Source of the DNA: a virus
Lineage: Duplodnaviria > Caudoviricetes
Reading direction: 5' to 3' (one strand)
Length of the DNA: 64,000 nt
Virus record (IMG/VR): IMGVR_UViG_3300002220_003351
Coordinates: 8,923 to 72,922 of that record
Numbering within the stretch: position 1 is the stretch's first letter; each line of letters starts with the position of its first letter. Below are positions 1 through 64,000 of the stretch, piece by piece. Position numbers and translations under genes: made by a program. The notes under the pieces are model-generated. The model had not been told where the DNA came from, did not search any database, and was given only the letters and a program-made list of their open reading frames with translations.

Positions 1-1
1 T

Positions 2-1357
2 GTGGCCCTTGTGGCGACTCAGTGGGTTGCCAGCAATATCACTTACGCCACGGACCTTACCACCTGGGGGGTAACCGATTACTGGATAGACCCCAAGGCC
101 ACCGTTTACTACGGGGTCGGGGACTATGAGGACGGGGCGGCCCTGATCGCCTCCATCATCATCAACTCCGGGGTGGACCCCAACAGGGTCCGGGTTTACT
201 TCGGAGAGGACGAGGGTGTCGATTCCGCATGGGCCATGTACCAGCGGATGAGCGACAACCAATGGGTCGTCCTCGACTGGACCGATGGGTCGGCGTACTG
301 GAATGCGATCTCCGATGTGGACGAACTCACCCCGCTCTATCCGAGTGTCCGGCAGATAGTGGACTTCGACTTGAACCCGGATGATGTGGCCTACGGAGAG
401 GCCGACGAGTATGTGGACTATAGGCAGGTAATAGATATCGCCGGGACCTACTTCTACTCGGAGACTCTTTACGCCGAAGACTACAATCCGGTGCTGGAAG
501 CCTCGATCCCCATGATTACCCTCTCCGCAACCGGGGGAGGGTACGCGACCCTTACGCTTCCCTCAATCACGATTTCCTTTACGGGACAGGGGGTTATTGT
601 CGGGAACCTCTCCAAGAGCATCGGGAAGATCGAGGTCTCTGCAATAGGTTATCAGGAGGGCCTGGGAAGTCTCGATTCCGACATCCCCGCAGTCACCATC
701 TCGGCTACCGGGACCATCCATCCGACCGGGACGCTCGAAAGGGAGATCCCCGCGATCTCTCTCGTCGCCACGATGTCCTCGGATATCCTGGGATCCCTCA
801 CGAAATCCGTGGGGGCGATCATCCTCGACGGGAACTGCTACTGGATGGGGTCAAACGACGGGGTCCTCACGATCCCCGCCGTGAGCCTTGTGTCCAGCGC
901 CCGCGCAGCCACCATCATCGCCCTCTGCCTGAACACCAAGAACTTCGGGCTCACGAAGTACACGAGCTACGATTACAACAGTCTCTGTATCTTCAACGGG
1001 AAGCTCATAGGGACCAAGAGAACCGGGGTTTACGAACTTGAGGGCACGGATGATGACGGGGAAAGCATCTCCTGGAAGATTCGGACCCCCAAGCTCGACA
1101 TGAAGACCCACAAGATGAGGTACGCCTGGTTGTCCGGGAAGGCCTCCGGGGATATCAAGCTCGTCGTCGAGACCCCCGACGGGACAAGATACGAATACGA
1201 CGCCGAGCCTGTAGCAGAGGACGAGGACGAGATGAAGATCAAAGTCGGCAAAGGAATCGGGGGAAGATACCTGATTCTGGAGCTTATGAACGAGGGCGAC
1301 CAGACGATCACCCTGGATAAGTGGCAGGTCTACGGAATGCCCGGAGACAGAAGATGA
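2..1357 (+). CDS. Virion/tail protein, 5'-truncated by the window edge; central 21-aa beta-type repeats and a C-terminal beta-sandwich like podovirus tail-tube/stabilisation proteins
   Basis: 451-aa ORF open from the window start; ATGA overlap with the next gene; position among virion genes. Confidence 0.65.
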   Translation: MALVATQWVASNITYATDLTTWGVTDYWIDPKATVYYGVGDYEDGAALIASIIINSGVDPNRVRVYFGEDEGVDSAWAMYQRMSDNQWVVLDWTDGSAYWNAISDVDELTPLYPSVRQIVDFDLNPDDVAYGEADEYVDYRQVIDIAGTYFYSETLYAEDYNPVLEASIPMITLSATGGGYATLTLPSITISFTGQGVIVGNLSKSIGKIEVSAIGYQEGLGSLDSDIPAVTISATGTIHPTGTLEREIPAISLVATMSSDILGSLTKSVGAIILDGNCYWMGSNDGVLTIPAVSLVSSARAATIIALCLNTKNFGLTKYTSYDYNSLCIFNGKLIGTKRTGVYELEGTDDDGESISWKIRTPKLDMKTHKMRYAWLSGKASGDIKLVVETPDGTRYEYDAEPVAEDEDEMKIKVGKGIGGRYLILELMNEGDQTITLDKWQVYGMPGDRR

Positions 1358-2571
1358 GCGAGATCACCGACAAGAAGCGGGGCTTTGTCACTCCACCGGG
1401 AAATCTTCTCTCCCAGGTCCAATCCTTGTCTTTCAACCGCCGGATGCGCGAAGAGCTCGGGGGCCTCGATATCACCCAGCTCAAGAGATTCTTCCAGGAC
1501 GGGGAGACAATCATTAAGGGCCATGGGCTCTATGAGAAGGTCATCCCGACCCTAAAGGACGAAAAGAAGTATTCCCCAATAACCATTTATCAGCCCCCTT
1601 CGGAGATAGAATATAGGGATCTTGCACCGAAGACACTTCGTTATTGGAACAATGTCCCGACATACAGCCTGACCGAAGTTGCTGCATCAATGGCCGTATG
1701 CCTTCCCGCCCCCAAAAGAATCTTGAGCGCCGCCGAGGCCAGAGTATTCAGGATGATGGGAACAAAAAGGAAGGTGTTTGTCTTCCCCGGATCCGATGTG
1801 GATATATTCAATTATGTGATCGACCAGATGGGGTCTATTTTCGAGTTGATTCCGTTTTCTACACAGTCCTTGGTCGGTACTTCCGGAATCCTCCCCACCG
1901 GAGAACTGATTGGCATTCCAAACACAAAGAGAGGATGGTTGCGAGTACAGGATAAATACGCTGCACTTGCTGTGGCGAAGGACGCATTTGGCAGGGGGCT
2001 GGCATTTGAAAATATCATTTCTATATTTCCGACATTTGTTTATCCGAGAGGCAATGGGGGTGTCTATGAAACAGGTTATGTGTGGGATGAGGGGACAATA
2101 GCACTGACAGAGGCGCATTATGGCGGTTCGGCTTACGGATTCCAGAAAAACACAATTTATCCAACCGCTTATTCATATGATAACTGGCCAGGACTCTCGA
2201 AAGAACAGGTATTGGCATGGCTCAACAGCATTATATCCAATATGCCGTATATCAAGAAGTCGACGTCCGGGTATTCGCTAACGACAGACTCAAGAGGATG
2301 GGTAAACTTTCAGGACTATGCCCTCTATGATTGGATCTCTGCGACAATGGCTTATTACACGGGGGATCATATTCTTGTTTCCGGATTTACCCCATATTGG
2401 CTGACCGCAGGATACGATATAGATGATGATTCTTATTATTCTACAAAGCAGCTTTCCAGTTGGTGGGCATACGAAGAATGGGGAACCACCGATGTGCTCC
2501 ATCAGTATTTCTACAATATGCCCCAGTATTTTCTGTACGACGACACATACATTCCGCCTATTCAGGGTTAG
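1354..2571 (+). CDS. Putative virion protein with an AT-richer, aromatic-rich C-terminal region
   Basis: ATG at 1354 overlaps the upstream TGA (ATGA); in frame with track ORF 1321..2571. Confidence 0.65.
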   Translation: MSEITDKKRGFVTPPGNLLSQVQSLSFNRRMREELGGLDITQLKRFFQDGETIIKGHGLYEKVIPTLKDEKKYSPITIYQPPSEIEYRDLAPKTLRYWNNVPTYSLTEVAASMAVCLPAPKRILSAAEARVFRMMGTKRKVFVFPGSDVDIFNYVIDQMGSIFELIPFSTQSLVGTSGILPTGELIGIPNTKRGWLRVQDKYAALAVAKDAFGRGLAFENIISIFPTFVYPRGNGGVYETGYVWDEGTIALTEAHYGGSAYGFQKNTIYPTAYSYDNWPGLSKEQVLAWLNSIISNMPYIKKSTSGYSLTTDSRGWVNFQDYALYDWISATMAYYTGDHILVSGFTPYWLTAGYDIDDDSYYSTKQLSSWWAYEEWGTTDVLHQYFYNMPQYFLYDDTYIPPIQG

Positions 2572-2580
2572 GAGGTTATC

Positions 2581-4095
2581 ATGGGTTACGCACTTGATTT
2601 GGTCAGTCAGCAGTTCACCGACCTGAAGACATACGCGGACACAACCTACGACGCGGCGGTGTCGGCGGTGTCCTCCCTCAACAACGCCCTCGGGGACACT
2701 GCGATCGACACCACAAGGCCGGATCTCGACGCCATCGAGACCGCCCAGTCCTTTGATGTCGACCCCCTCATTCTGGAGACCATCAACGACATTGAGGACA
2801 AGGTGGACTCTCTCACGGACGACATCCCGGAGCCGGGGTCTGCCCCGACTGTGGCCCAATACAACCTCCCCACGGAACCGAGCATCGAGTGGCCCACGGT
2901 CCCCACGTTGTCGGATATCTCCATACCCGACTTCCAGGAAGATACCATCCGATCTTTGGAATCCGTCCTCCCGACGATCGACTTCGATGTCCCGGATCTT
3001 GAGAACGAGATCCGAACCGCCCTTTCGAGCGCGGTCACCGCCCCCGCCCTGTCGGACCTGGGGCTTGCGGAGGCTGTCCACAACAAGTTAAAGAGCAACA
3101 TCGAGGACGGGGGGACCATGATCGACTCCTCCGTTGAAGACGACATCTGGAACCGTGACCTCGAAAGGCACGAGCAGACCCTCCAGGACATCGTCGACAA
3201 GGCCACGAGCCAGTGGGCGAAGCTGGGGTTCAGCCTCCCGGACGGGCTCCTGGCCTCGAACCTTCTGGCCATCAACAACGAATACGCCAACAAGAGGCTC
3301 GACAGGTCCCGGGAGATCGCCGTCAAGCAGGCCGAGCTGGAGCAGCAGGGGATGTTCAAGTCCCTCGAATTGGGGACAGGGTTCTCCAATATGTGGTTCG
3401 GGGTTCTGGAGGCCTACAAGAAGAGGGCCTTCGATCTCACCAAGATCACTGTGGACACCATGCTGGCCATCTACAAGGAAAGGGTGAATCAGTTCAACCT
3501 TAAACTCGAATCCTTCAAGGCCGATCTTCTGGCCTGGAAGACCGGGATCGAAAGGGAGATGCTCCGGGCCGAGGTCTACAAGGCGAGGATCGCTGGCCTC
3601 CAGTTGGTCGTGAGTATTGACGAGTCCAAGGTCAAGATCTACCAGTCCCGCATTGCCGCCGTGTCCGAACTCGTCAAGGTGTGGGACACCCAGATCCGGG
3701 CGGTGGCCACGATGTACGATGTCGAGAAGACGAAGCTCGAAGCCTACAAGACCGAGGTCGAGGCCTACGCCACGAGGATTGATTCGGCCACCAAGAAGTA
3801 CGCCGCCTCCATGGAGGGGGTCAAGGCGATCATCCAGGGGTGGGCCGCCTCTGCGGATGCAAAAGTGAAACTGATTGAGATTAAGGCGAAAGCTGATATG
3901 TTTGAAGGGGACGCCGAACTAAAGCAATGGGAGATCGAACTCAAGACCAAGGAGCAGGAGCTGGCTCTGAGGCTTGAGGGGTTGAGGGCGGTGGCGCAGC
4001 TCACAAGCAACATCGCCGCAGGAGCCCTGTCTGCGGTCCATGCGAGCGCACAGGCCGGGTACAGCACACAAATGTCGTACAGTTACCAGGAATAA
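2581..4095 (+). CDS. Virion structural/ejection-type helical protein
   Basis: 504 aa; AGGAGG RBS; long amphipathic helices; gene context. Confidence 0.7.
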   Translation: MGYALDLVSQQFTDLKTYADTTYDAAVSAVSSLNNALGDTAIDTTRPDLDAIETAQSFDVDPLILETINDIEDKVDSLTDDIPEPGSAPTVAQYNLPTEPSIEWPTVPTLSDISIPDFQEDTIRSLESVLPTIDFDVPDLENEIRTALSSAVTAPALSDLGLAEAVHNKLKSNIEDGGTMIDSSVEDDIWNRDLERHEQTLQDIVDKATSQWAKLGFSLPDGLLASNLLAINNEYANKRLDRSREIAVKQAELEQQGMFKSLELGTGFSNMWFGVLEAYKKRAFDLTKITVDTMLAIYKERVNQFNLKLESFKADLLAWKTGIEREMLRAEVYKARIAGLQLVVSIDESKVKIYQSRIAAVSELVKVWDTQIRAVATMYDVEKTKLEAYKTEVEAYATRIDSATKKYAASMEGVKAIIQGWAASADAKVKLIEIKAKADMFEGDAELKQWEIELKTKEQELALRLEGLRAVAQLTSNIAAGALSAVHASAQAGYSTQMSYSYQE

Positions 4096-4105
4096 GGAGG
4101 TCACC

Positions 4106-4561
4106 ATGCCAGGAGACTATGACGGAACGATGAATCAATTCAAACCGGCGGCGGGGGTTCAGTTGTCCCCGGACCTCCAGAAGATCATCAGCCAGATCTC
4201 GAATACCATCGTGAGCCCCGGGAGGAAGATCGCCGCCCTCGCTGATGTGGGCAGGACAATCGGGGGGATCCAGCAGCAGGGGATGCAGGACACCTCCTCG
4301 ATGGCAAGGCTGGGGGTCCAGCAGACTGGAGAGGACAAGCGGCTGGGGATCTCGGAGGCCGGGGCGACGCAGAGGGCGAACATAACGACACAACCGAGCC
4401 TCATCACCTCGACGGCACAGACAACTCCCATACCCGGGACCGCGCAGATCCTCGCGGAAGCGAAGAAGCGAGTGACGGGCGATACCCCGGAGATGGGGGT
4501 AGGGGGCAAGAAGTTCGATCTCGATGCCTGGAAAGAAGACAGCATGCAATGGTTTAGGTAA
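4106..4561 (+). CDS. Putative internal virion (ejection) protein
   Basis: AGGAGG RBS at 4095-4100 then ATG 4106; Q/G-rich sequence. Confidence 0.65.
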   Translation: MPGDYDGTMNQFKPAAGVQLSPDLQKIISQISNTIVSPGRKIAALADVGRTIGGIQQQGMQDTSSMARLGVQQTGEDKRLGISEAGATQRANITTQPSLITSTAQTTPIPGTAQILAEAKKRVTGDTPEMGVGGKKFDLDAWKEDSMQWFR

Positions 4562-4578
4562 TTTAACAGGAGGTCGCC

Positions 4579-5685
4579 ATGGCTGGCAAAGACGATAATA
4601 AAAACGCATATGAGGAAATGAGCAAGGCGGCGGCAAATGCCGTGAAGTATGTGGGCACACAGGTCTTGCCGTCACTCGCTATCGCCCCTGCTGTCGCGGC
4701 AAAGAAGTTTGCTGATCTTCCCGGCGGGGAAGCCGGGATACTGACAGAGGCGGGCTTGTCGTATCCGACAAAGGGGGTAGGTGTTCAGCCGAAAATTGCC
4801 CCGAAACTTGCCCCTCAGATCGTTGCTACGCCCCAACCGGGGGGCGTTTCCCCGAGTCCAGCCAGTCCGGCCTCCAGGCCTTCAGTCGTACCGACCGGAA
4901 ATGTGACAGAGAAGCCTGTCCGCAAGGCCATCCACGAGCTGTATGGAAGCCCGAGAGAGGCGCTTCTCGCCATGCCCGACGAAGAATACAAAGGGTTTGT
5001 TGACCGGAATCGAATCCCTGGAATAGGGTATACTGAATCAGGCGGCAGGCTGGAGCGGGTTCTGCCCCCGAGGCCCAACCCGCAAGCGGAAGCTGGTTTT
5101 GGGGTACAGGATCTCAGCCCGATTCAGATTCAAGCCTACAACACGGTCCTTGACACCCTGGCAAAGGGCAGGGCGGCTGACATCTCCGAGCAACGGCTCG
5201 GTGTCGAATCCAAGAGAGCGGAGGCCCTTGAAAAGAGGTACGCCTCCCTGGATGAATCCTCCAAGAGGTCCCAGGACAGGGCCGACAGGACATTTGAGGA
5301 AATCAAGCTGCGGGAACTCGAAGAGAAGGGACTTTCGAGGGAAGAAAAGGCCATGGGCGAAACCATCAAGGCCTACTCTCCGAAGATGAAGGTCAAAAGA
5401 TATACTCCGGACGGGGGAGAGGAAGAGGTTGTTGTCGCCAACACCGATATCGGTGAAATTAAATATGTTCTCGGCGGACACAAGATTCCCAAGGGCCAGG
5501 AAGCCTGGGCCGAAGCTGTCCTTGAAAGAGCAAAACCGTATGCTGCCGAGTTTGACAGACAGTTCCTTTTGAAGTATCCAACTGGGGTCAGCACATCCGG
5601 CAGGAAGATCACAGACATTCCCATCCGTGAGAAGGTGGAGGCGATGTTCGCTGCGGAAGGTAACAAAAAAGAGACCAAGAAATAG
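4579..5685 (+). CDS. Putative internal virion (ejection) protein
   Basis: 368 aa; AGGAGG RBS; Pro-rich linker and coiled-coil; directly upstream of the giant polyvalent gene. Confidence 0.65.
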   Translation: MAGKDDNKNAYEEMSKAAANAVKYVGTQVLPSLAIAPAVAAKKFADLPGGEAGILTEAGLSYPTKGVGVQPKIAPKLAPQIVATPQPGGVSPSPASPASRPSVVPTGNVTEKPVRKAIHELYGSPREALLAMPDEEYKGFVDRNRIPGIGYTESGGRLERVLPPRPNPQAEAGFGVQDLSPIQIQAYNTVLDTLAKGRAADISEQRLGVESKRAEALEKRYASLDESSKRSQDRADRTFEEIKLRELEEKGLSREEKAMGETIKAYSPKMKVKRYTPDGGEEEVVVANTDIGEIKYVLGGHKIPKGQEAWAEAVLERAKPYAAEFDRQFLLKYPTGVSTSGRKITDIPIREKVEAMFAAEGNKKETKK

Positions 5686-5693
5686 GTGGGACT

Positions 5694-8600
5694 ATGGCTG
5701 AGGACTACACCTGGTTACAACCTTTACGCCCCGAAACCGAAGAAGAGGCCCCACCCGAAGCGTCGTCGCTGTTTCGCCGTGGGGTTGTGGACCCCCTGGT
5801 CGGACTGGCCAAGGGAACCATCGTCGGAATCCCGGAAACAGTAATAGGGCTGGCGAACATCCCCACCCTGGGGTATGCGGGGAAGGCAGTCGAAGCGGGA
5901 ATGAGGGGCGTCGGCTTGAGGACCCTTCCCGAAATGGAAGAGGCCATGACAGGCCTCCTCACCCCGGAGACCAGACAGGCCCAGAAAGAGGTCCAGGAAA
6001 CAAAGGGATTTTTCCCAACCGTTGGTGCGGCTCTGCAAAGACCGTCCACAATAGCCCAAGTCGTAGCGGAGTCCATTCCCTCCATGGCTGTCGGGGCAAG
6101 AGTGGCTGGAGCTGCGCTTGGTGTTGGAGCGCAGGGCATCTCCAAGGCCGAAAGGCTGCGGAGAGGGATAATGGCCGGTGGCATTGGTGAGGGCGCTATC
6201 ACCGCAGGCCAGAACATCGAGAGCATTCGTCAGCAGACGGAAGAAGGGGTCCTTACTCCGGAGCAGGTGGCCATCGGCGCGGTATCCGGGGCGCTTACCG
6301 GGGCCATCGGTATGGCGAGCGGGAAGTTCGCTAAGTGGCTTAAACTCGAAGACTTTGACACTCTGCTCACCGGGGCTCGAAGCGGGGTTGTCGGCGGTGA
6401 CGCCAAGAATGTCTTCAAGAAGATCATTGTCAATGCGTTCCGGGAAGGTGTCATTGAAGAGCTTCCGCAGTCCCTCCAGGAACAGATTGCAGAAAATATC
6501 GCCCTCGGAAAGCCCATTGACGACAACGTCATGGAACAGGGCGCTATGGGGATGCTGGCCGGGTTCGCCCAAGGTGCCGGAGCACAAATTGCCGGGGATC
6601 TCCTTGATAGGGTGAAACGCAAAGACCCCGTAGACGAAGCCATCGACAAGATGATCGCTGAGACAGATCCCGAGATGGCGGCAATGGTCAATCCCCCCGT
6701 GATCCCAGAGACCCCTAAAGCGCCTGCGGCACCTGCCCCGGAGGCGGTTCCCCCGGCGGCCCCGATTCAGGAAGCTCCGGTGGCTCTCGTTGCCCCGGAG
6801 GCTCCGGCAAAAACCCCTGTTGAGACAGTCCCCGTTACCCAGGAGGCTGAAGCTCCCGCCCCTGAAGCAATTACCCCAGTGGAGCAGCCAGCGGAGGGAC
6901 AGGTGTCCCCTCCAGCAGAAGTTCCCCCCGTAGAGGACCAGGTGACAAGGGACGCCGCCGCAACCCATCCCGCAGAGTACACAAAGGGCCGGGAGGACAT
7001 TGCCAAAGTTATCGCCTCCAGTGGAGTGGAAACTGCCGCAGCCCAGATAGACGCCTACAAGAAGGGAGTCCAGAACTGGATCGCCCAGAACGGGGAGCCC
7101 AACGAGAAGGTCAAGGGTACGATCGCCATGATCAAGGGGATGGAGGATGCCCTTGTATCCCCCGCTACGATCGCAGAACAGCCCGCAGGAGAGACTTTGG
7201 CCCCCAAGACGGCCACTGCCCCGTCCGAAACACCGATCGCTCCTGGGGCAGAAATCGCCCCCCAAGAGGCCGTGAGCAAGGAAATTCCTCCCCAGGAGGC
7301 ACGAACGCCTGCCGAGACGGCTGTGGGTATGGCCCCGGAGGAGAAAGCTGTTCCTGAGGCAAAAACAGCCCTTGAGCAGGCTGTTCCCGAAATACCGGCG
7401 CTCCTCCAGAAGTCAGATGAACACTACGCCCGGGCCAAGGCGCTGATGAATTCCACCGACCCCAAGGACCAGGCCCTTGCCCAACAGGAGCTTGCCGCCG
7501 GGGCGAAGACATTTGCCCAATGGCGGAAAGAGAACCCCAATACCCCTGACCCCAGGGAGGGACAGGGAACCCAGATGGTCCGGGAGAAAATCTCTCAGGC
7601 CAAGACACTCAAGGCGACCCTGAAGGCAAACCAGGAGGGCGTGGATAAACAGCTTAAGGAGAAGGTTATCACTCCTGAGGTTCACGACGCCGTCTCAAAG
7701 ATCAACAAGAAGCTGGAGCGGCTCAAGTTAAATGTACCCGTCCGGTACGCCAAGGCGGCGACCCGTACAGATGAAGGGGACAGCATCGTCATTGATGCGA
7801 ACACCAAAGAGGGGGCCCAGGTCCTCAGAAAGCAGGGCTGGTCCGAGGACAGGATCAATAAAGCAAAGGAGGTTGGATATGTCGCAAGAATTTCCGCGGA
7901 AACAGTACGTCACGAGGACAGTCCTGGTGGACCCGTCCGGCAAGAGGTTATTCTCTACGACCAAAGTGAGTCCGTGGATGCCAGACACGAAGCCATCCAC
8001 GTCCTTGTCGGAGCAGGAATCCTCGACCCCGGCCCCGCCCCCCGAGGAGTAACCGAGAGAGCCCACGAAGAGAGGTTCGTGGACCAGGTCCTGAAGGACA
8101 TCGAATCAGGGAAGGTGGACTTTGAAACCCTCGGAGAGGCTCAGGCTCAGGCCAAGCCCAAAACATCCACAAAGGCAAAAGAGAGCCTCAAAAGGATTCG
8201 CCTTGAAGCGAAGCGATCTCTTGAAGTAGAGGCCAATATCACGACAGTCTCCAGCGAGGAGAAGATCGCAAAGAGGCTTGCAGCCGGGGATAGATATCTT
8301 GCCGCAATCGACAGGAAGATTCTGGATCTTAATAATAGGGGTTCGGAACTTCTGGCAACGGATCAAGAGGGCGCACAAAAGCTATTCTCGCAAGCCATCA
8401 GGCTCCAGAAACAGGTTCTTGGCGACCAGTTCTCCCAGATCGAGGGATTAACGGACCTCGTTTTCAAGGAAGGACATGGAAGATATGAGGGGGGCGGTGA
8501 AGCAACTCTTGTTATCCAGGCAAAAGTTCCCGAAGAAAAGACAGGATTATTTAAGGCCATCCTTGCGAGAGAGGGAATAACCCATGACCAAAATGCGGTC

Positions 8601-11600
8601 TATGTCTCTTACAACATTGACGTAACAGAGCCGGAAGGATGGGACCAGAGCCAGTATCCGAGCACAATCTTTTATTTTGAAAAACGCTTGACACCGCGAG
8701 AATCAGAGCTTATCATACAACTAATGACGGAGAGTGGGATCGGAGGATCGACCTATCTCCCCGCCGACATGACCTTAACACTCAAGCACATAAAGGAGTA
8801 TGACCCGGAAGCGGTAGAATGGGAGAAAAAGATAGATTCCTTCATCGACAAGATGAAGGCGAGCGGAATTCAGCATAGGCATTCTCGAATATGGCAGAAG
8901 ATCGACGACATCAGGAGGGATGATTATGAAGGGCTCGTCAGAAAACACGCGGCCGAAATCGCACATACAATCGCTCGTGGACGCATTCGACAAGAGGCAC
9001 GCGGATACCCTGATGTCCCCGGAGGAGAGGGACGCCCTCTTCAAGAAGCTGGGGATTACTATGGGCGGGGTGGAGGTTACATTCGAGAAGCGGCCTCCAC
9101 AGGACCCGGACCTGGGAGATCTGTCGGAAAGCCGTCAGGATTATCTGAGAAGGATATACGGGAAGGCCGCTACTCCGTCCAAATAAGCAAGCAGGAAGCC
9201 CTCAAGAAGAAGATCATCCTTAAGAAGGACCCGTCCGCAGGTTCGCCTGTTGACTTCAAGAACAAAGATGTAATTCTCACCCACTGGTCCAAAGAACCCA
9301 ACCTCACCAAAACCGACCCAGAGAAGCACGGGACCGGATATTCGGGAGCCGAAAGGAAATCCAAGGACGCATACCCCAATCTGTGGATTCAGAAGACCTA
9401 CGCCGGGTACGGAACTTACGAAGCCGAGGAGGGGCTTGGTCCCCACAGGTACCAAATAGACATCAAGGGGAATGACCTTTACGACATCTGGGAAGACCCG
9501 CTTAAGCTGGACCCTTCTGCCGATGAAGTGCGGAAGATGGGGTACTACACCGCCGCTGCACAACATCTTATCCATGAGCAGAGAATCAGGCAGCTTGGGT
9601 TTAAGGGTTTTGTCTCAACCCCCCATAATGTGGCAGCAATCTACGAGCCGGTCTCTGTCCAGAAGGTAGAGCCCGCAACAGAGACCCTCCCCCAGAAGGA
9701 ATCAAGGTACTCAGTATCCCCGGAACAGGGTAAGGGCACCGTGGGAGATAAACAGGCTGAATATGCCGAGAAGTTCAAAGGCGATTATCAGTTTGACCCC
9801 GAAACGCAGGTACTAATTGGCTCAAGATATCCAACAGTCGTACCTCGTTATTTCTACCATCGCCCCCCGAGCGAATTGAAAGAAGGGATTAAGGCATACA
9901 AAAACCGGAACGCCGATGGATCTTCAGAATACATCGACAAGGCATTTGGTGCCCCAGCGTCTGACAATATTGTGTGGCTTTCCCGGCAACCAGATTATGG
10001 AAAAACATCAAGTCTCAGGATAGACCTTGCCCAGCTCGATCCAGCAAACTTACGAGACACCGGACAGGCAGAGGGGAATATATGGCATAGAGGGGATATC
10101 CCTGAAAGTGCCATTGTCCGTCAATCCCCGGAACAGGGTAAGGGGGACGCGGCCTACCTCAAAGCCGTAAAATCCGGGGACATGGAGACCGCCCAGAAGA
10201 TGGTGGATGAGGCGGCGAGGGAGGCGGGGTATAAGATTGGGCCAGTGTATCACGGAGCAGGCGAGAAGTTTAATCAATTTGATACAAGGGGAGGAGGGTG
10301 GTTTATTTCCTCGAAAAAAGAGGCCGCAGAATATGGGAATGGGGAAGACATTGTCTCTGCGTATCTGTCCATGAAAAACCCCCTCACGATGACACATAAA
10401 GAGAATGCGACTTATGGGGCTGAGCTTGCAGAACGCAAGGCGAGGAGGCTCGGAAACGATGGGGTTATCATTCCTGCAAACAAAGAATTTGCGGAAGAAA
10501 ACGTCTATACCGAGGCAGAGCATGATGTCTATGTTGCGCTATCCCCCGAGCAGATCAAATCCGCCGACCCCGTCACCTACGACGACCAGGGCAACGTCAT
10601 CCCCCTGAGTGAGAGGTTCAACGAAAAGAGCCCGGACGTAAGGTATTCCATCAAGACCACCCTCAGCAACGCCATCGCCTACATGACCGGGAAGTCCCAG
10701 ACCCCCGTCTCAAGCACCACCCAGAGCGCCTCGTGGGACACCCCCCAGAAAACGAAGATGAGCGACATGGTTTACAGCATCTTCGACAAGCAGATTGACA
10801 TGAGGGAGGTCGTAAAGAACATAAAGGCCTATCTTGGGTCCATCAAGGAGGACATCGACCCCTCCCAGAAAGAAACCCTCTTCCATGGAAGGGTAGCCAC
10901 AAAGTCCGAAGACTTCATTAGAGACGAGTTCCACCCTTTAATAGAGGATATGGCCGCCAAGAAGGTCGACCTTGAGGAGTTCGAGACCTACCTCTGGAAC
11001 AGGCACGCCGAGGAGGCCAATAACTATGTGGCCTCAATAAACCAGAACATGCCCGACAAGGGGTCCGGGATTGCCACCCAGGACGCAAGGGATTACCTCG
11101 CCGCCCTTGACCCCAAGAAGCGGATGGTCTACGCGGCCCTCGCCAAGAGGGTTGACGCCATCCTCGAAAAGAACGCCCAGATCCTCCTTGATGAAGGATT
11201 GGAGTCCAAGAGCACCATAGACCGCTGGAAAAAGGCCTACAGGCACTACGTACCCCTCTTCCGGGAAGATCTTGAGGGGAGGCTGGGTACCGGGACAGGG
11301 TTCTCGGTGACCGGTGCCTCCAGCAAGGGCAGGCACGGCTCCACGAGGCCCGTTGCCAATATCCTGGCCAACATAGCCGAACAGAGGGACAGGTATATTG
11401 TGAGGTCCGAGAAGAACCGGATCGCCAAAGCCCTCTATGGGCTGGCCAAGCTCAATCCCAACGAGGAGTTCTGGAGACTCGCACGCCCCACGATCGAGAC
11501 CCACACCGACATCGACACCGGGCTCACGGTGAAGATCGCCGGACTCGGCTACAAACAGAGAGACAACGTGGTCATGCACCGCGAGATCGACCCCAAGACC

Positions 11601-13289
11601 AAAGAGGTCGTCGAGAAAGGGGTCGAGTTCAACGACCGCAACGAGCGTGCCCTGAGAATGGCCCACGCCATCAGAAACATCGACATGGACCGGCTGGGTG
11701 AGATCCTGGGGATCTCCGCAAAGATCACCCGGTACATCAGCTCTATTAACACGCAATACAACCCCGTGTTCGGTGTGGTCAACTTCATCAGGGACGTGGG
11801 GACCGCCATGCTGAACCTCTCCACGACCCCCATCAGCGGGAAACAAAAAGAGGTCGCCCAGAACTCACTCCCTGCCCTGAGGGCCATCTTCTCCTCCCTG
11901 AGAGGAGGGACCACCAAGTCCGCGTGGGGTGATCTCTGGAGGGAGTTCCAGGAGAGGGGCGGGAGGACCGGGTACAGGGATCTCTTCAGGACCCCCACCG
12001 CGAGAACAGAAGAAATAGAGAAAGAAATCAAGGGTCTTACCAGGGGGCAGGCCATGAAGAAGGGGAGAGTCCTGTTTGATCTTCTCTCCCACTACAACAC
12101 CGCAATGGAGAACGCTGTCCGGCTCTCGGCCTACAAGGCGGGGATTGATTCCGGGATGACCAAGGACGCCGCCGCCGTAATGGCGAAGGAGCTCACGGTC
12201 AACTTCAACCGCAAGGGCCAGATCGCTACCCAGGCAGGGGCAATGTACGCCTTCTTCAACGCTTCCGCTCAGGGTATCTCAAGGATGTACCAGACCCTCG
12301 CGGGGCCTGCCGGAAAGAAGATCATCTACGGGGGGATCACGGTCGGGGTTCTCCAGGCGGCCCTTCTTGCGGCGGCAGGGTTCGATGATGACGAGCCCCC
12401 ACAATTCGTTAGGGAGAGAAACCTCGTCATCCCCACGGGGGGGAAGAGTTATATCACCATCCCCTTCCCTCTGGGGTTCCACTTCCTCCCGAACTTCGGA
12501 AGGATCGTTTCCGAGTGGGCTCTGTCGGGATTCGATAAGCCCCTCGACAGGCTCGGGGACTATGCCGGGGTCCTTGCGGAAGCCTTCAACCCTCTCGGGT
12601 CTTCGGGGGTCTCGTTGCAGACCATCACCCCCACCCCCATCGACCCGCTGGTGGCTCTGGCGGAGAACAAGGACTGGACCGGGAAGCCGATCGCCCGACA
12701 GGACTATAGCCAGCTCTCCCCCACTCCGGGGTTCACAAGGGCCAAGGACTCCGCAACGGTCTTCGGGAAGGCGTTTTCCTGGGCGCTCAACATGCTCTCC
12801 GGGGGGACCAAGTACAAACCCGGCCTCTTCAGCCCCACCCCGGACCAGATAGACTACCTCGGGGGCCAGCTCCTTGGGGGCGTGGGGAGGGAACTCGGGA
12901 AGGCGGAACAATTTATTACCGGGGCCGTCACCGGGGAGGAAGTGCCCACCTACAAGATCCCCCTCGCGGGGAGGTTCTTCGGGACCACCGAGGGATCCAC
13001 CCAGGAGAGGTCGAGGTTCTTCACCAACATCAAGGAGATGAACAAGCACGAGAACGAGATCAAGGGAAGGATGAAATCCGGCCAGCCCATTTCCGGGTAC
13101 TTCAAAGACAACCCTGAGGCGAGGATTTGGAGGGCCGCCAACGCCGTCGAGAACAGCATCTCAAGGCTCAACCAGCAGAAGCGTGCCCTCAAGGAAAGAG
13201 GGGCCTCCAAGGTCTCTATGGAGACCTTGGACAAGCTCATCTACTCCAAGATGAAGAACTTCAACGAGCGCTACGAGGCCCTCAGATGA
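5694..13289 (+). CDS. Large polyvalent protein (probably injected): hydrophobic N-terminus, P/A/E linker, HExxH zincin, three ADP-ribosyltransferase-like modules, LPD38-like C-terminus
   Basis: 2531 aa; HEAIH at 7986-8000; GPVYHG...YLSMKNPL...SADPVTYDDQGNVIPLSERF (ART-PolyVal-like); ENAVRLSAY...KELTVNFNRKG...YAFFNA (LPD38-like). Confidence 0.85.
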   Translation: MAEDYTWLQPLRPETEEEAPPEASSLFRRGVVDPLVGLAKGTIVGIPETVIGLANIPTLGYAGKAVEAGMRGVGLRTLPEMEEAMTGLLTPETRQAQKEVQETKGFFPTVGAALQRPSTIAQVVAESIPSMAVGARVAGAALGVGAQGISKAERLRRGIMAGGIGEGAITAGQNIESIRQQTEEGVLTPEQVAIGAVSGALTGAIGMASGKFAKWLKLEDFDTLLTGARSGVVGGDAKNVFKKIIVNAFREGVIEELPQSLQEQIAENIALGKPIDDNVMEQGAMGMLAGFAQGAGAQIAGDLLDRVKRKDPVDEAIDKMIAETDPEMAAMVNPPVIPETPKAPAAPAPEAVPPAAPIQEAPVALVAPEAPAKTPVETVPVTQEAEAPAPEAITPVEQPAEGQVSPPAEVPPVEDQVTRDAAATHPAEYTKGREDIAKVIASSGVETAAAQIDAYKKGVQNWIAQNGEPNEKVKGTIAMIKGMEDALVSPATIAEQPAGETLAPKTATAPSETPIAPGAEIAPQEAVSKEIPPQEARTPAETAVGMAPEEKAVPEAKTALEQAVPEIPALLQKSDEHYARAKALMNSTDPKDQALAQQELAAGAKTFAQWRKENPNTPDPREGQGTQMVREKISQAKTLKATLKANQEGVDKQLKEKVITPEVHDAVSKINKKLERLKLNVPVRYAKAATRTDEGDSIVIDANTKEGAQVLRKQGWSEDRINKAKEVGYVARISAETVRHEDSPGGPVRQEVILYDQSESVDARHEAIHVLVGAGILDPGPAPRGVTERAHEERFVDQVLKDIESGKVDFETLGEAQAQAKPKTSTKAKESLKRIRLEAKRSLEVEANITTVSSEEKIAKRLAAGDRYLAAIDRKILDLNNRGSELLATDQEGAQKLFSQAIRLQKQVLGDQFSQIEGLTDLVFKEGHGRYEGGGEATLVIQAKVPEEKTGLFKAILAREGITHDQNAVYVSYNIDVTEPEGWDQSQYPSTIFYFEKRLTPRESELIIQLMTESGIGGSTYLPADMTLTLKHIKEYDPEAVEWEKKIDSFIDKMKASGIQHRHSRIWQKIDDIRRDDYEGLVRKHAAEIAHTIARGRIRQEARGYPDVPGGEGRPLQEAGDYYGRGGGYIREAASTGPGPGRSVGKPSGLSEKDIREGRYSVQISKQEALKKKIILKKDPSAGSPVDFKNKDVILTHWSKEPNLTKTDPEKHGTGYSGAERKSKDAYPNLWIQKTYAGYGTYEAEEGLGPHRYQIDIKGNDLYDIWEDPLKLDPSADEVRKMGYYTAAAQHLIHEQRIRQLGFKGFVSTPHNVAAIYEPVSVQKVEPATETLPQKESRYSVSPEQGKGTVGDKQAEYAEKFKGDYQFDPETQVLIGSRYPTVVPRYFYHRPPSELKEGIKAYKNRNADGSSEYIDKAFGAPASDNIVWLSRQPDYGKTSSLRIDLAQLDPANLRDTGQAEGNIWHRGDIPESAIVRQSPEQGKGDAAYLKAVKSGDMETAQKMVDEAAREAGYKIGPVYHGAGEKFNQFDTRGGGWFISSKKEAAEYGNGEDIVSAYLSMKNPLTMTHKENATYGAELAERKARRLGNDGVIIPANKEFAEENVYTEAEHDVYVALSPEQIKSADPVTYDDQGNVIPLSERFNEKSPDVRYSIKTTLSNAIAYMTGKSQTPVSSTTQSASWDTPQKTKMSDMVYSIFDKQIDMREVVKNIKAYLGSIKEDIDPSQKETLFHGRVATKSEDFIRDEFHPLIEDMAAKKVDLEEFETYLWNRHAEEANNYVASINQNMPDKGSGIATQDARDYLAALDPKKRMVYAALAKRVDAILEKNAQILLDEGLESKSTIDRWKKAYRHYVPLFREDLEGRLGTGTGFSVTGASSKGRHGSTRPVANILANIAEQRDRYIVRSEKNRIAKALYGLAKLNPNEEFWRLARPTIETHTDIDTGLTVKIAGLGYKQRDNVVMHREIDPKTKEVVEKGVEFNDRNERALRMAHAIRNIDMDRLGEILGISAKITRYISSINTQYNPVFGVVNFIRDVGTAMLNLSTTPISGKQKEVAQNSLPALRAIFSSLRGGTTKSAWGDLWREFQERGGRTGYRDLFRTPTARTEEIEKEIKGLTRGQAMKKGRVLFDLLSHYNTAMENAVRLSAYKAGIDSGMTKDAAAVMAKELTVNFNRKGQIATQAGAMYAFFNASAQGISRMYQTLAGPAGKKIIYGGITVGVLQAALLAAAGFDDDEPPQFVRERNLVIPTGGKSYITIPFPLGFHFLPNFGRIVSEWALSGFDKPLDRLGDYAGVLAEAFNPLGSSGVSLQTITPTPIDPLVALAENKDWTGKPIARQDYSQLSPTPGFTRAKDSATVFGKAFSWALNMLSGGTKYKPGLFSPTPDQIDYLGGQLLGGVGRELGKAEQFITGAVTGEEVPTYKIPLAGRFFGTTEGSTQERSRFFTNIKEMNKHENEIKGRMKSGQPISGYFKDNPEARIWRAANAVENSISRLNQQKRALKERGASKVSMETLDKLIYSKMKNFNERYEALR
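9716..10144 (+). repeat. 21-bp direct repeat pair ATCCCCGGAACAGGGTAAGGG (9716-9736 and 10124-10144) flanking one ART-like module
   Basis: Exact copies read from the sequence; both encode SPEQGKG. Confidence 0.9.
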
Positions 13290-14520
13290 CCCCGTTGTAG
13301 AGCCTCCCGTCCCCCACCTTCCGCATGATCTTGTGGACGAGGCTCTTGAAGTTGCCGTGGGTTAATTCCTCCACCTTAGGGAGGTACCTCGCCTCCACAC
13401 ACAGGGCGAACACCTTTTGGAGGCACTCAAGCTGCTCCTTGTGTTCTTTGGGGATGTTCAGAAAGCTGGTGTCGAAGAAAGATTCCGTGATGTCCGAGTA
13501 GTCCCCCGTGTAAAACCCTTTCTCCTTGCAGTAGTCCCCCAGATTCGTCCCGGGGTACGGGGAGAAGATCGAGCACCATCCGTAGGCCGGTTGGCAGAGG
13601 ACGTTGACCTCAAGGGTCTCAAGGTCCTCCTCTATCGTGGCCGTGGGGAGCCCGATCATGTTCTGGATCATGAGCCTTATGTTCCACTTCTTGAGGAACC
13701 TCGCTGCCTCACGGGCGCTCTCCAGGGTTACATCCGTCCTATTAAGGAGTTTTCTGAGCCTCGTGCTTGCGGCCTCAAGGGCTATCCTGACGCTGAAGCA
13801 CCCGGCGTCGTGGAGCAGGAGAACCCTCTCCTCGGTGACCTGGCTGGGCCTGAGGTGGCAGTGAAAGGGGATGTTGACCCTCGATCGGTACTTCGGGGAG
13901 AACTCCTTGAGCCATTTCATCGAGGTTCCGAAGCAGGAATCCTGAAAGTAAACGAATTCCATCCCTTCGATGTCGCAGATTTCCTCTATTACGCTCTTAA
14001 CGCTTCTGAGTCTTACCCTTGGAATCTCGGGGAACATCTTGGCCCATCTGTCAGAATAGCAATAATTACAAGCACCTGGACAACCCCGGGAAGCGATGAA
14101 GTCCCTGATCTTCATGTTCGGGAAGTCCGTCCTGTCCGGGTACGGGATCGAGTCGAGGTTCGGGTACTTAGCCGGGGACCCCAGAAGCTCCGCAAAACCT
14201 TGCTCCGCTTCGCCCTTGAAAACAATGTTGAAGTCATCTCCGAAGTCCTCCGGGAAGAAGGTTGCATGGGGGCCTCCGGCGATAATGACCGGGGGGTTAT
14301 TCCTCGTTTTGATCTCACGGGCGATATCTTTGACCATCACCTGATTGCCTGTCATCACCGAGAACCCGACGATGTCCGGCTTCCATTTCTTCTCCTCTGC
14401 CAGGACATCCTTGAACTCGACGATCCTGCACTCATGTCCCGCCTGTTTCGCCACCGCAGAGAGATACATCGGACCCAGAGTCTCCATCTTTTTGGACTTC
14501 ACCGCCAGCAGGACTCTCAT
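13282..14520 (-). CDS. B12-binding radical SAM enzyme (class B methyltransferase-like)
   Basis: N-terminal cobalamin-binding Rossmann region (PDIVGFS...AGGPHAT); CPGACNYC CxxxCxxC motif; AGGAGG RBS. Confidence 0.9.
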   Translation of the reverse strand: MRVLLAVKSKKMETLGPMYLSAVAKQAGHECRIVEFKDVLAEEKKWKPDIVGFSVMTGNQVMVKDIAREIKTRNNPPVIIAGGPHATFFPEDFGDDFNIVFKGEAEQGFAELLGSPAKYPNLDSIPYPDRTDFPNMKIRDFIASRGCPGACNYCYSDRWAKMFPEIPRVRLRSVKSVIEEICDIEGMEFVYFQDSCFGTSMKWLKEFSPKYRSRVNIPFHCHLRPSQVTEERVLLLHDAGCFSVRIALEAASTRLRKLLNRTDVTLESAREAARFLKKWNIRLMIQNMIGLPTATIEEDLETLEVNVLCQPAYGWCSIFSPYPGTNLGDYCKEKGFYTGDYSDITESFFDTSFLNIPKEHKEQLECLQKVFALCVEARYLPKVEELTHGNFKSLVHKIMRKVGDGRLYNGVI

Positions 14521-14777
14521 TGTTCCTCCTCAGGAAATAGAATCGAAAACCCTTCTCGAAGACTTTGTTCGTTGATTATGGAGAGCGGCTTTAATCTGAT
14601 GCTCTTCTGGTAGACCGAGACAACCTTGCCGGAACAAATGATGTATTCCGCCTTGCATGACCTGCACGCCACCTGGATCCCGTCTATGGTCTCCCGGAGG
14701 GTCGTGTTGATGTTTCCACTCAAGTGGAGAGTCTCGTCGGACTCTATGTCTTCACTCCCGCAGAAGTGGCACCTCAT
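14517..14777 (-). CDS. Small zinc-ribbon protein
   Basis: CHFC...CRSC; ATGA overlaps with neighbours. Confidence 0.65.
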   Translation of the reverse strand: MRCHFCGSEDIESDETLHLSGNINTTLRETIDGIQVACRSCKAEYIICSGKVVSVYQKSIRLKPLSIINEQSLREGFSILFPEEEQ

Positions 14778-15181
14778 TGGACGACCTTTATCCCGGTGAT
14801 TTCAGACATTCTTTCGTCAATGAACCGGTGGATCTCGCAGCAGCATTTCCCCTCGCTGTTGATTTGGGCCGACCCCACCCAGGCATAGGGGATCATGTCG
14901 TTCTGGGCGGGCCTCATCAGGTATATGAAGAACCCGTTGAGCTGCGGCGCTCTCTCGTCCGTGTGCTCGGTCATCAGAATACCGAGGGAGTTCATCTGGT
15001 CCGGAATGTCATCCCGGGTGACATCAACCCCTAATGTCTTAAGGACAGAGTCTATCCCCGCCTCAAGGACCTCGACGGCCTTGTGGGCCGGGGAGTCCTT
15101 GACTTGGACCTTCTTGAGCATCCGGGCGCACAGCTCATCCTCGGATACCTCAAACCACGCTTTCTCGACCTTGTCGCTCAT
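14774..15181 (-). CDS. Hypothetical protein
   Basis: GGAGG RBS and ATG at 15181 overlapping the upstream stop; in frame with track ORF 14774..15307. Confidence 0.65.
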   Translation of the reverse strand: MSDKVEKAWFEVSEDELCARMLKKVQVKDSPAHKAVEVLEAGIDSVLKTLGVDVTRDDIPDQMNSLGILMTEHTDERAPQLNGFFIYLMRPAQNDMIPYAWVGSAQINSEGKCCCEIHRFIDERMSEITGIKVVQ

Positions 15182-16368
15182 AGCACCTCCAAACGCGGGA
15201 TTGCCGTTACGAATTTCGCTTTCCATTTCCGAATGTAGGATAACTGTTCCATGATCTCCTCTTTGAGGTTCCAAGGGAGTATGAGGACATATTCCGGGAG
15301 AGTGCACTTTATGCGGCTTTCCCCGAGAACCGGGATATGGCTTCCCGGGAGATATTTCCCCTGCTTGTGGGGGGATTTGTCCACCACGGAATGGATAAGG
15401 TCCCTGTTGATCCGGCAGTAGTTAAGGAGGGTGTTCCCTTTGGCCGGGGCTCCATAGGCAACAATCTCTGCCCCGTTTGTAACCAGAAACCTCAGAAGAT
15501 CACGGCGGATGTTTTCGGCCCTGTGCTGTAAAAACTTAGCCCTGGCCAAAGTGTCCGATTCCTTCCTGAGGACCCTTTTTATGTTCTTTAAGGGTTTCCT
15601 CTCCCCCTCGTGGCAGGCGTAGATTCTAAGGCTTCCCCCGTGTTCCGGGATCTCGTCGACATCGAACACCGTCAGCCTATGTTTCTTGAAGATCTTCATG
15701 ATGATATCGAGGCTGAAGTAGTTGTAGTGCTCATGATAGATCGTGTCGAACTGGTTGTATCTCACGAGGTTCATCAGGTGCGGGAACTCGGCGGTGATAA
15801 TCCCTTCAGGGGCGAGGGCGATCTTCATCCCCTCCACGAAGTCGTTGATGTCCGGCTGATGGGCGATGGTATTGATAGAGCAGATGAGGTCGGCCACAGG
15901 GAATAAATTGCCCTCAATGCCAACAAAATCACAACCAAAGAACCGCTTTACCGTGTTTATCCCCTTTGATTCTGCGATGGAAGCGGGTCCTTCCGCAGGC
16001 TCAAAACCGAGCACCCCGCACCCCATCTGCTTGAACCATTGAAGCATATACCCGTCATTGCTTCCGATCTCCACGACACGCTTGATGTGCGGGAATCTCT
16101 CAAGGATCATCTCCGCAAACTCTTTCGCATGGGACACATTTGAAGGGGACTGAGAGGAGAAATAGGGGTAGTCCTCCCTGAAGATCTCGGAGGCCTTCTT
16201 CATCTCCGGAATCTGGACCAGCCCGCAGGCACAAACATAGACCTTCAGCGGGTAGTAGATTTCCGGCTCCTCCAGTTGCTCCTTCGTCAGGAATGAGTTG
16301 GCCGGGGGCTGGTGGCCAAGGTCTATGAAGACATCCCTTAATGTCTTGTGGCAGAACCTGCACTTCAT
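15178..16368 (-). CDS. NDP-hexose C-methyltransferase (TylCIII/EryBIII-like) with N-terminal Zn-binding domain
   Basis: CRFC...DLGHQPPANSFL...PLKVYVC; VVEIGSNDG; YHEHYNYFS; YGAPAKGNTLLN. Confidence 0.9.
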   Translation of the reverse strand: MKCRFCHKTLRDVFIDLGHQPPANSFLTKEQLEEPEIYYPLKVYVCACGLVQIPEMKKASEIFREDYPYFSSQSPSNVSHAKEFAEMILERFPHIKRVVEIGSNDGYMLQWFKQMGCGVLGFEPAEGPASIAESKGINTVKRFFGCDFVGIEGNLFPVADLICSINTIAHQPDINDFVEGMKIALAPEGIITAEFPHLMNLVRYNQFDTIYHEHYNYFSLDIIMKIFKKHRLTVFDVDEIPEHGGSLRIYACHEGERKPLKNIKRVLRKESDTLARAKFLQHRAENIRRDLLRFLVTNGAEIVAYGAPAKGNTLLNYCRINRDLIHSVVDKSPHKQGKYLPGSHIPVLGESRIKCTLPEYVLILPWNLKEEIMEQLSYIRKWKAKFVTAIPRLEVL

Positions 16369-17441
16369 ATTATCGCCTCCAATAGATCAAGTTTCCCTTG
16401 GTAATCGTCAATATCATCGTCCGTGGCAATGATTCCATGCTCGTAATAGGCCCGGTACCAATCTATCGTCGTTTCCACCGCTTCCTCCATGGTCCTGATG
16501 GGCCTCCACCCGAGGAGCTTTCTGGACTCCGTGGAGTCAATCTTCAGGAGATATTGCATATGCGGGTGGGTGGGGGTGTTGTCTACTTCCCATTGGATCT
16601 TGGGCCACACACTTCTGGCTGTCCGGAGGACCTCAAGGACGCTCATTTCCCCGTCCGGGCCGAAGTTCCATGCCCGGTTGACATCCTGTCCCATTAAGAT
16701 CTTCTCCCCCAGGATGAGATACCCGGACAGCGCCTCCATCACATGCTGGAAAGGCCTCGTGGCGTTTGGGGTGTGGACGATGACCGTCTCTCCTTTGGAC
16801 GTTGCCCTCACGATATCGGGGATGAGCCTCTTGTAACTCCAATCTCCCCCACCGATCACATTCCCGGCCCTTGCGGTAGCGATGTTCATCCCGAATGACT
16901 CCCTGTAACACCTTATCACCTGTTCCACGCAGACCTTTGAGGCCGAATACGGGTCCACCCCTCCGAGTTCGTCTACCTCCCGGTATCCCCATGACCATTC
17001 CTTGTTCTCATAGATCTTGTCGGTGCTGATCACGACGACCCCTTTGACGCTGGGCGTCTTCCGGCAGGCCTCAAGGATGTTCACCGCCCCCATGACATTG
17101 TTCTCGAAAGTCTCCCGGGGTTCCGTAAAGGTCCGGGCGACGATGGCACGAGCGGCGAGATGGATCACAAGGTCGGGCCTATCGAAGCCTAACACCTTAC
17201 CGAGCAATCCGAAGTTCAGAAGATCCTGCCCCGGCATTAAATGAAGATCGGGAAGGTCATTTGACTTATAATTTATCGGATTCCCGAGGAGCTCGTGGTG
17301 ATTGGGAACAGTATTTGGCATGTGTCCGTACCCAGTAACCTCTGCCCCCAGCCTCTTGAGCCAATGGCAAAGCCAGCTACCTTTATATCCCGCGTGGCCG
17401 GTAACCAAGACCTTCTTCCCTCTGTAGATTTCAAACATCAC
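16365..17441 (-). CDS. rfbG: CDP-glucose 4,6-dehydratase
   Basis: VLVTGHAGYKGSWL; STDKIYEN; DPYSASK; ARAGNVIGGGDW; TRPFQHV. Confidence 0.92.
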   Translation of the reverse strand: MMFEIYRGKKVLVTGHAGYKGSWLCHWLKRLGAEVTGYGHMPNTVPNHHELLGNPINYKSNDLPDLHLMPGQDLLNFGLLGKVLGFDRPDLVIHLAARAIVARTFTEPRETFENNVMGAVNILEACRKTPSVKGVVVISTDKIYENKEWSWGYREVDELGGVDPYSASKVCVEQVIRCYRESFGMNIATARAGNVIGGGDWSYKRLIPDIVRATSKGETVIVHTPNATRPFQHVMEALSGYLILGEKILMGQDVNRAWNFGPDGEMSVLEVLRTARSVWPKIQWEVDNTPTHPHMQYLLKIDSTESRKLLGWRPIRTMEEAVETTIDWYRAYYEHGIIATDDDIDDYQGKLDLLEAII

Positions 17442-17641
17442 ACTGCTCCTTTCATTACCCTTAGCCGTCGGCCGTCCACCGTTCCTTTCCAGTAATCCTC
17501 AACCTCAAATCCAAGGGCCTTTAGGATCTCGATCAGCTGCTCTACCGTGACAGTTTGCCCGGAAATAATGACTGCCCGCTGCTGATGCGCTTCCTTGCGG
17601 GGCTCCGGGTGCCCTGGTATGTCAAAATCCGGTGTCATCAT
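17438..17641 (-). CDS. Hypothetical small protein
   Basis: 67 aa; 4-bp overlaps with both neighbours. Confidence 0.55.
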   Translation of the reverse strand: MMTPDFDIPGHPEPRKEAHQQRAVIISGQTVTVEQLIEILKALGFEVEDYWKGTVDGRRLRVMKGAV

Positions 17642-18528
17642 CCCCCCCTTGCGTCAAGATAGATCTTGTCCATGCTCGATAGGAGCACCTGGCAGTTCTT
17701 GCAGCAGCCTATGTCGGTGATCCTCCCTTCCAGCATCATATTTCTGAACCTCTGGAACTTGAAGTTGTTGTAGATCTTCATGGGGTCGGTCTTGAAGACG
17801 TTCCCCCGGACCCTCATGTCCCCGCAGCAGAGGATCACATCCCCGTTGATGAAGAGGAGCATCCGGTTCAAAAGGTCCGGGCAGATCTGTTTTGTCTCCC
17901 CGAAGGCGGCGATCCTATTGAGCCTCTCCTGGCGCTTCTCCTCGACCTCGGTTCCCCAGACATCGTAACAGGCCACCTGGTCCCCGAACTTTTTTGAGAG
18001 CACTCCCCTCCAGATCTCGCTGTATTCAGGCCACTCCTCCCTGTTGATATCCTGGCGGATCATCCTCATGATGATCTTGGTATTTCCGCAAGAGTTCCTC
18101 AGGTTGATAAACCTGACGATATTCTCCATGACCTTGCCGTAATCCACCTTCCTGATCTTTTCGTGAGACTCTTTGAACCCGTCCACCGAAAAAATGATCG
18201 TGTCGAGTCCGGCCGCCATAAGATGGTGAGCCATGCGTGCGTCCACATGAGTGGCGTTTGTGGCGAACCCCACCCCCTTGAACCCCCGGGCCTTTGCCTC
18301 CCGTACCTTGGTGATGATCGTGGGGTCCAAAAGTGTCTCCCCCAGCCCCTGGAGGTTGAGGTACTTGAGCCTGTCCACATAGGGCTCGAAAGCCTCCAGG
18401 ATCCTTATGAAGTCCTTCACGCTCATCACCCCCTTCCGGGGGGACTCCTTGATGTTGCACATGACGCAGTTGGCGCTGCACTTCCCGGCGAGGGTCTCGA
18501 TCTGTAGATACTCTGGGAAATAAATCAT
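17638..18528 (-). CDS. Radical SAM protein with SPASM/twitch domain
   Basis: CSANCVMC; GLGETLLDP; C-terminal CPDL...GDVILCC...CKNC. Confidence 0.9.
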   Translation of the reverse strand: MIYFPEYLQIETLAGKCSANCVMCNIKESPRKGVMSVKDFIRILEAFEPYVDRLKYLNLQGLGETLLDPTIITKVREAKARGFKGVGFATNATHVDARMAHHLMAAGLDTIIFSVDGFKESHEKIRKVDYGKVMENIVRFINLRNSCGNTKIIMRMIRQDINREEWPEYSEIWRGVLSKKFGDQVACYDVWGTEVEEKRQERLNRIAAFGETKQICPDLLNRMLLFINGDVILCCGDMRVRGNVFKTDPMKIYNNFKFQRFRNMMLEGRITDIGCCKNCQVLLSSMDKIYLDARGG

Positions 18529-20207
18529 AGTGGTAACACCTCCTGAGCCAACAATGGCTGCACCGCATCAATCCTGCGCTCAGACATGGAACAGTAATCC
18601 GGGTTCAGCTCAATCCCGATGTATTTCCTTCCCAACTTCTCCGCTACCACGCCCGTGGTCCCCGCCCCGGAGAATGGGTCAAGGATGGTATCCCCCGGCT
18701 TGCTCCCCGCCTTTATGCAGATTTCCGGTATCTCCGGTGGGAAAGTGGCAAAGTGATCGCAAGTAATGACTTGACAGGTGCATTTCGCTGTGGTAGAGAT
18801 GTCACATGGCAAATCCGAATCAACGATTAGGGAAGGTTGTTTCTTGTCAGGTATGTGGCAAGGAATTTTACCGGAAACTTTATCACATGAAGCTATCTGA
18901 GAAGTGCTTCTGTGGTTTTGCTTGCTATGCAAAATGGCAATCTCTGAACTGTCGGGGTTCAAACAATCCAAACTATCAGCCGGACGCATGGCGGGAATAC
19001 GACTGTTTTTGGTGTCAAAAGAAGTTTCGCCGACGGTTTCTTGACCATCAAAGGAATGTGTCTCGAACAGGCCGGGCGTTCTGCTCCCGTCTATGCTGGC
19101 AGGAATACGCCCATTATGCCCTTCAAAAGATTTCATATCATTGGAGTTCAAAGGCATGGAATCGCTCTCGTTTGAAGGTTCTGAAACGAGACAATTATCT
19201 TTGTCAGGATTGCGGATCAAATCAGGACTTGATTGCCCATCATCTAATCCCATTCGCAACTTTGCTCGGTTCTCCAGATGCCCATGAACTGGACAATCTT
19301 TTGACAGTTTGTAGGGCTTGCCATCGCCGCCGACATAATCAGACATCATCTTAGCCCCATTGAAGGGCTTTGTGGTTATCGTCCAGACGGAACGGCGGTT
19401 ACGGGTGTTGAGTGGTTCGGCCTGCATGCTCTGGCCGCCTGGAATTGATGATCGGTGGCGGCTTTCAATGTCTGATCGTAACTCTTTCCGGTCCGGCCCG
19501 ACGTTCGGATGGTTCAGGAGATTCTTCCCGTCGTCAAACTTCGATCCTTTCCGCGAATCAGCCCGCCGCGTGAACCCCTGCCCATAAGGTGACGCGATAC
19601 TCTCTGGGCTGTTGGGGATCCCATAAGCGGCCGGTTCCTTCACCGCCTCCGCATCGTAGTAATACCTTGCCGATTTCGTCAGCAGGAAAATGTATTCATG
19701 CGCCTTCGTGCATCTGTCCGTCACGCTCTCCGGCATGGGGTTCGGCTTCGCCCAAATGATGTCCTGCCTTAACCACCAACCGTCCGCTTGAAGGGCGAAG
19801 GCGACACGCCACGGGATGCCTACGAGGTCTTTGGGCTTGAGGTCACCGCAGTCTTTTTGTGAACCGTTGTTGCCGATGTCACGCTTTGCCTTGGCTGTTC
19901 CAGCCCATAGTCCAGACTTCTGTGGTGAATGCCGCTTGTATGGCTTGCCTCTGGCTGAACCAACTCCCAACGAGTACGAGTCCCCCAAATTCAGCCACAG
20001 CACCCCGTCATCCCGCAGCACCCGGCGAACCTCTCGGAACACCGCAACCAGATTCGCAACGTATTCCTCCGGCGTCTTCTCCAAACCCAACTGACCAGCA
20101 ACACCGTAATCCCGCAACCCCCAATACGGAGGCGAAGTCACGCAGCATTGAATCGTGTTCGCCCCCATACTTTTTAGCACCTCCTGACAATCCCCTGTAA
20201 TTATCAC
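18525..20207 (-). CDS. DNA N4-cytosine/N6-adenine methyltransferase (beta class) carrying a 199-codon in-frame insert
   Basis: VTSPPY (motif IV); IIWAKPNPMPES; KPFNGA[insert]HFATFPP; DPFSGAGTT (motif I); probable GTG start at 20207 overlapping the rfbF stop. Confidence 0.9.
   Translation of the reverse strand: MIITGDCQEVLKSMGANTIQCCVTSPPYWGLRDYGVAGQLGLEKTPEEYVANLVAVFREVRRVLRDDGVLWLNLGDSYSLGVGSARGKPYKRHSPQKSGLWAGTAKAKRDIGNNGSQKDCGDLKPKDLVGIPWRVAFALQADGWWLRQDIIWAKPNPMPESVTDRCTKAHEYIFLLTKSARYYYDAEAVKEPAAYGIPNSPESIASPYGQGFTRRADSRKGSKFDDGKNLLNHPNVGPDRKELRSDIESRHRSSIPGGQSMQAEPLNTRNRRSVWTITTKPFNGAKMMSDYVGGDGKPYKLSKDCPVHGHLENRAKLRMGLDDGQSSPDLIRNPDKDNCLVSEPSNESDSMPLNSNDMKSFEGHNGRIPASIDGSRTPGLFETHSFDGQETVGETSFDTKNSRIPAMRPADSLDCLNPDSSEIAILHSKQNHRSTSQIASCDKVSGKIPCHIPDKKQPSLIVDSDLPCDISTTAKCTCQVITCDHFATFPPEIPEICIKAGSKPGDTILDPFSGAGTTGVVAEKLGRKYIGIELNPDYCSMSERRIDAVQPLLAQEVLPL
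18771..18799 (+). promoter_or_regulatory. Putative sigma70-type promoter for the antisense HNH, probably giving a leaderless mRNA
   Basis: TTGACA 18771-18776, 17-bp spacer, TG-N-TAGAGA; ATG at 18806 lies 7 nt after the -10 with no Shine-Dalgarno. Confidence 0.5.
18806..19354 (+). CDS. HNH endonuclease with N-terminal CxxC zinc-finger repeats
   Basis: CQVCGKEF...CGFAC; VLKRDNYLCQDCG...AHHLIPF...DNLLTVCRACHRRRH. Confidence 0.9.
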   Translation: MANPNQRLGKVVSCQVCGKEFYRKLYHMKLSEKCFCGFACYAKWQSLNCRGSNNPNYQPDAWREYDCFWCQKKFRRRFLDHQRNVSRTGRAFCSRLCWQEYAHYALQKISYHWSSKAWNRSRLKVLKRDNYLCQDCGSNQDLIAHHLIPFATLLGSPDAHELDNLLTVCRACHRRRHNQTSS

Positions 20208-20977
20208 CACACCTTCCATGGGGCTTTTCCCTCCTTCCATAACGACTGCAATCCGTCCAGGTCCTTTAATGTGTCGAGGCATCCCCAAAAGCCCTTGTGC
20301 TCATAGACCATCAATTCCCCCTTGTTGGCGAGAAGCTCCATGGGGCCGACCTCAAGGTCGCACCACTCATCCTCGCAGAGGTAATCGAAGATCCCTTGGG
20401 TGAACACAAAGAACCCCCCGTTTATCAGATCCCCTCCGAGGGGCTTCTCGGAGAACGAGATCACCTTCCCCCCGTCCCGGTGGATCTCCCCGAACCTCGG
20501 GGCCGGATGGATCCCGGTGACCGTGGCGATCTTCTTGTGGGACAGGTGGAACTCAAGCAACTCCTTCAGGTTGATGTCGGAGATCCCGTCCCCGTAGGTG
20601 CAGAAGAAGTTATCGCCTGTGACGTGCTTCTGGACCCTCTTGAGCCTCCCCCCTTTGAGGGTGGCCTCCCCGGTGTCTATCATCGAGACCCTCCAGGGGT
20701 CTATGTTCGAGTCCAGATACTCCGTTATGGGGACGCTTCCAATATAGAACCTGATGACATCCCGGTTGATGTAATCGAAGTTGTTGAAGTAGCTCTTAAT
20801 GATCTCCTGCTTGTACCCGAGGGCCAGGACAAAGCTGTTGAACCCATAATGGGAGTAGATCTTCATGATGTGGTAGAGCATGGGCTTCCCCCCGATGGGG
20901 ATCATCGGTTTGGGGATAAATTCGCTCATTTCTCTCAATCGAGTTCCGCTTCCACCGCATAGTATGACTGTTTTCAT
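20204..20977 (-). CDS. rfbF: Glucose-1-phosphate cytidylyltransferase
   Basis: VILCGGSGTRLRE...PKPMIPIGGKP; LGYKQE; TYGDG; INGGFFV; GFWGCLDT. Confidence 0.92.
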   Translation of the reverse strand: MKTVILCGGSGTRLREMSEFIPKPMIPIGGKPMLYHIMKIYSHYGFNSFVLALGYKQEIIKSYFNNFDYINRDVIRFYIGSVPITEYLDSNIDPWRVSMIDTGEATLKGGRLKRVQKHVTGDNFFCTYGDGISDINLKELLEFHLSHKKIATVTGIHPAPRFGEIHRDGGKVISFSEKPLGGDLINGGFFVFTQGIFDYLCEDEWCDLEVGPMELLANKGELMVYEHKGFWGCLDTLKDLDGLQSLWKEGKAPWKVW

Positions 20978-21699
20978 TCAGTCCTCCTAATAAGCCACCC
21001 TCCCTCAGCAGAGGTCAAAAGGGCCTGGGCCTCGATCTCCTGGTCGGCCTCGAACCCCGGGTTACCACTTAGAAACTCCCTCACCGCCGTCATGGGGTTG
21101 TTCCCCGGCCCCCACGGCTTGTCCCCGCAGTCCACATTCATGGTCTCGATGGTGGTGTCGAACACCACGATATAGGACCCCGCCGGGACGAGCCTCGAAT
21201 AAAGGTTCAGCTCATTCAGCACATGCTCGTGCGTGTGGGAGGAGTCCAGAACCACGATCACCTTGTCTCCCCCCACAAGCGCCCTCACCTTTCCGTAAGT
21301 CTCCGGGGAGGTGCTGTCCCCCTCTATGAGATGGATCCTGTTCCAGAGGGGGCTTTCCATGAGGGCCTTGCGGTTGTGGTCCCTGATCTCGATGTCCACC
21401 CCTATAACCTGTCCCCACTCGATGCTCTCCATGACGGAGGCGTAGAACAGGAGGGATCCCCCGAATGCCACCCCGGTCTCGATGACGAAGTCCGGCTCGA
21501 TCCTGCAAATGAGTTCCTGCATGGCGAACATGTCTGTGGGGAGCTGGAGGATGGGCTGGCCCATCCAGGTCCAGTTCTTGACATACTCGGTTTCGATTAT
21601 AGCCTCGTAGAGCTTCTTTTTCCGATACTGGATGAACGTCGGAGAATCACCACTCAGCCTCTTTGTTCTTTCCTGGAGATACTCTTCTATCGGATTCAT
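20974..21699 (-). CDS. CmcI/cephalosporin-hydroxylase-family (rhamnosyl O-) methyltransferase
   Basis: WMGQPILQLPTD...IETGVAFGGSL; LDSSHTHEHV; YIVVFDT. Confidence 0.88.
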   Translation of the reverse strand: MNPIEEYLQERTKRLSGDSPTFIQYRKKKLYEAIIETEYVKNWTWMGQPILQLPTDMFAMQELICRIEPDFVIETGVAFGGSLLFYASVMESIEWGQVIGVDIEIRDHNRKALMESPLWNRIHLIEGDSTSPETYGKVRALVGGDKVIVVLDSSHTHEHVLNELNLYSRLVPAGSYIVVFDTTIETMNVDCGDKPWGPGNNPMTAVREFLSGNPGFEADQEIEAQALLTSAEGGWLIRRTE

Positions 21700-23152
21700 A
21701 CATTTTCCTTTCGCAAAGGGAGAGGTAGTCTTGAGCCCACTTGTGGCCCTGAGATCGCTTCAGGACCTCCTTAAAACACTTCGCCGCTGTTTCGTAATCC
21801 CCGATCTTCATCCGGTAGTTGTTGTGGAAATTGAGCTCGATGTTCATGTTGTAGATCTTGTCGAACACCTCCCCGGGGTCGATGCCGGGGACCTTGATGA
21901 AGTAGCTCTCCCTGTCCGAGTAGGACCCGATCACCCTTTCCCCAATACCTGTCTTCTCGATGTAGCCCTTGTCGATGCACTCGTCATAGAGGGGGCTCCC
22001 TCTGAAGGGGACGACGGGGTTGAAGAAGCACCAGTCGAACCCGACATCGTTGATGAACAGGGACGTTTCCCTCCGGTGGGCGTCTGTCTCCCCGGGCATC
22101 CCCATGACGAAGAACCCGATGACGAAGATCCCGTTGTTCCGGAGGGCCTCGACGGCTGGTTTCACGCAGGCGAGGTTTATGGGCTTCCTCATTAACTTGT
22201 GAAGGACGTAGTCGGACCCGTTCTCCACCGCCAGGTAAATGGTGTCCATCCCGGCCTGCTTCATGAGCCCAGCCATCTCCTCGTCGATAAAGGTCACCGA
22301 CAACCCGTTGGGGCACTCGATCCTAAGCTTGTAAGGGGCGAGTTTTCTAAAGAGTTCCTTGGCCCTCCCCATCCGTATTAAAAGCTGGTCGTCGTAAATT
22401 GTCAACGTATCCATCCCGTATTCTTTAACCATCCTGTCAACATGGGCGATGATCCTGTCCACGGAGGCGAACCTCATCTTCTGCCCGTGGATCTTTGCGT
22501 TAGCGCAGTAGGTGCACTCAAACGGACACCCCCTTGAGGTAACAAGGAAGAACTTGCTCCGGCGCTCGTCAGAGAACGGGGAGAAGGCCTCCTTCATCTT
22601 GTACCCATTGATGTCCACCAGCCCATAGTCCAGATCCACAACCTGGTCGAGGTCCTCAAGGTAGGAGATGGTTGGGGGATCGAGTTTGCCCTTTGTGACC
22701 CACGCAGGGTCCGAGAAGTTCCCGTGGGTGAGCAGGGACCTCATGGGAACCTCCCCCTCGGAGTAGCAGATCGCATCCAATAGGGGCTGGTCCTTCAGGA
22801 TCTCCTTATAGGAGTAGGAGGCGGCGGCCCCGCCAAGAATCCGGATCGCATTGGGATCGACGCTCCACGACAGATCCAGCAACTGGTTAAGGAGCGGGTA
22901 GGAGTTGTCGAACATCATCGTGAACCCGATAATGTCCGGGCGGTACTCCCGGATATAAAGCTCCAATGTAATATCGGGGCAGTCGCGGTAGAAATTCAGG
23001 TCCAGTATCCTGAAGTCCGCGAGCCCCTTGTTGTAGGTGGCGATACTCAAGGCCCCATACGGGAAGGCGGCGTAGCTGTGAACCCTCGTTTCCGTTGACG
23101 GCCTCTCCACCACATACGGGAGGACTACAAAAAGAACCTTCTTTTTGGCCAT
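21647..23152 (-). CDS. B12-binding radical SAM enzyme (class B methyltransferase-like)
   Basis: Cobalamin-binding N-domain; SRGCPFECTYC; YLAVENG; GMPGET. Confidence 0.9.
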   Translation of the reverse strand: MAKKKVLFVVLPYVVERPSTETRVHSYAAFPYGALSIATYNKGLADFRILDLNFYRDCPDITLELYIREYRPDIIGFTMMFDNSYPLLNQLLDLSWSVDPNAIRILGGAAASYSYKEILKDQPLLDAICYSEGEVPMRSLLTHGNFSDPAWVTKGKLDPPTISYLEDLDQVVDLDYGLVDINGYKMKEAFSPFSDERRSKFFLVTSRGCPFECTYCANAKIHGQKMRFASVDRIIAHVDRMVKEYGMDTLTIYDDQLLIRMGRAKELFRKLAPYKLRIECPNGLSVTFIDEEMAGLMKQAGMDTIYLAVENGSDYVLHKLMRKPINLACVKPAVEALRNNGIFVIGFFVMGMPGETDAHRRETSLFINDVGFDWCFFNPVVPFRGSPLYDECIDKGYIEKTGIGERVIGSYSDRESYFIKVPGIDPGEVFDKIYNMNIELNFHNNYRMKIGDYETAAKCFKEVLKRSQGHKWAQDYLSLCERKMYESDRRVSPGKNKEAEW

Positions 23153-24093
23153 CTCTCAAGGACCTCCTCTGCCCTCGAATCAAGATCGTCCTGCTGAAGG
23201 GTGATGACATCCGGGATCTTGCACCCGTTGCAGGCGTCGTAAAGTATCTGCCGGTTCCGCAGTTTCTTGAGCATCATCACGAGGAACTTATTCATCTCCT
23301 CGCTCTCCCACGCCTTCCTGATCGTGGTCTCCCTGACGTTCCCCAAATAAAGGGGGTCGTAATAGGAGCAGCAGGGCAAAATATCCCCCGAAGCCGTTAT
23401 GTTGAGGTTATAGAACGGGTGGGGGCAGACAAGGACAGGGGGGTGGGGTTGCCGGAACTTGTTCTCCTCGTTTTCCCCCTCCTCGAAAATCGGGCAGATC
23501 TTCTCGACGTACATCCTGTCGCTGATGTTCTTGAAGATGGAGTAGAACTTCTCCTCGTCCCCCCCGACGGTCTTGACGTAGACCTCGCACCCCCTCTTGT
23601 TCTTGTACAGATAGGAGATGTTGCTCACGAACTTCCTGAAGTCCAGACTGACCCCCGAGACCTTCTTGTAGCCCTCTGCATTAAGGGCTTGTACGGAGAT
23701 CTTGATGGCATCCACCCTCGCCCCCACAAGGAGGCCGGACACGAAAGGGCTCAAGAGGGAGCCGTTGGTCACCAGGGAAATCCTCTCGGCCACCTTCATC
23801 TTCTTCATGAAGGCGATCATCAGGGGGAGGTCCTTGTTCATGAGCGGCTCCCCCCACCCGGCTATGGTGATCTGCTTGATGGGGCTCGTGAAGTCCTGGA
23901 GCTGGTCGCAGATCATGAAAAAGGTGTCCCAGTCCATCATCGGCCCGATCTTGTGCTTGGACTTGATGCAGTACCCGCACCGGAAGTTGCAGACCTCGGA
24001 CGGGGTGATCTGGATGGCCAGCGGCTGCACCAATGGGACCGTGTCCGCGAGGATCGTCCTGTTGTCGTCGTAGCTCGGCTTGATTTCGGACAT
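23125..24093 (-). CDS. Radical SAM protein with SPASM/twitch domain
   Basis: CNFRCGYC; GWGEPL; TNGSLL; CPHPF...GDILPCC...CNGC. Confidence 0.9.
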   Translation of the reverse strand: MSEIKPSYDDNRTILADTVPLVQPLAIQITPSEVCNFRCGYCIKSKHKIGPMMDWDTFFMICDQLQDFTSPIKQITIAGWGEPLMNKDLPLMIAFMKKMKVAERISLVTNGSLLSPFVSGLLVGARVDAIKISVQALNAEGYKKVSGVSLDFRKFVSNISYLYKNKRGCEVYVKTVGGDEEKFYSIFKNISDRMYVEKICPIFEEGENEENKFRQPHPPVLVCPHPFYNLNITASGDILPCCSYYDPLYLGNVRETTIRKAWESEEMNKFLVMMLKKLRNRQILYDACNGCKIPDVITLQQDDLDSRAEEVLERWPKRRFFL

Positions 24094-24101
24094 CTCACCC
24101 C

Positions 24102-24332
24102 CTAATTAAAGTCGTACCCGGTTCCATTGCATCTCGGACATTTCTTCCCCTTCCGGATCTTCCAGAGGTGATCCATCCTCCTGATGAAGCACCTGGTCCA
24201 CTTCTGGGCGTACCTGTTTCTGTCGTCCTCTGAGCCGTCCCCGGAATAGACGGCCCCGTGGAGCTTGTTCGCGTACTTCTCGGCGGCGGGGATCAGCCTG
24301 TTCCTTTCGGTTTCGTATTCGAGGTTTGTCAT
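24102..24332 (-). CDS. Small protein with C-terminal CPRCNGTG zinc knuckle
   Basis: 76 aa; operon-like spacing. Confidence 0.6.
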   Translation of the reverse strand: MTNLEYETERNRLIPAAEKYANKLHGAVYSGDGSEDDRNRYAQKWTRCFIRRMDHLWKIRKGKKCPRCNGTGYDFN

Positions 24333-25330
24333 ATTGCGTCCCTCTCCTTCTTCGGGGAATCCATCATTTCCTCAAATGTGGTGCTCCAAGCCTGGATCAT
24401 GTAGTCCAACGAATAGAGCTTCGCCGCCCGCTCCCTCGCCCTTGCCCCCATTTTGAGCCTCACCTCCTTGTGGGCGGCAAGATACTGGACCCTGTGGACA
24501 TATTCCTTTTCGTTCCGGGCAATGAACCCGTCCCACCCATCGGAGACAATGTACCTTTCGGGCAAGTTGTCCATCACCACCGGGGGGATCCCCGCCGCCA
24601 TGGCCTCCCCCAGGACCTGTTCGCAGGTCCCGTAGTGGTCGTGCCTCAACGGGTACCCGAAGATATCCATGCCTTCAAGGTAGGGGGCGACATCATCCAC
24701 CTTCCCGGTAAAAGTGATGGACCCGTTGAAAAACGAATCCGGCTGGTTGGCGATATTGTTCTCCCCGACAACCGTAAAGTGGATATCGGGGACTGCCGAC
24801 GCGATCTCATGGACCATCGAGACAAATTCCCCATGGAGCTTTTTCCAGTCGACTGTACCCACATACCCCACATTGATCCCCTCATGGGGTTTGTTGACGA
24901 TCTTCAGGAACCTATCCACCCCTCCCGTGGACCAGATCATCTGGTATTTCCCCCCACCGACCACAGGTGAGGTCACCACGAAGCGATCGGCGTAAGACGG
25001 CTCACTACCCAGGGGGAAGTTTTTGTGAGCCCACAGGGCCAACCTGCTGGCCGGGAGGGGCCTCTTAAGGAAGGCTTGGAGCATCGGATGGTCCCATAAA
25101 TGGATTACCACGACATCCGACCCCTCGATGAGCTGGTCGACGGTGTCGAGGCTGCGGATCATCTCCCACCCCAGGCCGATCTTGTTCTTTACCAGAAAAG
25201 AGCCGACCTTCTCGTTCAGGGTGTCCAGGGAGAGCACCGTATGGGTGTTCCCCTTGTCTCCCCCGACCCACCCCATCACGACCGTCCCGACTCCTCCCCC
25301 GTAGTGGGGACTGATGTGAAGGACTTTCAT
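24329..25330 (-). CDS. Glycosyltransferase family 4 (GT-B fold)
   Basis: MKVLHISPHYGGGV; VGYVG; DIFGYP; EAMAAGIPPV; DGWDGF. Confidence 0.88.
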   Translation of the reverse strand: MKVLHISPHYGGGVGTVVMGWVGGDKGNTHTVLSLDTLNEKVGSFLVKNKIGLGWEMIRSLDTVDQLIEGSDVVVIHLWDHPMLQAFLKRPLPASRLALWAHKNFPLGSEPSYADRFVVTSPVVGGGKYQMIWSTGGVDRFLKIVNKPHEGINVGYVGTVDWKKLHGEFVSMVHEIASAVPDIHFTVVGENNIANQPDSFFNGSITFTGKVDDVAPYLEGMDIFGYPLRHDHYGTCEQVLGEAMAAGIPPVVMDNLPERYIVSDGWDGFIARNEKEYVHRVQYLAAHKEVRLKMGARARERAAKLYSLDYMIQAWSTTFEEMMDSPKKERDAI

Positions 25331-25530
25331 ATAATCCCCCTTTCCCTCTGGTGGACCCTCCGGGCCTTCTCCCGATCACCCTGATGGGGCTTGTACTTGT
25401 TCCGGCTCAAAGCCCTCAGTCCGGGCCTGTCCCTGAACAGACGACGATACCAGGGCAGTTTAAGTTCCTGCGTATTGCTGAATATCGTCGCCAACAACGC
25501 TCTTCCTAACGGAACCTGTTCCTGTTTCAT
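25327..25530 (-). CDS. Hypothetical basic small protein
   Basis: 67 aa; ATGA overlaps. Confidence 0.55.
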   Translation of the reverse strand: MKQEQVPLGRALLATIFSNTQELKLPWYRRLFRDRPGLRALSRNKYKPHQGDREKARRVHQRERGII

Positions 25531-26042
25531 AATTTTTCCTCCGGTATCCCTGTTATATAGGCCCCTTGACCCATAGGAATGTTTAGGACGGCCCCCTCCC
25601 CATAATACTTAATTGCAGCCCTGTCATAAGCGGCGGCGGCAGACAAAATATCCCGGTAGGAGCCGCAATGAATTTTTTGTTTTTGATACTTTATTTGCGC
25701 TTGAAATGTTTTGTCTCTTTTGTTGAAGAATACTCCCCTGAACCCGGATTTGTTGTGGCTTTGAAGTTTGCAATTATGCCCATTAAGAGAACGGGACGCC
25801 ACCCGGAGATTGCCCTTCCTATTGTCCAGGCCATTGCGGTTCTTGTGGTCTATAATCTTGCCGTCGCCTTTGGTTAATTTCATAATCTCCCTGTGCAATG
25901 ATGTTCTTGGCTCTCCTGCATATTCATGTCGAGCAGCATAAAAAATATCCTTTGGCCTGAACACATGCCATTTATACCTCGACAACCACTCATAGTCCTC
26001 CGCATCAACGACGGCCACCTTTCCTTGCGTCAGCGGTATCAC
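25527..26042 (-). CDS. HNH endonuclease with AP2 DNA-binding domain
   Basis: IPLTQGKVAVVD; LHREI...IDHKNRNGLDNRKGNLR; SGFRGV...AAAAYDRAA; probable GTG start at 26042. Confidence 0.88.
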   Translation of the reverse strand: MIPLTQGKVAVVDAEDYEWLSRYKWHVFRPKDIFYAARHEYAGEPRTSLHREIMKLTKGDGKIIDHKNRNGLDNRKGNLRVASRSLNGHNCKLQSHNKSGFRGVFFNKRDKTFQAQIKYQKQKIHCGSYRDILSAAAAYDRAAIKYYGEGAVLNIPMGQGAYITGIPEEKL

Positions 26043-26166
26043 TTTCGCGGCTCCGGTCCCAATAAGGGCTATGACATCGGGGGCAAACTCGGACATCTGG
26101 CTTTCGGGGATTCCATTCATAATCACACCTCCTACACTTTAATTGTTTCTTAATGACAACCTTCAT
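26005..26166 (-). CDS. Small zinc-ribbon protein
   Basis: GGAGG RBS; CRRCDYEWNPR...CPRCHSPYW. Confidence 0.7.
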   Translation of the reverse strand: MKVVIKKQLKCRRCDYEWNPRKPDVRVCPRCHSPYWDRSRESDTADARKGGRR

Positions 26167-26181
26167 GATCCCTCCTGTGTG

Positions 26182-26214
26182 ATTATGAATATATTGCTTG
26201 AAATCATTTGTCAA
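26182..26214 (-). promoter_or_regulatory. Putative internal sigma70 promoter
   Basis: TTGACA at 26214-26209 followed by AT-rich TATATTCATAAT upstream of the RBS. Confidence 0.55.
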
Positions 26215-26992
26215 GTTTTTCTTCAGGCGTCCCATAAAGATATGCGGATTGACCCATGTAAGCCGTGAGCCTGAATGACCATCTGTAATTCGGGAGATTG
26301 TCCATGAGGGTCTTCTGGATCTTCCAGAGCCCATCTCTACTGTGGTAGCAGGCGCATGCTATGACCGGGCGACACTTCTTGAACATCCCCATGTTTTGTT
26401 CGATTATCTCAAGCTCCTTGCCTTCCGCATGGATGTTGACTTCTTTTGAGTCCGGGTACATCTCGAATCGTTGCCTCGCCCTGATATCCGCGAGGGTCGA
26501 GGGTTGAGGGGGCGTTGCGAGCTCAACGGGAAATGAGTCCTGGTCGTCCCGCAACACCCTCCACCTAAGAAATTGTATGTAGCCGAGCCACGCATAAGGA
26601 CGGGAACTGTCAAGGAGGATGTTGGATACGTCCGCTATCCCGTTTTTGTCCTCGACGTCCAGTTTCCCAGCCAGCCACCCATTATGGAGCCCCGTCTTGT
26701 CGGCATAGAACTCAAGGATGTCCCACACGGGGACCACATCCGTCCAGCCCTGCTCCTTAAGCTGTTTCTCTATGGGGCCGTAGGGCTCGGAGGCCACACA
26801 GACGGCAACCAGGGAGTTTTCCGGAAGGTCCCATTTTTCGGAGATCCAGGAGCGGACGATCATTTCCTTTCTGTCCAATATCCCCCTGATGGGGATCCCC
26901 AGCTCCGTGAAGATCTCCTCTGCCAAGTGCCCCAATTTGCCATAGCCGTACAAAATTAAGGGCTTGTTGACTTCCCTCGGGCCTATTTCCAT
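26204..26992 (-). CDS. FkbM-like methyltransferase with an apparently deleted SAM-binding core
   Basis: N-terminal LILYGYGKLG; C-terminal IHAEGKELE...RPVIACACYH...LWKI...YLY resembles the FkbM C-half. Confidence 0.55.
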   Translation of the reverse strand: MEIGPREVNKPLILYGYGKLGHLAEEIFTELGIPIRGILDRKEMIVRSWISEKWDLPENSLVAVCVASEPYGPIEKQLKEQGWTDVVPVWDILEFYADKTGLHNGWLAGKLDVEDKNGIADVSNILLDSSRPYAWLGYIQFLRWRVLRDDQDSFPVELATPPQPSTLADIRARQRFEMYPDSKEVNIHAEGKELEIIEQNMGMFKKCRPVIACACYHSRDGLWKIQKTLMDNLPNYRWSFRLTAYMGQSAYLYGTPEEKLDK

Positions 26993-27219
26993 TGCTTCAC
27001 AATCCTTTCCCTGGCGGCGTCCTCGGAGATACTGAGCCAGTGGCAGATCATCGGGAACATCCCCCGTGGTTCCAGGATGAACCTTCGTGCGTCGTCCCGA
27101 TCCCTTGTGGGAAAGGGCTCTTTCGCGTCCTCGATCGCCTTCAGCATCACGGCTGCCCACAAGGCCCCTTCCCCTCCCCTGTCTACCGCTTTTGATTCCT
27201 TGTTCGCGAGTTTAAGCAT
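26983..27219 (-). CDS. Hypothetical protein
   Basis: 78 aa; LWAAVMLKAIED motif common in phage small proteins. Confidence 0.6.
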   Translation of the reverse strand: MLKLANKESKAVDRGGEGALWAAVMLKAIEDAKEPFPTRDRDDARRFILEPRGMFPMICHWLSISEDAARERIVKQWK

Positions 27220-28199
27220 TGGATGAGCTCCTCCGAATAGCAGTCAATATCATCGGGCATGCAGTGGCTCAACTGCCCACACTCTCCGCAGATCCTGTGC
27301 TTCTTCCGGTCCATCTCAAGGTTCATCATCCTGAACTTGTGGAGCTTGGCCCCCTCCCAGATTCTCTTGAACTTCTGCTTTTTGAGGTCCCCTATAATGA
27401 GTTTGCGCTGCCAGTCCAGAAAACAGAGGCTTACGGTCCCGTCGCTGTTGATTGAAAGGGAATAGAAGACATAGGGGCAGACCTGAACCTCCTTGACCCT
27501 GTTCCCGTAGATCCCGATGTCGCTGTCCACCCCTTCGACCTCGTACCCGGGCCAGCAGGGGGCGGTGTGCTCTATGAAGACCCTGTCGGAGATATCCCCG
27601 AAGACCTCGAAGAACCTGTCCCTCTCGGCCTGGGTCATGTTGTCCCCCACGATCTTGACATAGATCAGAAGCTGGCCCTTGTGCCTGTAAAGGTGCCGGA
27701 TGGCCTTTACGAACTTCCCGAACTTCAGCTTGTACCCTGTAAAGTGGTAGTAGGCCTCGGAGGACATCCCGTTCACGGAGATGAAGATCTTGTCCAGGCC
27801 CGACTGGACCAATTTCAGATTGAGCCAGGGGGTCAACAGGGAGCCGTTGGTGGTCGTGTCCACCTGCCCGAACCTCCCGGATTCCTTGGCGTACCGGACC
27901 ATAGCCGGGAAATTCGGGTTCAGGAGGGGCTCCCCATCCTTATAGAGCCTTAACGTCTTAATCGGCTCCGGCATCTTGCAGAGGTCGTCGATGATCTTTT
28001 TGTAGAGGTCCCATTGCATCAGTTGGGGCTTGCGGATTGTCCGGATCTTCGTCCAGTCCCCCGTGGGGCAGAACCTGCAATGGAAGTTGCAGATGTCCGA
28101 AGGATCCAGGAACACCAGATACGGGGTCGAAAGGGGGATCACCGTCTCCAGCCTCGTCCGCCCCTCAAGCTCTATCCTCGGCTTAATCTCGGCCTTCAC
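27183..28199 (-). CDS. Radical SAM protein with SPASM/twitch domain
   Basis: CNFHCRFC; LYKDGEPLL; TTNGSLL; CPYVF...GTVSLC...CGEC. Confidence 0.9.
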   Translation of the reverse strand: MKAEIKPRIELEGRTRLETVIPLSTPYLVFLDPSDICNFHCRFCPTGDWTKIRTIRKPQLMQWDLYKKIIDDLCKMPEPIKTLRLYKDGEPLLNPNFPAMVRYAKESGRFGQVDTTTNGSLLTPWLNLKLVQSGLDKIFISVNGMSSEAYYHFTGYKLKFGKFVKAIRHLYRHKGQLLIYVKIVGDNMTQAERDRFFEVFGDISDRVFIEHTAPCWPGYEVEGVDSDIGIYGNRVKEVQVCPYVFYSLSINSDGTVSLCFLDWQRKLIIGDLKKQKFKRIWEGAKLHKFRMMNLEMDRKKHRICGECGQLSHCMPDDIDCYSEELIQCLNSRTRNQKR

Positions 28200-28701
28200 C
28201 TTTCCCTCCCTTATTCAATCGGGCCACAACCTCATCAACCTTCTTTTCTGATCCAGCGCCTATCCCCCTCCAGAAGAACCACAGAAACCTCTCTTCCAAA
28301 GCCCATATGTCATGCACCGGATCATACACGGCCTTCCGATATTTCTTCATCACTCCCTCCCTGCATCGAGCATCCCCTGTATCCGGGCCTTGAGGTCGGC
28401 GTTCTCGGCGGCCAATTCCATGACCTTTCACGGGCTCATAGGTTGCCTCAAAGATGTCTGGTTTGCAGGGATACAGTTCGCCTTTCACTCCTTGAATTAT
28501 GAAATCTCCCTGATTCGCCCTATGTGTTCCTTCGAGTGTATCAATAAGTAAGACTACGTTAGACGTTCCGCTGTTCTCAAACCGCACCATACCTGCCTTA
28601 ATTGCTTCAACTATCCATTCAGGGTCTTCGGTCTGATCTGGGCCTCCTGTCCACTTAAATGCCTCAATCACTACTGGTTTCTTTCTAAACTTCATGGTCA
28701 T
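28183..28701 (-). CDS. Conserved phage protein (KFRKKPVVIEA family), apparently fused to a downstream gene
   Basis: KFRKKPVVIEAFKW...TLEG...GDFIIQGVKGELYPCKPDIFEATYE; internal RBS and ATG at 28350. Confidence 0.7.
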   Translation of the reverse strand: MTMKFRKKPVVIEAFKWTGGPDQTEDPEWIVEAIKAGMVRFENSGTSNVVLLIDTLEGTHRANQGDFIIQGVKGELYPCKPDIFEATYEPVKGHGIGRRERRPQGPDTGDARCREGVMKKYRKAVYDPVHDIWALEERFLWFFWRGIGAGSEKKVDEVVARLNKGGKGEGRD

Positions 28702-28895
28702 TCTCCTTTCGTTTCGAGGTATTCTGCTATCAGCTCACAGGTCCGGGCCGGGTCGGTGAGGGCGGCGATCTTATCCGTAGCATCTCTTAATATGGTTTCT
28801 TCGCTGCCAACGCTCACGGCAAGGTCTGTCATTTCGGGATAAACCGCCTTAATGAAGGCATTAACCGTTTCTTGTGACGCTTTCGGCTTACTCAT
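28698..28895 (-). CDS. Hypothetical protein
   Basis: 65 aa; RBS; overlapping start/stop. Confidence 0.55.
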   Translation of the reverse strand: MSKPKASQETVNAFIKAVYPEMTDLAVSVGSEETILRDATDKIAALTDPARTCELIAEYLETKGE

Positions 28896-29343
28896 CCCCT
28901 GCCTCCTTTAGTGCGGCTTTGGCTATCTGCCCATGTTCTTTGCACCCCTGACAATGTGTTGCTCGGCTTCGATATATCTTCTCCAACGCCCCTTCCAGTT
29001 CCTTGACACGGGCGGTCAGGGCGGTGTTTTCAGATACCACTTTTAGGATTCCTGCATCAGAAATCCGTTTTTCGAGGGCGGCGATCTTATCCCACACAGC
29101 CCTCACGACACCGAAAGACATCATAAAATCGTTTGGCTCTGTACCCTCCACTATATCGCTGATTGCATCAAGTAAGGTGTTGGCTAAAACACATTGATTT
29201 TCGATTTCCCGGTTCTCCCGTTCCTTCTCCGCAAGGGCGGCTTCCAATCTCCCAATTTTCTCCCCCATCCGCGCAATACAGTAATGAGGATTGGCAATCT
29301 GATCTTCCGGATGCACCGTTTTGCAGTATTCACACTCACTCAT
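28888..29343 (-). CDS. Hypothetical coiled-coil protein
   Basis: 151 aa; GGAGG RBS; CEYC and CQGC motifs. Confidence 0.65.
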   Translation of the reverse strand: MSECEYCKTVHPEDQIANPHYCIARMGEKIGRLEAALAEKERENREIENQCVLANTLLDAISDIVEGTEPNDFMMSFGVVRAVWDKIAALEKRISDAGILKVVSENTALTARVKELEGALEKIYRSRATHCQGCKEHGQIAKAALKEAGDE

Positions 29344-29639
29344 ACGGCCTCCTTGAACACACTTTGAGGTAGCGTCAATCTGGCATTATCAAGAAGCAAC
29401 GCTCCAAGATTATAAAGTTATTCGGCCTCAGCATTTTTCCATTCATACTTTACTTCGATTTCGCCGCCAGAGATAACCCACACGGGCCAGCAATACATAA
29501 TATACAGTTGTCTCATAAAATTAAGCATCTCACCACATCCTCGGCATGATGTAGAATAGTGCAAGCGTCCTTGCACGCTACGCTTCCGGGCAACCTTTCA
29601 AAGGACACTGGCCGCCTTATGGCCAGCATCCTGCTTAAA

Positions 29640-29792
29640 TTAGCCTTTCAGAAATTCATAAATCTTTGTAGCAATAACAACAACATCTTCCGGTTTCACG
29701 TTATCTCTATTCCCTGCCGCAACATGGGCGCAGTGAATGCCCGAAGCACATCTGATGGCTTCAATTTTCAAGTTTTTTTCGTTCTCTGCCAT
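29640..29792 (-). CDS. Hypothetical small protein
   Basis: GGAGGA RBS, ATG 29792. Confidence 0.6.
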   Translation of the reverse strand: MAENEKNLKIEAIRCASGIHCAHVAAGNRDNVKPEDVVVIATKIYEFLKG

Positions 29793-29880
29793 TGTATGTT
29801 TCCTCCTTTCCAAGTGTCGCCCCAATTAAGCACGCAAGATAACACGATAAGGCCGTGTCTTCCTCCTAAGTTCAAAGATC

Positions 29881-29960
29881 GGGCGGGGCAGGGAAGTGTC
29901 ACCCTGCTATCTACTATCCTACGCTTTCGCGCCCGCCCTTTTCGTGTAGGGGGGCGGGGC
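29881..29960 (-). ncRNA. Candidate structured RNA (three-way junction with an alternative pairing)
   Basis: Minus strand: GGGCGGG/CCCGCCC closing stem, CGC-GAAA-GCG hairpin, GCAGGG/CCCTGC hairpin; intergenic. Confidence 0.4.
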
Positions 29961-30096
29961 ATCCCTTCTTGCCGCATATTAAGGCGTCTGCCTTTCGGCC
30001 TCTTTCCAGCAAGTGATCACCCCACCCCTTGGTCGAACAGCTCAATCTGTTTGTGCGCCGTCTTTATGGGCGCTGGCTTCCGGGGCTCCCTCTGCT

Positions 30097-30294
30097 TCAC
30101 CGACTTGGGCGGGTCGGATCTGGAGCACCCATTAAAATACTGCCTGGTGGTGGACCGACAAACGGGCCAGGTCTCCTCTCGGGTGGTTTCTCCGGGTCAG
30201 TTTCAAGATTAACGACCCTGACCCCACCAAAGCACCAACACCCCTCGCACCGCCCGTTCTTAAGGGCATCCGCCAGCGTGATGTAGCTCTTCAT
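30097..30294 (-). CDS. Hypothetical small protein with CxxC
   Basis: RBS; CEGCWC. Confidence 0.5.
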   Translation of the reverse strand: MKSYITLADALKNGRCEGCWCFGGVRVVNLETDPEKPPERRPGPFVGPPPGSILMGAPDPTRPSR

Positions 30295-30451
30295 CTCGCC
30301 CCCCAATAAACAAGAGCTTCCGATAGGCCCCGATGGTCAGTGTCAACTCCCCGGTCTCGACCTGGTACACGTCCACGATCTTCCCGTCCCCTCCGTACAG
30401 TTTGACCCACCAACAGTCGTTGGCGTAGTCGATCTTCACTGTTCCGGCCAT
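30260..30451 (-). CDS. Hypothetical protein
   Basis: 63 aa with GAAGTG/GAAGGTG RBS-like sequence. Confidence 0.5.
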   Translation of the reverse strand: MAGTVKIDYANDCWWVKLYGGDGKIVDVYQVETGELTLTIGAYRKLLFIGGRDEELHHAGGCP

Positions 30452-30535
30452 GTCACTTCACCTTCTTTGCTGGTTTGCGCTTCAAGTGATACCTGGGCAT
30501 AAATACCTTCACCATCCATCGAATCAGTCGTTCCA

Positions 30536-30760
30536 TCATTCCCTCCCCACCTTAATTCGTTTCCCGTTTCGTTCTATGAAGATGTTCCCATTCCAGTCAA
30601 CCAGGAGAACATCCACCCCATGATAACGCATTAACCGGAGCTCATTCTCGGTGACGGGTGTCATCTCCGGCTCCCCCTTATTGTCCTTGATCAGGCACAA
30701 GAGGAACACCCACAGGATCACAAGGAGCGCAATTAGGATCGTCCAGAGCCCTCTTTTCAT
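30536..30760 (-). CDS. Small membrane-anchored protein
   Basis: N-terminal hydrophobic helix GLWTILIALLVILWVFLLCLI; ATGA overlap. Confidence 0.6.
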   Translation of the reverse strand: MKRGLWTILIALLVILWVFLLCLIKDNKGEPEMTPVTENELRLMRYHGVDVLLVDWNGNIFIERNGKRIKVGRE

Positions 30761-31194
30761 GTCTCGTCCTGCGGCTTCCCGGTAGGCCGCCAAATAGACC
30801 TGAGCTTTTCCTCAAGTTTTGGATAAACACGAAAGATCTCCGCTTGATATTCTTTAGAGAAGCCCGCCACCTTCCCTTGGTGATAGAGATCAAAATCGGG
30901 CTTCCATTTTTCGGGAACTTCAAAAACATAGGTAGCGAACGTGCTATCAAATGAGTCATCGAATGTGGTAATAAACCCGCTTTGTTTGTATAGCTCCTCT
31001 TCTCCATATCCACAATTTCTGTTCCCCCCACCAACTCGTGTGTAGACATGGATTTTCCCATCATATTCAGGGTGCAACTCGTCGGATGTAAAACAGTCCC
31101 TGAAGCGCGGATACTCGTCTGGATGCTTTCCAAGCATCGGTAGAATAAAAAATGTAGCCGGAGTGACCCCATTAACCAGGTTGTAAAGACTCAT
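30757..31194 (-). CDS. Conserved hypothetical phage protein
   Basis: 145 aa; GGAGGAGG RBS; YPRFRDC...YTRVGGGNR...DDSFDSTFA. Confidence 0.75.
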   Translation of the reverse strand: MSLYNLVNGVTPATFFILPMLGKHPDEYPRFRDCFTSDELHPEYDGKIHVYTRVGGGNRNCGYGEEELYKQSGFITTFDDSFDSTFATYVFEVPEKWKPDFDLYHQGKVAGFSKEYQAEIFRVYPKLEEKLRSIWRPTGKPQDET

Positions 31195-31351
31195 CTTTTC
31201 CCTCCTCCTTTAAGATCTCTTCCCCCCGTTTGTTGGCACGGACGGGGTCAATAGGGAGAATGATTTCAGTCTCCTCCGGTCCCACCCACTTATAGAGGGT
31301 GACCCTGAACATGGGACCGGACCCGACCTCCGGGACAATTACGGCTTCCAT
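31172..31351 (-). CDS. Hypothetical protein
   Basis: ATG 31351 coupled to the upstream stop. Confidence 0.5.
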   Translation of the reverse strand: MEAVIVPEVGSGPMFRVTLYKWVGPEETEIILPIDPVRANKRGEEILKEEGKDESLQPG

Positions 31352-32007
31352 CACTTTCCTTTCTTGGCCTTGCAGAGCCCTTCCTTTACAGCCCAACAGC
31401 TCTCCCTGTATAGGCAATACGCATTCTCCCAGGGGAGAGGGGTGGGCTTGGGGGGCTCCTGCTTCACCCAGGCCTCTATAAGGGGTTTCCAGTCGGCGTC
31501 CACCTTCTCCCTCGTGAGGAACACCGGGACCTCTTTAATGAGGAGATCGTCCTTTGAGATGTAGGCGATACGGACCTCGTCTGCCGGGACAGAGATCATG
31601 GTGTTGTAGGTCATGGCCTGGTGGTGGTAATGGATGTCGGCCTCTTTGGCGATCCACAAGAACTTGCGGGAGTGGACCGTCTTGAAGTCGTAGAGAATCC
31701 TTTTTCCACTCGACTGGACAATCGCGTCAAGAATCCCGGATCGGTGCTCGTCCTCCACCTTCTGCTCGACGGAGATCAGGACGCCCTTCTCCTTGAGGAT
31801 TCCCTGAATCCAGAGGTGGAACAGGTGCCCCACAGCGAAGATCCTGTAGGCCCGGTCGTCAAAGTCCTGATGGGGGGAGGTTGCCTGCCGTTTCCAGTAA
31901 CGCATTAAGTGGCAACGCCCTGCATCGGACACATGGAACCTTCCTGAAGACTCCCTGGGGATGGCTCTCTGTTCCGCGAGGTACTCGTTAATGAACTTCT
32001 CGATCAC
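31351..32007 (-). CDS. PD-(D/E)xK Cas4-like recombination exonuclease
   Basis: FHVSDAGRC...GHLFH...GILDAI...YDFKT...YCLYRESC. Confidence 0.8.
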   Translation of the reverse strand: MIEKFINEYLAEQRAIPRESSGRFHVSDAGRCHLMRYWKRQATSPHQDFDDRAYRIFAVGHLFHLWIQGILKEKGVLISVEQKVEDEHRSGILDAIVQSSGKRILYDFKTVHSRKFLWIAKEADIHYHHQAMTYNTMISVPADEVRIAYISKDDLLIKEVPVFLTREKVDADWKPLIEAWVKQEPPKPTPLPWENAYCLYRESCWAVKEGLCKAKKGK

Positions 32008-32030
32008 GACACCCTCCTAAAAAGGTTGCA

Positions 32031-32642
32031 TCAAAACGGGACCTCATCGTCAGGGACCATGTCCGGGACAGGGGGCTCCCCTCCCGACATCCGGCATTCC
32101 CACTCATCGGAAGTCTGGATCAGCTCCTTGATCCAGTCCGGCGTGCTGGAGGGGATGTCCATGTACTCCTGGAATGTGAAGAACACCAGGGCGTTCTCGT
32201 TGTCCCTCTTGGGGAGGCCCTTGGGTGCCGGGAGGATGTTCTCGATGTTGGCGTAGGTCTTCCCGTCGACCACCTTATGGATGATCTGGATCTGGCAGTT
32301 GGCCCCCAACAGCTTCGTGACATCGAACCCCTTGAGCTCTTCCGGGGTGAACGCCCTCCCCCTCCATCCCTGGAGGTGCTTGCGGAGGGTGGCCTTCTCG
32401 TGGAGGCTGATGTTATACTTCTTGGAGACTACCCTCGGCAGGGACAGGGCCTTCCCGTCCTTCTCGACGTCCATTCTCTCCTCGGAGAGCTCCCATGCAA
32501 TCAGCATCTGGTGGGTGTGCTTCCCGAACTTCTCGGAAAAATGAGTCCCGATGTCATAAACCGCGTAGCACACCCCGACATGCACCCCTTGCGGAACCGG
32601 GGGCAACCTCACCCCATCGTCTTCCTTAACCAGAAATCCCAT
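32031..32642 (-). CDS. Putative single-stranded DNA-binding/annealing protein
   Basis: Acidic DDEVPF C-terminus; position next to the exonuclease. Confidence 0.6.
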   Translation of the reverse strand: MGFLVKEDDGVRLPPVPQGVHVGVCYAVYDIGTHFSEKFGKHTHQMLIAWELSEERMDVEKDGKALSLPRVVSKKYNISLHEKATLRKHLQGWRGRAFTPEELKGFDVTKLLGANCQIQIIHKVVDGKTYANIENILPAPKGLPKRDNENALVFFTFQEYMDIPSSTPDWIKELIQTSDEWECRMSGGEPPVPDMVPDDEVPF

Positions 32643-32925
32643 TGGACCCTCCCTTCAGTTTCTTAATCAGCCTGTCTATGGTTTCGTTGATGGCCACCAG
32701 TTCGTCGATGATGTCCTGTTTCTCCGGGTCGTATCCCAGGGCCTTATCCTCGCACTTCTGGCAGAGGCCGCTGTAAAAGTACCGGGTCTCGTCTGCCTGA
32801 TTCCGAAAGGTGACCTCATCACCGCACTCGAAGCAGTGATACTTCCCCTCCTGGGGGATTCCGTGGGCCGCAAGGTAATCTTTGTTGATCGAGATGATGT
32901 CCTCAAAAATTCTCTCTGTTCCCAT
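32626..32925 (-). CDS. Hypothetical protein with CFEC/CQKC zinc finger
   Basis: 99 aa; GGAGG RBS; first gene of the leftward block. Confidence 0.65.
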   Translation of the reverse strand: MGTERIFEDIISINKDYLAAHGIPQEGKYHCFECGDEVTFRNQADETRYFYSGLCQKCEDKALGYDPEKQDIIDELVAINETIDRLIKKLKGGSNGISG

Positions 32926-32965
32926 AACCCCTCCTTTCGTTTACTGTTTCTTTCCCGTTGGCTTC

Positions 32966-33054
32966 CTCATACTATATTGAAAATGGCTTGTCAAGCAAAA
33001 TCTTCATAAAATAAAAAAATATTTCTTGACACGGCCTTTATCTCCTGATAAAGA
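32966..33054. promoter_or_regulatory. Divergent promoter region
   Basis: TTGACA on the minus strand (32994-32989) and on the plus strand (33026-33031, 17 bp to TG-N-TAAAGA), separated by an A/T tract. Confidence 0.6.
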
Positions 33055-33079
33055 GCGAATCAAAACGAAAGGAGAAAAT

Positions 33080-33286
33080 ATGTCCGACCTATTAAAAGAC
33101 GCTGACACCACGGGGAAAATCAAGGCGTTGCTCGCCGCAAAAGGGCTTGCCTATGATTCCATAGCAACCCTTCTGGGAATCACCCTTCCTACAGTCCATA
33201 GCCGTTTCGACAAAGGTAACTGGGACCTTGTCGAGCTTCGCAAAATTGCCGAATTCTACAACGTAGACCCAAGAGACCTTCTTTAG
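33080..33286 (+). CDS. Cro-like helix-turn-helix regulator
   Basis: 68 aa; YDSIATLLGITLPTVHSRF HTH; GGAG RBS. Confidence 0.8.
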   Translation: MSDLLKDADTTGKIKALLAAKGLAYDSIATLLGITLPTVHSRFDKGNWDLVELRKIAEFYNVDPRDLL

Positions 33287-33295
33287 GTGGGTATT

Positions 33296-34963
33296 ATGAA
33301 TCCATTGCTTGACGCGGCAATTCATTATGCCGAGGTGCGGAAGTGGTCAGTAATTCCCCTTTCTCCCGGCGCAAAGATCCCCCCCAAAGGATTCTCCGTT
33401 ATCCCCTTCCGGGAACGGATTGCCACACGCCAGGAAATCGAGGCATGGTGGAAGGAAAACCCTAAATACAATATCGGGATCATAACCGGAAAGCTCTCAA
33501 ACCTCTTCGTCGTGGACCACGACAAGTACAAACCCGAGTATTCCGAAGAGGAGGCATTGAAATATGTCCCGGACAATATCATTACCCCCACAGCCACAAC
33601 CCCCTCCGGGGGGCAACATCAATACTTTACCTTCAGCGGGGCAGAAGGTGCCACCATCAAGGCTGGCTTTGCCCCAGCGATGGACTATCGGGGCGAGGGC
33701 GGCTATATCGTTGCGCCGCCTTCCGTAAATGGCAACAAAAAATGTTACCAGTGGGTTGACGGACTTTCGGTTAGTGAAGTCGATCCAGTGGAGGTTCCCT
33801 CTTCTTTTATAGTATATAATAATTATATAGGTATATATAGGGGTGTTACAAAACTGGAAAAGTTCTCCGAACAAGTTGTTACGGATGTTACAAAGCGTTA
33901 CATCTGGGAGGAAGGAACGAGGGATCAAAATCTGTATTATGTGGCTCAATGTTTGAAGGATTGCGGCGCGGAAGATGGTTATGTTTCCCAGGTATTACGG
34001 GCGATTATCCTGTCATGGGGGGAGGTGAACGAAGGGTGGGTTTTGGAGAAGATCAAGAGCGCGGTCACCAAGCTGGCCAGGAAGGAGAGGAACTGGCAGG
34101 AAGACGTCGACCGTTTTATCGCTGTTACAGACGGTACATTTTCGGTTACAGAGTGTTACAGCACGTTACAGGCTGTTACAAAGCAAGATAAAGGCGCGGT
34201 CAGGATAGCGCTAAACAGAAGAAAAGACAAAACAATTCAAAAGGTTGGAGGAAAGGATGGGGTTTATAGCAAGGTAGACCAAAAAATGGAGTTTATCACT
34301 TTTACTGAGGATGAGGGCGTAGCTTATCCTGTTACACTCCCGATGGGCCTCGGCAGTCTCGTGAGCACAATGTCAGGAAACATTATATTGGTGGCCGGGG
34401 AGTACAATGCGGGGAAGACGACCTTTTTGATGAATGTCCTCCAGATGAACCGAAACCGCCTTCCGATTCGTTATCTCTCCAGTGAAATGGATAGCGAGGA
34501 GTTCAAGATAAGATTCAGGGGATACGGGCTCCCGATGGAATTTTGGAAGCCTGACGAAATGCTTGATTATGTCAAGCTGAAAGCAAACAATGATTATCAC
34601 CATTGCCTGAAGCCGGATGGGTTGAATATAATTGATTATCTTGAGTTCCGGGATTCTGATTATACATTGGGCGCTGAGATAATGCGGCAGATACACGATG
34701 CCCTTGGTAAGGGGATATGTATTGTGGGGATTCAGAAAAAGGAAGGGACTCGACTCCCCAGATCAGGCGATCTGGTTCTTGAAAAACCACGATTGGTAAT
34801 TACCCTTACAAAGGTTCCCGGAGAGAAGGAGATGGTTCTTGCTGAAATCCTAAAAGCAAAGATCCCCAGGATGGGGAAGTGCGACGGGAAAAAGGCAATA
34901 TATGAAATTAAAGACCTGGGGTCCAGGTTCAAGGAGGAGCGCCCTTGGGGGTATTGGAAATGA
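33296..34963 (+). CDS. Bifunctional primase-polymerase fused to a RecA/DnaB-like P-loop helicase
   Basis: WSVIPL...KIP; NIGIITG...FVVDHD; TPSGGQHQYF; DYRGEGGYIVAPPS; AGEYNAGKT Walker A; IIDY. Confidence 0.88.
   Translation: MNPLLDAAIHYAEVRKWSVIPLSPGAKIPPKGFSVIPFRERIATRQEIEAWWKENPKYNIGIITGKLSNLFVVDHDKYKPEYSEEEALKYVPDNIITPTATTPSGGQHQYFTFSGAEGATIKAGFAPAMDYRGEGGYIVAPPSVNGNKKCYQWVDGLSVSEVDPVEVPSSFIVYNNYIGIYRGVTKLEKFSEQVVTDVTKRYIWEEGTRDQNLYYVAQCLKDCGAEDGYVSQVLRAIILSWGEVNEGWVLEKIKSAVTKLARKERNWQEDVDRFIAVTDGTFSVTECYSTLQAVTKQDKGAVRIALNRRKDKTIQKVGGKDGVYSKVDQKMEFITFTEDEGVAYPVTLPMGLGSLVSTMSGNIILVAGEYNAGKTTFLMNVLQMNRNRLPIRYLSSEMDSEEFKIRFRGYGLPMEFWKPDEMLDYVKLKANNDYHHCLKPDGLNIIDYLEFRDSDYTLGAEIMRQIHDALGKGICIVGIQKKEGTRLPRSGDLVLEKPRLVITLTKVPGEKEMVLAEILKAKIPRMGKCDGKKAIYEIKDLGSRFKEERPWGYWK
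33805..34336. repeat. Putative replication origin: AT-rich tract plus GTTACA iterons inside the primase-helicase gene
   Basis: AT tract 33805-33840; GTTACA at 33845, 33887, 33897, 34124, 34145, 34155, 34165, 34175, 34331 (10-bp phasing). Confidence 0.7.
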
Positions 34964-35166
34964 AAAGGCTATATCGCGGGGTGTTCAATTATCGCGCAGG
35001 GATCGAAACGCAATATGCAAAAGCGCATTCGCCGCAGCAAGCCAAGGTGTTTATGATGCGGAGGCTGGCCATAAAGCACGATGTATCTTACCAAATAGTA
35101 TTCGGGATGTTCGATGGCAGCAAGCCGAATTTCATTATTGAGGAGGAGCGAGAAGATGTTAGATAA
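34960..35166 (+). CDS. Hypothetical protein
   Basis: ATGA overlap with the helicase stop. Confidence 0.6.
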   Translation: MKRLYRGVFNYRAGIETQYAKAHSPQQAKVFMMRRLAIKHDVSYQIVFGMFDGSKPNFIIEEEREDVR

Positions 35167-35398
35167 AAATTCAGCGGATTTTGAAGAATATCTTTGGGAG
35201 TGGGTTGAGTATCTAACGCGAAGAAGCGATGGTCATTTTACCCTTATGAAATTCACAACTCATTGGAAGGCAATGTTTTTTACCCCGAGTCTTGACGGGA
35301 GAAACGGAGGGGTTGAAGTGCGCGATGTCCCTCCGGGGCTGACACGACAGGAGGCATTGATAATAGCCATTGCCGAGATGTTGAAAAAAGAGGGGTAA
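35156..35398 (+). CDS. Hypothetical protein
   Basis: GAGGAG RBS; HFTLMKFTTHWKAMF motif. Confidence 0.6.
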   Translation: MLDKNSADFEEYLWEWVEYLTRRSDGHFTLMKFTTHWKAMFFTPSLDGRNGGVEVRDVPPGLTRQEALIIAIAEMLKKEG

Positions 35399-35460
35399 TG
35401 GAAGGGAGCCTTTGCTGGAGTGTGTATTAAGGGCTTTGCGCAAGTCATAGGAGGTGAACC

Positions 35461-35934
35461 GTGGAAGTTATCAACCGGAAGCAGAAACTGCATGACCTTG
35501 GGGAGCAGGTGGAGATCGGGAAGCAGATGATGGGGAAGGGCGGGTATGTTGCCGGGAAGGCCCTCAAGGAGATCAAGGAGGGAGGGTTCTGGGTGGAAGA
35601 GGCGAAATCATTTGAGGAATATGTCGAAATGGCCCACGGGATCAAAAAGTCCTGGGCCTATGGATTGATCGGGATCGTGGATAAGTTTTCCACCCAACTG
35701 GAAACCAAGCCCCCAGCCGACGCGAGCCGTCTTGTCAAACTCCTTCCCTATACCTCTCAGGACAACGCGGAAGAGCTATATGGGATGGCCCTCACCACGC
35801 CAGCTCAGGCCTTTGAGAACAACCTCAGGAATCTTCGTGGCAAAGTGGCCCCTGACCAGTGTACCGGGCATGCGTGGGAGCCCTGGAGGAAGTGTTCCAT
35901 CTGCGGGAAGATGACTCCCGGCGAGGCAAACTAA
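35461..35934 (+). CDS. Hypothetical DNA-binding-like protein
   Basis: GGAGGTGA RBS with GTG start; GKALKEIK...SFEEYV...KSWAY. Confidence 0.7.
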   Translation: MEVINRKQKLHDLGEQVEIGKQMMGKGGYVAGKALKEIKEGGFWVEEAKSFEEYVEMAHGIKKSWAYGLIGIVDKFSTQLETKPPADASRLVKLLPYTSQDNAEELYGMALTTPAQAFENNLRNLRGKVAPDQCTGHAWEPWRKCSICGKMTPGEAN

Positions 35935-35991
35935 TGGCCCAAATCTGACTCGTTGATGGTAACGCCCACCTATTGAGAGGTTAATAAAAAA

Positions 35992-36462
35992 ATGCGTGAA
36001 AAGTCCAGAAATTCCGTGATTTTAGCGGTTCCGAAGCCAAAAAAGACCCCGAAGCCCCCCAAAAAGCGCCCCAAAAAGCCCACCCTGGGACAGCTTAAGA
36101 GGACCCTTGACCGCCTCGCCAGGGAGATCGTCCGGGCCAGGGATAAAATGGCCTGCCGGATCTGCGGCGGGACCGATCACCTATCGGCTCACCACTATTT
36201 CACCCGGAGGTCTCACGCAGCCGTCCGATGGGACACTGACAACATGTTATTGATTTGCTCCCCCTGCCACTTTCGGATTCATAACCGGGGGGATGAAGAG
36301 GTTGTCCGGGACGCTTTACTCCGGACGATCGGCCCGGAGCGGTTCGAGGCCATGAAGGCCAGGGCCTGGGACAGGCTCGACATCCGGGTCCCTGTCCTCA
36401 ACGGGTTAATAGAGGGCCTGGAAGGCCAAAAAAAAGGGGAGCCGAAGCTCCCCGATTCTTAG
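35992..36462 (+). CDS. NinG/Rap-like HNH recombination endonuclease
   Basis: LDRLAREIVRARD...CRICG...AHHYFTRRSHAAVRWDTDN...CSPCH. Confidence 0.8.
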   Translation: MREKSRNSVILAVPKPKKTPKPPKKRPKKPTLGQLKRTLDRLAREIVRARDKMACRICGGTDHLSAHHYFTRRSHAAVRWDTDNMLLICSPCHFRIHNRGDEEVVRDALLRTIGPERFEAMKARAWDRLDIRVPVLNGLIEGLEGQKKGEPKLPDS

Positions 36463-36692
36463 CGCACCCCCCTCTCCTTCCGAAGCCGCTTGCGCTCCGC
36501 AGCCTCAGCGTCAGCGTTCCACTTGGCCACCTGGACGAACACCCGCCCAATGGGGGCCGAGTACCACTTGCGCCTCCCCTCTTCCCGGAAGGCGATTACA
36601 TCCCCCGGGATGAGGGCCACCACCACCCTGCGCCGGATCGCAGGCACCTTTTCGATGGATCTCCGGGTCACCTTCTTCAGTAGATTGGTCAC
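36459..36692 (-). CDS. Hypothetical basic protein
   Basis: 77 aa; GGAGGG RBS; convergent 4-bp overlap with the NinG-like gene. Confidence 0.6.
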   Translation of the reverse strand: MTNLLKKVTRRSIEKVPAIRRRVVVALIPGDVIAFREEGRRKWYSAPIGRVFVQVAKWNADAEAAERKRLRKERGVR

Positions 36693-36850
36693 GATCCCCT
36701 CCTATTGAGTCGCTAATAGATAGGCAAGAGCCCCCACTGCCGCCAGCCACCCCGCCAGGTTCACCGCCTGGAGGATCTTAAGCCGGGTCCGGGCCTTGAC
36801 GAACAGCTTATACTCCACCCCTCCGGGCCAGTCCTCTCGTTCAATCATGG

Positions 36851-37327
36851 TCAGCCCCCTTTCATGATCTCAGCCGCCCCGTCAAGGCGCCTTGCCTTTT
36901 CGTCTTCCGACAAGGAGTCGAAATCGTCCGGGAAAGAGAGCCCCGGGACGGTTCCGAGCATCCGCTTTTTCCACTTGTTCTTCTCTTCCGGGGTCTCGCA
37001 GAGGACCTCCCCCACCTTCATGAAGGCGAGGACCGGGGCAAAGGTCCGTTCCGCCTCCGCCCGCACATAGGCCTCTTCGCAGAGGTCACCCTGCCGCTCG
37101 ATCTCCGCCGCCTGGTACATTGCCGCGATTCCTTCGGGCTCCATCATCTGTTCGCAGATCGCAAGCTCCACACGGAGAGAGCAGGCCCGAAGGCCCTTTT
37201 TCTCCGTGGAAACGAGGACTTGATCGAACACGCAGTCTTCGATGATCCGGTCTTCCCAGGCCGGGAACACCTCACACTCCACCCTCAGGGGGATTCCTTT
37301 GAGGGTCACTGTCGCCTTTGTCTTCAT
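36851..37327 (-). CDS. Hypothetical protein
   Basis: GGAGGTGA RBS; ATG 37327. Confidence 0.65.
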   Translation of the reverse strand: MKTKATVTLKGIPLRVECEVFPAWEDRIIEDCVFDQVLVSTEKKGLRACSLRVELAICEQMMEPEGIAAMYQAAEIERQGDLCEEAYVRAEAERTFAPVLAFMKVGEVLCETPEEKNKWKKRMLGTVPGLSFPDDFDSLSEDEKARRLDGAAEIMKGG

Positions 37328-37571
37328 CTTGTTCACCTCCATCGTCTGCTGTGTCCTTCGGGAGGCTTTTCGCCAGGTCTCCGAAGGCCTCAATAAAAGT
37401 CTTCCCGTTCCCAATAAAGCACCCGCCCCCCTGGACGCAGATCTGAGCCACCGTGACATCCTCTTCAGACCCGTCGAAGCTGCGGTGATAACGGGTTAAT
37501 GAGAGGCTCACGGAGACGTAGCGCTCCGGAAACATCTGCTTCGCTAAGTTGAATACCTCTTTTATATCCAT
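37272..37571 (-). CDS. Hypothetical protein
   Basis: GGAGAAAGGA RBS; ATG 37571. Confidence 0.5.
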   Translation of the reverse strand: MDIKEVFNLAKQMFPERYVSVSLSLTRYHRSFDGSEEDVTVAQICVQGGGCFIGNGKTFIEAFGDLAKSLPKDTADDGGEQDEDKGDSDPQRNPPEGGV

Positions 37572-37614
37572 GATATGTCCTTTCTCCCCGTCCCGCCGAT
37601 AGGTCAGCGCCCTG

Positions 37615-38208
37615 CTATTTCCGGAGGTTCCGTTCGATCGCCGCAAAGGCCAGGAATTTCTCCGGGTCTTCACGTGGGAGGTCTTTCCCGCTCCGGATCA
37701 CCTTGTCTTTGAAGAGAAACGTGATTCCCTGGGGGTCGATCCTGGCCGCGAGGCAGCGCCCGTAGTAGGTCCCCCAATGGTTCCGGAGGGCGATGGTCCC
37801 GAGCCGCCTGCAGACAATGAGCCCCATAAGGTTCGAGTAAAACGAGGATTCCAATGGGGTCAGCCGCTCCGGGTTGGCGCAGTTGATCTCCTGGTCGGTC
37901 TTTCCAGTGACCCGCTTGGATCTCCGGAGGTACCTTCTCCGGGCCTCCTCAGCCTCTCTCCCGGCCTTCTCAGGGGCCGATTGGGTCTTGACGATCGCCT
38001 TCCGGGTCTCCATTAGTAGCTTGCCGCAGGAGTCGGCGGTCACCCCGTCAAAGTGCGCCTTGAGGTAAACGGACATCTTCGAGAACAGCGCCAGGGAGAG
38101 GTTCCAGTTGACCGTCAGGTCTGTCCGGTAGTAGCTCCGTCTGGAGTTGGTCAGGTCTGCAATCATGAGCTTGTAGATCCGCTCCACCTCATTCTGTTTC
38201 CCGGCCAT
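37615..38208 (-). CDS. Hypothetical protein
   Basis: GGAGG upstream; about 197 aa. Confidence 0.65.
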   Translation of the reverse strand: MAGKQNEVERIYKLMIADLTNSRRSYYRTDLTVNWNLSLALFSKMSVYLKAHFDGVTADSCGKLLMETRKAIVKTQSAPEKAGREAEEARRRYLRRSKRVTGKTDQEINCANPERLTPLESSFYSNLMGLIVCRRLGTIALRNHWGTYYGRCLAARIDPQGITFLFKDKVIRSGKDLPREDPEKFLAFAAIERNLRK

Positions 38209-38395
38209 GGTGGCCACCAACAGGACCTCCTTGCGCTTGCTTAATATGTCCCTGATTCCGATGGGTTTTCAACCCTTCGTGATTGGTGTTATATGGTTGT
38301 ACTTTGCCGGGATTTGTGTCCGGTCTCCGTAGTGTCCGTAGTGTCTCATGGCTTCCTCCTAATCTGTTAGGGGAGGGTTGCCCCTCCCCGTTGGT

Positions 38396-39679
38396 TTATT
38401 GCGGGTCGATATTGACCACCTCCCCGAACGGGACCGTTCGTTCTTGCCCGTACAGCGCCCAAAGCACCGGAAAGCCTGGATCTTCCGGGAATGAATCGCA
38501 GTAGCCGTCCGTGTAGTAGATGAGGCAAGTGGGCTCTTCGCCGTTCTTCTCCAACCACTTGAACGCAGGCTGAAAATCCGTTCCCCCGCCCCCTTTGGGC
38601 TTCAATTTGATGGGGAGGTCCGAAGAGTCAAATTCGCCCCCGTCATGGCAGCGTGTATCCACGTACAACACCCTGATCTGAGTCTCGAATTCACTCAGGA
38701 CCGAGTTGATCTTAGCTTGGAAATACGCCACCTGTTCGTCACCGATTGATCCGGAGGTGTCCATCACCATACAGATGGACGGGATAGCATCCCCCTGAAC
38801 CGAGGGCATGTAAATGTCGTGAATTAAATGCTTTTTTGAGGGTCTGTTCCAGGTGTAATCCCCGCACCGGGTTTTCTGGACGAAATCCCGGAGAACGTCC
38901 TCCAGGTCCCTTTTCTTGATCTGCATGTCCTGGACGAGGCGCTCCATTCCATCCGGGACCTTGCCGCAGGCCTGGGCCGCCTGGAGCGCCCGGGCCGCCG
39001 TGATCTTCCACTCCCCTTCCAGTTGGCAGCGTTCCGATTCGGACGGGGTTCCGCCGTCCTCCCCGGTTGCAGGCTCGACCTCTCCGGGTCCGGGTTGGTA
39101 TTCTTCGCCCGGGTCCTCTTGTCCCTCTTCCGGGGTCCCGGAGCTCTGTCCCTCCTGGGGGTCCTCTTCGCCCTCCTGAGGGTCTCCCTGCCCCTGTTGG
39201 GGTTCTTCTTGCTCTTGGGGGGCTCCCTGGCCTCCCTGGCTCTTCTGTTGGGCCTTCTCCTGGGCCTTCGCCCGGAGGATGCTGTAAACCACCTCAAACG
39301 ATTTGTCCGGAGCGGAGAGATCCGGGGCGTGCAGCCACCCCTCCCTCAGGGTCAGACGGGCTCGTTTCATCTGTCCGTTAACAACGTAATCCATGGCCAT
39401 ATTGGAGAGCCTATGGTCCCGCTCCTGAATCCTGAGCGGGTGAAGCATAACGCAGTGCAGCACCTCATGGCAGATGAGGCTCTCGACGATCTCGATGGGG
39501 AGCGGGTCGGTATACCCAGGGTTGAACCTGAGCACCCGCCCGTCAGTGCAAGCGGTTGGAATCCTTGGGTCTTCGATGAATTTCAGGGCGATTGAAGCGC
39601 TCCCGAAGAACGGTTGGGAGATCATCAGCCGCGCCCTGGCTTGTTTCATTCGTTCCATTCCTTGCGTTCCGTTTTTCAT
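38396..39679 (-). CDS. vWA-domain protein with N-terminal HExxH metallopeptidase-like region (DUF2201-like)
   Basis: TACTDG; CHEVLH; acidic Q/E/G linker; DTSGS MIDAS; GGGTDF; YYTDG. Confidence 0.88.
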   Translation of the reverse strand: MKNGTQGMERMKQARARLMISQPFFGSASIALKFIEDPRIPTACTDGRVLRFNPGYTDPLPIEIVESLICHEVLHCVMLHPLRIQERDHRLSNMAMDYVVNGQMKRARLTLREGWLHAPDLSAPDKSFEVVYSILRAKAQEKAQQKSQGGQGAPQEQEEPQQGQGDPQEGEEDPQEGQSSGTPEEGQEDPGEEYQPGPGEVEPATGEDGGTPSESERCQLEGEWKITAARALQAAQACGKVPDGMERLVQDMQIKKRDLEDVLRDFVQKTRCGDYTWNRPSKKHLIHDIYMPSVQGDAIPSICMVMDTSGSIGDEQVAYFQAKINSVLSEFETQIRVLYVDTRCHDGGEFDSSDLPIKLKPKGGGGTDFQPAFKWLEKNGEEPTCLIYYTDGYCDSFPEDPGFPVLWALYGQERTVPFGEVVNIDPQ

Positions 39680-39694
39680 TGTGATTCCCTCCTG

Positions 39695-40681
39695 TTAGAT
39701 GATCCCCAGGGCCGCCAGTCGGGCCTCCATGTCCGGGGTCTCGTTTTTCGGTTCCACTTTGGTCTCTGCCGTGTTAACAGGTTTAGGCATGGCAGGAGCC
39801 GGGGACGGAGCCGATCGTTCAGCCTGGGGCAACGTGGCGCGATTTTTCGCCTGTTTCAGGACCTCAGCCGCCGCCTCCCGGGCCTCCTTCCGCAGTTCTT
39901 TTGATTGCCTCAATTCCTTTGGGTCATAATCCAGTCGACTGGAAAGCTCCTGGGCCATCCTGTCAAGGTCCGGGTCTTCGGTTATGTTCATTTTCGGCAA
40001 TAACTCCGCAAGTTCCTTGACGTTTCCGACGATTGAATCCCGGAAGGTCTTGGCATCCTCCCCGTCGTCCGTCATTCGCTCCTGGAGCGCCGAAACCGTT
40101 TCAAATACGCGATTCCATAACTCTTTTTGTGCCTCCGTTGCAGCGTCCCGCACCTTTGCTTCGATGTCCTTCTGCATTTCCTTCAACTCTTCGTTCCCAA
40201 TGGGGATTTTCAAATGGCTTCCCTCAGGGATGGGGGCGAAGTCCACGCCCATCTGGAATTTCCTCCGGAGTTGGCGCTCCGAAGGGTAATCTGCCGGATT
40301 GTACAGACCATTCAGTGCGATCCGGGCCTCTTCCTGGAGCTCAGGATATGAGGCGCAGAATTTTTCCACCGCCTCATCCCAAACCGCCTTGAATTCGTTG
40401 TACTTTCCCATGTATTCCGTGATGAGCTCCGAGGGGAGGATCGCTTGCCCCTTGACGCAATAGGGGAGGGTCCTCTCATAGTGATACGTTCGCATCTTGC
40501 CGGAAATCTTGACGATCTCGTCCAGGTGTTCCCTGGCAATCACCGCCTTGTTATACCGTCCCGCCTCAGGTTTACACTTGTAATGATCCGCCACCGAATC
40601 CGTGGCCTTTTTGTCAAATTTCCTTGCCGTCCACTGGCTGATATTGAGGCTTACCAGGCACGCCTTGTCTTGAATCTTCAT
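39695..40681 (-). CDS. DUF3150-like helical protein
   Basis: LVSLNISQWTARKFD...TLPY...LNGLYNPADYPS; usual partner of AAA/vWA pairs. Confidence 0.7.
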   Translation of the reverse strand: MKIQDKACLVSLNISQWTARKFDKKATDSVADHYKCKPEAGRYNKAVIAREHLDEIVKISGKMRTYHYERTLPYCVKGQAILPSELITEYMGKYNEFKAVWDEAVEKFCASYPELQEEARIALNGLYNPADYPSERQLRRKFQMGVDFAPIPEGSHLKIPIGNEELKEMQKDIEAKVRDAATEAQKELWNRVFETVSALQERMTDDGEDAKTFRDSIVGNVKELAELLPKMNITEDPDLDRMAQELSSRLDYDPKELRQSKELRKEAREAAAEVLKQAKNRATLPQAERSAPSPAPAMPKPVNTAETKVEPKNETPDMEARLAALGII

Positions 40682-40704
40682 AGCTTTTCCCTCCCTTTAA
40701 TGTG

Positions 40705-41718
40705 TTACGGGTTCAACAAATAAGGGGCGTACTTCTTCGCCCACCTGGCCATCCCTGCGTTGCTACTGAGCTTTTTGTCCCTCTGAATCATGCTGAACAC
40801 CATAAAGGTTGAATACTCCGCTTCGAGCCTCATGGCCAGGTCGTAAACCTGCGAGACGTTTTTAGAATTCGCCTTGTAGGCAATGGCAGAGGCCAGGGCG
40901 TAGAGGGTCGACTCGTTCGCCGGGAGCTCTTTCTTGGGGTCTTTCAGGTACTCATCAGGGTCCGGCATTTCCCGGAAAGTACGCAGGAACGCGACGTATT
41001 CCGTGGCGAATTGCTCACCACAGCATCCGGTGTAGAGGTCGAATTCCAGACCCTTGGGGCATCCTGCGAGTTGGAGCCTGCCAACCTCACCCCATCCCCT
41101 GGGGTTGGCACTGTTGACGATATCACTGGAGGGCTTGAAGTCATGGAGCAAGTTGGGCCTGAGCTTACTGAACGCGACGAGCTCCGGGGGCATCCCGTAG
41201 GCGTTCGCCCATTGCCGCCAATCATCGTCGTCGACCTCTAAGTGTACGATTATGCACCGACTTTTCAGGGGCTCGATGATCCCCTGGACCGCTGCCTTGT
41301 CACCTTTGCGGTTGGTGCAAAGGACAAACCTCACGAAATCGCTGATCTTCTTTCCGTTGACGGTACGTTCCCGAACCGCCTGCATGATCGCCGCCTGCAC
41401 CGAATAAGGTGCCTGCCCCACATCGTCAATGATCACTACCAGGAGCGCTTGCGCTTCGAGCATGGTCTTCAAATTGCCGTAGGGCAAAAAGTTCGCCGTC
41501 TCCCGGTCCAGGGACGGGAAACCCAAACCCTTCCAATCGGAAGGATCGTCGCAGACCGGATGGAGGACCATCCAGTTTCCGCCCTGCTCCCTGGCCACCT
41601 CTGCCGCGACCTGCTCACTGATCTCTGTCTTCCCGGTCCCTGGAGCGCCCACGATCAAAAGGTTCTGCCGGGTCTGAATCGTCAATCTTAACGCCGCCTT
41701 CAAGTCTTTCGGTCTCAT
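40705..41718 (-). CDS. MoxR-like AAA+ ATPase
   Basis: GAPGTGKT; DDVGQA; TNRKGD; PLKSR; NPRGW. Confidence 0.88.
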   Translation of the reverse strand: MRPKDLKAALRLTIQTRQNLLIVGAPGTGKTEISEQVAAEVAREQGGNWMVLHPVCDDPSDWKGLGFPSLDRETANFLPYGNLKTMLEAQALLVVIIDDVGQAPYSVQAAIMQAVRERTVNGKKISDFVRFVLCTNRKGDKAAVQGIIEPLKSRCIIVHLEVDDDDWRQWANAYGMPPELVAFSKLRPNLLHDFKPSSDIVNSANPRGWGEVGRLQLAGCPKGLEFDLYTGCCGEQFATEYVAFLRTFREMPDPDEYLKDPKKELPANESTLYALASAIAYKANSKNVSQVYDLAMRLEAEYSTFMVFSMIQRDKKLSSNAGMARWAKKYAPYLLNP

Positions 41719-41731
41719 CTCAATTTCCTCC

Positions 41732-41839
41732 TTATCCGTGATAAAGTGCTAACATCATTATGAAACCCATGAACGCCATCCATGCAATCGCGAAGACGGC
41801 AACCACCCGCTCATCCTTATCCATTTTTCTGTATTTCAT
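41732..41839 (-). CDS. 35-aa membrane peptide
   Basis: GAGGGG RBS; VVAVFAIAWMAFMGFIMMLAL helix; below the ORF-track cutoff. Confidence 0.5.
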   Translation of the reverse strand: MKYRKMDKDERVVAVFAIAWMAFMGFIMMLALYHG

Positions 41840-41849
41840 CGCATCCCCC

Positions 41850-41927
41850 TCAAAAGATTAGTGTTCCGATCCAATAACCTATTGCCACAACCGCCGCCTG
41901 AATAATCCAACCGATTGCCTTTTCCAT
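41850..41927 (-). CDS. 25-aa membrane peptide
   Basis: GGAGGAGG RBS; MEKAIGWIIQAAVVAIGYWIGTLIF. Confidence 0.5.
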   Translation of the reverse strand: MEKAIGWIIQAAVVAIGYWIGTLIF

Positions 41928-42449
41928 GATATCCTCCTCCTGTTGACTGACTAATAGCTGTTCACACTGTTGCCCGATCATTCCAGGCCACTGGAAAACC
42001 AATTCCAATGACCTGAATCATCTTGCAACTTGTGGCAGGCCGCTGAAGACCATTCAGGGTTCTGGCGTTCACCGTCCTGGTACTCTAACATTACCCTCCC
42101 AGGCTATCAGTGCGTCCATCCTGCCTATGTTATCGGAATCCCTCCAGATCCGATTGTCACCCCCTCATGTTCCCGATCCCCCTTCCGCCTCCGTTTTCCC
42201 TGAGTATATGTGCAAGGCCTGTACCAGGGAGCGGGTCTAATGAATTCAGGCACTTACACCATTCCAGTCGACTGGAGATCTGGGAATCTCACGGATCGAA
42301 ACCCGTATTTCCGGGCCTTTTCGGCCTTTTCCTTTGCGATCTCGCCCCCTTGCCTACCAGTGAAGATCCCCTGTGAATCTCCCTGATCCCCCCTCAATTC
42401 GGGCCTCATGCAATAACAACCTAATCCGCCCCGAAAGATTTATTTTCGC

Positions 42450-42833
42450 CCCCTGTTTCCTATCCATTCCGCCCCTGTTTCATACCCTATGTATCCACCT
42501 ACTTACGCGCCCCCTGTTGTATACCTTACCCTATTCTCATCCCTGTATCTGCTGCCCCTGTACCTATAGAGCGCTGCTTCAAGACCCGGGCTCCCTGTAT
42601 CCAGGCCTCCGGGACCTAAGGCCAGGAGCTCTATGTACCTGGGAACACTGGGCTTCTCCCTCTGGCCCTGGGGTAAAGCATGCTTCCCCTGAGCCCCCGG
42701 GGGAGACCCGATCGGACGCATGGCGGGGGGGTGGGTTACTGATACCTCCTCCACACGTATATTAGGGACCCCGTGGGTGAAAGGGGACCCTGGGGTGACG
42801 GGGTGGGGGTCTTATGAGCGTGTTAATACAGGG
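42450..42833. repeat. CCCTGT repeat array and G-run tract in the large non-coding region before the late operon
   Basis: CCCTGT at about 42451, 42473, 42512, 42541, 42556, 42593; inverted ACAGGG at 42828; G-runs at 42775-42809. Confidence 0.65.
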
Positions 42834-42879
42834 ATAAAGGGGGGTAAGGGCCATAAAATTAAGGGGTTGTAAAAAGGGC

Positions 42880-42908
42880 TTGACAGTTACATTAAGTGGG
42901 TGTATCTC
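42880..42908 (+). promoter_or_regulatory. Putative promoter at the head of the late operon
   Basis: TTGACA at 42880, 17-bp spacer, TATCTC; AGGAGG RBS follows. Confidence 0.45.
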
Positions 42909-42926
42909 CCACACCAAGGAGGGGGT

Positions 42927-43217
42927 ATGGACAAGAGGGAGGTTCAGAGGTTCAAGAAGTGGTACATGAGGGCCTACAGAGCCAAAAAGAAGAGGGAGAA
43001 GCTGGCCGAGGTCTTTGGTGCCGGGAGCGTTGAGCCGCTATCGTCCAAGGGGGTCACCAAGGACGAGATGTATACGATGATAGTCCTCTTGAATCGGAGG
43101 GTTAGGGAGATTGAGGGGAGGCAGCCGGTGATCGTTTCCACCATGGACAAGGACGAGGAGGCCCGTCTCCTGGAGCAGATCGAGGAGGAAAGGAAGGCCC
43201 TCTGTGGCGGACGGTAA
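42927..43217 (+). CDS. Hypothetical basic protein
   Basis: AGGAGG RBS; ATG 42927. Confidence 0.65.
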   Translation: MDKREVQRFKKWYMRAYRAKKKREKLAEVFGAGSVEPLSSKGVTKDEMYTMIVLLNRRVREIEGRQPVIVSTMDKDEEARLLEQIEEERKALCGGR

Positions 43218-43274
43218 ACGACAGGGGCTCCGGCTATGTGGTGGGGCACTAAGTAAGTGGAATTGCTTTGGTTG

Positions 43275-43760
43275 TCAAAAACGGGTGAACGTCGGAATGA
43301 GTGTATTTTCCACCTGAACTATTTGAACTGTCTTTTCCACCGGAGCTTCTGTAGGCGATGGTTCTATTGGTGGTGATATCGGCTGGAGGATTAAATTGAT
43401 TTGTTTGCGTATTTCAACAAGGAGGCCCCTGTCAAGTTGGCCCAATGAAGCTCGAAGGTTTTTCCCTCGGGCGATATTTGCACCAAGAAGGGACAGTTCT
43501 TTGCTTTTAGTTAATGGCTTTTTTGTTCCTTTCACCGGATATTTTCTATGGTGTGCGATATGGCAGTTAAAGCAGAGAATCTCGCACTTTCCGGCTTCTT
43601 TTAGTATTCTGTCGGCAGTCAGATGCGGGCCGATGTTAGCCTCTTTTAGAGAGGGGTTTATATGATGGAAGAGCAAAATACCCTTGTCCGTTACCCCACA
43701 TCGGTTACAGGCCGTCTTCAGTTCGTTAATAAGTGCCATGTTGGTTTCTTTGTCTCTCAT
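43275..43760 (-). CDS. HNH endonuclease, antisense to the late operon
   Basis: CNRCG...FHHINP...KCEILCFNCHIAHH; GGAGG RBS. Confidence 0.85.
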   Translation of the reverse strand: MRDKETNMALINELKTACNRCGVTDKGILLFHHINPSLKEANIGPHLTADRILKEAGKCEILCFNCHIAHHRKYPVKGTKKPLTKSKELSLLGANIARGKNLRASLGQLDRGLLVEIRKQINLILQPISPPIEPSPTEAPVEKTVQIVQVENTLIPTFTRF

Positions 43761-43797
43761 GGTTCCTCCAAAGTGGGGTTTTTGAATCTATGTAGAG

Positions 43798-43825
43798 ATT
43801 ATAACCGCACGGGATGTTTTGTCAA
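43798..43825 (-). promoter_or_regulatory. Consensus sigma70 promoter for the antisense HNH
   Basis: TTGACA (43825-43820), 16 bp, TATAAT (43803-43798). Confidence 0.75.
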
Positions 43826-43881
43826 GGACCAATCAGCCTCTGTACGGCAAACGAAGGCCATTTATGGGAGAATAGTTGCCG

Positions 43882-44319
43882 ATGAAGCCAGGACAGAAGA
43901 GTAAAAGCGCCGTCCTTGAGGACGGATTCAACCGCCAGAAGAAGATCACCCCCACCAAAAAAGACATCACCGCCGGGAAGAAGCTCGTCAACGACCTCGA
44001 CAAGGACACCGGAGAGAGCGCCTACGAGATGCTTGAGACGATGAGGTGGATCTTCAAGAAGGTCAAGGGCCGAAAGAAGCTCCTGGAGTTGGTCAAGAAG
44101 GACAACAAGCAGTTCGTGGCCATGATCCGGGAGTTAATGAAGATCGAGACCTCACTCCTGTCGGCCAAGATCCGTGCGGAAGGAGGGGAGGCGGGACCGA
44201 ACAACAACTTCTTCGTCGTCCTCAAGGGTCTCGAAGACGAGATCAAGACCGAAGACAGCGCCCTCGATATGAAGCAGATAGGGAGAGTTATGAACCCCGA
44301 CGGGACGGAGGCCGAATGA
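43882..44319 (+). CDS. terS: Putative terminase small subunit
   Basis: Helical 145-aa protein upstream of terL; assignment mainly by position. Confidence 0.55.
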   Translation: MKPGQKSKSAVLEDGFNRQKKITPTKKDITAGKKLVNDLDKDTGESAYEMLETMRWIFKKVKGRKKLLELVKKDNKQFVAMIRELMKIETSLLSAKIRAEGGEAGPNNNFFVVLKGLEDEIKTEDSALDMKQIGRVMNPDGTEAE

Positions 44320-44981
44320 TCACCCACGAGTTCAGAGGCATCAAGTTTCACTTCAACGAATCCCCCCAGATCCAGGAACTGGTCAACGAAATCTTCTCCG
44401 ACAACTACAAAGTCTTTTACAGGAACCTCTCCATAAGGCCCGGGGACGTCATTCTGGACATCGGGGCCTGCGAGGGGGTCTTTTCGATCATGATGGGGAA
44501 GGTGTTCCCGGACTCAAGGGTTATTTCCTTCGAGCCCGTGAGGAGGACCTTCTTCCAGTTCATGAGGAACCTCGGCCTCAACGGGGCCAACAATGTCGAG
44601 GCGGTGAACATGGGGGTCGGGAAGGAGCCCGGCACCATCCCCATGGCCATCGGGCAGAGCAACTGGTCCGGAGGGTCCTCGGGGGTCATGACCTTCAACC
44701 CCGCCCTCCACGAGATGACCACGGTGGACGTGATCACCCTGGACGAAGTCTTTGAGAGGCACAAGATCGACCGGTGCCGACTCCTGAAGATGGACATCGA
44801 GGGGATGGAGTACGACGCCTTATACGGATCGAAGGTCCTCGACCGGGTGGACTACATGGTGGGGGAGTTCCACATCAACCAGAAACTACAGGAGCGGGGG
44901 AGGGACATCTCCGAGCTTGCGACATGGGTGGGGGAGAAGACGAACCTTATCTACTTTGAGAGATGCAGGATGGCGGAGTGA
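44316..44981 (+). CDS. FkbM-family methyltransferase
   Basis: ILDIGACEG; SFEP; LLKMDIEGMEY; ATG 44316 overlaps the terS stop. Confidence 0.9.
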   Translation: MITHEFRGIKFHFNESPQIQELVNEIFSDNYKVFYRNLSIRPGDVILDIGACEGVFSIMMGKVFPDSRVISFEPVRRTFFQFMRNLGLNGANNVEAVNMGVGKEPGTIPMAIGQSNWSGGSSGVMTFNPALHEMTTVDVITLDEVFERHKIDRCRLLKMDIEGMEYDALYGSKVLDRVDYMVGEFHINQKLQERGRDISELATWVGEKTNLIYFERCRMAE

Positions 44982-45139
44982 GAAAGCGATTCAAAAGGAA
45001 GCTGCGTAGCTGCCCCATGTGCAAGCCACACAAGACCAACGGGTCTGTGCGCTGGAAGCCAAAAGACCTGGAGGCTCTCAAGATAGCGGAGAAGGAAATC
45101 AGATGGGAGAAAGCTACCGGTAATGGACGAGCCCTTTAA
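44978..45139 (+). CDS. 53-aa basic peptide with CPMC
   Basis: GTGA overlap with the FkbM stop; MRKRFKRKLRSCPMCKPHK. Confidence 0.5.
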   Translation: MRKRFKRKLRSCPMCKPHKTNGSVRWKPKDLEALKIAEKEIRWEKATGNGRAL

Positions 45140-45803
45140 GGTATGTTGCATATGCCATGAGAGCAAATTACTTTCGGCCTTTGGTAAAGATTCTCATTTA
45201 CCTGGAGGCTTAAGATCGTCTTGTAGGGTATGCCATAATAAAAAAAATAAGGAGTGGGCAGATAAAAATAGAGAACAAGTATATTTAGCCACAAGATCAT
45301 GGTATAATAAAAATATCCAACGTACCAGGGATGTTGGGAAGATTTGGCGTGATAATAACAAAGGAAAAAAACGCGAACAGATTAAAAAGTGGCAAGAAAA
45401 CAATCCTGAAAAATGGAGGGCAATGCAACGAAAAGGAAGTAAAAAGCGAAGGAGTACTATGAGCGGTAAAATAAGTGACGCTTTTTCATCAGCAATTTAT
45501 AGATCATTACGTTCAGGTAAGTCCGGCAAACATTGGGAAGAGATTGTCGGATACTCAGTAGAACAGTTAAAAGAACACATTGAAAAGCAATTTGAGCCAT
45601 GGATGTCCTGGGGAAATTACGGGAAGTTTACGTGGCACATAGATCATATTCTCCCCGTTTCTTCATTTAATTATGACTCAACTGAAAGTGAAGATTTTAA
45701 GAAGTGTTGGGCACTTAAAAATCTAAGACCACTAAGGGCGAAAGAAAATCACAGCAAGGGCAGCAAAATAATTTATGGGGACATATTAAATGCCACCAGA
45801 TAA
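45123..45803 (+). CDS. HNH endonuclease
   Basis: CCIC...CRVC; LKEHIEKQF...WGNYG...WHIDHILP...NLRPL...EN..KG; markedly AT-rich. Confidence 0.88.
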   Translation: MDEPFKVCCICHESKLLSAFGKDSHLPGGLRSSCRVCHNKKNKEWADKNREQVYLATRSWYNKNIQRTRDVGKIWRDNNKGKKREQIKKWQENNPEKWRAMQRKGSKKRRSTMSGKISDAFSSAIYRSLRSGKSGKHWEEIVGYSVEQLKEHIEKQFEPWMSWGNYGKFTWHIDHILPVSSFNYDSTESEDFKKCWALKNLRPLRAKENHSKGSKIIYGDILNATR

Positions 45804-48243
45804 TACCCCATTCAAAGTTTTATATGACTATACGGACGTCAAGACCGTGAAGAGGTTTGCGCTCTCAAATGACCGAATTCGTTGCATAATGGGGCCATTT
45901 GGAAGCGGGAAGAGCTCCGGCTGTGTCATGGAGATTGTCCGCAGGGCCAACATGCAGGCCCCCGGCCCGGACGGGATCCGGAGGACCCGGTGGGCGGTGG
46001 TCCGGAATTCCTACGGCCAGCTCAAGGACACGACCATAAAGACCTTCCATGACTGGTTTCCTCCGTCTGTTTTCGGGGAGTGGAGGGTTACCGACCATTC
46101 CTACATCATGACCAAATTCCCGGGGGTTCACTGTGAGGTCATGTTCAGAGCCCTCGATCGGCCGGACCAGGTTTCTAACCTCCTCTCCCTTGAGGTCACC
46201 GGGGCGTGGTTCAATGAGGTGCGGGAGATCCCAAGGACCATCATAGAGGCCATGGACTCCAGAATCGGGAGGTACCCCAGCAAGAGGGACGGGGGCGCAA
46301 CCTGGCTCGGGATCATCATGGACACCAACCCCCCCGACGAGGACTCCTATCTCTACAAGATGTTCGAGAAGGTGAAGCCCGACGGCTGGGCTATATTCAA
46401 ACAACCCTCCGGACTCTCGGCCCATGCCGAAAACCTCAAACACCTCCCAACGGATTATTACAAGAACCTCGCCAAGGGAAAAGACGAGATGTACACCCGG
46501 ATCTATATCCACGGGCAGTACGGGTACCTCGTCACCGGGAAGCCGGTTTTCACCTCCTTCTCGGATAACATTCATGTCGCCCCCCACATTCTCCAGCCCC
46601 AGAAGGGACTTGACGTCCTTTTGGGGTTCGATTTTGGACTCTGCTATGACAACCAGACGGAGGTTATGACGAAAGATGGATGGAAGTATTTTAGAGATGT
46701 TGTTGACGATGATCTCATAATGACCAAGAACTTTGATACGAACAATATCGAGTATCACAGGCCCCTTAAAAGGATATGTAAAAAATACGAAGGCGATATG
46801 TTTCTTTACGAGAATCATAATGTAAATTTTTGTGTTACCCCGGACCACATTATCCCTTGTAGAAAGCGGCATGGAAAGTATGGTAGGACCTTTAACGGAA
46901 ACCATAGAATATCCGCCACCGATTTATTTGACAACGTCTCGAAGCACTATGCTGTTGATGTTCGCGCCGATTGGATCGGGGATTCTTCTGGTGTGTTCGG
47001 CCCCCTTGGCTGGGATGCGTCTGTTTTCGCGGAGTTTATGGGTCTGTATTTAAGCGAGGGAAGTTGTGACAGAAAAACCAACAGGATCAGCATAGCCCAA
47101 AATAAAAATGACGAAGTATTTAATCAGATGCTGGAGCGTACTGGCCTGAGGTGGATCAGAGGTAAAAGGGCGTGGAGGGTATCAAACGAGGTGCTGAACG
47201 AATATCTATCCCGGTATGGGTATTCGCATGAAAAATATGTTCCGGAAGAGATAAAGGGCATGGATGGGAAGGAGATACGGGAGTTTATATTTGCATATAC
47301 CCGTGGCGATGGTCATGTCAGGACAAGAAGTAACGGATCTGAGGAGCATACTGTATTTACGGTTTCGCGTCGAATGGCGGGGGACTTTCAGGAGCTTGCG
47401 CTAAAGGTTGGTTGGCATGCAAAAGTAAGGGTTGTTGGTCCACAGGATTCGGTGATATTTGAAAATGGTGCAGCAAGAAAGATTCGCAACAATGGTGGCT
47501 ACTGCATCACATTCAAGAAGAGGAAAAGCCCATATTCTGAAATCATTAAGACCAATTTTTCAAAGATTCCATATTCCGGGAATGTTTATTGCCTCACCGT
47601 TCCCAACGGTACGCTCTATATTCGTCGCAAGTGGACTCCGAGCTGGAATGGTAATTGTCCGGCAGTATCCGTAGGCCAGATCACCCCGCTGGGGCAGTTG
47701 AGGATCCTCGACGAACTGGTCTCCGACGGGATGGGGTTGAGGCAGTTCTGCGAGAACCAGCTCATCCCCCTTTTGAGGCAGAAGTATTTCGGGATGAACG
47801 TCATGGGGTACGGAGACCCCTCTGGTGCGTCGAGAGCCCCCACGGACGAGACGACCTGCTTCGACATCCTCCACTCCCAGGACATCGGATTAAGGGGGGT
47901 GGAGCCCGCCCCCACAAACGCCATCATCCCCAGGATCGGGGCCGTGGAAGCCTTCCTGAACAAGATGGTGAACGGGGAGCCCGGGTTCCTTCTGTCCCCC
48001 AACTGCCACTTTTTAAGGAAGGCGATGAACGGGGGATACCATTACGAGATCGACCCGAAGTCAAAGGGCGAGGAGATCAAGCCCATTCCCGTCAAGAACT
48101 TCTCCTCCCATGTCTCCGACAGCCTCCAGATGCTCTGTTTATACATCCAGGAAAGAGAATCAAACAACAAGCGGTGGAAGTCCTTTGCGAGCCAGATGAA
48201 GCGAAGGGAGTATCGCCCTGCCAGCACGGAAGCGGGTTATTAG
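45790..48243 (+). CDS. terL: Terminase large subunit containing an intein
   Basis: MGPFGSGKS Walker A; WFNEVRE; DTNPP; GFDFGL RuvC motif; GDPSG; HVSDSLQ. Confidence 0.95.
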   Translation: MPPDNTPFKVLYDYTDVKTVKRFALSNDRIRCIMGPFGSGKSSGCVMEIVRRANMQAPGPDGIRRTRWAVVRNSYGQLKDTTIKTFHDWFPPSVFGEWRVTDHSYIMTKFPGVHCEVMFRALDRPDQVSNLLSLEVTGAWFNEVREIPRTIIEAMDSRIGRYPSKRDGGATWLGIIMDTNPPDEDSYLYKMFEKVKPDGWAIFKQPSGLSAHAENLKHLPTDYYKNLAKGKDEMYTRIYIHGQYGYLVTGKPVFTSFSDNIHVAPHILQPQKGLDVLLGFDFGLCYDNQTEVMTKDGWKYFRDVVDDDLIMTKNFDTNNIEYHRPLKRICKKYEGDMFLYENHNVNFCVTPDHIIPCRKRHGKYGRTFNGNHRISATDLFDNVSKHYAVDVRADWIGDSSGVFGPLGWDASVFAEFMGLYLSEGSCDRKTNRISIAQNKNDEVFNQMLERTGLRWIRGKRAWRVSNEVLNEYLSRYGYSHEKYVPEEIKGMDGKEIREFIFAYTRGDGHVRTRSNGSEEHTVFTVSRRMAGDFQELALKVGWHAKVRVVGPQDSVIFENGAARKIRNNGGYCITFKKRKSPYSEIIKTNFSKIPYSGNVYCLTVPNGTLYIRRKWTPSWNGNCPAVSVGQITPLGQLRILDELVSDGMGLRQFCENQLIPLLRQKYFGMNVMGYGDPSGASRAPTDETTCFDILHSQDIGLRGVEPAPTNAIIPRIGAVEAFLNKMVNGEPGFLLSPNCHFLRKAMNGGYHYEIDPKSKGEEIKPIPVKNFSSHVSDSLQMLCLYIQERESNNKRWKSFASQMKRREYRPASTEAGY
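46642..47655 (+). mobile_element. 338-aa intein with LAGLIDADG homing endonuclease in TerL
   Basis: Starts CYDNQTEV, block B CVTPDH, DOD motifs FMGLYLSEGS and AYTRGDG, block F VYCLTVP, ends WNGN followed by extein Cys. Confidence 0.93.
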
Positions 48244-48267
48244 CCGAGGGATTAAAGGAGACCTGAG

Positions 48268-50562
48268 ATGGACCAGATCAAGGAAGAGTTCCAGAAAGAA
48301 AAAAGAAACTCTGATGTCATGGAGTCCTTCGGGTTCAGGTTATGGGGGCAGTTCGAGTCCAACAAGGCCTACCGAAGGCCCAAGGAACTCGAATGGATCG
48401 AGTCCCTCCGGCAGTACAAGGGGCTCTACGACCCCGAGGTGAAGATTGAGGCCAACGCCTCCAAGGTCTACCCCAAACTCACCCGGTCCAAGCTCAACAT
48501 CGTCCTTTCAAGGCTCCACGAGATGCTCTTCCCGGAGACGGACAAGAACTGGGAGATAGACACGACCCCCGAGCCCAAGGTTTCACCTGCGGTGGTGGCC
48601 GCTATCGTCCAGGCCCTGACCCAGGTTGATGAGCAGACCGGGCAGGCGGTCCCCCCGTCCCCGGAGGATCTCGACCTTGCCATCCGGGCCTTCGCGGCGG
48701 CCACCTGCGAAAAGATGTCCTCCCAGATCGACGACCAGCTCACCGAGATAGACTACCCCGAGGAGACCAAGAAAGTCCTAAGGTCCGGCCTGATGTACGG
48801 GACGGGACTCTTGAAGGGGCCTTTGGTGGGGAAGAAGCAGAAGCGGAAGTGGGAGCCGGACCAGAAAGGCGGGTACAAGGAGCGCCTTGACGAAGAGGAT
48901 TACCCGGACCTGAAGTTCACCCGTCTCTGGGACTGGTACCCGGACATGACCGTGACCGAGACTGAGAACATGCAGGGCAGTTACGAGCGCCATGTCATGA
49001 ACAAGCACGATCTCCGGGAGCTGGCCAAGCGGGAAGACTTCTACGGAGACATCATTCTGGCATACCTCAAGGACATGCCCGACGGGGACTACGTCGCCAC
49101 GACCTGGGAAAACGACCTCCAGTTGATCGAGGTCGAGGCCGGAACCGGCCAGAGCGGGAAGACCATGGTCGCCGGGACGACCAACGACACCCGGTCCACC
49201 TACCGGAAGCTCGGGAAGAGGTACGAGGTCCTTGAGTTCTGGGGGTATGTGGACGGGGACGATCTTGAGGCGTGCGGGGTCCACGTTGAAGACCCCTCCC
49301 TTGAATACGGGGCGAACATCTGGCTCCTCGGGAAGCACGTCATCAAGGCGATGCTGTTTTCCACTCCGCTGGACCAGTACAAGGTCTTCTACTACGAGAA
49401 GGACGAGACCTCCATCTTCGGGGAGGGCCTTGCAAGGGTCATGCGGCACTCCCAGATCGCCATCGCCGCCGCCGCGAGAATGGTCCTCGACAACGGATCC
49501 TGCTGCGCCGGTCCCCAGGTGGAGGTGAACTGGAGCCTGATGACCCCGGACACCGACCTTGAGTCCTTCTACCCGAGGAAGATCTGGTACCGGGAAGGAA
49601 GGGGGGTGGACGCCCAGTACCCCGCCGTGAGGGTCTACCAGATCGACTCACACATTCCCGAACTCCTTGAGATCGTTGCCGCCTTTAAGCAGTTTGCGGA
49701 CGAGGAGACCACCCTCCCCACCTGGATGATCTCCCAGATGATGAACAACGAAACCGCCCAGGCTACCTCCGGGAGGATGGCCACGATCACCATCTCCATC
49801 AAGGACGTCGTGAAGAACTTCGACGCCTTCACCGAAAAGGTCATCAAGGACCTCTACGCCTGGAACATGGAGTTCAACCCCCGCGAAGACATCAAGGGGG
49901 ACTACTCCGTGAGGGCCAGGGGGGTCTCTTCCCTCGTCATGAAAGAGCTCCGGATGCAGGCCCTGAACCAACTGGCCACCACGATCACCGACTCCGAGAG
50001 GGACTACATCCCCGAGGGCGACTTCCTCAAGGAAAGATTCAAGGCCCACGACATCGACATCAAGCTCCGTTCCGAGGAAGAGGTCTCGAAGCTCCGGAAA
50101 GAGCGCGAGGAGTCCCTCCAGATGCAGCTCGCCATCAAGATGCAGGAAGCGGAGATCGGCTACAAGAAGGCCCAGACCATGGCCCAGCTCACCAAGGCCA
50201 AGGACAAGAACGTCGAGGCCAACATCAAGGCCCAGACCCCGATCGAACAGCCGGAAGGCTCCGATCCGAGGCTCACCGAAGAGGATATTGCCACCAAACA
50301 GACCGAAAGGCAGTCAAAAGAGGCCGAAAACCGCCGCAAAGAGGAGAAACACGCCCTCGAACTCTCCCAAAAGGACGAGGCCCACCGTGTCAAAATAGCC
50401 ACAGAGGCCGCAAGGGCTGAATCAGACATCGAAAACAAGCGAAAAACCACCGAACACTCCCTGAAAATGAAGGAGGACCTCACAAAAGCGTCCGCAGAAG
50501 CCAAAAAAACGGCCGCAAAGCAGAAACCGGCCCCCAAAAAGGCCTCCAAGGGTGTGAAGTAG
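48268..50562 (+). CDS. Portal protein
   Basis: 764 aa after terL; GLMYGTGLLKGP; FGEGLAR; TLPTW; IKDVVKNFD; coiled-coil barrel C-terminus. Confidence 0.88.
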   Translation: MDQIKEEFQKEKRNSDVMESFGFRLWGQFESNKAYRRPKELEWIESLRQYKGLYDPEVKIEANASKVYPKLTRSKLNIVLSRLHEMLFPETDKNWEIDTTPEPKVSPAVVAAIVQALTQVDEQTGQAVPPSPEDLDLAIRAFAAATCEKMSSQIDDQLTEIDYPEETKKVLRSGLMYGTGLLKGPLVGKKQKRKWEPDQKGGYKERLDEEDYPDLKFTRLWDWYPDMTVTETENMQGSYERHVMNKHDLRELAKREDFYGDIILAYLKDMPDGDYVATTWENDLQLIEVEAGTGQSGKTMVAGTTNDTRSTYRKLGKRYEVLEFWGYVDGDDLEACGVHVEDPSLEYGANIWLLGKHVIKAMLFSTPLDQYKVFYYEKDETSIFGEGLARVMRHSQIAIAAAARMVLDNGSCCAGPQVEVNWSLMTPDTDLESFYPRKIWYREGRGVDAQYPAVRVYQIDSHIPELLEIVAAFKQFADEETTLPTWMISQMMNNETAQATSGRMATITISIKDVVKNFDAFTEKVIKDLYAWNMEFNPREDIKGDYSVRARGVSSLVMKELRMQALNQLATTITDSERDYIPEGDFLKERFKAHDIDIKLRSEEEVSKLRKEREESLQMQLAIKMQEAEIGYKKAQTMAQLTKAKDKNVEANIKAQTPIEQPEGSDPRLTEEDIATKQTERQSKEAENRRKEEKHALELSQKDEAHRVKIATEAARAESDIENKRKTTEHSLKMKEDLTKASAEAKKTAAKQKPAPKKASKGVK

Positions 50563-50571
50563 AGAGAAAAG

Positions 50572-51153
50572 ATGACTCTTGACGAGAAATTGCAGATCAC
50601 GGCGAGCGGTGTCCAGGGGCAGACGCGGGAGAAGTTCGGTTCCATTGAGAAATTGTGCCAAAATGCCCCGCTGGAGGGCAGTATCATAGAGGTTGGCGTC
50701 TGGAGGGGTGGGATTGCGAGACATCTGGCCGATATTTTCCCGGGAAGGAAGATATTTCTGGCCGATACGTTCACCGGGATACCGTATGTCTCTAAGTATG
50801 ACAACCACTACCGTGTGGGGAGCTTCAGCGATGTCGACATAGAACAGGTGCGGAGCATATTCCCCGAAGAAAACGCTGAAATACTCCAGGGTATCTTTCC
50901 GGGGGAGTTTCAGGGGCGACTTGACGGGGAGAGGTTCGGCGTGGTGCACCTGGATGTGGACGTCTATCAGGGGTACAGGGACAGCCTGGAGTTCTTGTAC
51001 CCGAGAACCGTTTCAGGGGGGCTTGTTATGCTTGACGACTACAAGTGCCCGCTCACCGAGGGCGCCACGATAGCCGTGGATGAGTTCCTCTCGGATAAAC
51101 CCGAGAACGTCCTTTTCCTTAACTACCAATTCTACTTTATCAAGGAGGGGTAG
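50572..51153 (+). CDS. TylF/MycF/NovP-family sugar O-methyltransferase
   Basis: IIEVGVWRGG; ADTFTG; VHLDVDVY; MLDDY. Confidence 0.88.
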   Translation: MTLDEKLQITASGVQGQTREKFGSIEKLCQNAPLEGSIIEVGVWRGGIARHLADIFPGRKIFLADTFTGIPYVSKYDNHYRVGSFSDVDIEQVRSIFPEENAEILQGIFPGEFQGRLDGERFGVVHLDVDVYQGYRDSLEFLYPRTVSGGLVMLDDYKCPLTEGATIAVDEFLSDKPENVLFLNYQFYFIKEG

Positions 51154-51381
51154 ATGTTTCCGACGAACAAGACAAAAGCGGAGGCGATTTTCGAATTAAA
51201 CGGGATGAAGCATGATCCGGCCTGCAAATCCATGGTGAAACTGCTGGACATTCTCATTGACGAGGTCCGGATCCAGAACGACGAGGCCCCTGCGGAGAGA
51301 GTATTGGGAAATCAGGGCGAAATCAGGGCATTTATGAGGCTGAAAGAGTACATTGAGAAGGGACTCCCGACTACCAGATAA
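51154..51381 (+). CDS. Small head-region protein
   Basis: 75 aa; GGAGG RBS; typical position between portal and scaffold. Confidence 0.65.
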   Translation: MFPTNKTKAEAIFELNGMKHDPACKSMVKLLDILIDEVRIQNDEAPAERVLGNQGEIRAFMRLKEYIEKGLPTTR

Positions 51382-51656
51382 AAAGGTGCTTGACAAATGC
51401 CCGAAACCATGGGAAGATGTTCATCAAGGAGCGGAAATGCTTCCGGGGAGACCCGGATCGTGAACTTGTCCGACGGAGGGACGCTTACAGAACGAGAAAT
51501 AATCGAGATGCTGAAGACTTTGGAGTGGTGGAAGAAGAAACTTCAATCGCTCTTGCCAAAATAGTCTAAATCTCGAACACGAGATCAAAGGCTGTCATGG
51601 GGAAACCCATAGACAGCTTTTTTTGTGCAAAATAACCCAGGAAAGGAGCGCATGTC

Positions 51657-52631
51657 ATGCCAGAGACAGATCCCAATGACAGAGGGGCATTGGAAAAAGT
51701 CGACGAAGCGGATAAGGCATTTTCTGACGCATTCGATGCGGCAGGAGTAGGGGAGGCTGACCCGAATAAGGCAGCCGTCCCGGCAGAGGAGCCCGAAAAG
51801 AAGGAGGAGCCTCCCAAAAAGGAGGAGCCGCCCGCCGCAAAAGTCGACGAGAAGGCCGAGGAGGAGAAATACGAACAGCGCTACAAGTCTCTCCAGGGGA
51901 TCCACAAGCACGACCGTGAAACCTGGGAGCAAGAGAAAACGCGACTCGTATCCGAACTCGAAGAGGCAAAGAAGGGCGCTCCTAAAAAAGAGGAACCCAC
52001 AGAGAAAGAAAAGAAGGCAGCTCAGGACTTCGTTGACTCTCTTACTGACGAGCAGAAGGAGCAACTGGAGGAGTATGAGAAAGACTTCGATGTGGTTTCC
52101 AAAATGGAAGGGCTCAAGAGATCCGTTGAGCTTGCCAAACTCCGAAAAGAACTTCAAGACTGGAAAAGCGAGATTACGGAAAAGCTCGAAGAGCAGGGGA
52201 AGAAGATCATCCCTGTCACGGAGTTCGCGGCAAAAAGCGAGACGGCGGCCCACTTCAACATCATCAGGAACGGTTACCAGAGAGAGGATGGAACGCAGGT
52301 CGAAGGTCACCCCGATTTCGAGAAGTATCGGGATGACGGGTCCTTGCTGGCCTGGATAGAATCCAAGCCCAAGTACATGCAGAAATCCCTCAAGGAAACC
52401 TACGAGCATGGGATCGCCACCGACGTGGTGGATCTCTATAACGACTTCAAACGGGAATCCAACATCCAATCAGAGCCCCCCGAAGGCAAGGTCGTCGACA
52501 TCGACAAGGCCAAAAAGAGGCAGGCGCTCACTTCTGTCCCCACGAAGAAGGGGGCCGTCAACACCTCCCACAAGCTGGCCGATGACTTTGAAGGAGCCTT
52601 CGACGAGGCCCTGCATAAGCAAGGAGGGTAA
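51657..52631 (+). CDS. Capsid scaffolding protein
   Basis: Acidic coiled-coil 324-aa protein immediately upstream of the capsid gene; HPDF motif. Confidence 0.8.
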   Translation: MPETDPNDRGALEKVDEADKAFSDAFDAAGVGEADPNKAAVPAEEPEKKEEPPKKEEPPAAKVDEKAEEEKYEQRYKSLQGIHKHDRETWEQEKTRLVSELEEAKKGAPKKEEPTEKEKKAAQDFVDSLTDEQKEQLEEYEKDFDVVSKMEGLKRSVELAKLRKELQDWKSEITEKLEEQGKKIIPVTEFAAKSETAAHFNIIRNGYQREDGTQVEGHPDFEKYRDDGSLLAWIESKPKYMQKSLKETYEHGIATDVVDLYNDFKRESNIQSEPPEGKVVDIDKAKKRQALTSVPTKKGAVNTSHKLADDFEGAFDEALHKQGG

Positions 52632-52634
52632 ACC

Positions 52635-54332
52635 ATGGCGCTTACCACATACGGTAAATAAATTGCCGTAGTAAAATCTGCAAAGTGCTGGAAACCCCTA
52701 AAGCCGCCATTGCTACCGAGGCAACAATATGGAGGATGAAACAATGGGCAATCAGCAGGCGACGGATTTGGAACTTGGATGGCTGGCAGGAATTTACGAT
52801 GGAGAAGGCTATATGGGACTGACAAGACAAAATACAAAAAGGACCCGCTCTATCCGGCCGGACATCCAACTCGTGAATTGCGATCCCGATGTTATACTGA
52901 AGGCGAGGACAATCTTGAATAAGATCGGCATTAACCCCTACATACGGGAAAGAGTGCACTCCAAAAGGGGTGTCGAGTCCCAATGGAGCCGAAACTATAT
53001 CATGCAAATGTCCAAGTTTTCAGACGTGAAAAGATTCATCGACACCATAGGGAGTCTGCTCACCGGCGAAAAGAAGAAACGGGCCGAACTTATGCTGAGG
53101 CTTGTGAACAGCAGAATCCCAAAGACGAGATTCGATCACTATACGAATGACGAGCTCGCCATGGTGGATGATTATTTCACGAAGTTAAAAGGGATCAAAA
53201 TCAGAGGCAACGCAAACACCGATCACCTCAACGACTACCAAGCAGACGTCAGGATGGAAATTCTGGCGAAGGTATAGTCTGATCTCATGGGAAACCATGA
53301 GAGGCGGCAGAAATGACCGCCCGCCCGAAATGGTCAGTAAGCGAAAGCTGAAGTAACAGATTGGATATTACACCCAGGACCGCCGCCTACAACGCAGTTG
53401 AGTTGCTCAAGAGAGCGATGCCCTATCTCTGTCTTGAGAAGTTCGGGCAGGCCAAAAGCCTCCCGGGAAACAAAACCCAGTCCATGAAGTTCCGCCGCTA
53501 CAACTCTCTCGGGCTCCGGACGACTCCTTTGACCGAAGGCGTCACCCCGTCCTCCGACAAGATGACCGCGACGGACCTCACGGCAACCCTATACCAGTAC
53601 GGTGGTCTCGTGGAAATCACTGATATCATTCAGGATACCCACGAAGACCCCGTTCTCCAGGAGGCCACTGCGGTCTCCGGCGAGCAGGCGGCGAAGACCG
53701 TTGAGACCCTCCGGTACAACGTCCTCAAGGCCTGTTCCAACGTCTTCTATGCGAACTCTGTCGCGGCGAGGACGGATGTCGCCACGGTCATCACCCGTGC
53801 CGACCAGCGGAAGGTCGTCCGCGCCCTTGAGCGCCAGGAGGCACAGCACATCACCTCCATCGTGAAGTCGACCCCGTCCTTCAACACGGAATCCATCCTC
53901 CCGGCGTATGTGGGCGTGACCCATGTGGACATGACCTCGGACATTCGCGGGATGAACGGGTTCACCTCCGTGGCTGATTACGGCGGGATCAAGGCGTGGG
54001 AAACCGAAGTCGGTGCCTGCGAAGACGTCCGGTACCTCAAGAGCACGATTTTCACCCCCTACCTGGACGGCGGAAGCGCCACCACGACCGGCCTTCTCAC
54101 GACCGCCGGTGTAGGGTGCGACGTCTATCCCGTGATGTTTTTCGGGAAGGACGCCTATGGGATGATCGCCCTCAAGGGGAAGTACGCGATCACCCCGATC
54201 GTCATCAACCCCACCCCGAGCAAGTCCGATCCGCTCGGCCAGAGGGGCTCGGTGTCCTGGAAGACCATGCAGACCACGATCATCCTTAACGATGCCTGGA
54301 TGGCAGTGGGCGAATTCTGCTGCACGGACTGA
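52635..54332 (+). CDS. Major capsid protein (N4-gp56 family), spliced: exon 1 52635-52655, exon 2 53364-54332
   Basis: Joined N-terminus MALTTYG|DITPRTAAY; KFRRY; TPLTEGVTP; DPLGQRG.VSWK; GGAGG RBS before 52635. Confidence 0.92.
52656..53363 (+). ncRNA. Group I self-splicing intron (708 nt) in the capsid gene
   Basis: P1 UACGGU/GCCGUA with U.G at the splice site; P GUGCUGGAAA; Q AAUCAGCAGG 52750; R UCAACGACUA 53228; S AAGGUAUAGUCU 53269; terminal G 53363. Confidence 0.92.
52744..53277 (+). CDS. Intron-encoded single-motif LAGLIDADG homing endonuclease
   Basis: LGWLAGIYDGEG; GGAGG RBS at 52731. Confidence 0.9.
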   Translation: MGNQQATDLELGWLAGIYDGEGYMGLTRQNTKRTRSIRPDIQLVNCDPDVILKARTILNKIGINPYIRERVHSKRGVESQWSRNYIMQMSKFSDVKRFIDTIGSLLTGEKKKRAELMLRLVNSRIPKTRFDHYTNDELAMVDDYFTKLKGIKIRGNANTDHLNDYQADVRMEILAKV

Positions 54333-54341
54333 AATAAGTTG

Positions 54342-54370
54342 TTGATTTACGCCATCTTCTCTTGTAGTGT
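54342..54370 (+). promoter_or_regulatory. Putative promoter for the downstream HNH
   Basis: TTGATT, 17 bp, TAGTGT. Confidence 0.45.
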
Positions 54371-54403
54371 CATTGTAAAAGAAGTTTACGAGAGGAGGCT
54401 GGA

Positions 54404-55126
54404 ATGGCGAAATCAAGGAAAGTTTCTCTGGGGTGCATGGAGTGTGGGAAAGAGTTTAGGGTTCCCCCGACACGAGCAAAGACAGCAAGGTATTGTTCTG
54501 CGAGATGTGCAGATGGACACAGGAATGATAAGAGAAGGGTCAACAAGGAGGAGTTTCGGTGTGGCCGTTGCGGGAAGGTATTTTACGACTTTCCGTCACA
54601 TAGGCTCCGACGAAAGTATTGCTCCTACCGATGTGCCGCTCTTGCGAACAGCAAAAGGCGTAACCGCCTTTGTGCTTATTGCGGGAAAGTCTTTTCTGTC
54701 GTCCCGTCGCAGACCGATCTTTGTTGCTCGTGGGAATGTCGGGTTGCTCGATCAAGATCGGAAGATTGGCCTTTACGGAAGAAAGTTCTTGTGCAATGCC
54801 ATGAGTGTGGGAAAGAAATATGGAGGACTCCTTCCGGTGTCGTCAAGGTTAAACACTCTTACTGCTCAAGGGCCTGTAAGGTTGCTTCTCAAAAAATCAC
54901 CAATAAAATTGGATCGAGTTTTTATGGAAGCTGGACGTGGTACAGAGCCAGAAAGAGCATCCTTGAAAGAGATGGCCACACTTGCCAGAAATGCGGATTT
55001 TCTGGACCATATCTCCATGTGCATCACAAGGAATATAAACGAAACGGAGGGGAGGAGGCTGACGGGAACCTCGTTACGCTTTGTTCCCGGTGCCACATGA
55101 AGTTGCACAACAGCGCGGTTAAGTGA
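54404..55126 (+). CDS. HNH endonuclease with four CxxC zinc-finger repeats
   Basis: CMECGKEF, CGRCGKVF, CAYCGKVF, CHECGKEI; LERDGHTCQKCG...HVHH...NLVTLCSRCH. Confidence 0.9.
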   Translation: MAKSRKVSLGCMECGKEFRVPPTRAKTARYCSARCADGHRNDKRRVNKEEFRCGRCGKVFYDFPSHRLRRKYCSYRCAALANSKRRNRLCAYCGKVFSVVPSQTDLCCSWECRVARSRSEDWPLRKKVLVQCHECGKEIWRTPSGVVKVKHSYCSRACKVASQKITNKIGSSFYGSWTWYRARKSILERDGHTCQKCGFSGPYLHVHHKEYKRNGGEEADGNLVTLCSRCHMKLHNSAVK

Positions 55127-55239
55127 TTAACCCGGTAGTTGGACCGGAAAGATCATACACGCATACTGCCCATCCTGGCCGGTATGCCACCGAAGGTAGG
55201 TAAGTCCAGGACTACGCCAACATAAAAGGAGGAATTAAC

Positions 55240-55824
55240 ATGGCTTTCAAATACGTTGGAAAAAAGTTCGATGATGCGGATCCGAAGGTCGATCAGGCCG
55301 GTAGGAAGGTCTACGGGGCGTTTCCTTTTGAGGCTATCCGCAGGGCCGTTCAGGGCATTGCCAACAGGGTTATCGGCACCACGTCAGGCACCGCGAGTTC
55401 TTCGGGGTACTTGAAGCTTGCCGGATGCGGAACCGGCGGAACGGGAGTTGCGATTGCCAACACGGTGGTCGTTTTGATTAACGGGCAGTACAGCACCTGT
55501 ATCGCCCAGGATCCCCTCACCCTTCCCGATGGGTCTCAGGGGAGCAATACGGTTGCCAAGTACCTCATCTGCACCTCGACCGGCACCTCCGCGACATGCA
55601 TTGGTCCGGGGAATGTCGTCGATAAAGGTGACTATGCCAGTGCGACTCTGGCGGCTGCGGCAGCCAAGCTTCCCGATCTTCCTGACGGATACTGCGCCCT
55701 CGGGTATGTCACCCTGAACGCCCCGGCCGCGTCCGCGATCACCTATCGCGGCCACGGGACCATCGGGTCTCAGGGAACCACGTCGTTCACGGATCTCGTC
55801 TGCATGCCGTATGACGGGAGTTAG
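55240..55824 (+). CDS. Putative capsid decoration protein
   Basis: AGGAGG RBS; position after the capsid gene; Gly/Thr-rich beta protein. Confidence 0.65.
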   Translation: MAFKYVGKKFDDADPKVDQAGRKVYGAFPFEAIRRAVQGIANRVIGTTSGTASSSGYLKLAGCGTGGTGVAIANTVVVLINGQYSTCIAQDPLTLPDGSQGSNTVAKYLICTSTGTSATCIGPGNVVDKGDYASATLAAAAAKLPDLPDGYCALGYVTLNAPAASAITYRGHGTIGSQGTTSFTDLVCMPYDGS

Positions 55825-55831
55825 TAACCAC

Positions 55832-55853
55832 GGGCGGGGGTAACACCCCGCCC
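55832..55853 (+). terminator. GC hairpin, possible intrinsic terminator
   Basis: GGGCGGGG-gtaaca-CCCCGCCC just after the stop; weak U tail. Confidence 0.5.
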
Positions 55854-55877
55854 TTAACACCTTAAGGGGGAAAGGTC

Positions 55878-56219
55878 ATGCCACGCAAAGAGAGAACGGA
55901 TCAGGAGCTCCACCCGGAGAAGTATTTTACGAGCCCACAGGGGCATGTCAGGGACCGGATTGTCCTTCATGAGAGCGAAAGGATCCCCAGAGAGGGTCAG
56001 TTGATTTCCCTCAACGGGTTTGCCTTCCTGGCCAAGGCGGGGGTCCCCATTGACCTCCCGAGGCCGGTTCGCCTCATGATCGACACTTTGATCGAACGGC
56101 AGACGCTTCAGGGCGACGACGGCAAGGAGTACACCCGCGATATCCCGAGGTTCACCTACACCTTGGTGAAGGAGGGGGTCAACCTTCCCGAAGAAACCGC
56201 ACCCGTCGATGGAGGATAG
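55878..56219 (+). CDS. Conserved head-region protein
   Basis: 113 aa; RBS; follows the capsid module. Confidence 0.7.
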   Translation: MPRKERTDQELHPEKYFTSPQGHVRDRIVLHESERIPREGQLISLNGFAFLAKAGVPIDLPRPVRLMIDTLIERQTLQGDDGKEYTRDIPRFTYTLVKEGVNLPEETAPVDGG

Positions 56220-56222
56220 CAC

Positions 56223-56966
56223 ATGGTCGGGAAGGATCTGATCGCAGTTTTAAGGGAGACCCATCTGGACGACCAGAAGCTCCCGTATCTCTGGCAGGAT
56301 CCCGAGCTTCTGAGGAACATCAATTACGCCGAGGTCCAGGCCTGCCGCAGAGCCCATCTCATCATCGACTCTTCCACGGCCAACGACTCCGGGACTGCCG
56401 GGACGGCAAGCACCATGGGACAGAGGCCCCTTTGCACGCTTTCAATCACTGCGGGTACAGCAATCTACAACCTGAGCTCGAAGATCCTGCAAGTCAAGAG
56501 ATGCCAGCTCGCCTCGATGACGTACCCGCTTAACGGCCCGTTAACCTATCCGGCCCTTGACGATTACGCCTCGGGCTGGATGGGTACGGCGGGATCCATC
56601 GGGACCGCCGGGTCCGGAGGATACCCGTGGGGGTTCTTGAACGAGCCCGGGAACACGATCACCTTTGTCCCGGCCCCCTCGGCAAGCGACACGGCGTACC
56701 TGGTCGTGTCGAGGCTCCCTTTGGTCCCCATCACCTACCAGACGCCGCCCGAAATCGACGAGCAGTACCACATCGACATTCTGGACTGGGCGGCCCACCT
56801 GGCGTTCATGAAGCCGGATTCCGACACGCAGGAGCTGAATCTGGCAAAGGTTTATGAAGACAAGTTCACGAGCAAATTCGGGCCTCTTCCGGACGCATAC
56901 AGCGAAAGGATGAGGAAGACCCTCCTCCAGCGGCAGAGGATGAGGCCGAGGGAGTTCGGGTCGTAA
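56223..56966 (+). CDS. Putative head-to-tail adaptor
   Basis: LWQDPELLRNINYAEVQAC...PEIDEQYH..ILDWAAHLAF..PD pattern typical of adaptors. Confidence 0.7.
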   Translation: MVGKDLIAVLRETHLDDQKLPYLWQDPELLRNINYAEVQACRRAHLIIDSSTANDSGTAGTASTMGQRPLCTLSITAGTAIYNLSSKILQVKRCQLASMTYPLNGPLTYPALDDYASGWMGTAGSIGTAGSGGYPWGFLNEPGNTITFVPAPSASDTAYLVVSRLPLVPITYQTPPEIDEQYHIDILDWAAHLAFMKPDSDTQELNLAKVYEDKFTSKFGPLPDAYSERMRKTLLQRQRMRPREFGS

Positions 56967-56991
56967 TGCACCCTCACAAGGAGGATTTGAA

Positions 56992-57186
56992 ATGGCGATC
57001 AAGAAGGCAACAAAGGTATCCCCTGTCATCTATACTGGCTCTGCGGAGCCCAACGCGGCTGGCATCGAGCCTTCCAAGGTCGGTGATCTTTACATCCGTG
57101 TCCACTCCGGGGCCGGTAGCGCCGGTATCTATTTCTGCAAAACGATATCCGGAAGCAAGAAATGGGGGACCGCAGGCACGGGCTGA
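56992..57186 (+). CDS. Small virion protein
   Basis: 64 aa; GAGGA RBS; GDLYIR...IYF...WGTAGTG. Confidence 0.65.
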   Translation: MAIKKATKVSPVIYTGSAEPNAAGIEPSKVGDLYIRVHSGAGSAGIYFCKTISGSKKWGTAGTG

Positions 57187-57199
57187 TTTCCCTATAACT

Positions 57200-57221
57200 G
57201 TGGGGAGGCCGTCCTCCCCAC
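57200..57221 (+). terminator. Hairpin, possible terminator
   Basis: GTGGGGAGG-ccgt-CCTCCCCAC. Confidence 0.5.
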
Positions 57222-57242
57222 TTCATCCACGAGGACGAAGCT

Positions 57243-57611
57243 ATGGAACGACGAATCACGACGAGACCTCTGTTCAAATCCACCACAATCAAGGCAGGCT
57301 CTTCAGGGACATCTGACATAATCGACCTCCGGGATGTCTCAAAGGAGGGCGGGTTCTCGATGTCTTGGACCATCGCCCCGGCAGGCGGGATTGCCACCTG
57401 CGGGACGGCCACGTTCAAGTACCTGTTGAGCCCTGTCTACGATGGGACCTACACTACTCCGACTGGAGGGACCCATGGCACGTCCACGGGTGTCTCCGGG
57501 AATAGCAACTGGGTGTCATTCACTCCCCCCGTCGCCCCTTTCATGAAAGTCATGTGTGACATGGGGACGAGCGGAACGGCCCTGGTGACTGCTGAACTGC
57601 ATGTCAGATAA
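57243..57611 (+). CDS. Virion beta-sandwich protein
   Basis: 122 aa; GAGGA RBS. Confidence 0.65.
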   Translation: MERRITTRPLFKSTTIKAGSSGTSDIIDLRDVSKEGGFSMSWTIAPAGGIATCGTATFKYLLSPVYDGTYTTPTGGTHGTSTGVSGNSNWVSFTPPVAPFMKVMCDMGTSGTALVTAELHVR

Positions 57612-57623
57612 GGGGGTGAGGAG

Positions 57624-58001
57624 ATGGCATTTCAGCGGCTTTCCTTAGTGAGAGGCGATTCGGACAACTACAGCGTTACGTTCAAGAGGTCCGACGGGAC
57701 CCTGTACAACATCAAGAACTGGACGGTGTACTTCACCCTGAAGACACACGCTGACCTGTCTGATTCTCAGGCCTCCCTCCAGAAGATCGTCACGGTTTTC
57801 GACGACACCACCTCCGGGACTTCCGGGTCTGCCAATATCCCGTTTTACCCTCCGGACACAATCAAGCTCGATATCGGGGAGTATGACTTTGACATCAAGG
57901 TCTGTACCGCCCCCGGAAGCCAAAACTACACCATCCGAAGGGGGAAGCTGGACCTTGAGCAGAATGTGACAGGAACCTATGGTACTGCGGGTACTGCATG
58001 A
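57624..58001 (+). CDS. BppU-like Ig-fold virion protein
   Basis: RGDS..YSVTF...WTVYFTLK...GEYDFDI...GKL pattern. Confidence 0.65.
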   Translation: MAFQRLSLVRGDSDNYSVTFKRSDGTLYNIKNWTVYFTLKTHADLSDSQASLQKIVTVFDDTTSGTSGSANIPFYPPDTIKLDIGEYDFDIKVCTAPGSQNYTIRRGKLDLEQNVTGTYGTAGTA

Positions 58002-60658
58002 TGGATATTGAAGTCACTCTCGATAGCTCGAAAGACATATCCGCCACGATAGAGTCCGGGAAGAACCTCTCTGTCGTTTTTGAACATGCTGGTCCCGCAG
58101 GGGCCTCCGGGTCGAGCGGGTCTGCCGGGACCCACGGCACCTCGGGTACTTCAGGAACGTCCGGTTCCAGTGGACTGGACGGGACCTTCTACGGGTCGTC
58201 GGGGACTTCGGGGACCGCCGGATCTTCCGGGTCGAGTGGAACGGCGGGAACCTCGGGGTCTTCCGGGTCTTCCGGGGACTCGGGTTCGTCCGGGACTTCA
58301 GGAACAGACGGCTCCCATGGGACCTCTGGTACAAGCGGGACTTCTGGAACGGCGGGGAGTTCTGGCTCCTCGGGCACGCATGGCACATCCGGAACGAGCG
58401 GAAGTTCGGGCACCTCTGGAACGGACGGATCTCATGGCACTTCGGGGTCAAGCGGTTCCAGCGGGTCTTCTGGGACCAGCGGGACGGCGGGAACCAGCGG
58501 TTCCAGCGGAAGCTCCGGATCTTCCGGCACGCACGGGACATCAGGCACAAGTGGGACTTCGGGCTCGAGTGGAACGGCAGGATCTTCTGGGAGCTCCGGG
58601 CAGAGCCTTACCCCCAAGGGGGACTGGGCTGTTTCCACCGGGTATGTCTCGGGGGATGTCGTTTCCAACGACGGGGTGATGTACGTCGCCCTCCAGAATC
58701 ACACCTCCACTGCTGATGACGAACCAGGAACCGGGATAAACTGGGAAACCTACTGGAACACGCTATCGGGAGCAGCCGGGTCTTCTGGGACCTCTGGCAC
58801 CTCCGGCATCTCGGGATCAAGCGGGACTTCGGGGACCTCCGGCACTTCCGGAAGCTCCGGGTCAAGCGGGACTTCCGGATCGAGCGGAACCTCCGGCGAC
58901 TCGGGGTCGAGCGGAACGAGTGGGTCAAGCGGATCTTCGGGGGATTCCGGATCAAGCGGCACAAGCGGAACCGATGGGTCTCACGGAACCAGTGGCACAT
59001 CAGGGTCTTCGGGTTCTTCCGGGTCAAGTGGGTCTTCTGGCACTCACGGGACTTCAGGTTCTTCGGGGAGCAGCGGTAGTTCTGGGACCCACGGCACCTC
59101 AGGTACCCCCGGTTCATCTGGCTCCTCGGGGACCTCCGGTTCTGCCGGGAGCCACGGTTCGAGCGGCACCTCGGGGACCTCAGGGTCATCTGGGAGTTCC
59201 GGCACATCCGGCACTTCGGGTACTGACGGAACGAGTGGTTCATCTGGGTCGTCCGGCTCCTCCGGGACCTCGGGTACCGATGGTTCCCACGGAACTTCAG
59301 GCACTTCCGGGTCGTCAGGCACAAGCGGTTCCTCTGGAACCCATGGGACATCAGGTACAGGTACATCGGGAACCTCTGGCTCTTCCGGGAGTTCCGGGTC
59401 CTCTGGGACAGACGGGTCTCACGGCACATCTGGCACGAGTGGAACGTCGGGATCAAGCGGCAGTTCTGGCACTTCGGGGACCCACGGCACTTCGGGTTCT
59501 TCTGGAAGCAGCGGCTCCTCGGGCACTTCAGGGACGGGCGGATCGTCCGGTTCATCAGGGACATCGGGCACGGATGGGTCCCACGGAACCTCCGGCACCT
59601 CAGGGTCAAGCGGATCTTCCGGAACAGATGGCTCACATGGAACCTCCGGAACCTCCGGAACAAGCGGGACCTCCGGGTCTTCGGGAAGCTCCGGAAGCAC
59701 GGGGACCCATGGCACATCTGGGTCCTCCGGCTCATCTGGGGAGAGCGGCACATCGGGTACATCCGGAACGGACGGGACCTCCGGGACCAGCGGTACTTCC
59801 GGGGAGACCGGGACATCCGGAACCAGCGGGTCAAGCGGGGCGACCACGATTACTGGCGGTGTTCTGCATACCCAAGACGAGGCGGGGACGGCGTGGGCCA
59901 TAGCCCACAACCTCAACTTCAAGTACGTCGGGGTGTTTGCCATCATTTCCGACGAATTGGTCTCCCCGGAAAAAGTCGAATATGTCGACGAGAACAACTG
60001 TAATGTCTACTTTGGAACCTCATCGGTCTCCGGGTATGCTGCGGTTGTCGTCGGTGGGGGTTCCAGCGGGACATCAGGTACGAGCGCGGCGGGCTCAAGC
60101 GGGACCTCCGGCACTTCCGGGACGGCTGGGAGCAGTGGGACATCTGGCGGGGGGACCTCTGGCACGTCCGGGACGAGTGGGAGCTCTGGAGAAACATCCG
60201 TCACGGGAACTCACGGAACCTCAGGGACATCGGGGACCGACGGGACTCATGGCACCTCAGGAACCTCTGGTACGGATGGGACTCACGGGACCTCTGGAAG
60301 TTCCGGTAGCTCGGGAACCTCCGGCACGGCGGGGTCCTCGGGCACCAGCAGCACCCATGGAACCTCCGGTACATCTGGAACCAATGGGACCCACGGGACA
60401 TCAGGCACTTCGGGATCTTCGGGGTCTTCAGGTTCTTCTGGGTCGTCCGGAACTTCGGGTACGGCTGGGTCCTCCGGAACCAGTTTCGGTACAGCGGCAA
60501 CGGCGGCTTTTTTGATGATCTCCGGGACCCAGAGTGACGCGGGGACCATCGGAAGCAAGGGGTATGTGGTTAATGTCTATTACGGGACGGCGGCTACAAG
60601 GGCGGCAGGGGTTTCAGGGGTTTTGAGCGGATCGGTTTATTTCCAGATTACGTTGTAG
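57998..60658 (+). CDS. Tail/head fibre with long Gly-[S/T]-[S/H/D/A] collagen-like repeats and a CBM5/12-like module
   Basis: 886 aa; Gly every third residue over hundreds of residues; GDWAVSTGYVSGDVVSNDGVMYVA; HTQ...WAIAHNL. Confidence 0.85.
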   Translation: MMDIEVTLDSSKDISATIESGKNLSVVFEHAGPAGASGSSGSAGTHGTSGTSGTSGSSGLDGTFYGSSGTSGTAGSSGSSGTAGTSGSSGSSGDSGSSGTSGTDGSHGTSGTSGTSGTAGSSGSSGTHGTSGTSGSSGTSGTDGSHGTSGSSGSSGSSGTSGTAGTSGSSGSSGSSGTHGTSGTSGTSGSSGTAGSSGSSGQSLTPKGDWAVSTGYVSGDVVSNDGVMYVALQNHTSTADDEPGTGINWETYWNTLSGAAGSSGTSGTSGISGSSGTSGTSGTSGSSGSSGTSGSSGTSGDSGSSGTSGSSGSSGDSGSSGTSGTDGSHGTSGTSGSSGSSGSSGSSGTHGTSGSSGSSGSSGTHGTSGTPGSSGSSGTSGSAGSHGSSGTSGTSGSSGSSGTSGTSGTDGTSGSSGSSGSSGTSGTDGSHGTSGTSGSSGTSGSSGTHGTSGTGTSGTSGSSGSSGSSGTDGSHGTSGTSGTSGSSGSSGTSGTHGTSGSSGSSGSSGTSGTGGSSGSSGTSGTDGSHGTSGTSGSSGSSGTDGSHGTSGTSGTSGTSGSSGSSGSTGTHGTSGSSGSSGESGTSGTSGTDGTSGTSGTSGETGTSGTSGSSGATTITGGVLHTQDEAGTAWAIAHNLNFKYVGVFAIISDELVSPEKVEYVDENNCNVYFGTSSVSGYAAVVVGGGSSGTSGTSAAGSSGTSGTSGTAGSSGTSGGGTSGTSGTSGSSGETSVTGTHGTSGTSGTDGTHGTSGTSGTDGTHGTSGSSGSSGTSGTAGSSGTSSTHGTSGTSGTNGTHGTSGTSGSSGSSGSSGSSGTSGTAGSSGTSFGTAATAAFLMISGTQSDAGTIGSKGYVVNVYYGTAATRAAGVSGVLSGSVYFQITL

Positions 60659-60665
60659 GTAGATT

Positions 60666-61445
60666 ATGGCCATTGAAATTATAGGGACACCGCAAGTAGG
60701 CAACACCAACAATGGCGCAGATGTTACGCTTACTTGGTCGACCCGTCCCTCCGAAGGAGATTATACGATCGTTGTCATCGGTTCCCCAGCGCCCTCAGCC
60801 GCTGTCGGAACTGTATCTACAACGGGTTATGACGTTGTATCTGGCGCCACGCATGCTGGGGCGGCAGCGGCCAACCCATCTCTGGTTATTTACTGGAAGA
60901 AACAAGGGGCGACTACCGACACAACTGTGGTTGCAAATGCCGCCAACAGTAACACGGTGGATACTTCCGCCATCGGGTTTGTTTTGAGGGGTGTTGACAG
61001 CACGACCCTTCTGGATGCCGTCACGGCAACCGCAGGGGAAACAACCAGCACAAATCCGGACCCTGCTTCAATAGCAGGTGCAAGCGCCAATTTCTGCACG
61101 ATTGTCGCCGCCTGTATGACGGCTGTGAAAGACACTTCCATTACCGCGCCGAGCGGATATACTGGTTATTCACAAGTCGGTGACGATATCTACGACCACA
61201 CTTTGGCCGCCGCTTATAAATTAAACTGCAATGGAACGGAAGCCCCTGCTTCGTGGACAGACTGGGGTTCTGGACTGTGGTATGCGATCACAATAGCGAT
61301 AAAGCCCGCGCCTGCCCCGACGATAAGCGCAAAGGTCATGGTTGACGGGGTTTGGAAAACGGTGTCTTCGGCCCTGGTGATGGTCGGCGGGACATGGAAG
61401 GCGGTATCCTCTATCAAGACGATGGTTAATGGGGTGTGGAAATGA
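60666..61445 (+). CDS. Tail-associated beta protein with a C-terminal triple VxGxWK repeat
   Basis: 259 aa; VDGVWK/VGGTWK/VNGVWK. Confidence 0.7.
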   Translation: MAIEIIGTPQVGNTNNGADVTLTWSTRPSEGDYTIVVIGSPAPSAAVGTVSTTGYDVVSGATHAGAAAANPSLVIYWKKQGATTDTTVVANAANSNTVDTSAIGFVLRGVDSTTLLDAVTATAGETTSTNPDPASIAGASANFCTIVAACMTAVKDTSITAPSGYTGYSQVGDDIYDHTLAAAYKLNCNGTEAPASWTDWGSGLWYAITIAIKPAPAPTISAKVMVDGVWKTVSSALVMVGGTWKAVSSIKTMVNGVWK

Positions 61446-63259
61446 AAGACTACGGCAAGGAGTTCACCGGCAAGACGATACTGGAGTCCCTTGCGACCCT
61501 CCCGGCCCATGCTGCGGCCGACGAGGGGAGGATCGTCTACGCTGAGGATGTCGAGAAGACCTACTACGGCAAGTCCGATGGATGGGCCGAGTGGGGGACT
61601 TCCGGGACCTCTGGAACTTCGGGCACCTCGGGGACAAGCGGCTCATCAGGCACCTCTGGTAGTACGGGGACCCATGGGACATCGGGTAGTTCCGGTACAT
61701 CTGGTAGTTCCGGCACTTCTGGGACAAGCGGATCATCAGGATCGAGCAGCACCTCCGGCTCAAGTGGAACATCCACAACGGCGGGCCTTGCCGCAACAGG
61801 GGGCACGGCCGCCTACGCCACGTCCTCAGGAAACTCCGGATCTGCCGCAGGGGCAGGCACTTCTTCTTACGCCACCACTGCCGGGCAGGCCGGGACGGCA
61901 GTCAAGGCCACCTCAGCGGGGAACGCGGGGACGTCCTACGCCTCTACGCAGGCGGCAAGTGAAACCGTATCCGGTGTAGTTGAGTTAGCTACCGTTGCTG
62001 AAGCTCTCGCCGGAACCGACGGGACAAGAGTCGTCACCCCCGCCGGGGATGCCGCCGCGCTTGCGAACCTCAAAACGCACGACACCCCCAACGCCATCGA
62101 GCAAATCCTTGATTATTCCGCCGGGAAGAACTACCAGAACCATGTGGTCTATATCCCCCCGTTCACGACCACGGATGTTTCCGGCGTGACCTTCGGCGGG
62201 TTCCAGGTTGACAAATATCCAAACTCCCAGCCCTCCGCGATCAACCAGGCGGGGGATGCGTGGTATGACATCGCACACAGCACCACGCCGGGATCGGTTC
62301 CGGGGATCTCGAAGCCGGGCGTCCCGGTATGGGACTATATCAAGTTCCCCTTTGCCATGATCGCCGCGTGCAACAAGGGCAAGGGCTGGCACTTGACCTC
62401 CGCGTTCGAGTGGGCCGCCCTTGCGCACTTGGCCAAAAAACAGGGCACGATGCCTCACGGGAACAACAGCAATCTCGACCCGCCGAGCGATTCCGTTTAT
62501 ACAACCGAGCTTGGCATCCTCGATGCCCACCTCCACAACGAAAACGGCACCTATCATCGCACCCTCCCCGGCAGCGGCCCTTCGATCTGGGCGCACAACC
62601 ATCTCCAGAACGGGGTGTACGATCTCAATGGCCTGGTGTGGGAGTGGGTGTTGATGCTGATGTCAACCGACGGATACCCCTATGTCCCGGCGAACCTCAA
62701 TGTGAGTTATGTCGGATCACCCTACGGACGCGGGACAATCAGCGGTTCCGGCGGGGCCACGCCGACGCTTACCTGCGATGGGGCCGGAGTAAACTGGCTG
62801 AAGGCATGGACCGTCGATGAGTTCAATACTGCTTGTTACTGCTATATCGCGGAAGCGGCGGGCGGCGCAGGAGCGCTGTACGCTGTAACGGACACGACCG
62901 CCACGACGCTCGTTCTCACCGCCAGCGATGCGCCGGGGGACGGGACGGCGACCTTCTGCATTTTCAAACTGGTGGCCACGGACATCACGAACGGGATGAC
63001 TACCGGGCAAAAAATCTTGACGCTGCGCGATTCCGATGCGGACCTGAAGGGATTTGCGCTCCCCGCGACCGCTGACGGTACGGGAGCGGCGGCTTATGGG
63101 AACGACATTTTCTACTTTGACAAAGCGGCCCTGCGCGCAGCGATCCGTGGCGGCAACTTCGGCAGCGCAGCCGGCGCGGGGGTGTTTGCCCTCTACTTGC
63201 TCAGCGTCCCGTCGGACTCGGGCTACTACTTCGGGTTTCGCGCCGCAAAGGCACTCTGA
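61442..63259 (+). CDS. Tail fibre/receptor-binding protein with G-T-S repeats, a fibre repeat and a C-terminal C-type-lectin (FGE-sulfatase-like) domain
   Basis: ASETVSGVVELATVAEALAGTD..RVVTP; GGFQVDKY; HLTSAFEW; DLNGLVWEW; RGGNF...GFR. Confidence 0.85.
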   Translation: MKDYGKEFTGKTILESLATLPAHAAADEGRIVYAEDVEKTYYGKSDGWAEWGTSGTSGTSGTSGTSGSSGTSGSTGTHGTSGSSGTSGSSGTSGTSGSSGSSSTSGSSGTSTTAGLAATGGTAAYATSSGNSGSAAGAGTSSYATTAGQAGTAVKATSAGNAGTSYASTQAASETVSGVVELATVAEALAGTDGTRVVTPAGDAAALANLKTHDTPNAIEQILDYSAGKNYQNHVVYIPPFTTTDVSGVTFGGFQVDKYPNSQPSAINQAGDAWYDIAHSTTPGSVPGISKPGVPVWDYIKFPFAMIAACNKGKGWHLTSAFEWAALAHLAKKQGTMPHGNNSNLDPPSDSVYTTELGILDAHLHNENGTYHRTLPGSGPSIWAHNHLQNGVYDLNGLVWEWVLMLMSTDGYPYVPANLNVSYVGSPYGRGTISGSGGATPTLTCDGAGVNWLKAWTVDEFNTACYCYIAEAAGGAGALYAVTDTTATTLVLTASDAPGDGTATFCIFKLVATDITNGMTTGQKILTLRDSDADLKGFALPATADGTGAAAYGNDIFYFDKAALRAAIRGGNFGSAAGAGVFALYLLSVPSDSGYYFGFRAAKAL

Positions 63260-63283
63260 AATCTGATTTTTCTGAGGATCTGT
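63146..63283 (+). other. DGR-type variable region (63146-63241) and downstream TCTG repeats
   Basis: RGGNFGSAAGAGVFALYLLSVPSDSGYYFGFR with NNC codons at the usual variable sites; TCTG at 63255, 63262, 63271, 63279. Confidence 0.65.
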
Positions 63284-63286
63284 CTT

Positions 63287-63340
63287 ATGTCCGACACAAA
63301 GGAATTGATCATCTACCAGAAGCACGAGGTGACGCTATGA
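63287..63340 (+). pseudogene. Truncated 5' end of a DGR accessory (Avd-like) gene
   Basis: MSDTKELIIYQKHEVTL*; EL.IYQK resembles Avd/four-helix-bundle N-termini; directly follows the variable region. Confidence 0.55.
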
Positions 63341-63403
63341 CCGAGAACGGGAATAGATACGTTACAAATCGGTGGCTGATTGGGATACGATAAGGAGGCT
63401 ATT

Positions 63404-63700
63404 ATGGACATCTCTATAGCAGTATTCATCATCTTCTTGATGACGCAGGCGGGGGACTTCTACACCACATGGCGGGTCCTGCAACTGCCGAATAGGAAAG
63501 AGGCTAACCCGGTGGTCAAGTGGGTCATGGACAGAATAGGGGTGGTGGGGGCCTTGATTCTCCTCAAGGGCCTGATCGTTGTGGTCATAGGCGCGGCCCT
63601 CTGGTTCTACCCCGACCCCATTGTCCAGATCACGGTGATCCTTGTGAGCGTGGGGTATGGGTGGGTGATCTCGAATAATGTGAAGCTGATGAGGAGGTAA
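63404..63700 (+). CDS. Small multi-pass membrane protein (DUF5658-like), possibly lysis-related
   Basis: AGGAGG RBS; D..TT...EANP; three hydrophobic helices. Confidence 0.7.
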   Translation: MDISIAVFIIFLMTQAGDFYTTWRVLQLPNRKEANPVVKWVMDRIGVVGALILLKGLIVVVIGAALWFYPDPIVQITVILVSVGYGWVISNNVKLMRR

Positions 63701-63705
63701 CCATC

Positions 63706-63804
63706 ATGGTGGACTGGGTATCCTTTCTTATTGGGGTAGTGTTTGGGATCTTTTTCGCAACTGGATTTTACTTTGTTCTGGGGGCGATAGAGAGAAGGAG
63801 GTAG
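63706..63804 (+). CDS. 32-aa membrane peptide
   Basis: GGAGG RBS; hydrophobic helix with basic RRR end. Confidence 0.5.
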   Translation: MVDWVSFLIGVVFGIFFATGFYFVLGAIERRR

Positions 63805-63811
63805 TCTTACT

Positions 63812-64000
63812 ATGCAGGAACCTGAATCTGGATCTTCACGGGATACTCTTGAAAGGCTGGTAAGATTAGAGACAAAGATATGCCTCAAGTTTGAGGAGCT
63901 GGAGAAGGCCATTGTTCTGGCACGGGAGATCTCCGAAAAAGACAAGGTCCTTGCCCGTGAGACCATAGATGCCCGATTACAGCACATGAATGAGTTCCAG
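63812..64000 (+). CDS. Coiled-coil protein (holin-like), 3'-truncated by the window
   Basis: GGAGG RBS; ERLVRLETKI...ARLQHMNEF runs off the window end. Confidence 0.55.
   Translation, partial: MQEPESGSSRDTLERLVRLETKICLKFEELEKAIVLAREISEKDKVLARETIDARLQHMNEFQ

Follow-up and report, generated by a model that had tools for sequence, protein, structure and literature searches.

We analysed a 64,000-nucleotide window (positions 8,923 to 72,922) of the uncultivated tailed phage record IMGVR_UViG_3300002220_003351 (Duplodnaviria; Caudoviricetes), in which a 15-kb block (13282-28199) carries genes for nucleotide-sugar synthesis, sugar methylation, radical SAM tailoring and glycosyl transfer. Profile searches identified all ten enzymes that an earlier note had named here, namely RfbF, RfbG, a sugar C-methyltransferase, a CmcI-type methyltransferase, a GT4 glycosyltransferase, two B12-binding radical SAM enzymes and three SPASM/twitch radical SAM enzymes, and the observation made in that note is thus confirmed. 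Most genes of the block overlap by 4 nt, and all five radical SAM proteins keep an intact CX3CX2C motif. The full-length PDB hits of the C-methyltransferase were to KijD1, MtmC and TcaB9 (E about 1e-65).

Predicted genes of the sugar block and related features of the window. Positions are those of the window; L and G numbers are our labels for the loci, phages and genomes compared, of which G003 is a complete relative of this phage.
Position	Strand	Product	Evidence
27183-28199	-	SPASM_338: radical SAM/SPASM enzyme, the most conserved core of the cassette	Pfam Radical_SAM plus SPASM; CX3CX2C at residue 37 and 7 C-terminal Cys; 50-63% identical homologues in more than 260 cellular genomes; nearest solved relatives BtrN, MoaA, DesII and BlsE
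26204-27160	-	FkbM-family methyltransferase (probable true start near 26992)	No Pfam hit on its own; tblastn matches to cellular cassette genes that carry PF05050; Atlas structural match to FkbM methyltransferases, TM 0.85
25527-26126	-	HNH-AP2 homing-type endonuclease, a mobile insert and not a pathway gene	Pfam HNH_3 plus AP2; copies at other positions of the cluster in L002 and L005
24329-25330	-	GT4-type (GT-B) glycosyltransferase, the dedicated transferase of the cassette	Pfam Glycos_transf_1 and Glyco_trans_1_4; about 390 homologues on phage-sized metagenome contigs; co-occurs with SPASM_338 in 70 of 80 cellular loci; no hit in deposited phages
23125-24093	-	SPASM_322: radical SAM SPASM/twitch enzyme, an optional cassette member	Pfam Radical_SAM plus SPASM; CX3CX2C at residue 35; homologues in 13 of 80 cellular loci
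21647-23152	-	B12rSAM_501: cobalamin-binding radical SAM enzyme, putative C-methyltransferase or AprD4-like enzyme	Pfam B12-binding plus Radical_SAM; nearest solved relative AprD4; in 29 of 80 cellular loci and in most phage loci beside the GT4
20974-21699	-	CmcI/RMNT-family methyltransferase	PF04989, 249 bits; in 33 of 80 cellular loci and conserved in all members of the phage family
20204-20977	-	Glucose-1-phosphate cytidylyltransferase (RfbF)	TIGR02623, 295 bits against a cut-off of 300, full length
18525-20288	-	N6/N4 DNA methyltransferase, inserted in the block and not part of the sugar pathway	PF01555, E 1.5e-48; absent from the syntenic clusters of L002, L005 and L007
17638-18528	-	SPASM_296: radical SAM SPASM/twitch enzyme, an optional cassette member	Pfam Radical_SAM plus SPASM; CX3CX2C at residue 17; homologues in 4 of 80 cellular loci and in L013
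16365-17441	-	CDP-glucose 4,6-dehydratase (RfbG)	TIGR02622, 386 bits, above the cut-off of 278
15178-16368	-	NDP-4-keto-6-deoxyhexose 3-C-methyltransferase (TylCIII/TcaB9/KijD1/MtmC type)	Pfam Methyltransf_13 (Zn) plus Methyltransf_14; full-length PDB hits at E 5e-65
14774-15181	-	Conserved 135-aa protein, always between the C-methyltransferase and B12rSAM_412 in this phage family	Homologues in L002, L005, L007, L010, L024, G006 and G008; AlphaFold model pLDDT 77 with no PDB fold match
14517-14777	-	86-aa Cys-pair (zinc-ribbon-like) protein without an assigned role	4-nt overlaps on both sides; CxxC...CxxC in the sequence; only a sub-threshold Lar hit
13282-14520	-	B12rSAM_412: cobalamin-binding radical SAM enzyme, a phage-family-specific member	Pfam B12-binding plus Radical_SAM; conserved in all family members; practically absent from cellular cassettes (3 of 80 at 25-27% identity)
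44046-44981	+	Second FkbM-family methyltransferase, at the head of the terminase/head operon, outside the block	PF05050, E 1e-15; conserved in G003, G006, G008 and G010
50572-51153	+	TylF-family sugar O-methyltransferase between the portal and scaffold genes, outside the block	PF05711, E 6e-20; found only in this phage among its relatives; one homologue in the cellular cassette L047
57998-63259	+	Tail fibres with (Gly-Ser/Thr-Ser/Thr)n collagen-like arrays	Translations; 31 pattern hits; absent or minimal in the cluster-bearing relatives G003 and G006

Four amendments to the earlier description were necessary. First, the FkbM-like methyltransferase within the block had been missed. Second, the DNA methylase and the HNH-AP2 endonuclease interrupt the block. 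Third, the RmlC-like 3,5-epimerase and the 4-ketoreductase that belong to the cellular form of the cassette are absent from the phage copy. Fourth, further sugar genes lie outside the block: in addition to the two methyltransferases in the table, a 1375-aa glycosyltransferase fusion is encoded just upstream of the window. This protein consists of a GT4 domain, which is split by an intein in this phage, an unassigned middle domain and a C-terminal TibC-type protein O-glycosyltransferase domain, and it is carried by every member of the phage family at the head of the tail operon. The only PDB hit of the fusion was TibC (E 7e-36, about 315 residues), with the four Cys of the iron-finger motif aligned.

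We next asked whether the gene set is specific to phages. In a tblastn search of 50,697 deposited phage records, neither the GT4 nor SPASM_338 had a hit, whereas the SPASM_338-GT4 core, usually accompanied by RfbF, RfbG, the C-methyltransferase, FkbM and CmcI, was found as a mobile cassette in more than 260 bacterial and archaeal genomes. The earlier note's remark that the combination is not known from characterised phages therefore holds only for deposited phage genomes, as it is common in cellular genomes and in uncultivated phages. The same gene set occurred in 80 of 80 sampled cellular loci in the order RfbF, RfbG, RmlC-like, C-methyltransferase, reductase, SPASM_338, GT4, FkbM, (B12 radical SAM), CmcI, with counts for several of the members given in the table. 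In 18 of 36 flagellated genomes, flagellin genes lay inside the cassette or within about 12 kb of it on the same contig, against a few per cent expected, and Maf/MptE-like, GT41-TPR, GT2-TPR and TPR proteins lay adjacent. In some cells, however, the cassette lies beside Wzx and GT2 genes, that is, in polysaccharide loci, so that the GT4 may act on a lipid-linked glycan.

At least four phage groups have captured the cassette, and a SPASM_338 tree shows repeated exchange between cells and phages and scrambled taxonomy, with flagellated anaerobes as the nearest cellular relatives. In two of these groups the module is placed among structural genes: in phages L006 and L015 the GT4, radical SAM and reductase genes are translationally coupled between the TerL, portal, scaffold and MCP genes. 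In the phage studied here, by contrast, the 15-kb block is transcribed with early/middle-type genes and not with the structural operon. Sub-modules separate among relatives, since G006 carries the sugar genes without GT4 and SPASM_338, while G003 shows the reverse.

The earlier note had proposed that the phage makes a branched, multiply methylated sugar and attaches it to Ser/Thr-rich virion proteins, and had pointed to GT4 enzymes such as streptococcal GtfA, which O-glycosylate serine-rich repeat proteins. The likeness to GtfA and to serine-rich-repeat glycosylation is not supported, because the only PDB sequence hits of the GT4 were TreT, PimA and BshA-like enzymes. To test the predicted link with GTSG-repeat proteins, we compared the occurrence of the cluster and of the repeats. 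G003 carries GT4, SPASM, B12 radical SAM and CmcI genes but has no collagen-like S/T fibre, G006 carries the sugar genes but has almost none, and six phages of other lineages with the module have no such repeats. This outcome had been set beforehand in the note as a refutation of the repeat-specific claim, and the proposed link to GTSG collagen-like repeats fails. GT[STAH]G motifs were 6-13-fold enriched in virion-module proteins of G000, G003 and G006 and not elsewhere, although this enrichment was defined post hoc and is shared by descent. Taken together, the interpretation in the note is partly supported: a sugar synthesis, methylation, tailoring and transfer pathway with a protein acceptor, probably on the virion, remains the best-supported reading, whereas the specific acceptors proposed do not co-vary with the cluster.

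Based on these findings, we propose a pathway in four stages. RfbF and RfbG would make CDP-4-keto-6-deoxy-D-glucose, to which the TylCIII/TcaB9-type enzyme would add a C3 methyl branch; both assignments follow from family membership, and the use of a CDP-linked rather than a TDP-linked sugar is inferred. CmcI, FkbM and TylF methyltransferases would then O-methylate the sugar, the two B12 radical SAM enzymes would methylate or otherwise rework unactivated carbons, and the BtrN/DesII-like SPASM/twitch enzymes would carry out radical redox or epimerisation steps, which may stand in for the missing 3,5-epimerase and 4-ketoreductase. Finally, the GT4 would transfer the finished sugar, most likely to a glycan primer on Ser/Thr of phage virion proteins that is laid down by the TibC-type fusion glycosyltransferase. 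The presence of the genes, their motifs and their genomic contexts in cells and phages are what the sequence analysis shows; the whole of the tailoring stage is inferred, and the acceptor is inferred from context only, without experimental support. The protein acceptor is suggested by the flagellin-island context of the cassette in cells, the family-wide TibC-type enzyme and the placement of the module inside head operons of other phages, together with the positions of the TylF-type and second FkbM genes in this phage. We give protein decoration, probably of the virion, a probability of about 0.5.

A possible but less likely alternative is that the phage alters the flagellin, pilin or S-layer glycan or a surface polysaccharide of its host during infection, which could mask receptors against superinfection by other phages or aid release. 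This would be in agreement with the native role of the cassette in decorating flagellin or surface glycans, with flagellated anaerobes as the nearest cellular relatives of SPASM_338, with the non-structural transcription unit, and with the missing epimerase and reductase, for which the phage could rely on a host cassette. However, no integrase or other lysogeny gene was found, which makes long-term conversion unlikely, and no flippase, polymerase or Gtr-type genes are present; the head-operon placement in other phages and the TibC-type enzyme at the head of the tail operon also speak against it. It is improbable that the block is a recently acquired passenger cassette without a virion-specific role, or that it makes a free glycoside or small molecule. 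HNH-AP2 genes, a DNA methylase and inteins pepper the region, and the exchange and separation of modules described above would fit this view, but all reading frames and catalytic motifs are intact and translationally coupled, and the genes are kept at 45-60% identity across a diverged phage family and in at least four phage groups, which argues for selection in phages.

Transfer of the sugar to a modified base in phage DNA to block restriction is very unlikely, even though phage glycosyltransferases that glycosylate 5hmC with diverse glycans are known (bioRxiv 10.1101/2023.12.21.572611), radical SAM enzymes occur in thymidine hypermodification pathways and a DNA methylase sits inside the block: in the record, which is only 81% complete so that absence is not proof, we found no thymidylate-synthase-type hydroxymethylase and no TGT/DpdA, the only Tet_JBP signal was 14.7 bits against a cut-off of 34.9, the methylase is of the N6/N4 and not the C5 type and is missing from syntenic clusters of relatives, the other methyltransferase is FkbM-type, and the cassette in cells is tied to flagellin and glycan loci, not to DNA. 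T4 glucosyltransferases and the 5hmC-glycan clusters share with this phage the use of phage-encoded glycosyltransferases with accessory genes, but the base-activating genes (hydroxymethylase, C5 methyltransferase plus TET) were not found here.

In mycobacteriophages Che8, Corndog and Myrna, phage-encoded glycosyltransferases decorate capsid and tail proteins (Freeman et al. 2023, as cited in PMC12363180 and PMC12582341), and here too glycosyltransferase and sugar genes lie among structural genes. There is no detectable sequence similarity, as the GT4 and SPASM_338 have no tblastn hit in the deposited phage records; the present phage encodes a nucleotide-sugar pathway with up to seven methyltransferase-type genes and five radical SAM enzymes, and its host is probably an anaerobe and not an actinobacterium. 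In branched deoxysugar pathways with TylCIII/TcaB9/KijD1/MtmC enzymes, and for CDP-vinelose of Azotobacter vinelandii, an NDP-4-keto-6-deoxyhexose is C3-methylated and then O-methylated. The cellular cassette (cytidylyltransferase, 4,6-dehydratase, 3,5-epimerase, C-methyltransferase, reductase, O-methyltransferase) is exactly what a CDP-6-deoxy-3-C-methyl-2-O-methyl-hexose would need; it differs in the inferred CDP- rather than TDP-linked sugar, in its glycan or protein decoration context instead of an antibiotic cluster, and in the added radical SAM enzymes. The nearest solved relatives of SPASM_338 and B12rSAM_501 include enzymes that act on sugars in aminoglycoside and nucleoside antibiotic pathways (BtrN, DesII, BlsE, AprD4; GenK-type B12 methylases belong to the same group), with the same domain layouts and cluster motifs. 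This similarity is remote (E 1e-14 to 1e-16, partial) and all NCBIfam scores are far below the equivalog cut-offs; the substrates and reactions proposed above are inferred only. With the TibC/Aah bacterial autotransporter heptosyltransferases (BAHT family), the C-terminal domain of the fusion glycosyltransferase shares sequence and the iron-finger Cys, but it is fused behind other domains and encoded in a phage tail operon.

A close parallel is found in bacterial flagellin O-glycosylation islands (Maf-, FlmG/TPR- and GT41-type systems of Campylobacterota, Aeromonas, Caulobacter and Pseudomonas), which follow the same logic of making an unusual methylated sugar and putting it on a surface-exposed protein filament. 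Our literature search found no paper describing this radical SAM-containing cassette in such islands. The phage copy differs in that it resides in a lytic-looking phage with no flagellin, the protein-directed glycosyltransferase is TibC-type rather than Maf or FlmG, the epimerase and reductase are missing, and an extra B12 radical SAM enzyme and the 135-aa protein are phage-specific. Our data imply that the block is not a phage invention but a phage-borne copy of a widespread, horizontally mobile glycan cassette that in cells mostly belongs to flagellin (protein O-) glycosylation islands. If virion proteins are indeed the acceptors, the phage particle would carry a flagellin-style, highly methylated glycan coat.

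The 72,922-bp IMG/VR virus record is estimated to be 81% complete, and its last 64 kb encode a terminase, portal, scaffold, major capsid protein (MCP), collagen-like fibres, a 2531-aa virion protein and a primase-polymerase, whereas no tRNA gene and no integrase were found. The capsid protein is distantly related to those of podoviruses such as Pseudoalteromonas phage vB_Pun_Y3 and Pseudomonas phage Rollin. All genes of the sugar block run on the minus strand, mostly with 4-nt overlaps, and in order of transcription they encode SPASM_338 (radical SAM/SPASM), an FkbM-like methyltransferase, an HNH-AP2 endonuclease, the GT4 glycosyltransferase, SPASM_322, B12rSAM_501, CmcI, RfbF, an N6/N4 DNA methylase, SPASM_296, RfbG, the 3-C-methyltransferase, a conserved 135-aa protein, an 86-aa Cys-pair protein and B12rSAM_412. 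The gene content described in the earlier note, a block for making, methylating and transferring a deoxysugar together with five radical SAM enzymes, was thus confirmed, with four amendments. The FkbM-like gene had been missed; the DNA methylase and the HNH endonuclease are mobile or unrelated inserts that are absent from the syntenic clusters of relatives; no 3,5-epimerase or 4-ketoreductase is present; and further sugar genes lie elsewhere in the genome. A 172-aa protein encoded just upstream of SPASM_338, which may or may not belong to the pathway, matches several PHROGs of unknown function and, over its first 93 residues, weakly a nucleotide pyrophosphohydrolase family.

Coordinates of the features discussed in the text
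Feature	Sequence	Positions	Strand	Length
Sugar block	window	13282-28199	-	
N6/N4 DNA methylase within the block	window	18525-20288	-	
Protein just upstream of SPASM_338	window	28183-28701		172 aa
AAA+ ATPase, DUF3150 and DUF2201 trio	window	38396-41718	-	
Large terminase (TerL)	window	45790-48243		817 aa
Small virion-module proteins with GT[STAH]G motifs	window	55240-58001		
Collagen-like fibre	window	57998-60658		
Collagen-like fibre	window	61436-63259		
Fusion glycosyltransferase, 3.6 kb before the window start	whole record (L003)	1187-5314		1375 aa
Interrupted B12rSAM_501 homologue	related locus L011	7527-10001		824-aa ORF
Interrupted B12rSAM_412 homologue	relative G006	27994-30063		
Module neighbour	phage locus L006	7789-9036		
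Module neighbour	locus L013	12120-14729		

The family assignments are solid. RfbG (CDP-glucose 4,6-dehydratase, DdhB) matches TIGR02622 at 385.7 bits against an equivalog cut-off of 278.45. RfbF (glucose-1-phosphate cytidylyltransferase, DdhA) reaches 295.2 bits against a cut-off of 300.25 for TIGR02623, covering 1-257 of 255 model positions, and because the next best families score 88 bits or less, its assignment is very likely. The C-methyltransferase contains the N-terminal zinc-binding, SAM methyltransferase and C-terminal Methyltransf_14 domains of the TylCIII/TcaB9/KijD1/MtmC enzymes (PF08421, PF13489 and PF08484) and matches KijD1, MtmC and TcaB9 over its full length at about 1e-65 (PDB 5t64, 4rv9 and 3ndi at E 5e-65 to 2e-61 over residues 2-396). 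CmcI belongs to PF04989 (248.7 bits), but scores only 97 bits against a cut-off of 400 for the rhamnosyl O-methyltransferase equivalog NF045824, so that its placement is at the level of the family and not of a substrate. Both B12-binding radical SAM proteins combine PF02310 and PF04055, with CX3CX2C motifs at residues 147 and 209, and may act as methylases or in an AprD4-like manner. All three SPASM/twitch proteins combine PF04055 and PF13186, with motifs at residues 17, 35 and 37 and 5-7 C-terminal Cys, of which only SPASM_338 has 7; none of them reaches a peptide-maturase equivalog. The 135-aa protein gave no usable hit in a structural search of the Atlas, and its AlphaFold model (pLDDT 77) had no fold match in the PDB; it is too small and of the wrong shape to be an RmlC-like cupin.

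To find out where the cassette occurs outside phages, we searched for homologues of SPASM_338. More than 2000 were found, many of them in bacterial MAGs at 55-65% identity. A scan of one genome per species returned 261 loci, of which 80 were examined; they span Thermodesulfobacteriota, Pseudomonadota, Spirochaetota, Bacillota, Campylobacterota, CPR phyla, Cyanobacteria and archaea such as Methanospirillum, Methanoperedenaceae and Promethearchaeota. Within 10 kb of SPASM_338, homologues of the phage proteins were detected in the following numbers of the 80 loci: GT4 in 70, RfbF in 49, RfbG in 46, the FkbM-like methyltransferase in 42, CmcI in 33, the C-methyltransferase in 32, B12rSAM_501 in 29 and SPASM_322 in 13. 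The typical order is RfbF, RfbG, RmlC-like 3,5-epimerase, C-methyltransferase, NAD-dependent reductase, SPASM_338, GT4, FkbM, optionally a B12 radical SAM enzyme and further SPASM or class I methyltransferases, and CmcI. This gene set is what a CDP-6-deoxy-3-C-methyl-O-methyl-hexose would require; CDP-vinelose of Azotobacter vinelandii is such a sugar. When the cellular RmlC-like, reductase and Wzx proteins were used as tblastn queries, no counterpart was found in this phage. A quick maximum-likelihood tree of SPASM_338 places phage sequences in at least four separate positions and scrambles the cellular phyla, and the cassette therefore moves horizontally and has been taken up by phages repeatedly. 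Two MAG contigs, L024 (Thermodesulfovibrionales, 24 kb) and L093 (Eubacteriales, 4.5 kb), carry the phage-family arrangement, which in L024 includes the 135-aa protein and B12rSAM_412, and group with the phage sequences in this tree; they are probably phage contigs binned into MAGs.

We next examined the genomic surroundings of the cassette in cells. In eight loci (L021, L023, L051, L056, L058, L069, L081 and L092) a flagellin gene lies inside the 10-kb flanks, and in eleven more a flagellin gene lies 7-11 kb from the last cassette gene, in each case on a contig confirmed by its length to be the same. Flagellin coordinates that seemed to fall inside four other loci (L022, L065, L080 and L017) were not confirmed by a local HMM search or by the length of the contig and were not counted. 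Of the 46 genomes searched, 36 have flagellin at all, and in 18 of those the cassette lies within about 12 kb of a flagellin gene, whereas we estimate a few per cent by chance, given 1-11 flagellin genes per 3-5 Mb genome. Adjacent genes encode, among others, a 1220-aa Maf/MptE-like protein (Halarcobacter), a GT41-TPR protein (Burkholderiaceae), a GT2-TPR protein followed directly by flagellin (L051) and TPR proteins. One non-flagellated carrier, Desulfobacula, has Wzx and GT2 genes instead. In cells, then, the cassette is mainly a module of flagellin O-glycosylation islands and sometimes of polysaccharide loci. The phage shares the gene set and its order, but it has no flagellin and carries a TibC-type glycosyltransferase in place of Maf or TPR glycosyltransferases. 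Its block would work like such a cassette, but membership in a flagellar system does not apply. Literature searches on radical SAM enzymes with cytidylyltransferases and C-methyltransferases, on flagellin glycosylation with CDP-glucose and on vinelose returned no paper that describes the cassette.

Among viruses, the GT4 has about 390 homologues at 40-52% identity on contigs of up to 65-73 kb. In contrast, megablast of the block and tblastn of the GT4 and SPASM_338 gave no match among 50,697 deposited phage genomes (E 1e-5 for the GT4), so that homology to the mycobacteriophage glycosyltransferases Che8 gp110 and Corndog gp38 is not supported. Related viral loci revealed two sub-modules. Module B (SPASM_338, FkbM, GT4 and B12rSAM_501) is shared with cells and with unrelated phage lineages, whereas module A (CmcI, RfbF, RfbG, the C-methyltransferase, the 135-aa protein and B12rSAM_412) travels with this phage family. 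The two separate in close relatives. G006, a relative with terminal repeats and a capsid protein 89% identical to that of this phage, has module A but lacks module B, while G003, a relative estimated to be 100% complete, has module B plus CmcI, the 135-aa protein, B12rSAM_412 and an SDR reductase, but lacks RfbF and the C-methyltransferase. In relatives, the B12rSAM_501 homologue of L011 and the B12rSAM_412 homologue of G006 are each interrupted by about 0.8-1 kb, which may reflect further mobile insertions in radical SAM genes. The TerL of this phage carries an insertion of about 350 aa (residues about 272-621) that is present in G008 and absent from G003, G006 and G010, all members of the same family; it is probably an intein, and a 'thymidylate synthase' PHROG hit falls inside it.

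In two other phage loci the module is part of the head-morphogenesis operon. The gene order in L006 is TerL, portal, GT2-like, SPASM_338, GT4, B12 radical SAM, aldo-keto reductase, scaffold and MCP, and in L015 it is TerL, GT4, B12 radical SAM, aldo-keto reductase, portal and scaffold, with 4-nt overlaps in both. In the present phage, a TylF-type sugar O-methyltransferase lies between the portal and scaffold genes, and a second FkbM methyltransferase precedes the terminase genes. A PDB sequence search with two module neighbours gave only a generic glycosyltransferase-domain match for the one in L006 (chondroitin synthase, E 8e-7) and no match for the one in L013, neither of which says whether they are protein-directed.

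The same genome encodes a putative protein glycosyltransferase, a 1375-aa fusion just upstream of the window that heads the tail operon. It consists of a GT4 domain, interrupted here by an intein with a LAGLIDADG domain (about residues 274-608), a middle domain without an assignment, and a C-terminal domain followed by a basic tail. The only PDB match of this C-terminal domain is the protein O-heptosyltransferase TibC, at E 7e-36 over about 315 residues and with the four iron-finger cysteines aligned, in addition to a weak PF01075 hit; an activity as a protein glycosyltransferase is inferred from this similarity alone. Every sampled member of the phage family (G001, G002, G003, G006, G008 and G010) has the fusion, and relatives lack the intein and are 970-1013 aa long. 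We also counted the short motif GT[STAH]G, which occurs 9, 14 and 14 times in virion-module proteins of G000 (the present phage), G003 and G006, with the collagen-like fibres excluded, whereas composition-preserving shuffles give 1.1-1.6, a 6-13-fold enrichment in small virion-module proteins of the window and of the homologous regions of G003 and G006. In the remaining proteins it occurs 2, 1 and 0 times against 0.4-0.7 expected, and it is not enriched in non-structural proteins. This fits a possible glycosylation sequon, but the motif was defined post hoc and is shared by descent.

The earlier note had proposed that the sugar is attached to Ser/Thr-rich virion proteins, with co-occurrence of the cluster and GTSG-repeat virion genes as a check, and had named related phages carrying the cluster without Ser/Thr-rich virion proteins as a refuting condition. 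To test this, we searched for five consecutive triplets of the collagen-like (Gly-Ser/Thr-Ser/Thr)n arrays that make up the two fibres. The pattern gave 31 hits in G000, 25 in G008, 5 in G001, 4 in G010, 1 each in G002, G003, G007, G009 and G012, and 0 in G006 as well as in each of G004, G005 and G014-G017, which represent other lineages carrying module B and of which two are 100% complete. At the protein level, G003 has no ORF with even two consecutive triplets, and G006 has only four such pairs in its fibre. The repeat arrays are therefore a variable fibre feature that does not co-vary with the cluster, and the repeat-specific part of the hypothesis fails by the note's own criterion. The likeness of the GT4 to GtfA, the serine-rich-repeat protein O-GlcNAc transferase, was not supported either, as beyond the generic Glycos_transf_1 domain its PDB sequence hits are only TreT, PimA and BshA-like enzymes at E 1e-4 or weaker, without GtfA. 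The note's interpretation was thus supported only in part.

Family membership shows synthesis of CDP-glucose, resting on the very likely RfbF assignment, 4,6-dehydration and the capacity for C3 methylation, whereas the nucleotide specificity of the C-methyltransferase (CDP or TDP) and the remaining steps are inferred. In our working model, CmcI, FkbM and TylF would O-methylate the sugar, the B12 enzymes would methylate unactivated carbons or carry out AprD4-like chemistry, and the twitch/SPASM enzymes would carry out BtrN/DesII-like redox or epimerisation steps; the nearest solved relatives of these radical SAM enzymes all act on sugars. The GT4 would then transfer the sugar to a primer glycan set on virion proteins by the TibC-type fusion. 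We consider it highly likely (about 0.9) that this is a sugar-making and sugar-transferring pathway, while a virion protein as the acceptor has a probability of about 0.5. A more far-reaching reading, which we regard as tentative and less likely than not, is that a flagellin-type protein glycosylation system has been moved onto virus particles. In this view, at least four uncultivated phage groups captured the radical SAM/GT4 cassette independently, the cassette makes a so far undescribed, multiply C- and O-methylated branched 6-deoxysugar that is attached through the TibC-type glycosyltransferase to G-T-x-G sites on virion proteins, and radical SAM enzymes replace the classical epimerase and reductase steps of deoxysugar biosynthesis.

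Remodelling of the host surface remains a serious rival, because the native targets of the cassette are host surface structures, the phage copy is biosynthetically incomplete and the block is transcribed with non-structural genes in this phage; on the other hand, no lysogeny or flippase genes were found, and the placement of the module in structural operons points the other way. A passenger cassette is unlikely in light of the intact motifs, including CX3CX2C in all five radical SAM proteins, and the conservation at 45-60% identity across a diverged family and several lineages. DNA hypermodification lacks its prerequisites, since a search of the 81% complete record for a base-activating enzyme (dU/dC hydroxymethylase, C5 methyltransferase plus TET, or DpdA) found no thymidylate-synthase-type hydroxymethylase and no TGT/DpdA (PF00303 and PF01702 absent), the methyltransferases are of the N6/N4 and FkbM types, and the only Tet_JBP signal (PF12851) is a sub-threshold 14.7-bit match, judged to be noise, in the DUF3150 gene of a trio conserved in G006 that also encodes an AAA+ (MoxR/CobS-like) ATPase and a DUF2201 metallopeptidase-plus-VWA protein.

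The nearest cellular SPASM_338 sequences are from Smithella and Syntrophaceae, and among sequencing runs the full-length holder of the sequence is a hydrocarbon metagenome that may be the source sample, with no RNA run listed. An anaerobic host would suit five oxygen-sensitive enzymes and two cobalamin-dependent ones. Virion glycosylation is known from mycobacteriophages (cited in PMC12363180 and PMC12582341), and glycosylation of phage DNA is known as well (bioRxiv 10.1101/2023.12.21.572611); what differs here is that phages carry a radical SAM-rich cassette of the flagellin-island type. If our reading is right, virion glycosylation, so far shown only for mycobacteriophages and giant algal viruses, would extend to environmental phages of anaerobes and would use a complete, self-encoded pathway for an exotic methylated sugar. 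The analysis also identifies a very widespread but apparently uncharacterised radical SAM-GT4 cassette of flagellin glycosylation islands, present in more than 260 genomes across bacteria and archaea at 50-63% identity, whose chemistry could be solved in tractable carriers such as Aquitalea aquatica, Jiella sonneratiae, [Clostridium] aminophilum and Halarcobacter. Finally, it would provide a concrete case of repeated gene flow between cellular protein-glycosylation islands and phage structural operons, together with new candidate radical SAM sugar-tailoring reactions.

Follow-up and report, generated by a model that had tools for sequence, protein, structure and literature searches.

Homing endonucleases are thought to persist in genes that are useful or essential by residing in introns or in inteins, or else at intergenic positions. 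Inteins and group I introns bring a selfish endonuclease to a highly conserved site in a host gene, show a homing-type distribution, and spare the host through removal of the inserted sequence. In eukaryotic rDNA, group I introns occur in which the endonuclease gene lies antisense. Free-standing homing endonucleases can also occupy a conserved site in a phage gene with neither intron nor intein, by splitting that gene; in Aeromonas phage Aeh1, nrdA is reportedly split in this way by mobE, an arrangement known as 'genes in pieces'. The closest published case to the one described here is the ShiLan domain, a 'hidden HNH' insertion in the DNA methylases of actinobacteriophages (Gosselin et al. 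2023, PMC9957025; Arsenault, Gosselin & Gogarten 2025, PMC11855218). The ShiLan HNH is encoded on the same strand as the methylase, in the +3 frame, and the words antisense, reverse, opposite and complement are absent from its description (PMC11855218).

Here, we describe a locus in a 64,000-nucleotide stretch (the window) of a Caudoviricetes genome, IMG/VR record IMGVR_UViG_3300002220_003351, in which each strand of the same stretch of about 600 bases apparently encodes a protein. The locus is an antisense variant of the ShiLan-type hidden HNH. In both systems a phage DNA methylase contains some 200 inserted in-frame codons without a stop (the ShiLan insert is also 202 aa), the read-through peptide is without a recognized domain and is predicted to form a loop, and another frame encodes an HNH protein with zinc fingers. 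Both lack an intein or intron signature. In both, the insert occurs patchily and has diverged much less than the gene around it; for both HNH genes, leaderless initiation has been proposed. The systems differ in that the ShiLan HNH shares the strand of its methylase, whereas that of the window lies on the opposite strand and therefore requires an internal promoter of its own. Their HNH lineages also appear to differ: tblastn of the window's HNH against 50,697 phage records returned no mycobacteriophage match at E ≤ 1e-5. A sequence-only reading of the window had presented the arrangement as a third way for an endonuclease to occupy a gene; it is not without precedent, since the idea of concealing an endonuclease gene in an alternative frame of an in-frame methylase insert that lacks stops had already been published for ShiLan (PMC11855218). 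To this the present case adds insert ends with conserved Cys/His, and selection against stops that is quantified in an unbiased sample. Unlike inteins and group I introns, the window's insert has no splicing domain or ribozyme, carries its endonuclease on the other strand, and would avoid a cost to the host by dual coding. Unlike 'genes in pieces', the host gene is left whole, and its translation would run straight across the antisense endonuclease gene.

Results

The methylase and its insert

A beta-class N4/N6 DNA methyltransferase gene (Pfam PF01555) occupies 18525..20219 on the minus strand and, read through the insert, encodes 564 aa. The reading frame is open up to a TTG at 20288 (18525..20288, minus strand, 587 aa in the ORF listing); the start is likely the ATG at 20219, and the 564-aa protein beginning there is identical to database protein P0001. 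The match to PF01555 (E = 1.5e-48) falls in two separated stretches. Homologue alignments and comparison with an empty site delimit an N-terminal part (19362..20219, minus strand) that runs from motif IV, TSPPY, through RNRRSVWTITTKPFNG. Alignments likewise delimit a C-terminal part (18528..18755, minus strand) in which the motif X region (HFATFP) and motif I (DPFSGAGTTG) align with HPTQKP and with the corresponding motif I of CcrM (6PBD). The placement of TSPPYW (motif IV) on the N-terminal side and of DPFSGAGTTG (motif I) on the C-terminal side is a beta-class feature. All 54 alignment columns that are invariant among 90 homologues are retained in the window's methylase. In the AF2 model its core is predicted to be intact (pLDDT >90) and resembles beta-class methylases with TM values of 0.75-0.80, with matches to M.BceJIV, MboIIA, CcrM and PvuII. 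With the invariant residues retained, the full-length, insert-bearing enzyme may be active.

The insert, 202 codons without a stop in the methylase frame and without a Pfam match (18756..19361, minus strand), lies between KPFNG and HFATFP. Its ends were fixed from the ORF and from an empty-site relative, L120/P0005, that reads TKPFKE|AHFATFP. The sequence-only reading had described 199 codons of low complexity; the length is corrected here, and the character of the insert is as described, with a Ser-rich middle (13%) in which Thr, Ala, Asp, Gly and Pro make up 7-8% each. GC content is about 45% in the insert vs 55-58% in the flanks. No Pfam family or domain, intein and Hint domains included, was matched by the read-through peptide. 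Its middle, about 155 aa (18798..19262, minus strand), is predicted to be disordered from AF2 modelling and column conservation: two models give it a pLDDT of about 30-35, compared with 61-90 at the insert ends, and mean column conservation is 0.29 vs 0.59-0.65 in the methylase core.

The antisense HNH gene

On the plus strand, and so antisense to the methylase, 18806..19354 encodes a 182-aa HNH endonuclease (PF01844, E = 1.4e-8) whose N-terminal region bears zinc-finger repeats. The ORFs are as first described, with the methylase frame unbroken. The features of the HNH beta-beta-alpha-metal motif (His-His, Asn and His), and the CxxC pairs, are present; C133, C136, H145, H146, C169, C172, H173 and H177 are invariant in the family alignment, and the family profile matches a phage HNH in the PDB, 5H0M (E = 4e-9). 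The stop codon (19352-19354) ends 7 nt inside the 5' junction, and is followed directly by a terminator-like hairpin of a kind that occurs at chance frequency. Two further free-standing HNH genes are present in the same phage. In every contig examined the antisense HNH gene was uncalled; gene callers annotate the long methylase ORF alone and miss the nuclease.

The two frames are not wobble-aligned, as the sequence-only reading had noted: position 1 of the HNH codons lies opposite position 1 of the methylase codons, 2 opposite 3, and 3 opposite 2. Across the HNH ORF, the methylase frame contains no stops and the other two antisense frames contain 9 and 19. When the window's HNH gene was shuffled among synonymous codons, the methylase frame acquired a mean of 4.68 stops, with P(0) = 0.0008. 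The earlier expectation of about nine stops was crude, and the excess openness to which it pointed is real.

Survey of related loci

A metagenome search yielded 80 loci; the query was the HNH protein, and the survey is therefore blind to the methylase frame. The same layout, contiguous with the N and C parts of a methylase and without a single stop in the methylase frame, was found at 72 of the 80, which form 61 clusters at 90% identity and 35 at 60%. In these read-through loci the other two antisense frames contain 0-24 stops. Synonymous shuffles across the surveyed loci gave a mean of 3.6 stops and a median P(0) of 0.007 per locus. The outcome named beforehand as refuting the overprinting proposed from the window alone, stops in most homologous cassettes, was not observed, and the proposal is supported. 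The eight exceptions carry 1-9 stops and are all split-methylase or free-standing relatives; L083, L087 and L112 split the methylase at the same site, as in 'genes in pieces'. Unrelated HNHs have 4-6 stops. We considered chance openness and rejected it, as 72 of 80 loci are open in a frame-blind survey and the shuffles predict stops.

The avoidance of stops extends to amino acid choice. Phe followed by Ile, Met, Thr, Asn or Lys, which would force a stop, occurs at 0 of 578 Phe residues in the read-through loci vs 9 of 61 in the eight stop-bearing relatives; the 59-72 loci behind this and the other codon counts share ancestry, and the counts therefore do not represent independent events. Stop avoidance thus constrains even the HNH protein sequence, and selection keeps the methylase frame stop-free across the HNH gene. 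The substitution pattern also distinguishes the two frames: of the 35-37 substitutions between close copies, 30-32 are synonymous in the HNH frame, and in the methylase frame 34-35 change the amino acid. The HNH is under ordinary purifying selection.

Long inserts in other methylases have the same construction. In 10 of 10 long methylase homologues, the opposite strand at the same site encodes an HNH in the frame relation seen in the window, and the methylase frame is open; these homologues were the first 10 found as long proteins, and the sample is therefore biased to open frames. A LAGLIDADG-like sense insert in P0003 was not confirmed by Pfam. A search of IMG/VR contigs with the HNH returned only distant free-standing HNHs that match the motif alone. 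The 50,697 phage records contained neither a close relative of the HNH nor a methylase match with at least 80% coverage, so that the layout was not found in cultured phages. Reference genomes provided only three read-through loci; a Solirubrobacterales MAG contributed two of them and a Patescibacteria MAG the third.

Mobility of the insert

The inserts of L024 and L025 are 100% identical, whereas their flanks are 59-80% identical. The window's insert shares about 93-95% nucleotide identity with those of L024, L025 and L026, compared with 57-85% in the flanks, and of the relatives compared, the one whose flanks best match those of the window (P0005, at 74% identity) lacks the insert. Identity of the HNH correlates weakly with that of the methylase core (r = 0.31). 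The insert is patchily distributed, its conservation far exceeds that of the host gene, and it has recently been transferred between divergent methylases. This distribution, together with the identical inserts, suggests that the HNH cuts the insert-free methylase allele in a homing reaction.

Conserved Cys and His codons

The methylase frame has selected residues of its own near both ends of the insert. Close to the N-terminal junction, Cys-Pro-Val-His (19284..19295, minus strand) is the antisense of His-Glu-Leu-Asp-Asn in the HNH; Cys-Thr-Cys (18774..18782, minus strand) lies upstream of the HNH start codon and overlaps the -35 element. In 39 inserted methylases, C309, H312, C480 and C482, numbered on the 564-aa protein, are 97-100% conserved. 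The Cys and His of Cys-Pro-x-His are invariant among these 39, and the motif is absent from split and free-standing relatives. Its retention is due in part to synonymous codon choice in the HNH, where the codons behind it are CAT in 58 of 59, GAC in 48 of 48 and GGC in 9 of 9 cases, against backgrounds of 55%, 45% and 27%. Cys-x-Cys, 97% and 100% conserved at its two positions in alignment A4, is kept in 33 of 33 distinct inserts in three different registers relative to the promoter, with both TGT and TGC in use (18:15 and 20:13). The four Cys/His codons are under selection in the methylase frame.

Both insert ends, which bear the Cys/His sets, are predicted to be ordered in AF2 models. The sequence-only reading envisaged a tolerated loop; because its Cys/His ends are conserved, the loop looks co-adapted rather than merely tolerated. 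The residues suggest that Cys-Pro-x-His and Cys-x-Cys form a putative Cys3His zinc clasp beneath the disordered loop of about 155 residues.

The junction promoter

A putative HNH promoter, read from the sequence, lies at 18771..18799 on the plus strand: TTGACA (18771-18776), a 17-nt spacer, and TGG followed by TAGAGA (18791-18799). All the elements of the promoter proposed just inside the junction are therefore present; the -10 is weak, with three of six matches and no T at position 6, and for this reason a consensus promoter scan did not call the window's own HNH promoter. The HNH ATG follows the -10 by 6 nt, a leaderless layout, and the same order of -10, 6 nt and ATG recurs in L031 and L074/75. 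Consensus scores of at least 9/12 were found at the HNH-strand junction in 18 of 33 lineages vs 6 of 231 control windows, and in several lineages the junction promoter is TTGACA-17-TATAAT.

Discussion

We consider it highly probable that the locus is a mobile antisense HNH homing-endonuclease cassette, dual-coding and unspliced, with the methylase translated straight through. The cassette, about 603 bp long, lies in antisense orientation at KPFNG|HFATFP in a phage beta-class methylase gene, with the target-recognition region on one side and motif X on the other, and would be removed by neither RNA nor protein splicing. With the HNH on one strand and the other strand free of stops, the methylase would be translated through with some 200 extra residues. 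About 155 of these would form a drifting, disordered loop rich in Ser, Thr, Asp, Pro and Gly, whose structured ends may be closed by the zinc clasp, allowing the methylase core to fold. [quoted passage not shown] Its product would then cut insert-free methylase alleles in co-infecting phages, and the cassette would be copied in by recombinational repair along with a few tens of flanking bases.

Alternatively, the element may have ceased to be selfish, or to be only that, if its loop or its HNH has been recruited for a function of the phage, for example as a flexible DNA- or partner-binding arm of the methylase or as a nuclease partner of it. The selected residues of the methylase frame would fit such a role, as would the age of the layout, kept while the HNH proteins diverged to 30-45% identity, and the two free-standing HNH genes in the same phage. 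We regard recruitment as improbable, since the loop sequence drifts freely except at the four Cys/His, presence is patchy with inserts far more similar than their hosts, and most homologous methylases work without an insert.

Removal of the insert, whether at the RNA or the protein level, is also improbable. Were the insert an unrecognised intron, self-splicing or host-dependent, with an antisense endonuclease gene, the mature methylase would be loop-free; the group I introns noted above offer a precedent for such genes, and the distribution of the element is intron-like. We judge this very unlikely: cmscan of both strands of 18300-19800 against Rfam gave no match at E ≤ 1, and the HNH ORF takes up 549 of the 606 nt, so that a ribozyme core would not fit, as the sequence-only reading had argued. 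An intron would also leave unexplained the need for zero stops (72 of 80 loci), the exact multiple of three, and the conserved methylase-frame Cys/His. Excision after translation, by an atypical intein or by proteolysis, would share the requirement for an open frame, and there are Cys residues close to the C-terminal junction. It too has only a slight chance of being correct: the insert begins with Ala after KPFNG rather than with Cys, Ser or Thr, and it ends ...ITCD|HFATFP rather than with His-Asn followed by Cys, Ser or Thr, in keeping with the intein-less ends first noted. Pfam detects no intein or Hint domain, and the middle is predicted by AF2 to be disordered rather than to adopt a Hint fold. 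That the open frame is a by-product of HNH family composition or of sampling, and the methylase a dead gene, we think scarcely credible: the first 10 homologues were biased to open frames, but the frame-blind HNH survey was still 72/80 open, family members outside read-through methylases have 1-9 stops, and inserted methylases keep every invariant catalytic residue.

Within the favoured reading of an unspliced, dual-coding cassette, we give an even chance to the further proposal that it is a co-adapted two-strand coding unit, in which the passenger strand evolved a zinc clasp tying the loop ends and the promoter lies inside the same methylase codons. If this is true, the cassette is a natural, ancient and widespread antisense overlapping gene pair of about 600 nt, with selection measurable on both strands, and gives selfish endonucleases a substitute for splicing that acts at the level of the protein. 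The zinc-clasped loop is a testable idea for how an insertion of 200 residues becomes harmless.

The ShiLan work of 2025 provided a fourth option for the persistence of homing endonucleases, a same-strand overlapping frame. The window locus and at least 70 relatives indicate that the overlapping-frame trick also works on the opposite strand, where the coding constraint is harder because stops are avoided through the choice of codon pairs and even of dipeptides. With built-in controls in its split-gene and free-standing relatives, the family is one of the statistically cleanest natural long antisense overlapping gene pairs in a prokaryotic virus.

An antisense HNH gene within a methylase gene

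The window belongs to a 72.9-kb uncultured viral contig and carries on its minus strand an open reading frame (20288-18525) for a beta-class N4/N6 DNA methyltransferase (hereafter methylase), whose likely start at ATG 20219 gives a product of 564 aa that is identical to one database protein. The Pfam match of this product to PF01555 (E=1.5e-48) is broken into two separated stretches, and 202 extra codons (18756-19361, minus strand) lie between ...RNRRSVWTITTKPFNG and HFATFP.... In the methylase frame, a Pfam search assigned this insert to no family, and its GC content is ~45% vs 55-58% around it. On the plus strand, an ORF encoding a 182-aa HNH endonuclease (18806-19354; PF01844, E=1.4e-8) occupies 549 of the 606 nt of the insert; its family profile also hits 5H0M, the structure of a phage HNH (E=4e-9). 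An empty-site relative (protein P0005, locus L120), with flanks close to those of the window (74% identity), reads TKPFKE directly followed by AHFATFP, and the insertion therefore comprises ~603 nt, a length exactly divisible by three. Among the best 120 methylase homologues, the majority are 323-400 aa long and lack the insert, and 11 of 500-725 aa have an insert at the same site. The residues that are invariant in insert-free homologues are all retained by the inserted methylases.

The surroundings of the methylase (16365-18528 and 20204-21699, minus strand) contain, by eye, sugar-nucleotide and radical-SAM-type genes, with ORFs resembling a dehydratase, a radical-SAM protein, a nucleotidyltransferase and a methyltransferase; they could form a module for the modification of DNA or of surface glycans.

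Removal of the insert by splicing was considered and rejected. For an intron, no Rfam family was matched at E<=1 in a covariance-model scan of 18300-19800; for an intein, the residues at the junctions do not fit. A spliced element would have no need of an open frame.

Absence of stop codons from the methylase frame

The methylase frame is free of stops across the HNH ORF, against 9 and 19 stops in the other two antisense frames. Codon position 1 of the HNH gene lies opposite codon position 1 of the methylase, a relation in which any HNH codon that ends in TT, CT or TC creates a stop if the next codon begins with A; therefore Phe can never be tolerated directly before Ile, Met, Thr, Asn or Lys. 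None of the 8 Phe residues of the window HNH is in this context. As a null model, the window HNH gene was subjected to synonymous-codon shuffles that held the protein and codon usage constant; the shuffled genes averaged 4.7 stops in the methylase frame, and only 0.08% of them had none. The finding is genuine and statistically robust, and it is of mechanistic interest.

The DNA of 10 of the 11 long homologues revealed an antisense HNH ORF at the site in 10/10, in the same frame relation and with an open methylase frame; at none of these loci had gene calling in the source assemblies picked up the HNH. Because a long protein can come only from an open frame, this set is biased, and metagenome contigs were therefore searched with an HNH protein alignment, which is blind to the opposite strand and whose members are 35-45% identical to the window HNH, except for one copy (locus L024; 97%). 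Methylase sequence lies opposite the HNH in 75 of the 80 survey loci. The position-1-opposite-1 antisense frame has 0 stops in 72/80, with 0-24 in the other two frames, and in those 72 loci, which represent 61 clusters at 90% HNH identity and 35 at 60%, it continues straight into the N- and C-terminal parts of the methylase. Synonymous shuffles of the read-through loci predicted an average of 3.6 stops, and Phe followed by one of the five forbidden residues (I/M/T/N/K) occurs in 0/578 cases in their HNHs. The read-through layout is repeated in three prophage-like or MAG copies. The two copies of the inserted methylase in the Solirubrobacterales MAG CAWKGJ01, on separate contigs (L115 and L116), have identical coordinates, ORF lengths and HNH sequence when compared across the HNH ORF and the methylase ORF that reads through it, which points to a repeated prophage or element.

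The eight exceptions act as natural controls for the stop-free frame. In three loci (L083, L087, L112) the same site is occupied by a longer HNH (266-309 aa) and there are 3-9 stops; their methylase consists of two separate ORFs flanking the HNH, each with an extra peptide at the break. The N half has an added C-terminal tail, roughly ...LRDDL..E....LL..G.. up to the stop, and the C half an added leader before AHFA, roughly ..EIP.DL..FF..V...; these peptides may let the halves reassemble. Free-standing HNH copies (L055/56 and L106/107) have 7-8 stops, and L052, in a different context, has 1. Across the eight loci, 9/61 Phe are in the forbidden context. Two unrelated HNHs from genomes gave 4 and 6 stops.

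Selection on the two strands

Among the window insert and its close copies (L024, L025, L026), 30-32 of the 35-37 differences are HNH-synonymous, at HNH third positions, and 34-35 alter a methylase-frame amino acid. Ordinary purifying selection therefore acts on the HNH, and the peptide read through the insert is drifting. Mean column conservation in 39 inserted methylases is 0.29 in the middle of the insert vs 0.59-0.65 in the methylase core. Both strands are "real" genes, each in a different way.

In the methylase frame, conservation reaches 70% or more in nine columns of the insert. One of these, A428, was traced to invariant residues of the HNH encoded opposite, and the positions adjoining a CP.H motif face the conserved C-terminal motif of the HNH. 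Four columns are left: C309 and H312, in Cys-Pro-Val-His (19284-19295), and C480 and C482, in Cys-Thr-Cys (18774-18782), upstream of the HNH start codon. The Cys-x-Cys codons use TGT and TGC about equally, and they stand in three different registers to the promoter hexamers among sublineages, a pattern that points to selection on the amino acids rather than the DNA. Opposite the Cys and His of CP.H the HNH reads His-Glu-Leu-Asp-Asn, and both methylase-frame residues depend on particular synonymous codons there: His is CAT in 58/59 (background in the same genes, 55%), Asp is GAC in 48/48 (45%) and Gly is GGC in 9/9 (27%). These codons are variable in the split and free-standing relatives, where Asn even takes the place of the HNH His and the strand opposite the HNH motif encodes no Cys/His.

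Two AlphaFold2 runs, with 90 mixed homologues and with 39 inserted ones, agreed. The methylase core was confidently modelled and matched solved beta-class methylases (TM 0.75-0.80 on target); the first ~33 residues of the insert (pLDDT 72-90) and its last ~15 (pLDDT 61-74) were ordered, and residues 320-474 were predicted to be disordered (pLDDT ~33). We infer a putative Cys3His zinc clasp that would shut the base of a long floppy loop.

Expression of the HNH gene

All neighbouring genes are oriented opposite to the HNH, so it needs its own promoter. A putative one on the plus strand comprises TTGACA (18771-18776), 17 nt and TGG-TAGAGA, with the ATG 6 nt later; its -35 is perfect and its -10 weak, and a generic promoter scan does not call it. 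In other lineages, sequences at the same junction score at least 9/12 against the consensus in 18/33 inserts, vs 6/231 interior control windows, and several lineages have TTGACA-17-TATAAT at the junction, then AGGAGG and ATG. The "-10, 6 nt, ATG" layout is common to the window lineage, L031 and L074/75, which supports the putative leaderless HNH transcript proposed in the sequence-only reading. A terminator-like hairpin and T-run (19353-19369, plus strand) begins at the HNH stop codon, within the conserved methylase codons ITTKPFNGA; the count of such hairpins is not above shuffled expectation.

Mobility and further inserts

The L024 and L025 inserts are 100% identical over 606 nt, with 59-80% identity in the flanking methylase DNA, and the window insert is 93% identical to both. 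High identity reaches ~45 nt upstream and ~60 nt downstream of the insert, into conserved methylase codons; this fits co-conversion, although these codons are conserved in their own right as well. In a crude analysis of 25 loci, HNH and methylase-core identity correlated weakly (r=0.31), and in several pairs HNH similarity is far above that of the host gene, as would be expected of homing.

Other nuclease genes and inserts accompany these methylases. The L026 methylase (P0004; L026:712-2889) contains a second antisense HNH (1052-1561, minus strand of the locus) of 169 aa (Pfam HNH, E=3e-4) in a variable loop after GDSYA; it is also position-1-opposite-1 and leaves the methylase frame without stops (shuffle P(0)=0.0014). 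The L025 methylase (P0003; L025:1313-3361) combines an antisense HNH with an in-frame sense-strand insert of ~170 aa after ...ALQA, which has a LAGLIDADG-like motif (YLAATIDAEGT) and no Pfam match at E<0.01. In many of the methylases of L036, L037, L042, L045, L038 and other metagenome loci, tblastn segments of the N-terminal part are separated by extra gaps of 0.3-1 kb; some of these methylases are still in frame, with ORFs up to 958-1127 aa, which suggests further nested inserts at other sites. The window itself has two free-standing HNH genes (35992-36462 and 54404-55126, both plus strand), one NinG/HNH-like (156 aa) and the other a multi-zinc-finger HNH of 240 aa that shares the architecture of the nested one and is 34% identical to it over the HNH part.

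Relation to known elements

Literature searches found no description of an antisense HNH arrangement, and isolated phages contain no close relative of the window HNH. Among published cases, the ShiLan domain of mycobacteriophage methylases comes closest: it was initially presented as a mobile but unexplained in-frame insert of 202 aa (PMC9957025), and work in 2025 showed that it conceals an HNH gene, which occupies the third frame of the same strand (PMC11855218). The window HNH, in contrast, lies on the strand opposite the methylase, an arrangement that PMC11855218 does not mention, and the Cys/His set is absent from both papers. The window element is a novel, antisense form of a class of elements that was described only recently.

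Follow-up and report, generated by a model that had tools for sequence, protein, structure and literature searches.

The window, that is, the whole 64,000-nucleotide stretch of phage DNA analysed here, carries on its plus strand a succession of virion genes whose products share short Gly-Thr-rich peptides. The original prediction had placed such tags on at least seven virion proteins. Every peptide it quoted is found in the translations of the ORFs it had named, and the strict form of the tag, defined as G-T-[SAH]-G, occurs in four small neck proteins encoded between positions 56223 and 58001. The 194-aa virion protein encoded directly after the capsid gene (55240-55824), which had been counted with them, contains only the near-tags GTTSGTASSSG, GTGGTG and GTSA, with zero strict matches in its translation; its homologues in related phages have 1-3 strict tags, at conserved G-T-x-G-T positions.

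The first neck protein is a head-to-tail adaptor of the SU10_adaptor family (56223-56966; Pfam PF24175, E=1e-17) with three tags. Tag 1, GTAGTAS (aa 57-63; 56391-56411), lies within an insertion of about 15 residues that is missing from outgroup adaptors, and tag 2, GTAGSIGTAGSGG (aa 121-133; 56583-56621), occupies a loop that is itself an insertion relative to the outgroups and in which 25 homologues all keep G121, T122, G127, G130 and G133 unchanged. The 64-aa protein that follows (56992-57186) ends in WGTAGTG (57163-57183); a C-terminal W-G-T-[A/C]-G-T is present in nine of ten homologues, the tenth ORF (L022) stopping short of that position. Next come a 122-aa beta-sandwich protein (57243-57611), with GSSGTS (57297-57314), GGTHGTSTG (57465-57491) and GTSGTA (57564-57581), and a 125-aa Ig-like protein of neck or collar type (57624-58001), with the loop tag TSGTSGS (57810-57830) and the C-terminal GTYGTAGTA (57972-57998). 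Strict tags were also seen outside this region: a weak, single GTSG (aa 186-189; 1876-1887, plus strand) in a 416-aa tail-module protein (1321-2571), and two in each of two tail proteins encoded upstream of the window (L002:6240-6671 and L002:6683-7162).

The massive arrays that had been reported in the ORFs at 57998 and 61442 are real as repeats, but their nature is that of proline-free, collagen-type Gly-X-Y sequence (GTS/GSS) matching Pfam Collagen. Uninterrupted Gly-X-Y arrays are typical of phage tail fibres. The first of the two proteins, a tail fibre of 886 aa (57998-60658; Pfam Collagen E=1e-83, with matches to PHROG tail-fibre families), has Pro-free GTS/GSS arrays at aa 32-616 and 699-829 (nt 58091-59845 and 60092-60484) and a CBM_5_12 module at aa 210-245. 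Its 217 Gly-X-Y triplets (X = T 118, S 85; Y = S 163, H 20, A 12, D 12) form uninterrupted runs of 11, 46, 66, 53, 7, 4, 16 and 14, and there are only five Pro in the whole protein. The second fibre protein (607 aa; 61436-63259) combines an N-terminal GTS/GSS array, with 17 triplets at aa 54-104 in a repeat region reaching aa 111 (nt 61595-61768), with a C-terminal phrog_2889 domain. Both show the long uninterrupted Gly-X-Y runs by which collagen-like proteins (PF01391) are recognised; the short tags consist of two to four triplets (up to six in the adaptor loop) and are therefore not collagen.

Distribution and conservation of the tag

Measured against within-protein shuffles, strict tags are in clear excess in the adaptor (3 observed vs 0.02 expected) and in the 64-aa (1 vs 0.03), 122-aa (2 vs 0.05) and 125-aa (2 vs 0.01) proteins, and about 9,100 aa of non-virion protein from this phage contain none, in agreement with the earlier remark that such arrays were not seen in non-virion genes. 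GTAG is the top 4-mer in the non-collagen virion proteins, with eight copies compared to 0-2 for its anagrams. In seven near-complete related genomes, with array proteins left out and the virion block taken as the 32 kb downstream of the terminase start, we counted 105 tags in 67,943 aa of virion block and 3 in 75,491 aa elsewhere (39-fold; Fisher p=3e-30), with 12-19 tags per tagged genome for 0.5-2.2 expected. The tag is confined to virion proteins and specific, its enrichment exceeding what composition or anagrams would give. It is not enriched in outgroup phages, in which a TibC-family enzyme (see below) was not found; these have 0-2 tags for about 1-1.5 expected. At position 3 of the tag Ala is commoner than Ser, and Thr is the invariant hydroxy residue.

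Across 33 homologues of the 125-aa protein, with 40-70% identity, G120, T121 and G123 never vary, and all synonymous codons are in use at the tag. Since codons differ between tags, the tag is not a DNA motif, and its invariance over 40-70% divergence with free synonymous change indicates selection at the protein level. Alignment with homologues from phages lacking the enzyme, a check that had been proposed, showed that the adaptor tags are insertions relative to G007, G008, AP1, Rollin and Y3. In the 125-aa protein, the internal tag represents a gain of three residues; elsewhere in its family, one relative has an eight-residue loop insertion holding GTAGTAGT, and C-terminal tags are duplicated in others. 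Adaptor homologues have 0-6 tags each, extra loops and domains bringing further tags, and in some the tag 2 loop is expanded with additional ones. In these alignments, the tags behave as portable units.

The tags are also predicted to be exposed. In the model of the 125-aa protein (pLDDT 80), whose closest structural matches are Ig-like proteins of phage connector and baseplate, residues 118-125 are disordered and the internal-tag loop (residues 61-70) is the least confident internal stretch (mean pLDDT 65). In that of the 122-aa protein (pLDDT 86.5), strands flank both GSSG and GTSG, and GTHG is found where a loop meets a strand. The models thus place the tags in loops and a disordered C-terminus, where the original prediction had put them, and its description of the carriers as otherwise unrelated folds is a fair one (SU10-type adaptor, Ig-like sandwich, jelly-roll-like sandwich).

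Such peptides might need no modification at all, if they were mini-collagen or docking strands for a common virion partner, or simply a favoured loop or linker sequence of this clade. Gly-rich loops are frequent in virion proteins; tags and collagen-like fibres are built from one triplet unit, the tags sit at fixed homologous positions within each family, and two of them form the ends of small neck proteins adjoining the fibre genes. We nevertheless consider a purely structural role unlikely. A stable triple helix needs more than two to four triplets, disorder is predicted for the C-terminal tag, and tags are kept in relatives from which the long collagen arrays are missing (G001-G004 and G006), so they are not mere fibre by-products. 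The occurrence of the same pentapeptide in at least seven unrelated families, newly arisen in variable loops and inserted domains, is better fitted by one trans-acting reader, and a structural role would leave unexplained the pairing of a TibC branch with bacterial (G-T/S-x)n lipoproteins described below.

A TibC-type enzyme and a candidate sugar pathway

Just upstream of the window, in the late operon and among lysis and tail genes, lies a plus-strand gene (L002:1187-5314, the same as G000:C1:1187-5314) for a 1375-aa enzyme composed of an N-terminal GT4 glycosyltransferase interrupted by an intein, a middle part and a C-terminal TibC/Aah-type domain. Residues 114-427 of the C-terminal query match residues 63-394 of TibC (PDB 4RAP_A; phmmer E=1.2e-35, about 315 residues), and the domain covers positions 42-373 of the 374 of TIGR04414 (E=6e-56). 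The catalytic residues Asp-110, Thr-226, Lys-230 and Trp-305 (TibC numbering), the first being the catalytic base, which in the phage enzyme is the Asp of LGDTIAW, and the others binding phosphate or sugar (PMC4358343), are kept here and in all nine phage relatives, and the iron-finger cysteines (TibC 339, 342, 358 and 370) align column by column as C-x2-C...C...C, all four being retained. The sugar-binding Arg-286 of TibC, retained in canonical loci and in Arenicellales array-linked loci, is Thr here and Thr or Ser across the phage clade, which also has Asn at the stereo-determinant position; these changes, together with a TIGR04414 score (190 bits) below the NCBIfam equivalog cut-off of 200 bits, suggest that donor and specificity may differ from those of TibC. 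There is no autotransporter gene beside the phage enzyme, its neighbours being virion genes. Homologues with 42-57% identity are present in every tagged relative fetched whole.

The association of enzyme and repeat extends beyond these phages. Tags or G-[TS]-x arrays are encoded close to 14 of the 19 nearest TibC relatives from prokaryotic genomes; in 12 of the 14 these are arrays of 6-68 triplets. No array of at least four triplets occurs at any of 33 canonical autotransporter-type loci. In gammaproteobacterial loci, one of which sits on a 5.2-Mb chromosome, the arrays belong to small lipoproteins encoded no more than about 3 kb from the enzyme gene. Array-linked and phage enzymes form one supported clade (100/99), and TIGR04414 scores reach 314 bits for an array-linked Arenicellales enzyme. 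Two observations temper this picture. Microcystis phage Mel-JY01 encodes a TibC-type fusion (317 bits), yet its virion genes are not GT[SA]G-enriched; and the correlation of tag and enzyme across adaptor-related phages represents roughly a single evolutionary event, comprising one tagged clade and the tagged L067-L072 group.

Donor sugars could come from a 15-kb cluster on the minus strand (13282-28199; Pfam assignments), which encodes a glucose-1-P nucleotidylyltransferase, an NDP-sugar 4,6-dehydratase, a C-methyltransferase, a CmcI-type O-methyltransferase and a GT4, as well as two B12 and three SPASM radical-SAM enzymes, with a DNA methylase and an HNH gene interspersed. Its core is common to G001-G006, relatives whose replication genes are for the most part without a detectable counterpart in this phage. 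A TylF-type sugar O-methyltransferase (50572-51153, plus strand; Pfam PF05711, E=6e-20) is encoded between the portal and scaffold genes.

The sugar cluster could act on another target, a point that counts against O-glycosylation of the tags. Phage glycosyltransferases often act on DNA or host O-antigen (reviewed in PMC12619734), and should the enzyme and cluster serve polysaccharide on the host surface or the DNA of the phage, the tags would be neutral by-products of 9-bp repeat slippage, by which GTS/GTA units spread through a G/T/S-rich module; arrays do clearly grow and shrink between relatives. We find this quite improbable, given the selection on the tag described above, the location of the enzyme gene in the late virion operon, the failure to find a hydroxymethylase or TET-type base-modification gene in the replication module and the fact that TibC-family enzymes are protein glycosyltransferases (PMC4358343). 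The original prediction had also offered RiPP-like radical-SAM modification of Ser/Thr. Such chemistry might take the form of C-methylation, epimerisation or cross-linking at Ser/Thr/Gly, with or without glycosylation, and the five enzymes do have weak similarity to RiPP maturases including ApyD, WgkB and PapB, a 412-aa B12 enzyme being kept in G001-G006. This half of its proposal is nonetheless very improbable, since similarity to sugar and cofactor enzymes (AprD4, BlsE, MoaA, twitch-type) is equally good and no family cut-off, for peptide maturases or otherwise, is reached, all five genes lie within the nucleotide-sugar cluster, and leader peptide or precursor-type architecture is absent. 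With the SPASM enzymes (296, 322 and 338 aa) as queries, tblastn gave no homologue in the tag-bearing G003, G005 and G006, its matches being limited at most to G001, G002 and G004; at bacterial array locus L140, nine neighbouring ORFs were tested and none proved to be a radical-SAM gene.

Proposed O-glycosylation of the tags and its relation to known systems

The presence of the same peptide in many unrelated neck, tail and fibre proteins of a phage that encodes a TibC relative points to a sugar-attachment tag. On balance, we favour the view that G-T-[A/S]-G-[T/S], usually as two to three successive G-T-A/S triplets, is a portable acceptor tag for protein O-glycosylation. At the level of sequence, this half of the original prediction agrees with each computational test proposed for it (enrichment, adaptor insertions, unenriched outgroups), and it gains further support from the TibC-type enzyme in the virion operon and from unrelated bacterial loci where enzymes of its branch are paired with (G-T/S-x)n proteins. 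The 1375-aa enzyme would be produced from the late operon alongside the virion proteins, recognise exposed tags in surface loops, disordered C-terminal tails and, by the hundreds, in the Pro-free GTS/GSS fibres, and attach sugar to their Thr/Ser hydroxyls, the sugar cluster and the TylF methyltransferase probably supplying or tailoring the donor. The purpose of the putative coat, whether fibre stabilisation, shielding from proteases or immunity, or adhesion, is a matter of speculation. More tentatively, a distinct TibC branch may read the sequon G-T-[A/S]-G-T, a large clade of uncultured phages thereby coating neck, tail and Pro-free collagen-like fibre proteins with a phage-made, methyl-branched deoxysugar glycan and free-living Gammaproteobacteria using the pair on (GTS)n lipoproteins.

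Some findings run against O-glycosylation of the tags. TibC modifies Ser and not Thr on TibA (PMC4358343), which does not favour a Thr-centred tag as acceptor. By strict-tag count, neither the portal nor the major capsid protein is tagged in this phage, and in G009 a scaffold-like protein, unexpected in the mature particle, has six. G007 and G008 have a methyltransferase + weak GT9-like ORF beside the adaptor, and no tags.

To our knowledge, the only phages whose own enzymes have been shown to glycosylate the virion are a few mycobacteriophages. If O-glycosylation of the tags is true, this phage would have a second such system, with three new features: a different and well-understood enzyme family (TibC/Aah), a short transferable sequon pasted by evolution into many unrelated proteins, and a dedicated sugar pathway occupying a big share of the genome. 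It would account for the stabilisation or protection of the proline-free Gly-Thr-Ser 'collagen' fibres found widely among environmental phages, and phage particles and bacterial lipoproteins would join virulence autotransporters as substrates of the TibC family. A glyco-tag of only five residues whose transferase is known could also serve as a protein-engineering tool.

In the serine-rich-repeat adhesins of Gram-positive cocci, long Ser/Thr-rich repeats of a surface fibre become densely O-glycosylated, a process begun by the GT4 pair GtfA/GtfB. A GT4-type enzyme and a repetitive surface fibre are found here too, a likeness by description only, and the phage repeats differ in having Gly at every third position. 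The Thr-rich collagen-like repeats of BclA of the Bacillus exosporium are heavily O-glycosylated. Like BclA and other collagen-like proteins (PF01391), the two phage fibres consist of uninterrupted Gly-X-Y arrays, but these are nearly pure G-[T/S]-[S/A/H/D], in which Pro and charge pairs are all but missing, and the short tags, inside globular proteins, cannot be collagen.

According to the accounts of Freeman et al. (2023, Cell Host Microbe) given in PMC12619734 and PMC11256854, mycobacteriophages Che8, Corndog and Myrna use their own glycosyltransferases to glycosylate the C-termini of capsid and tail-tube proteins, giving a glycan coat on the phage's own structural proteins. The present phage has glycosyltransferase genes and, on its 64- and 125-aa proteins, C-terminal tags. 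Whereas the targets in those accounts are capsid and tail tube, the candidate targets here are neck, tail and fibre, the capsid being untagged, and a putative short, defined sequon in many proteins is combined with a large deoxysugar pathway.

Among the closest known systems are TibC-TibA and Aah-AIDA-I of E. coli (bacterial autotransporter heptosyltransferases, BAHT; TIGR04414; PDB 4RAP/4RB4; PMC4358343), to which the phage enzyme is clearly homologous, with their catalytic residues and iron-finger cysteines. It differs in being fused behind an intein-containing GT4, in having Thr/Ser at Arg-286 and in scoring slightly under the equivalog cut-off. BAHT enzymes take heptose from ADP-heptose and assemble into a dodecameric ring. 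The BAHT acceptor is Ser in the beta-helix of an autotransporter encoded nearby, whereas the phage has no autotransporter and its presumed acceptors are a five-residue tag in loops and tails, centred on an invariant Thr, and collagen-type arrays. By analogy with BAHT, the phage enzyme would hyperglycosylate hydroxy residues in repetitive Gly/Ser/Thr-rich segments.

Tag enrichment in the virion proteins

Our analysis showed that the strict tag, the peptide G-T-[SAH]-G, is concentrated in the virion proteins of this phage. Every peptide quoted in the original prediction was found in the translations, and the claimed virion excess was borne out against the numbers expected from within-protein shuffles: the adaptor carries three strict tags (0.02 expected), a 64-aa protein (window 56992-57186) one (0.03 expected), a 122-aa protein (window 57243-57611) two (0.05 expected) and a 125-aa protein (window 57624-58001) two (0.01 expected), while about 9,100 aa of non-virion proteins contain none. 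The ORF at window 55240, put forward as a tag carrier, holds near-tags only, and three further tagged proteins lie outside the region to which the tags had been assigned. The "massive arrays" described in two proteins are present as repeats but correspond to Pfam Collagen repeats; a triplet census of the 886-aa protein gave 217 Gly-X-Y triplets, nearly all of them G-[T/S]-[S/H/A/D], and five prolines only. Among the non-collagen virion proteins, GTAG is the top 4-mer with 8 copies, compared to 0-2 copies for each of its eleven anagrams, and local richness in G, T, S and A thus does not account for the tags. The anagram test and the shuffles together rule out a pure composition effect, and a DNA-level motif is ruled out by the variation of tag codons between tags and between homologues. 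In 135 tags from nine related genomes the consensus is a run of two or three G-T-[A/S] units, and 13 of these tags lie at most six residues from the C-terminus. A role as prohead-protease cleavage site was dropped, since the tags occupy the very C-terminal ends of proteins as well as tail fibres; no gene for a protease was recognised.

The window spans bases 8923-72922 of a linear IMG/VR contig of 72,922 bp. Its + strand gene series begins at window 45790 with a terminase that probably bears an intein, followed by the portal gene and, within the head module, by a gene for a TylF-type sugar O-methyltransferase (window 50572-51153) that lies far from the sugar cluster and whose only homologue by tblastn in the fetched relatives is in the outgroup contig G008. 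The scaffold-like protein (window 51657-52631), the major capsid protein (phrog_1357), a 194-aa and a 113-aa protein, the SU10-type adaptor, the 64-, 122- and 125-aa proteins, the 886-aa collagen-like fibre, a 259-aa protein, a 607-aa fibre and a holin-like ORF follow in that order. The late module carries on at the contig start with an endolysin, a 1375-aa glycosyltransferase, tail proteins and a 2531-aa internal protein ending at window 13289; the 15-kb sugar and radical-SAM cluster occupies window 13282-28199 on the - strand. A LAGLIDADG_3 segment at aa 496-549 of the large terminase (817 aa, window 45790-48243) is probably a second intein. At window 57998-58001 (ATGA) the stop of the 125-aa gene and the start of the 886-aa fibre gene overlap, and translation of the two products, the 125-aa protein (ending in GTAGTA) and the fibre, is probably coupled. 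The fibre also contains a CBM_5_12 carbohydrate-binding module (window 58625-58732, aa 210-245), flanked on both sides by collagen-like arrays.

Adaptor homologues number more than 280 in metagenomes. A scan of viral contigs with a single protein did not find close relatives, an adaptor profile scan gave 80 loci, and ten whole contigs (G001-G010) were fetched. In six of these, G001-G006, the capsid protein is 70-88% identical to that of this phage; the six also share its structural module, the giant glycosyltransferase (52-57% identity) and the 412-aa B12 radical-SAM enzyme (6/6); the C-methyltransferase, dehydratase, nucleotidylyltransferase and CmcI methyltransferase are each present in five of the six, and for most replication genes of this phage no homologue was detectable in them. 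With array proteins left out and the virion block defined as the 32 kb that follow the terminase start, these seven genomes hold 105 tags in the virion block versus 3 elsewhere (1.55 versus 0.04 per 1000 aa; Fisher p=3e-30). Long collagen arrays are limited to this phage, G005 and G010; G001-G004 and G006 have tags without them. An intermediate group (L067-L072; adaptor 36-38% identical) is heavily tagged, and one short contig among them reaches a glycosyltransferase homologue. The scaffold-like homologue of G009 (G009:C1:39047-40069, L115:19047-20069) has six tags, four of them in its N-terminal half, which is odd if tags serve the mature particle only. A 68-kb contig labelled Nitrosotalea sp. 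MAG (L124, JAHEYD010000005.1) carries tagged virion genes and a TibC-type domain all but identical to the one in G010; although binned in an archaeal MAG, it is probably a mis-binned phage contig.

Tagged genomes have 12-19 tags versus 0.5-2.2 expected, compared to 0-2 versus 1-1.5 expected in the outgroups (G007, G008, the complete genome of Y3 and the fetched parts of Rollin and AP1). Glycos_transf_1 had no matches in the outgroup records, the sole Glycos_transf_2 match there was sub-threshold, in AP1, and radical-SAM families were unmatched in G007, G008, G009 and G010. A caveat to the use of the outgroups as clean negatives is an ORF of 515-565 aa directly upstream of the adaptor gene in two of them (G007:C1:33898-35445, L108:13898-15445, - strand; G008:C1:13662-15359, L111), with a methyltransferase-like N-terminus, a weak GT9-like C-terminus and a terminal Cys pattern resembling an iron finger. 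It does not belong to the TibC family (NCBIfam) and can hardly be aligned with the phage enzyme.

Conservation, gain and placement of the tags

Nine of 10 homologues of the 64-aa protein have its C-terminal W-G-T-[A/C]-G-T, the tenth ORF stopping before that position. In the 125-aa protein, G120, T121 and G123 are invariant across 33 homologues (40-70% identity), and at these positions every one of the four Gly codons occurs, along with three for Thr, indicating selection on the peptide. A purely structural role for the tags would account for this conservation at fixed sites, but leaves unexplained the repeated new insertion of one peptide into unrelated proteins. Compared to distant homologues (DPTNG..), the 125-aa protein has gained three residues with its internal tag DTTSGTSG; in one relative an insertion of eight residues, with GTAGTAGT, lengthens a loop, and in others the C-terminal tags are duplicated. 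The adaptor homologues have 0-6 tags each; repeats enlarge their tag loop, and four more tags come with an inserted domain of 125 residues. On whether the tags are insertions, as the original prediction had asked, the adaptor was aligned to its homologues from G007, G008, Acidovorax phage AP1, Pseudomonas phage Rollin and Pseudoalteromonas phage Y3, and both of its tag regions are insertions. Only one marginal match (26fb_T, E=0.0025) came from a search for a solved adaptor structure on which to locate the tag loops, and it was set aside. AlphaFold gave the 125-aa protein an Ig-like model (pLDDT 80) similar to connector and baseplate accessory proteins of phages, and the 122-aa protein an eight-strand sandwich (pLDDT 86.5); in these models the tags fall in predicted loops and a disordered C-terminal tail. 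The 122-aa fold, a generic jelly-roll or Eph-LBD-like sandwich, is uninformative on virion position.

The giant glycosyltransferase and its array-linked relatives

The 1375-aa glycosyltransferase is encoded between lysis and tail genes (L002:1187-5314, + strand, just upstream of the window). An intein containing a LAGLIDADG endonuclease (Pfam Intein_splicing and LAGLIDADG_3, within residues 274-608) divides its N-terminal GT4 domain, and its C-terminal ~320 residues match the E. coli O-heptosyltransferase TibC (PDB 4RAP, E=1.2e-35). This part scores 190 bits (E=6e-56) on TIGR04414, "autotransporter strand-loop-strand O-heptosyltransferase", just below the equivalog cut-off of 200 bits. The replication module yielded no base-hypermodification genes.

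With a profile built from the TibC-type domains of the phages, 52 loci were recovered in prokaryotic genomes. The fetched flanks of 14 of the 19 closest contain tags or G-[TS]-x arrays (arrays of 6-68 triplets in 12), compared to no arrays of at least four triplets in the other 33, from Acetobacteraceae, Burkholderiaceae and Selenomonadaceae. Gammaproteobacteria, among them Arenicellales and Acidiferrobacterales, have the arrays no more than about 3 kb from the enzyme gene; the array proteins there are small lipoproteins with a signal peptide, a Cys lipobox, (GTS/GTA/GSS)n and a poly-Asp tail; Bacteroides-binned contigs have long fibre-like array proteins. Such lipoproteins flank a stand-alone TibC-type enzyme in gammaproteobacterial loci (L130, L131, L136-L141), and in L140 their genes (L140:11157-11768 and L140:12110-12571, both - strand) are in the vicinity of a sigma-54 two-component system and a DUF6502 gene. 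One array-enzyme locus sits on a 5.2-Mb chromosome amid ordinary cellular genes, its enzyme scoring 314 bits on TIGR04414. A maximum-likelihood tree separates 29 canonical rows from a clade of 30 rows with all phage and array-linked enzymes (support 100/99), which is one clade and not many independent origins. The enzyme-(G-T/S-x)n pairing thus survives deep divergence and a shift of setting from virion to cell envelope, and offers the strongest argument that the repeat unit would be the enzyme's target; a purely structural role leaves this bacterial pairing unexplained. As an independent replication of the link, Microcystis phage Mel-JY01 failed: it has a TibC-type enzyme and no GT[SA]G enrichment.

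A candidate acceptor tag and its precedents

The most economical reading of these sequences is that G-T-[A/S]-G-[T/S] is a candidate O-glycosylation acceptor tag. It would be read by the TibC-type domain, the GT4 domain or both, with the collagen-like fibres as its mass-acceptor form and the sugar cluster as donor supply. The weak points of the O-glycosylation reading are a precedent limited to Ser for a Thr-centred tag, a changed donor-binding residue, a capsid protein without tags and the tagged G009 scaffold-like protein. The radical-SAM or RiPP-like modification offered as an alternative in the original prediction has little support. In a family comparison the radical-SAM enzymes reached no family cut-off, and they resembled sugar- and cofactor-modifying enzymes as well as they did RiPP maturases.

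Our literature searches returned nothing relevant tying TibC-type enzymes or the G-T-[A/S]-G-[T/S] tag to phages. Glycosylation of phage virions is known in mycobacteriophages, as summarised at second hand in two papers (PMC12619734, PMC11256854), and enzymes of the bacterial autotransporter heptosyltransferase family are already known in bacteria. The gammaproteobacterial lipoprotein loci may be a cellular counterpart of the phage system. TibC uses Asp-110 as catalytic base, binds ADP-heptose through Thr-226, Lys-230, Arg-286 and Trp-305, holds iron with Cys-339, 342, 358 and 370, and modifies Ser but not Thr in TibA (PMC4358343). The phage enzyme keeps the catalytic Asp, the donor-binding Thr, Lys and Trp, and each of the four iron-binding Cys. 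In place of Arg-286 it has Thr (in the phage clade as a whole, Thr or Ser), and Asn occupies the stereo-selectivity position.
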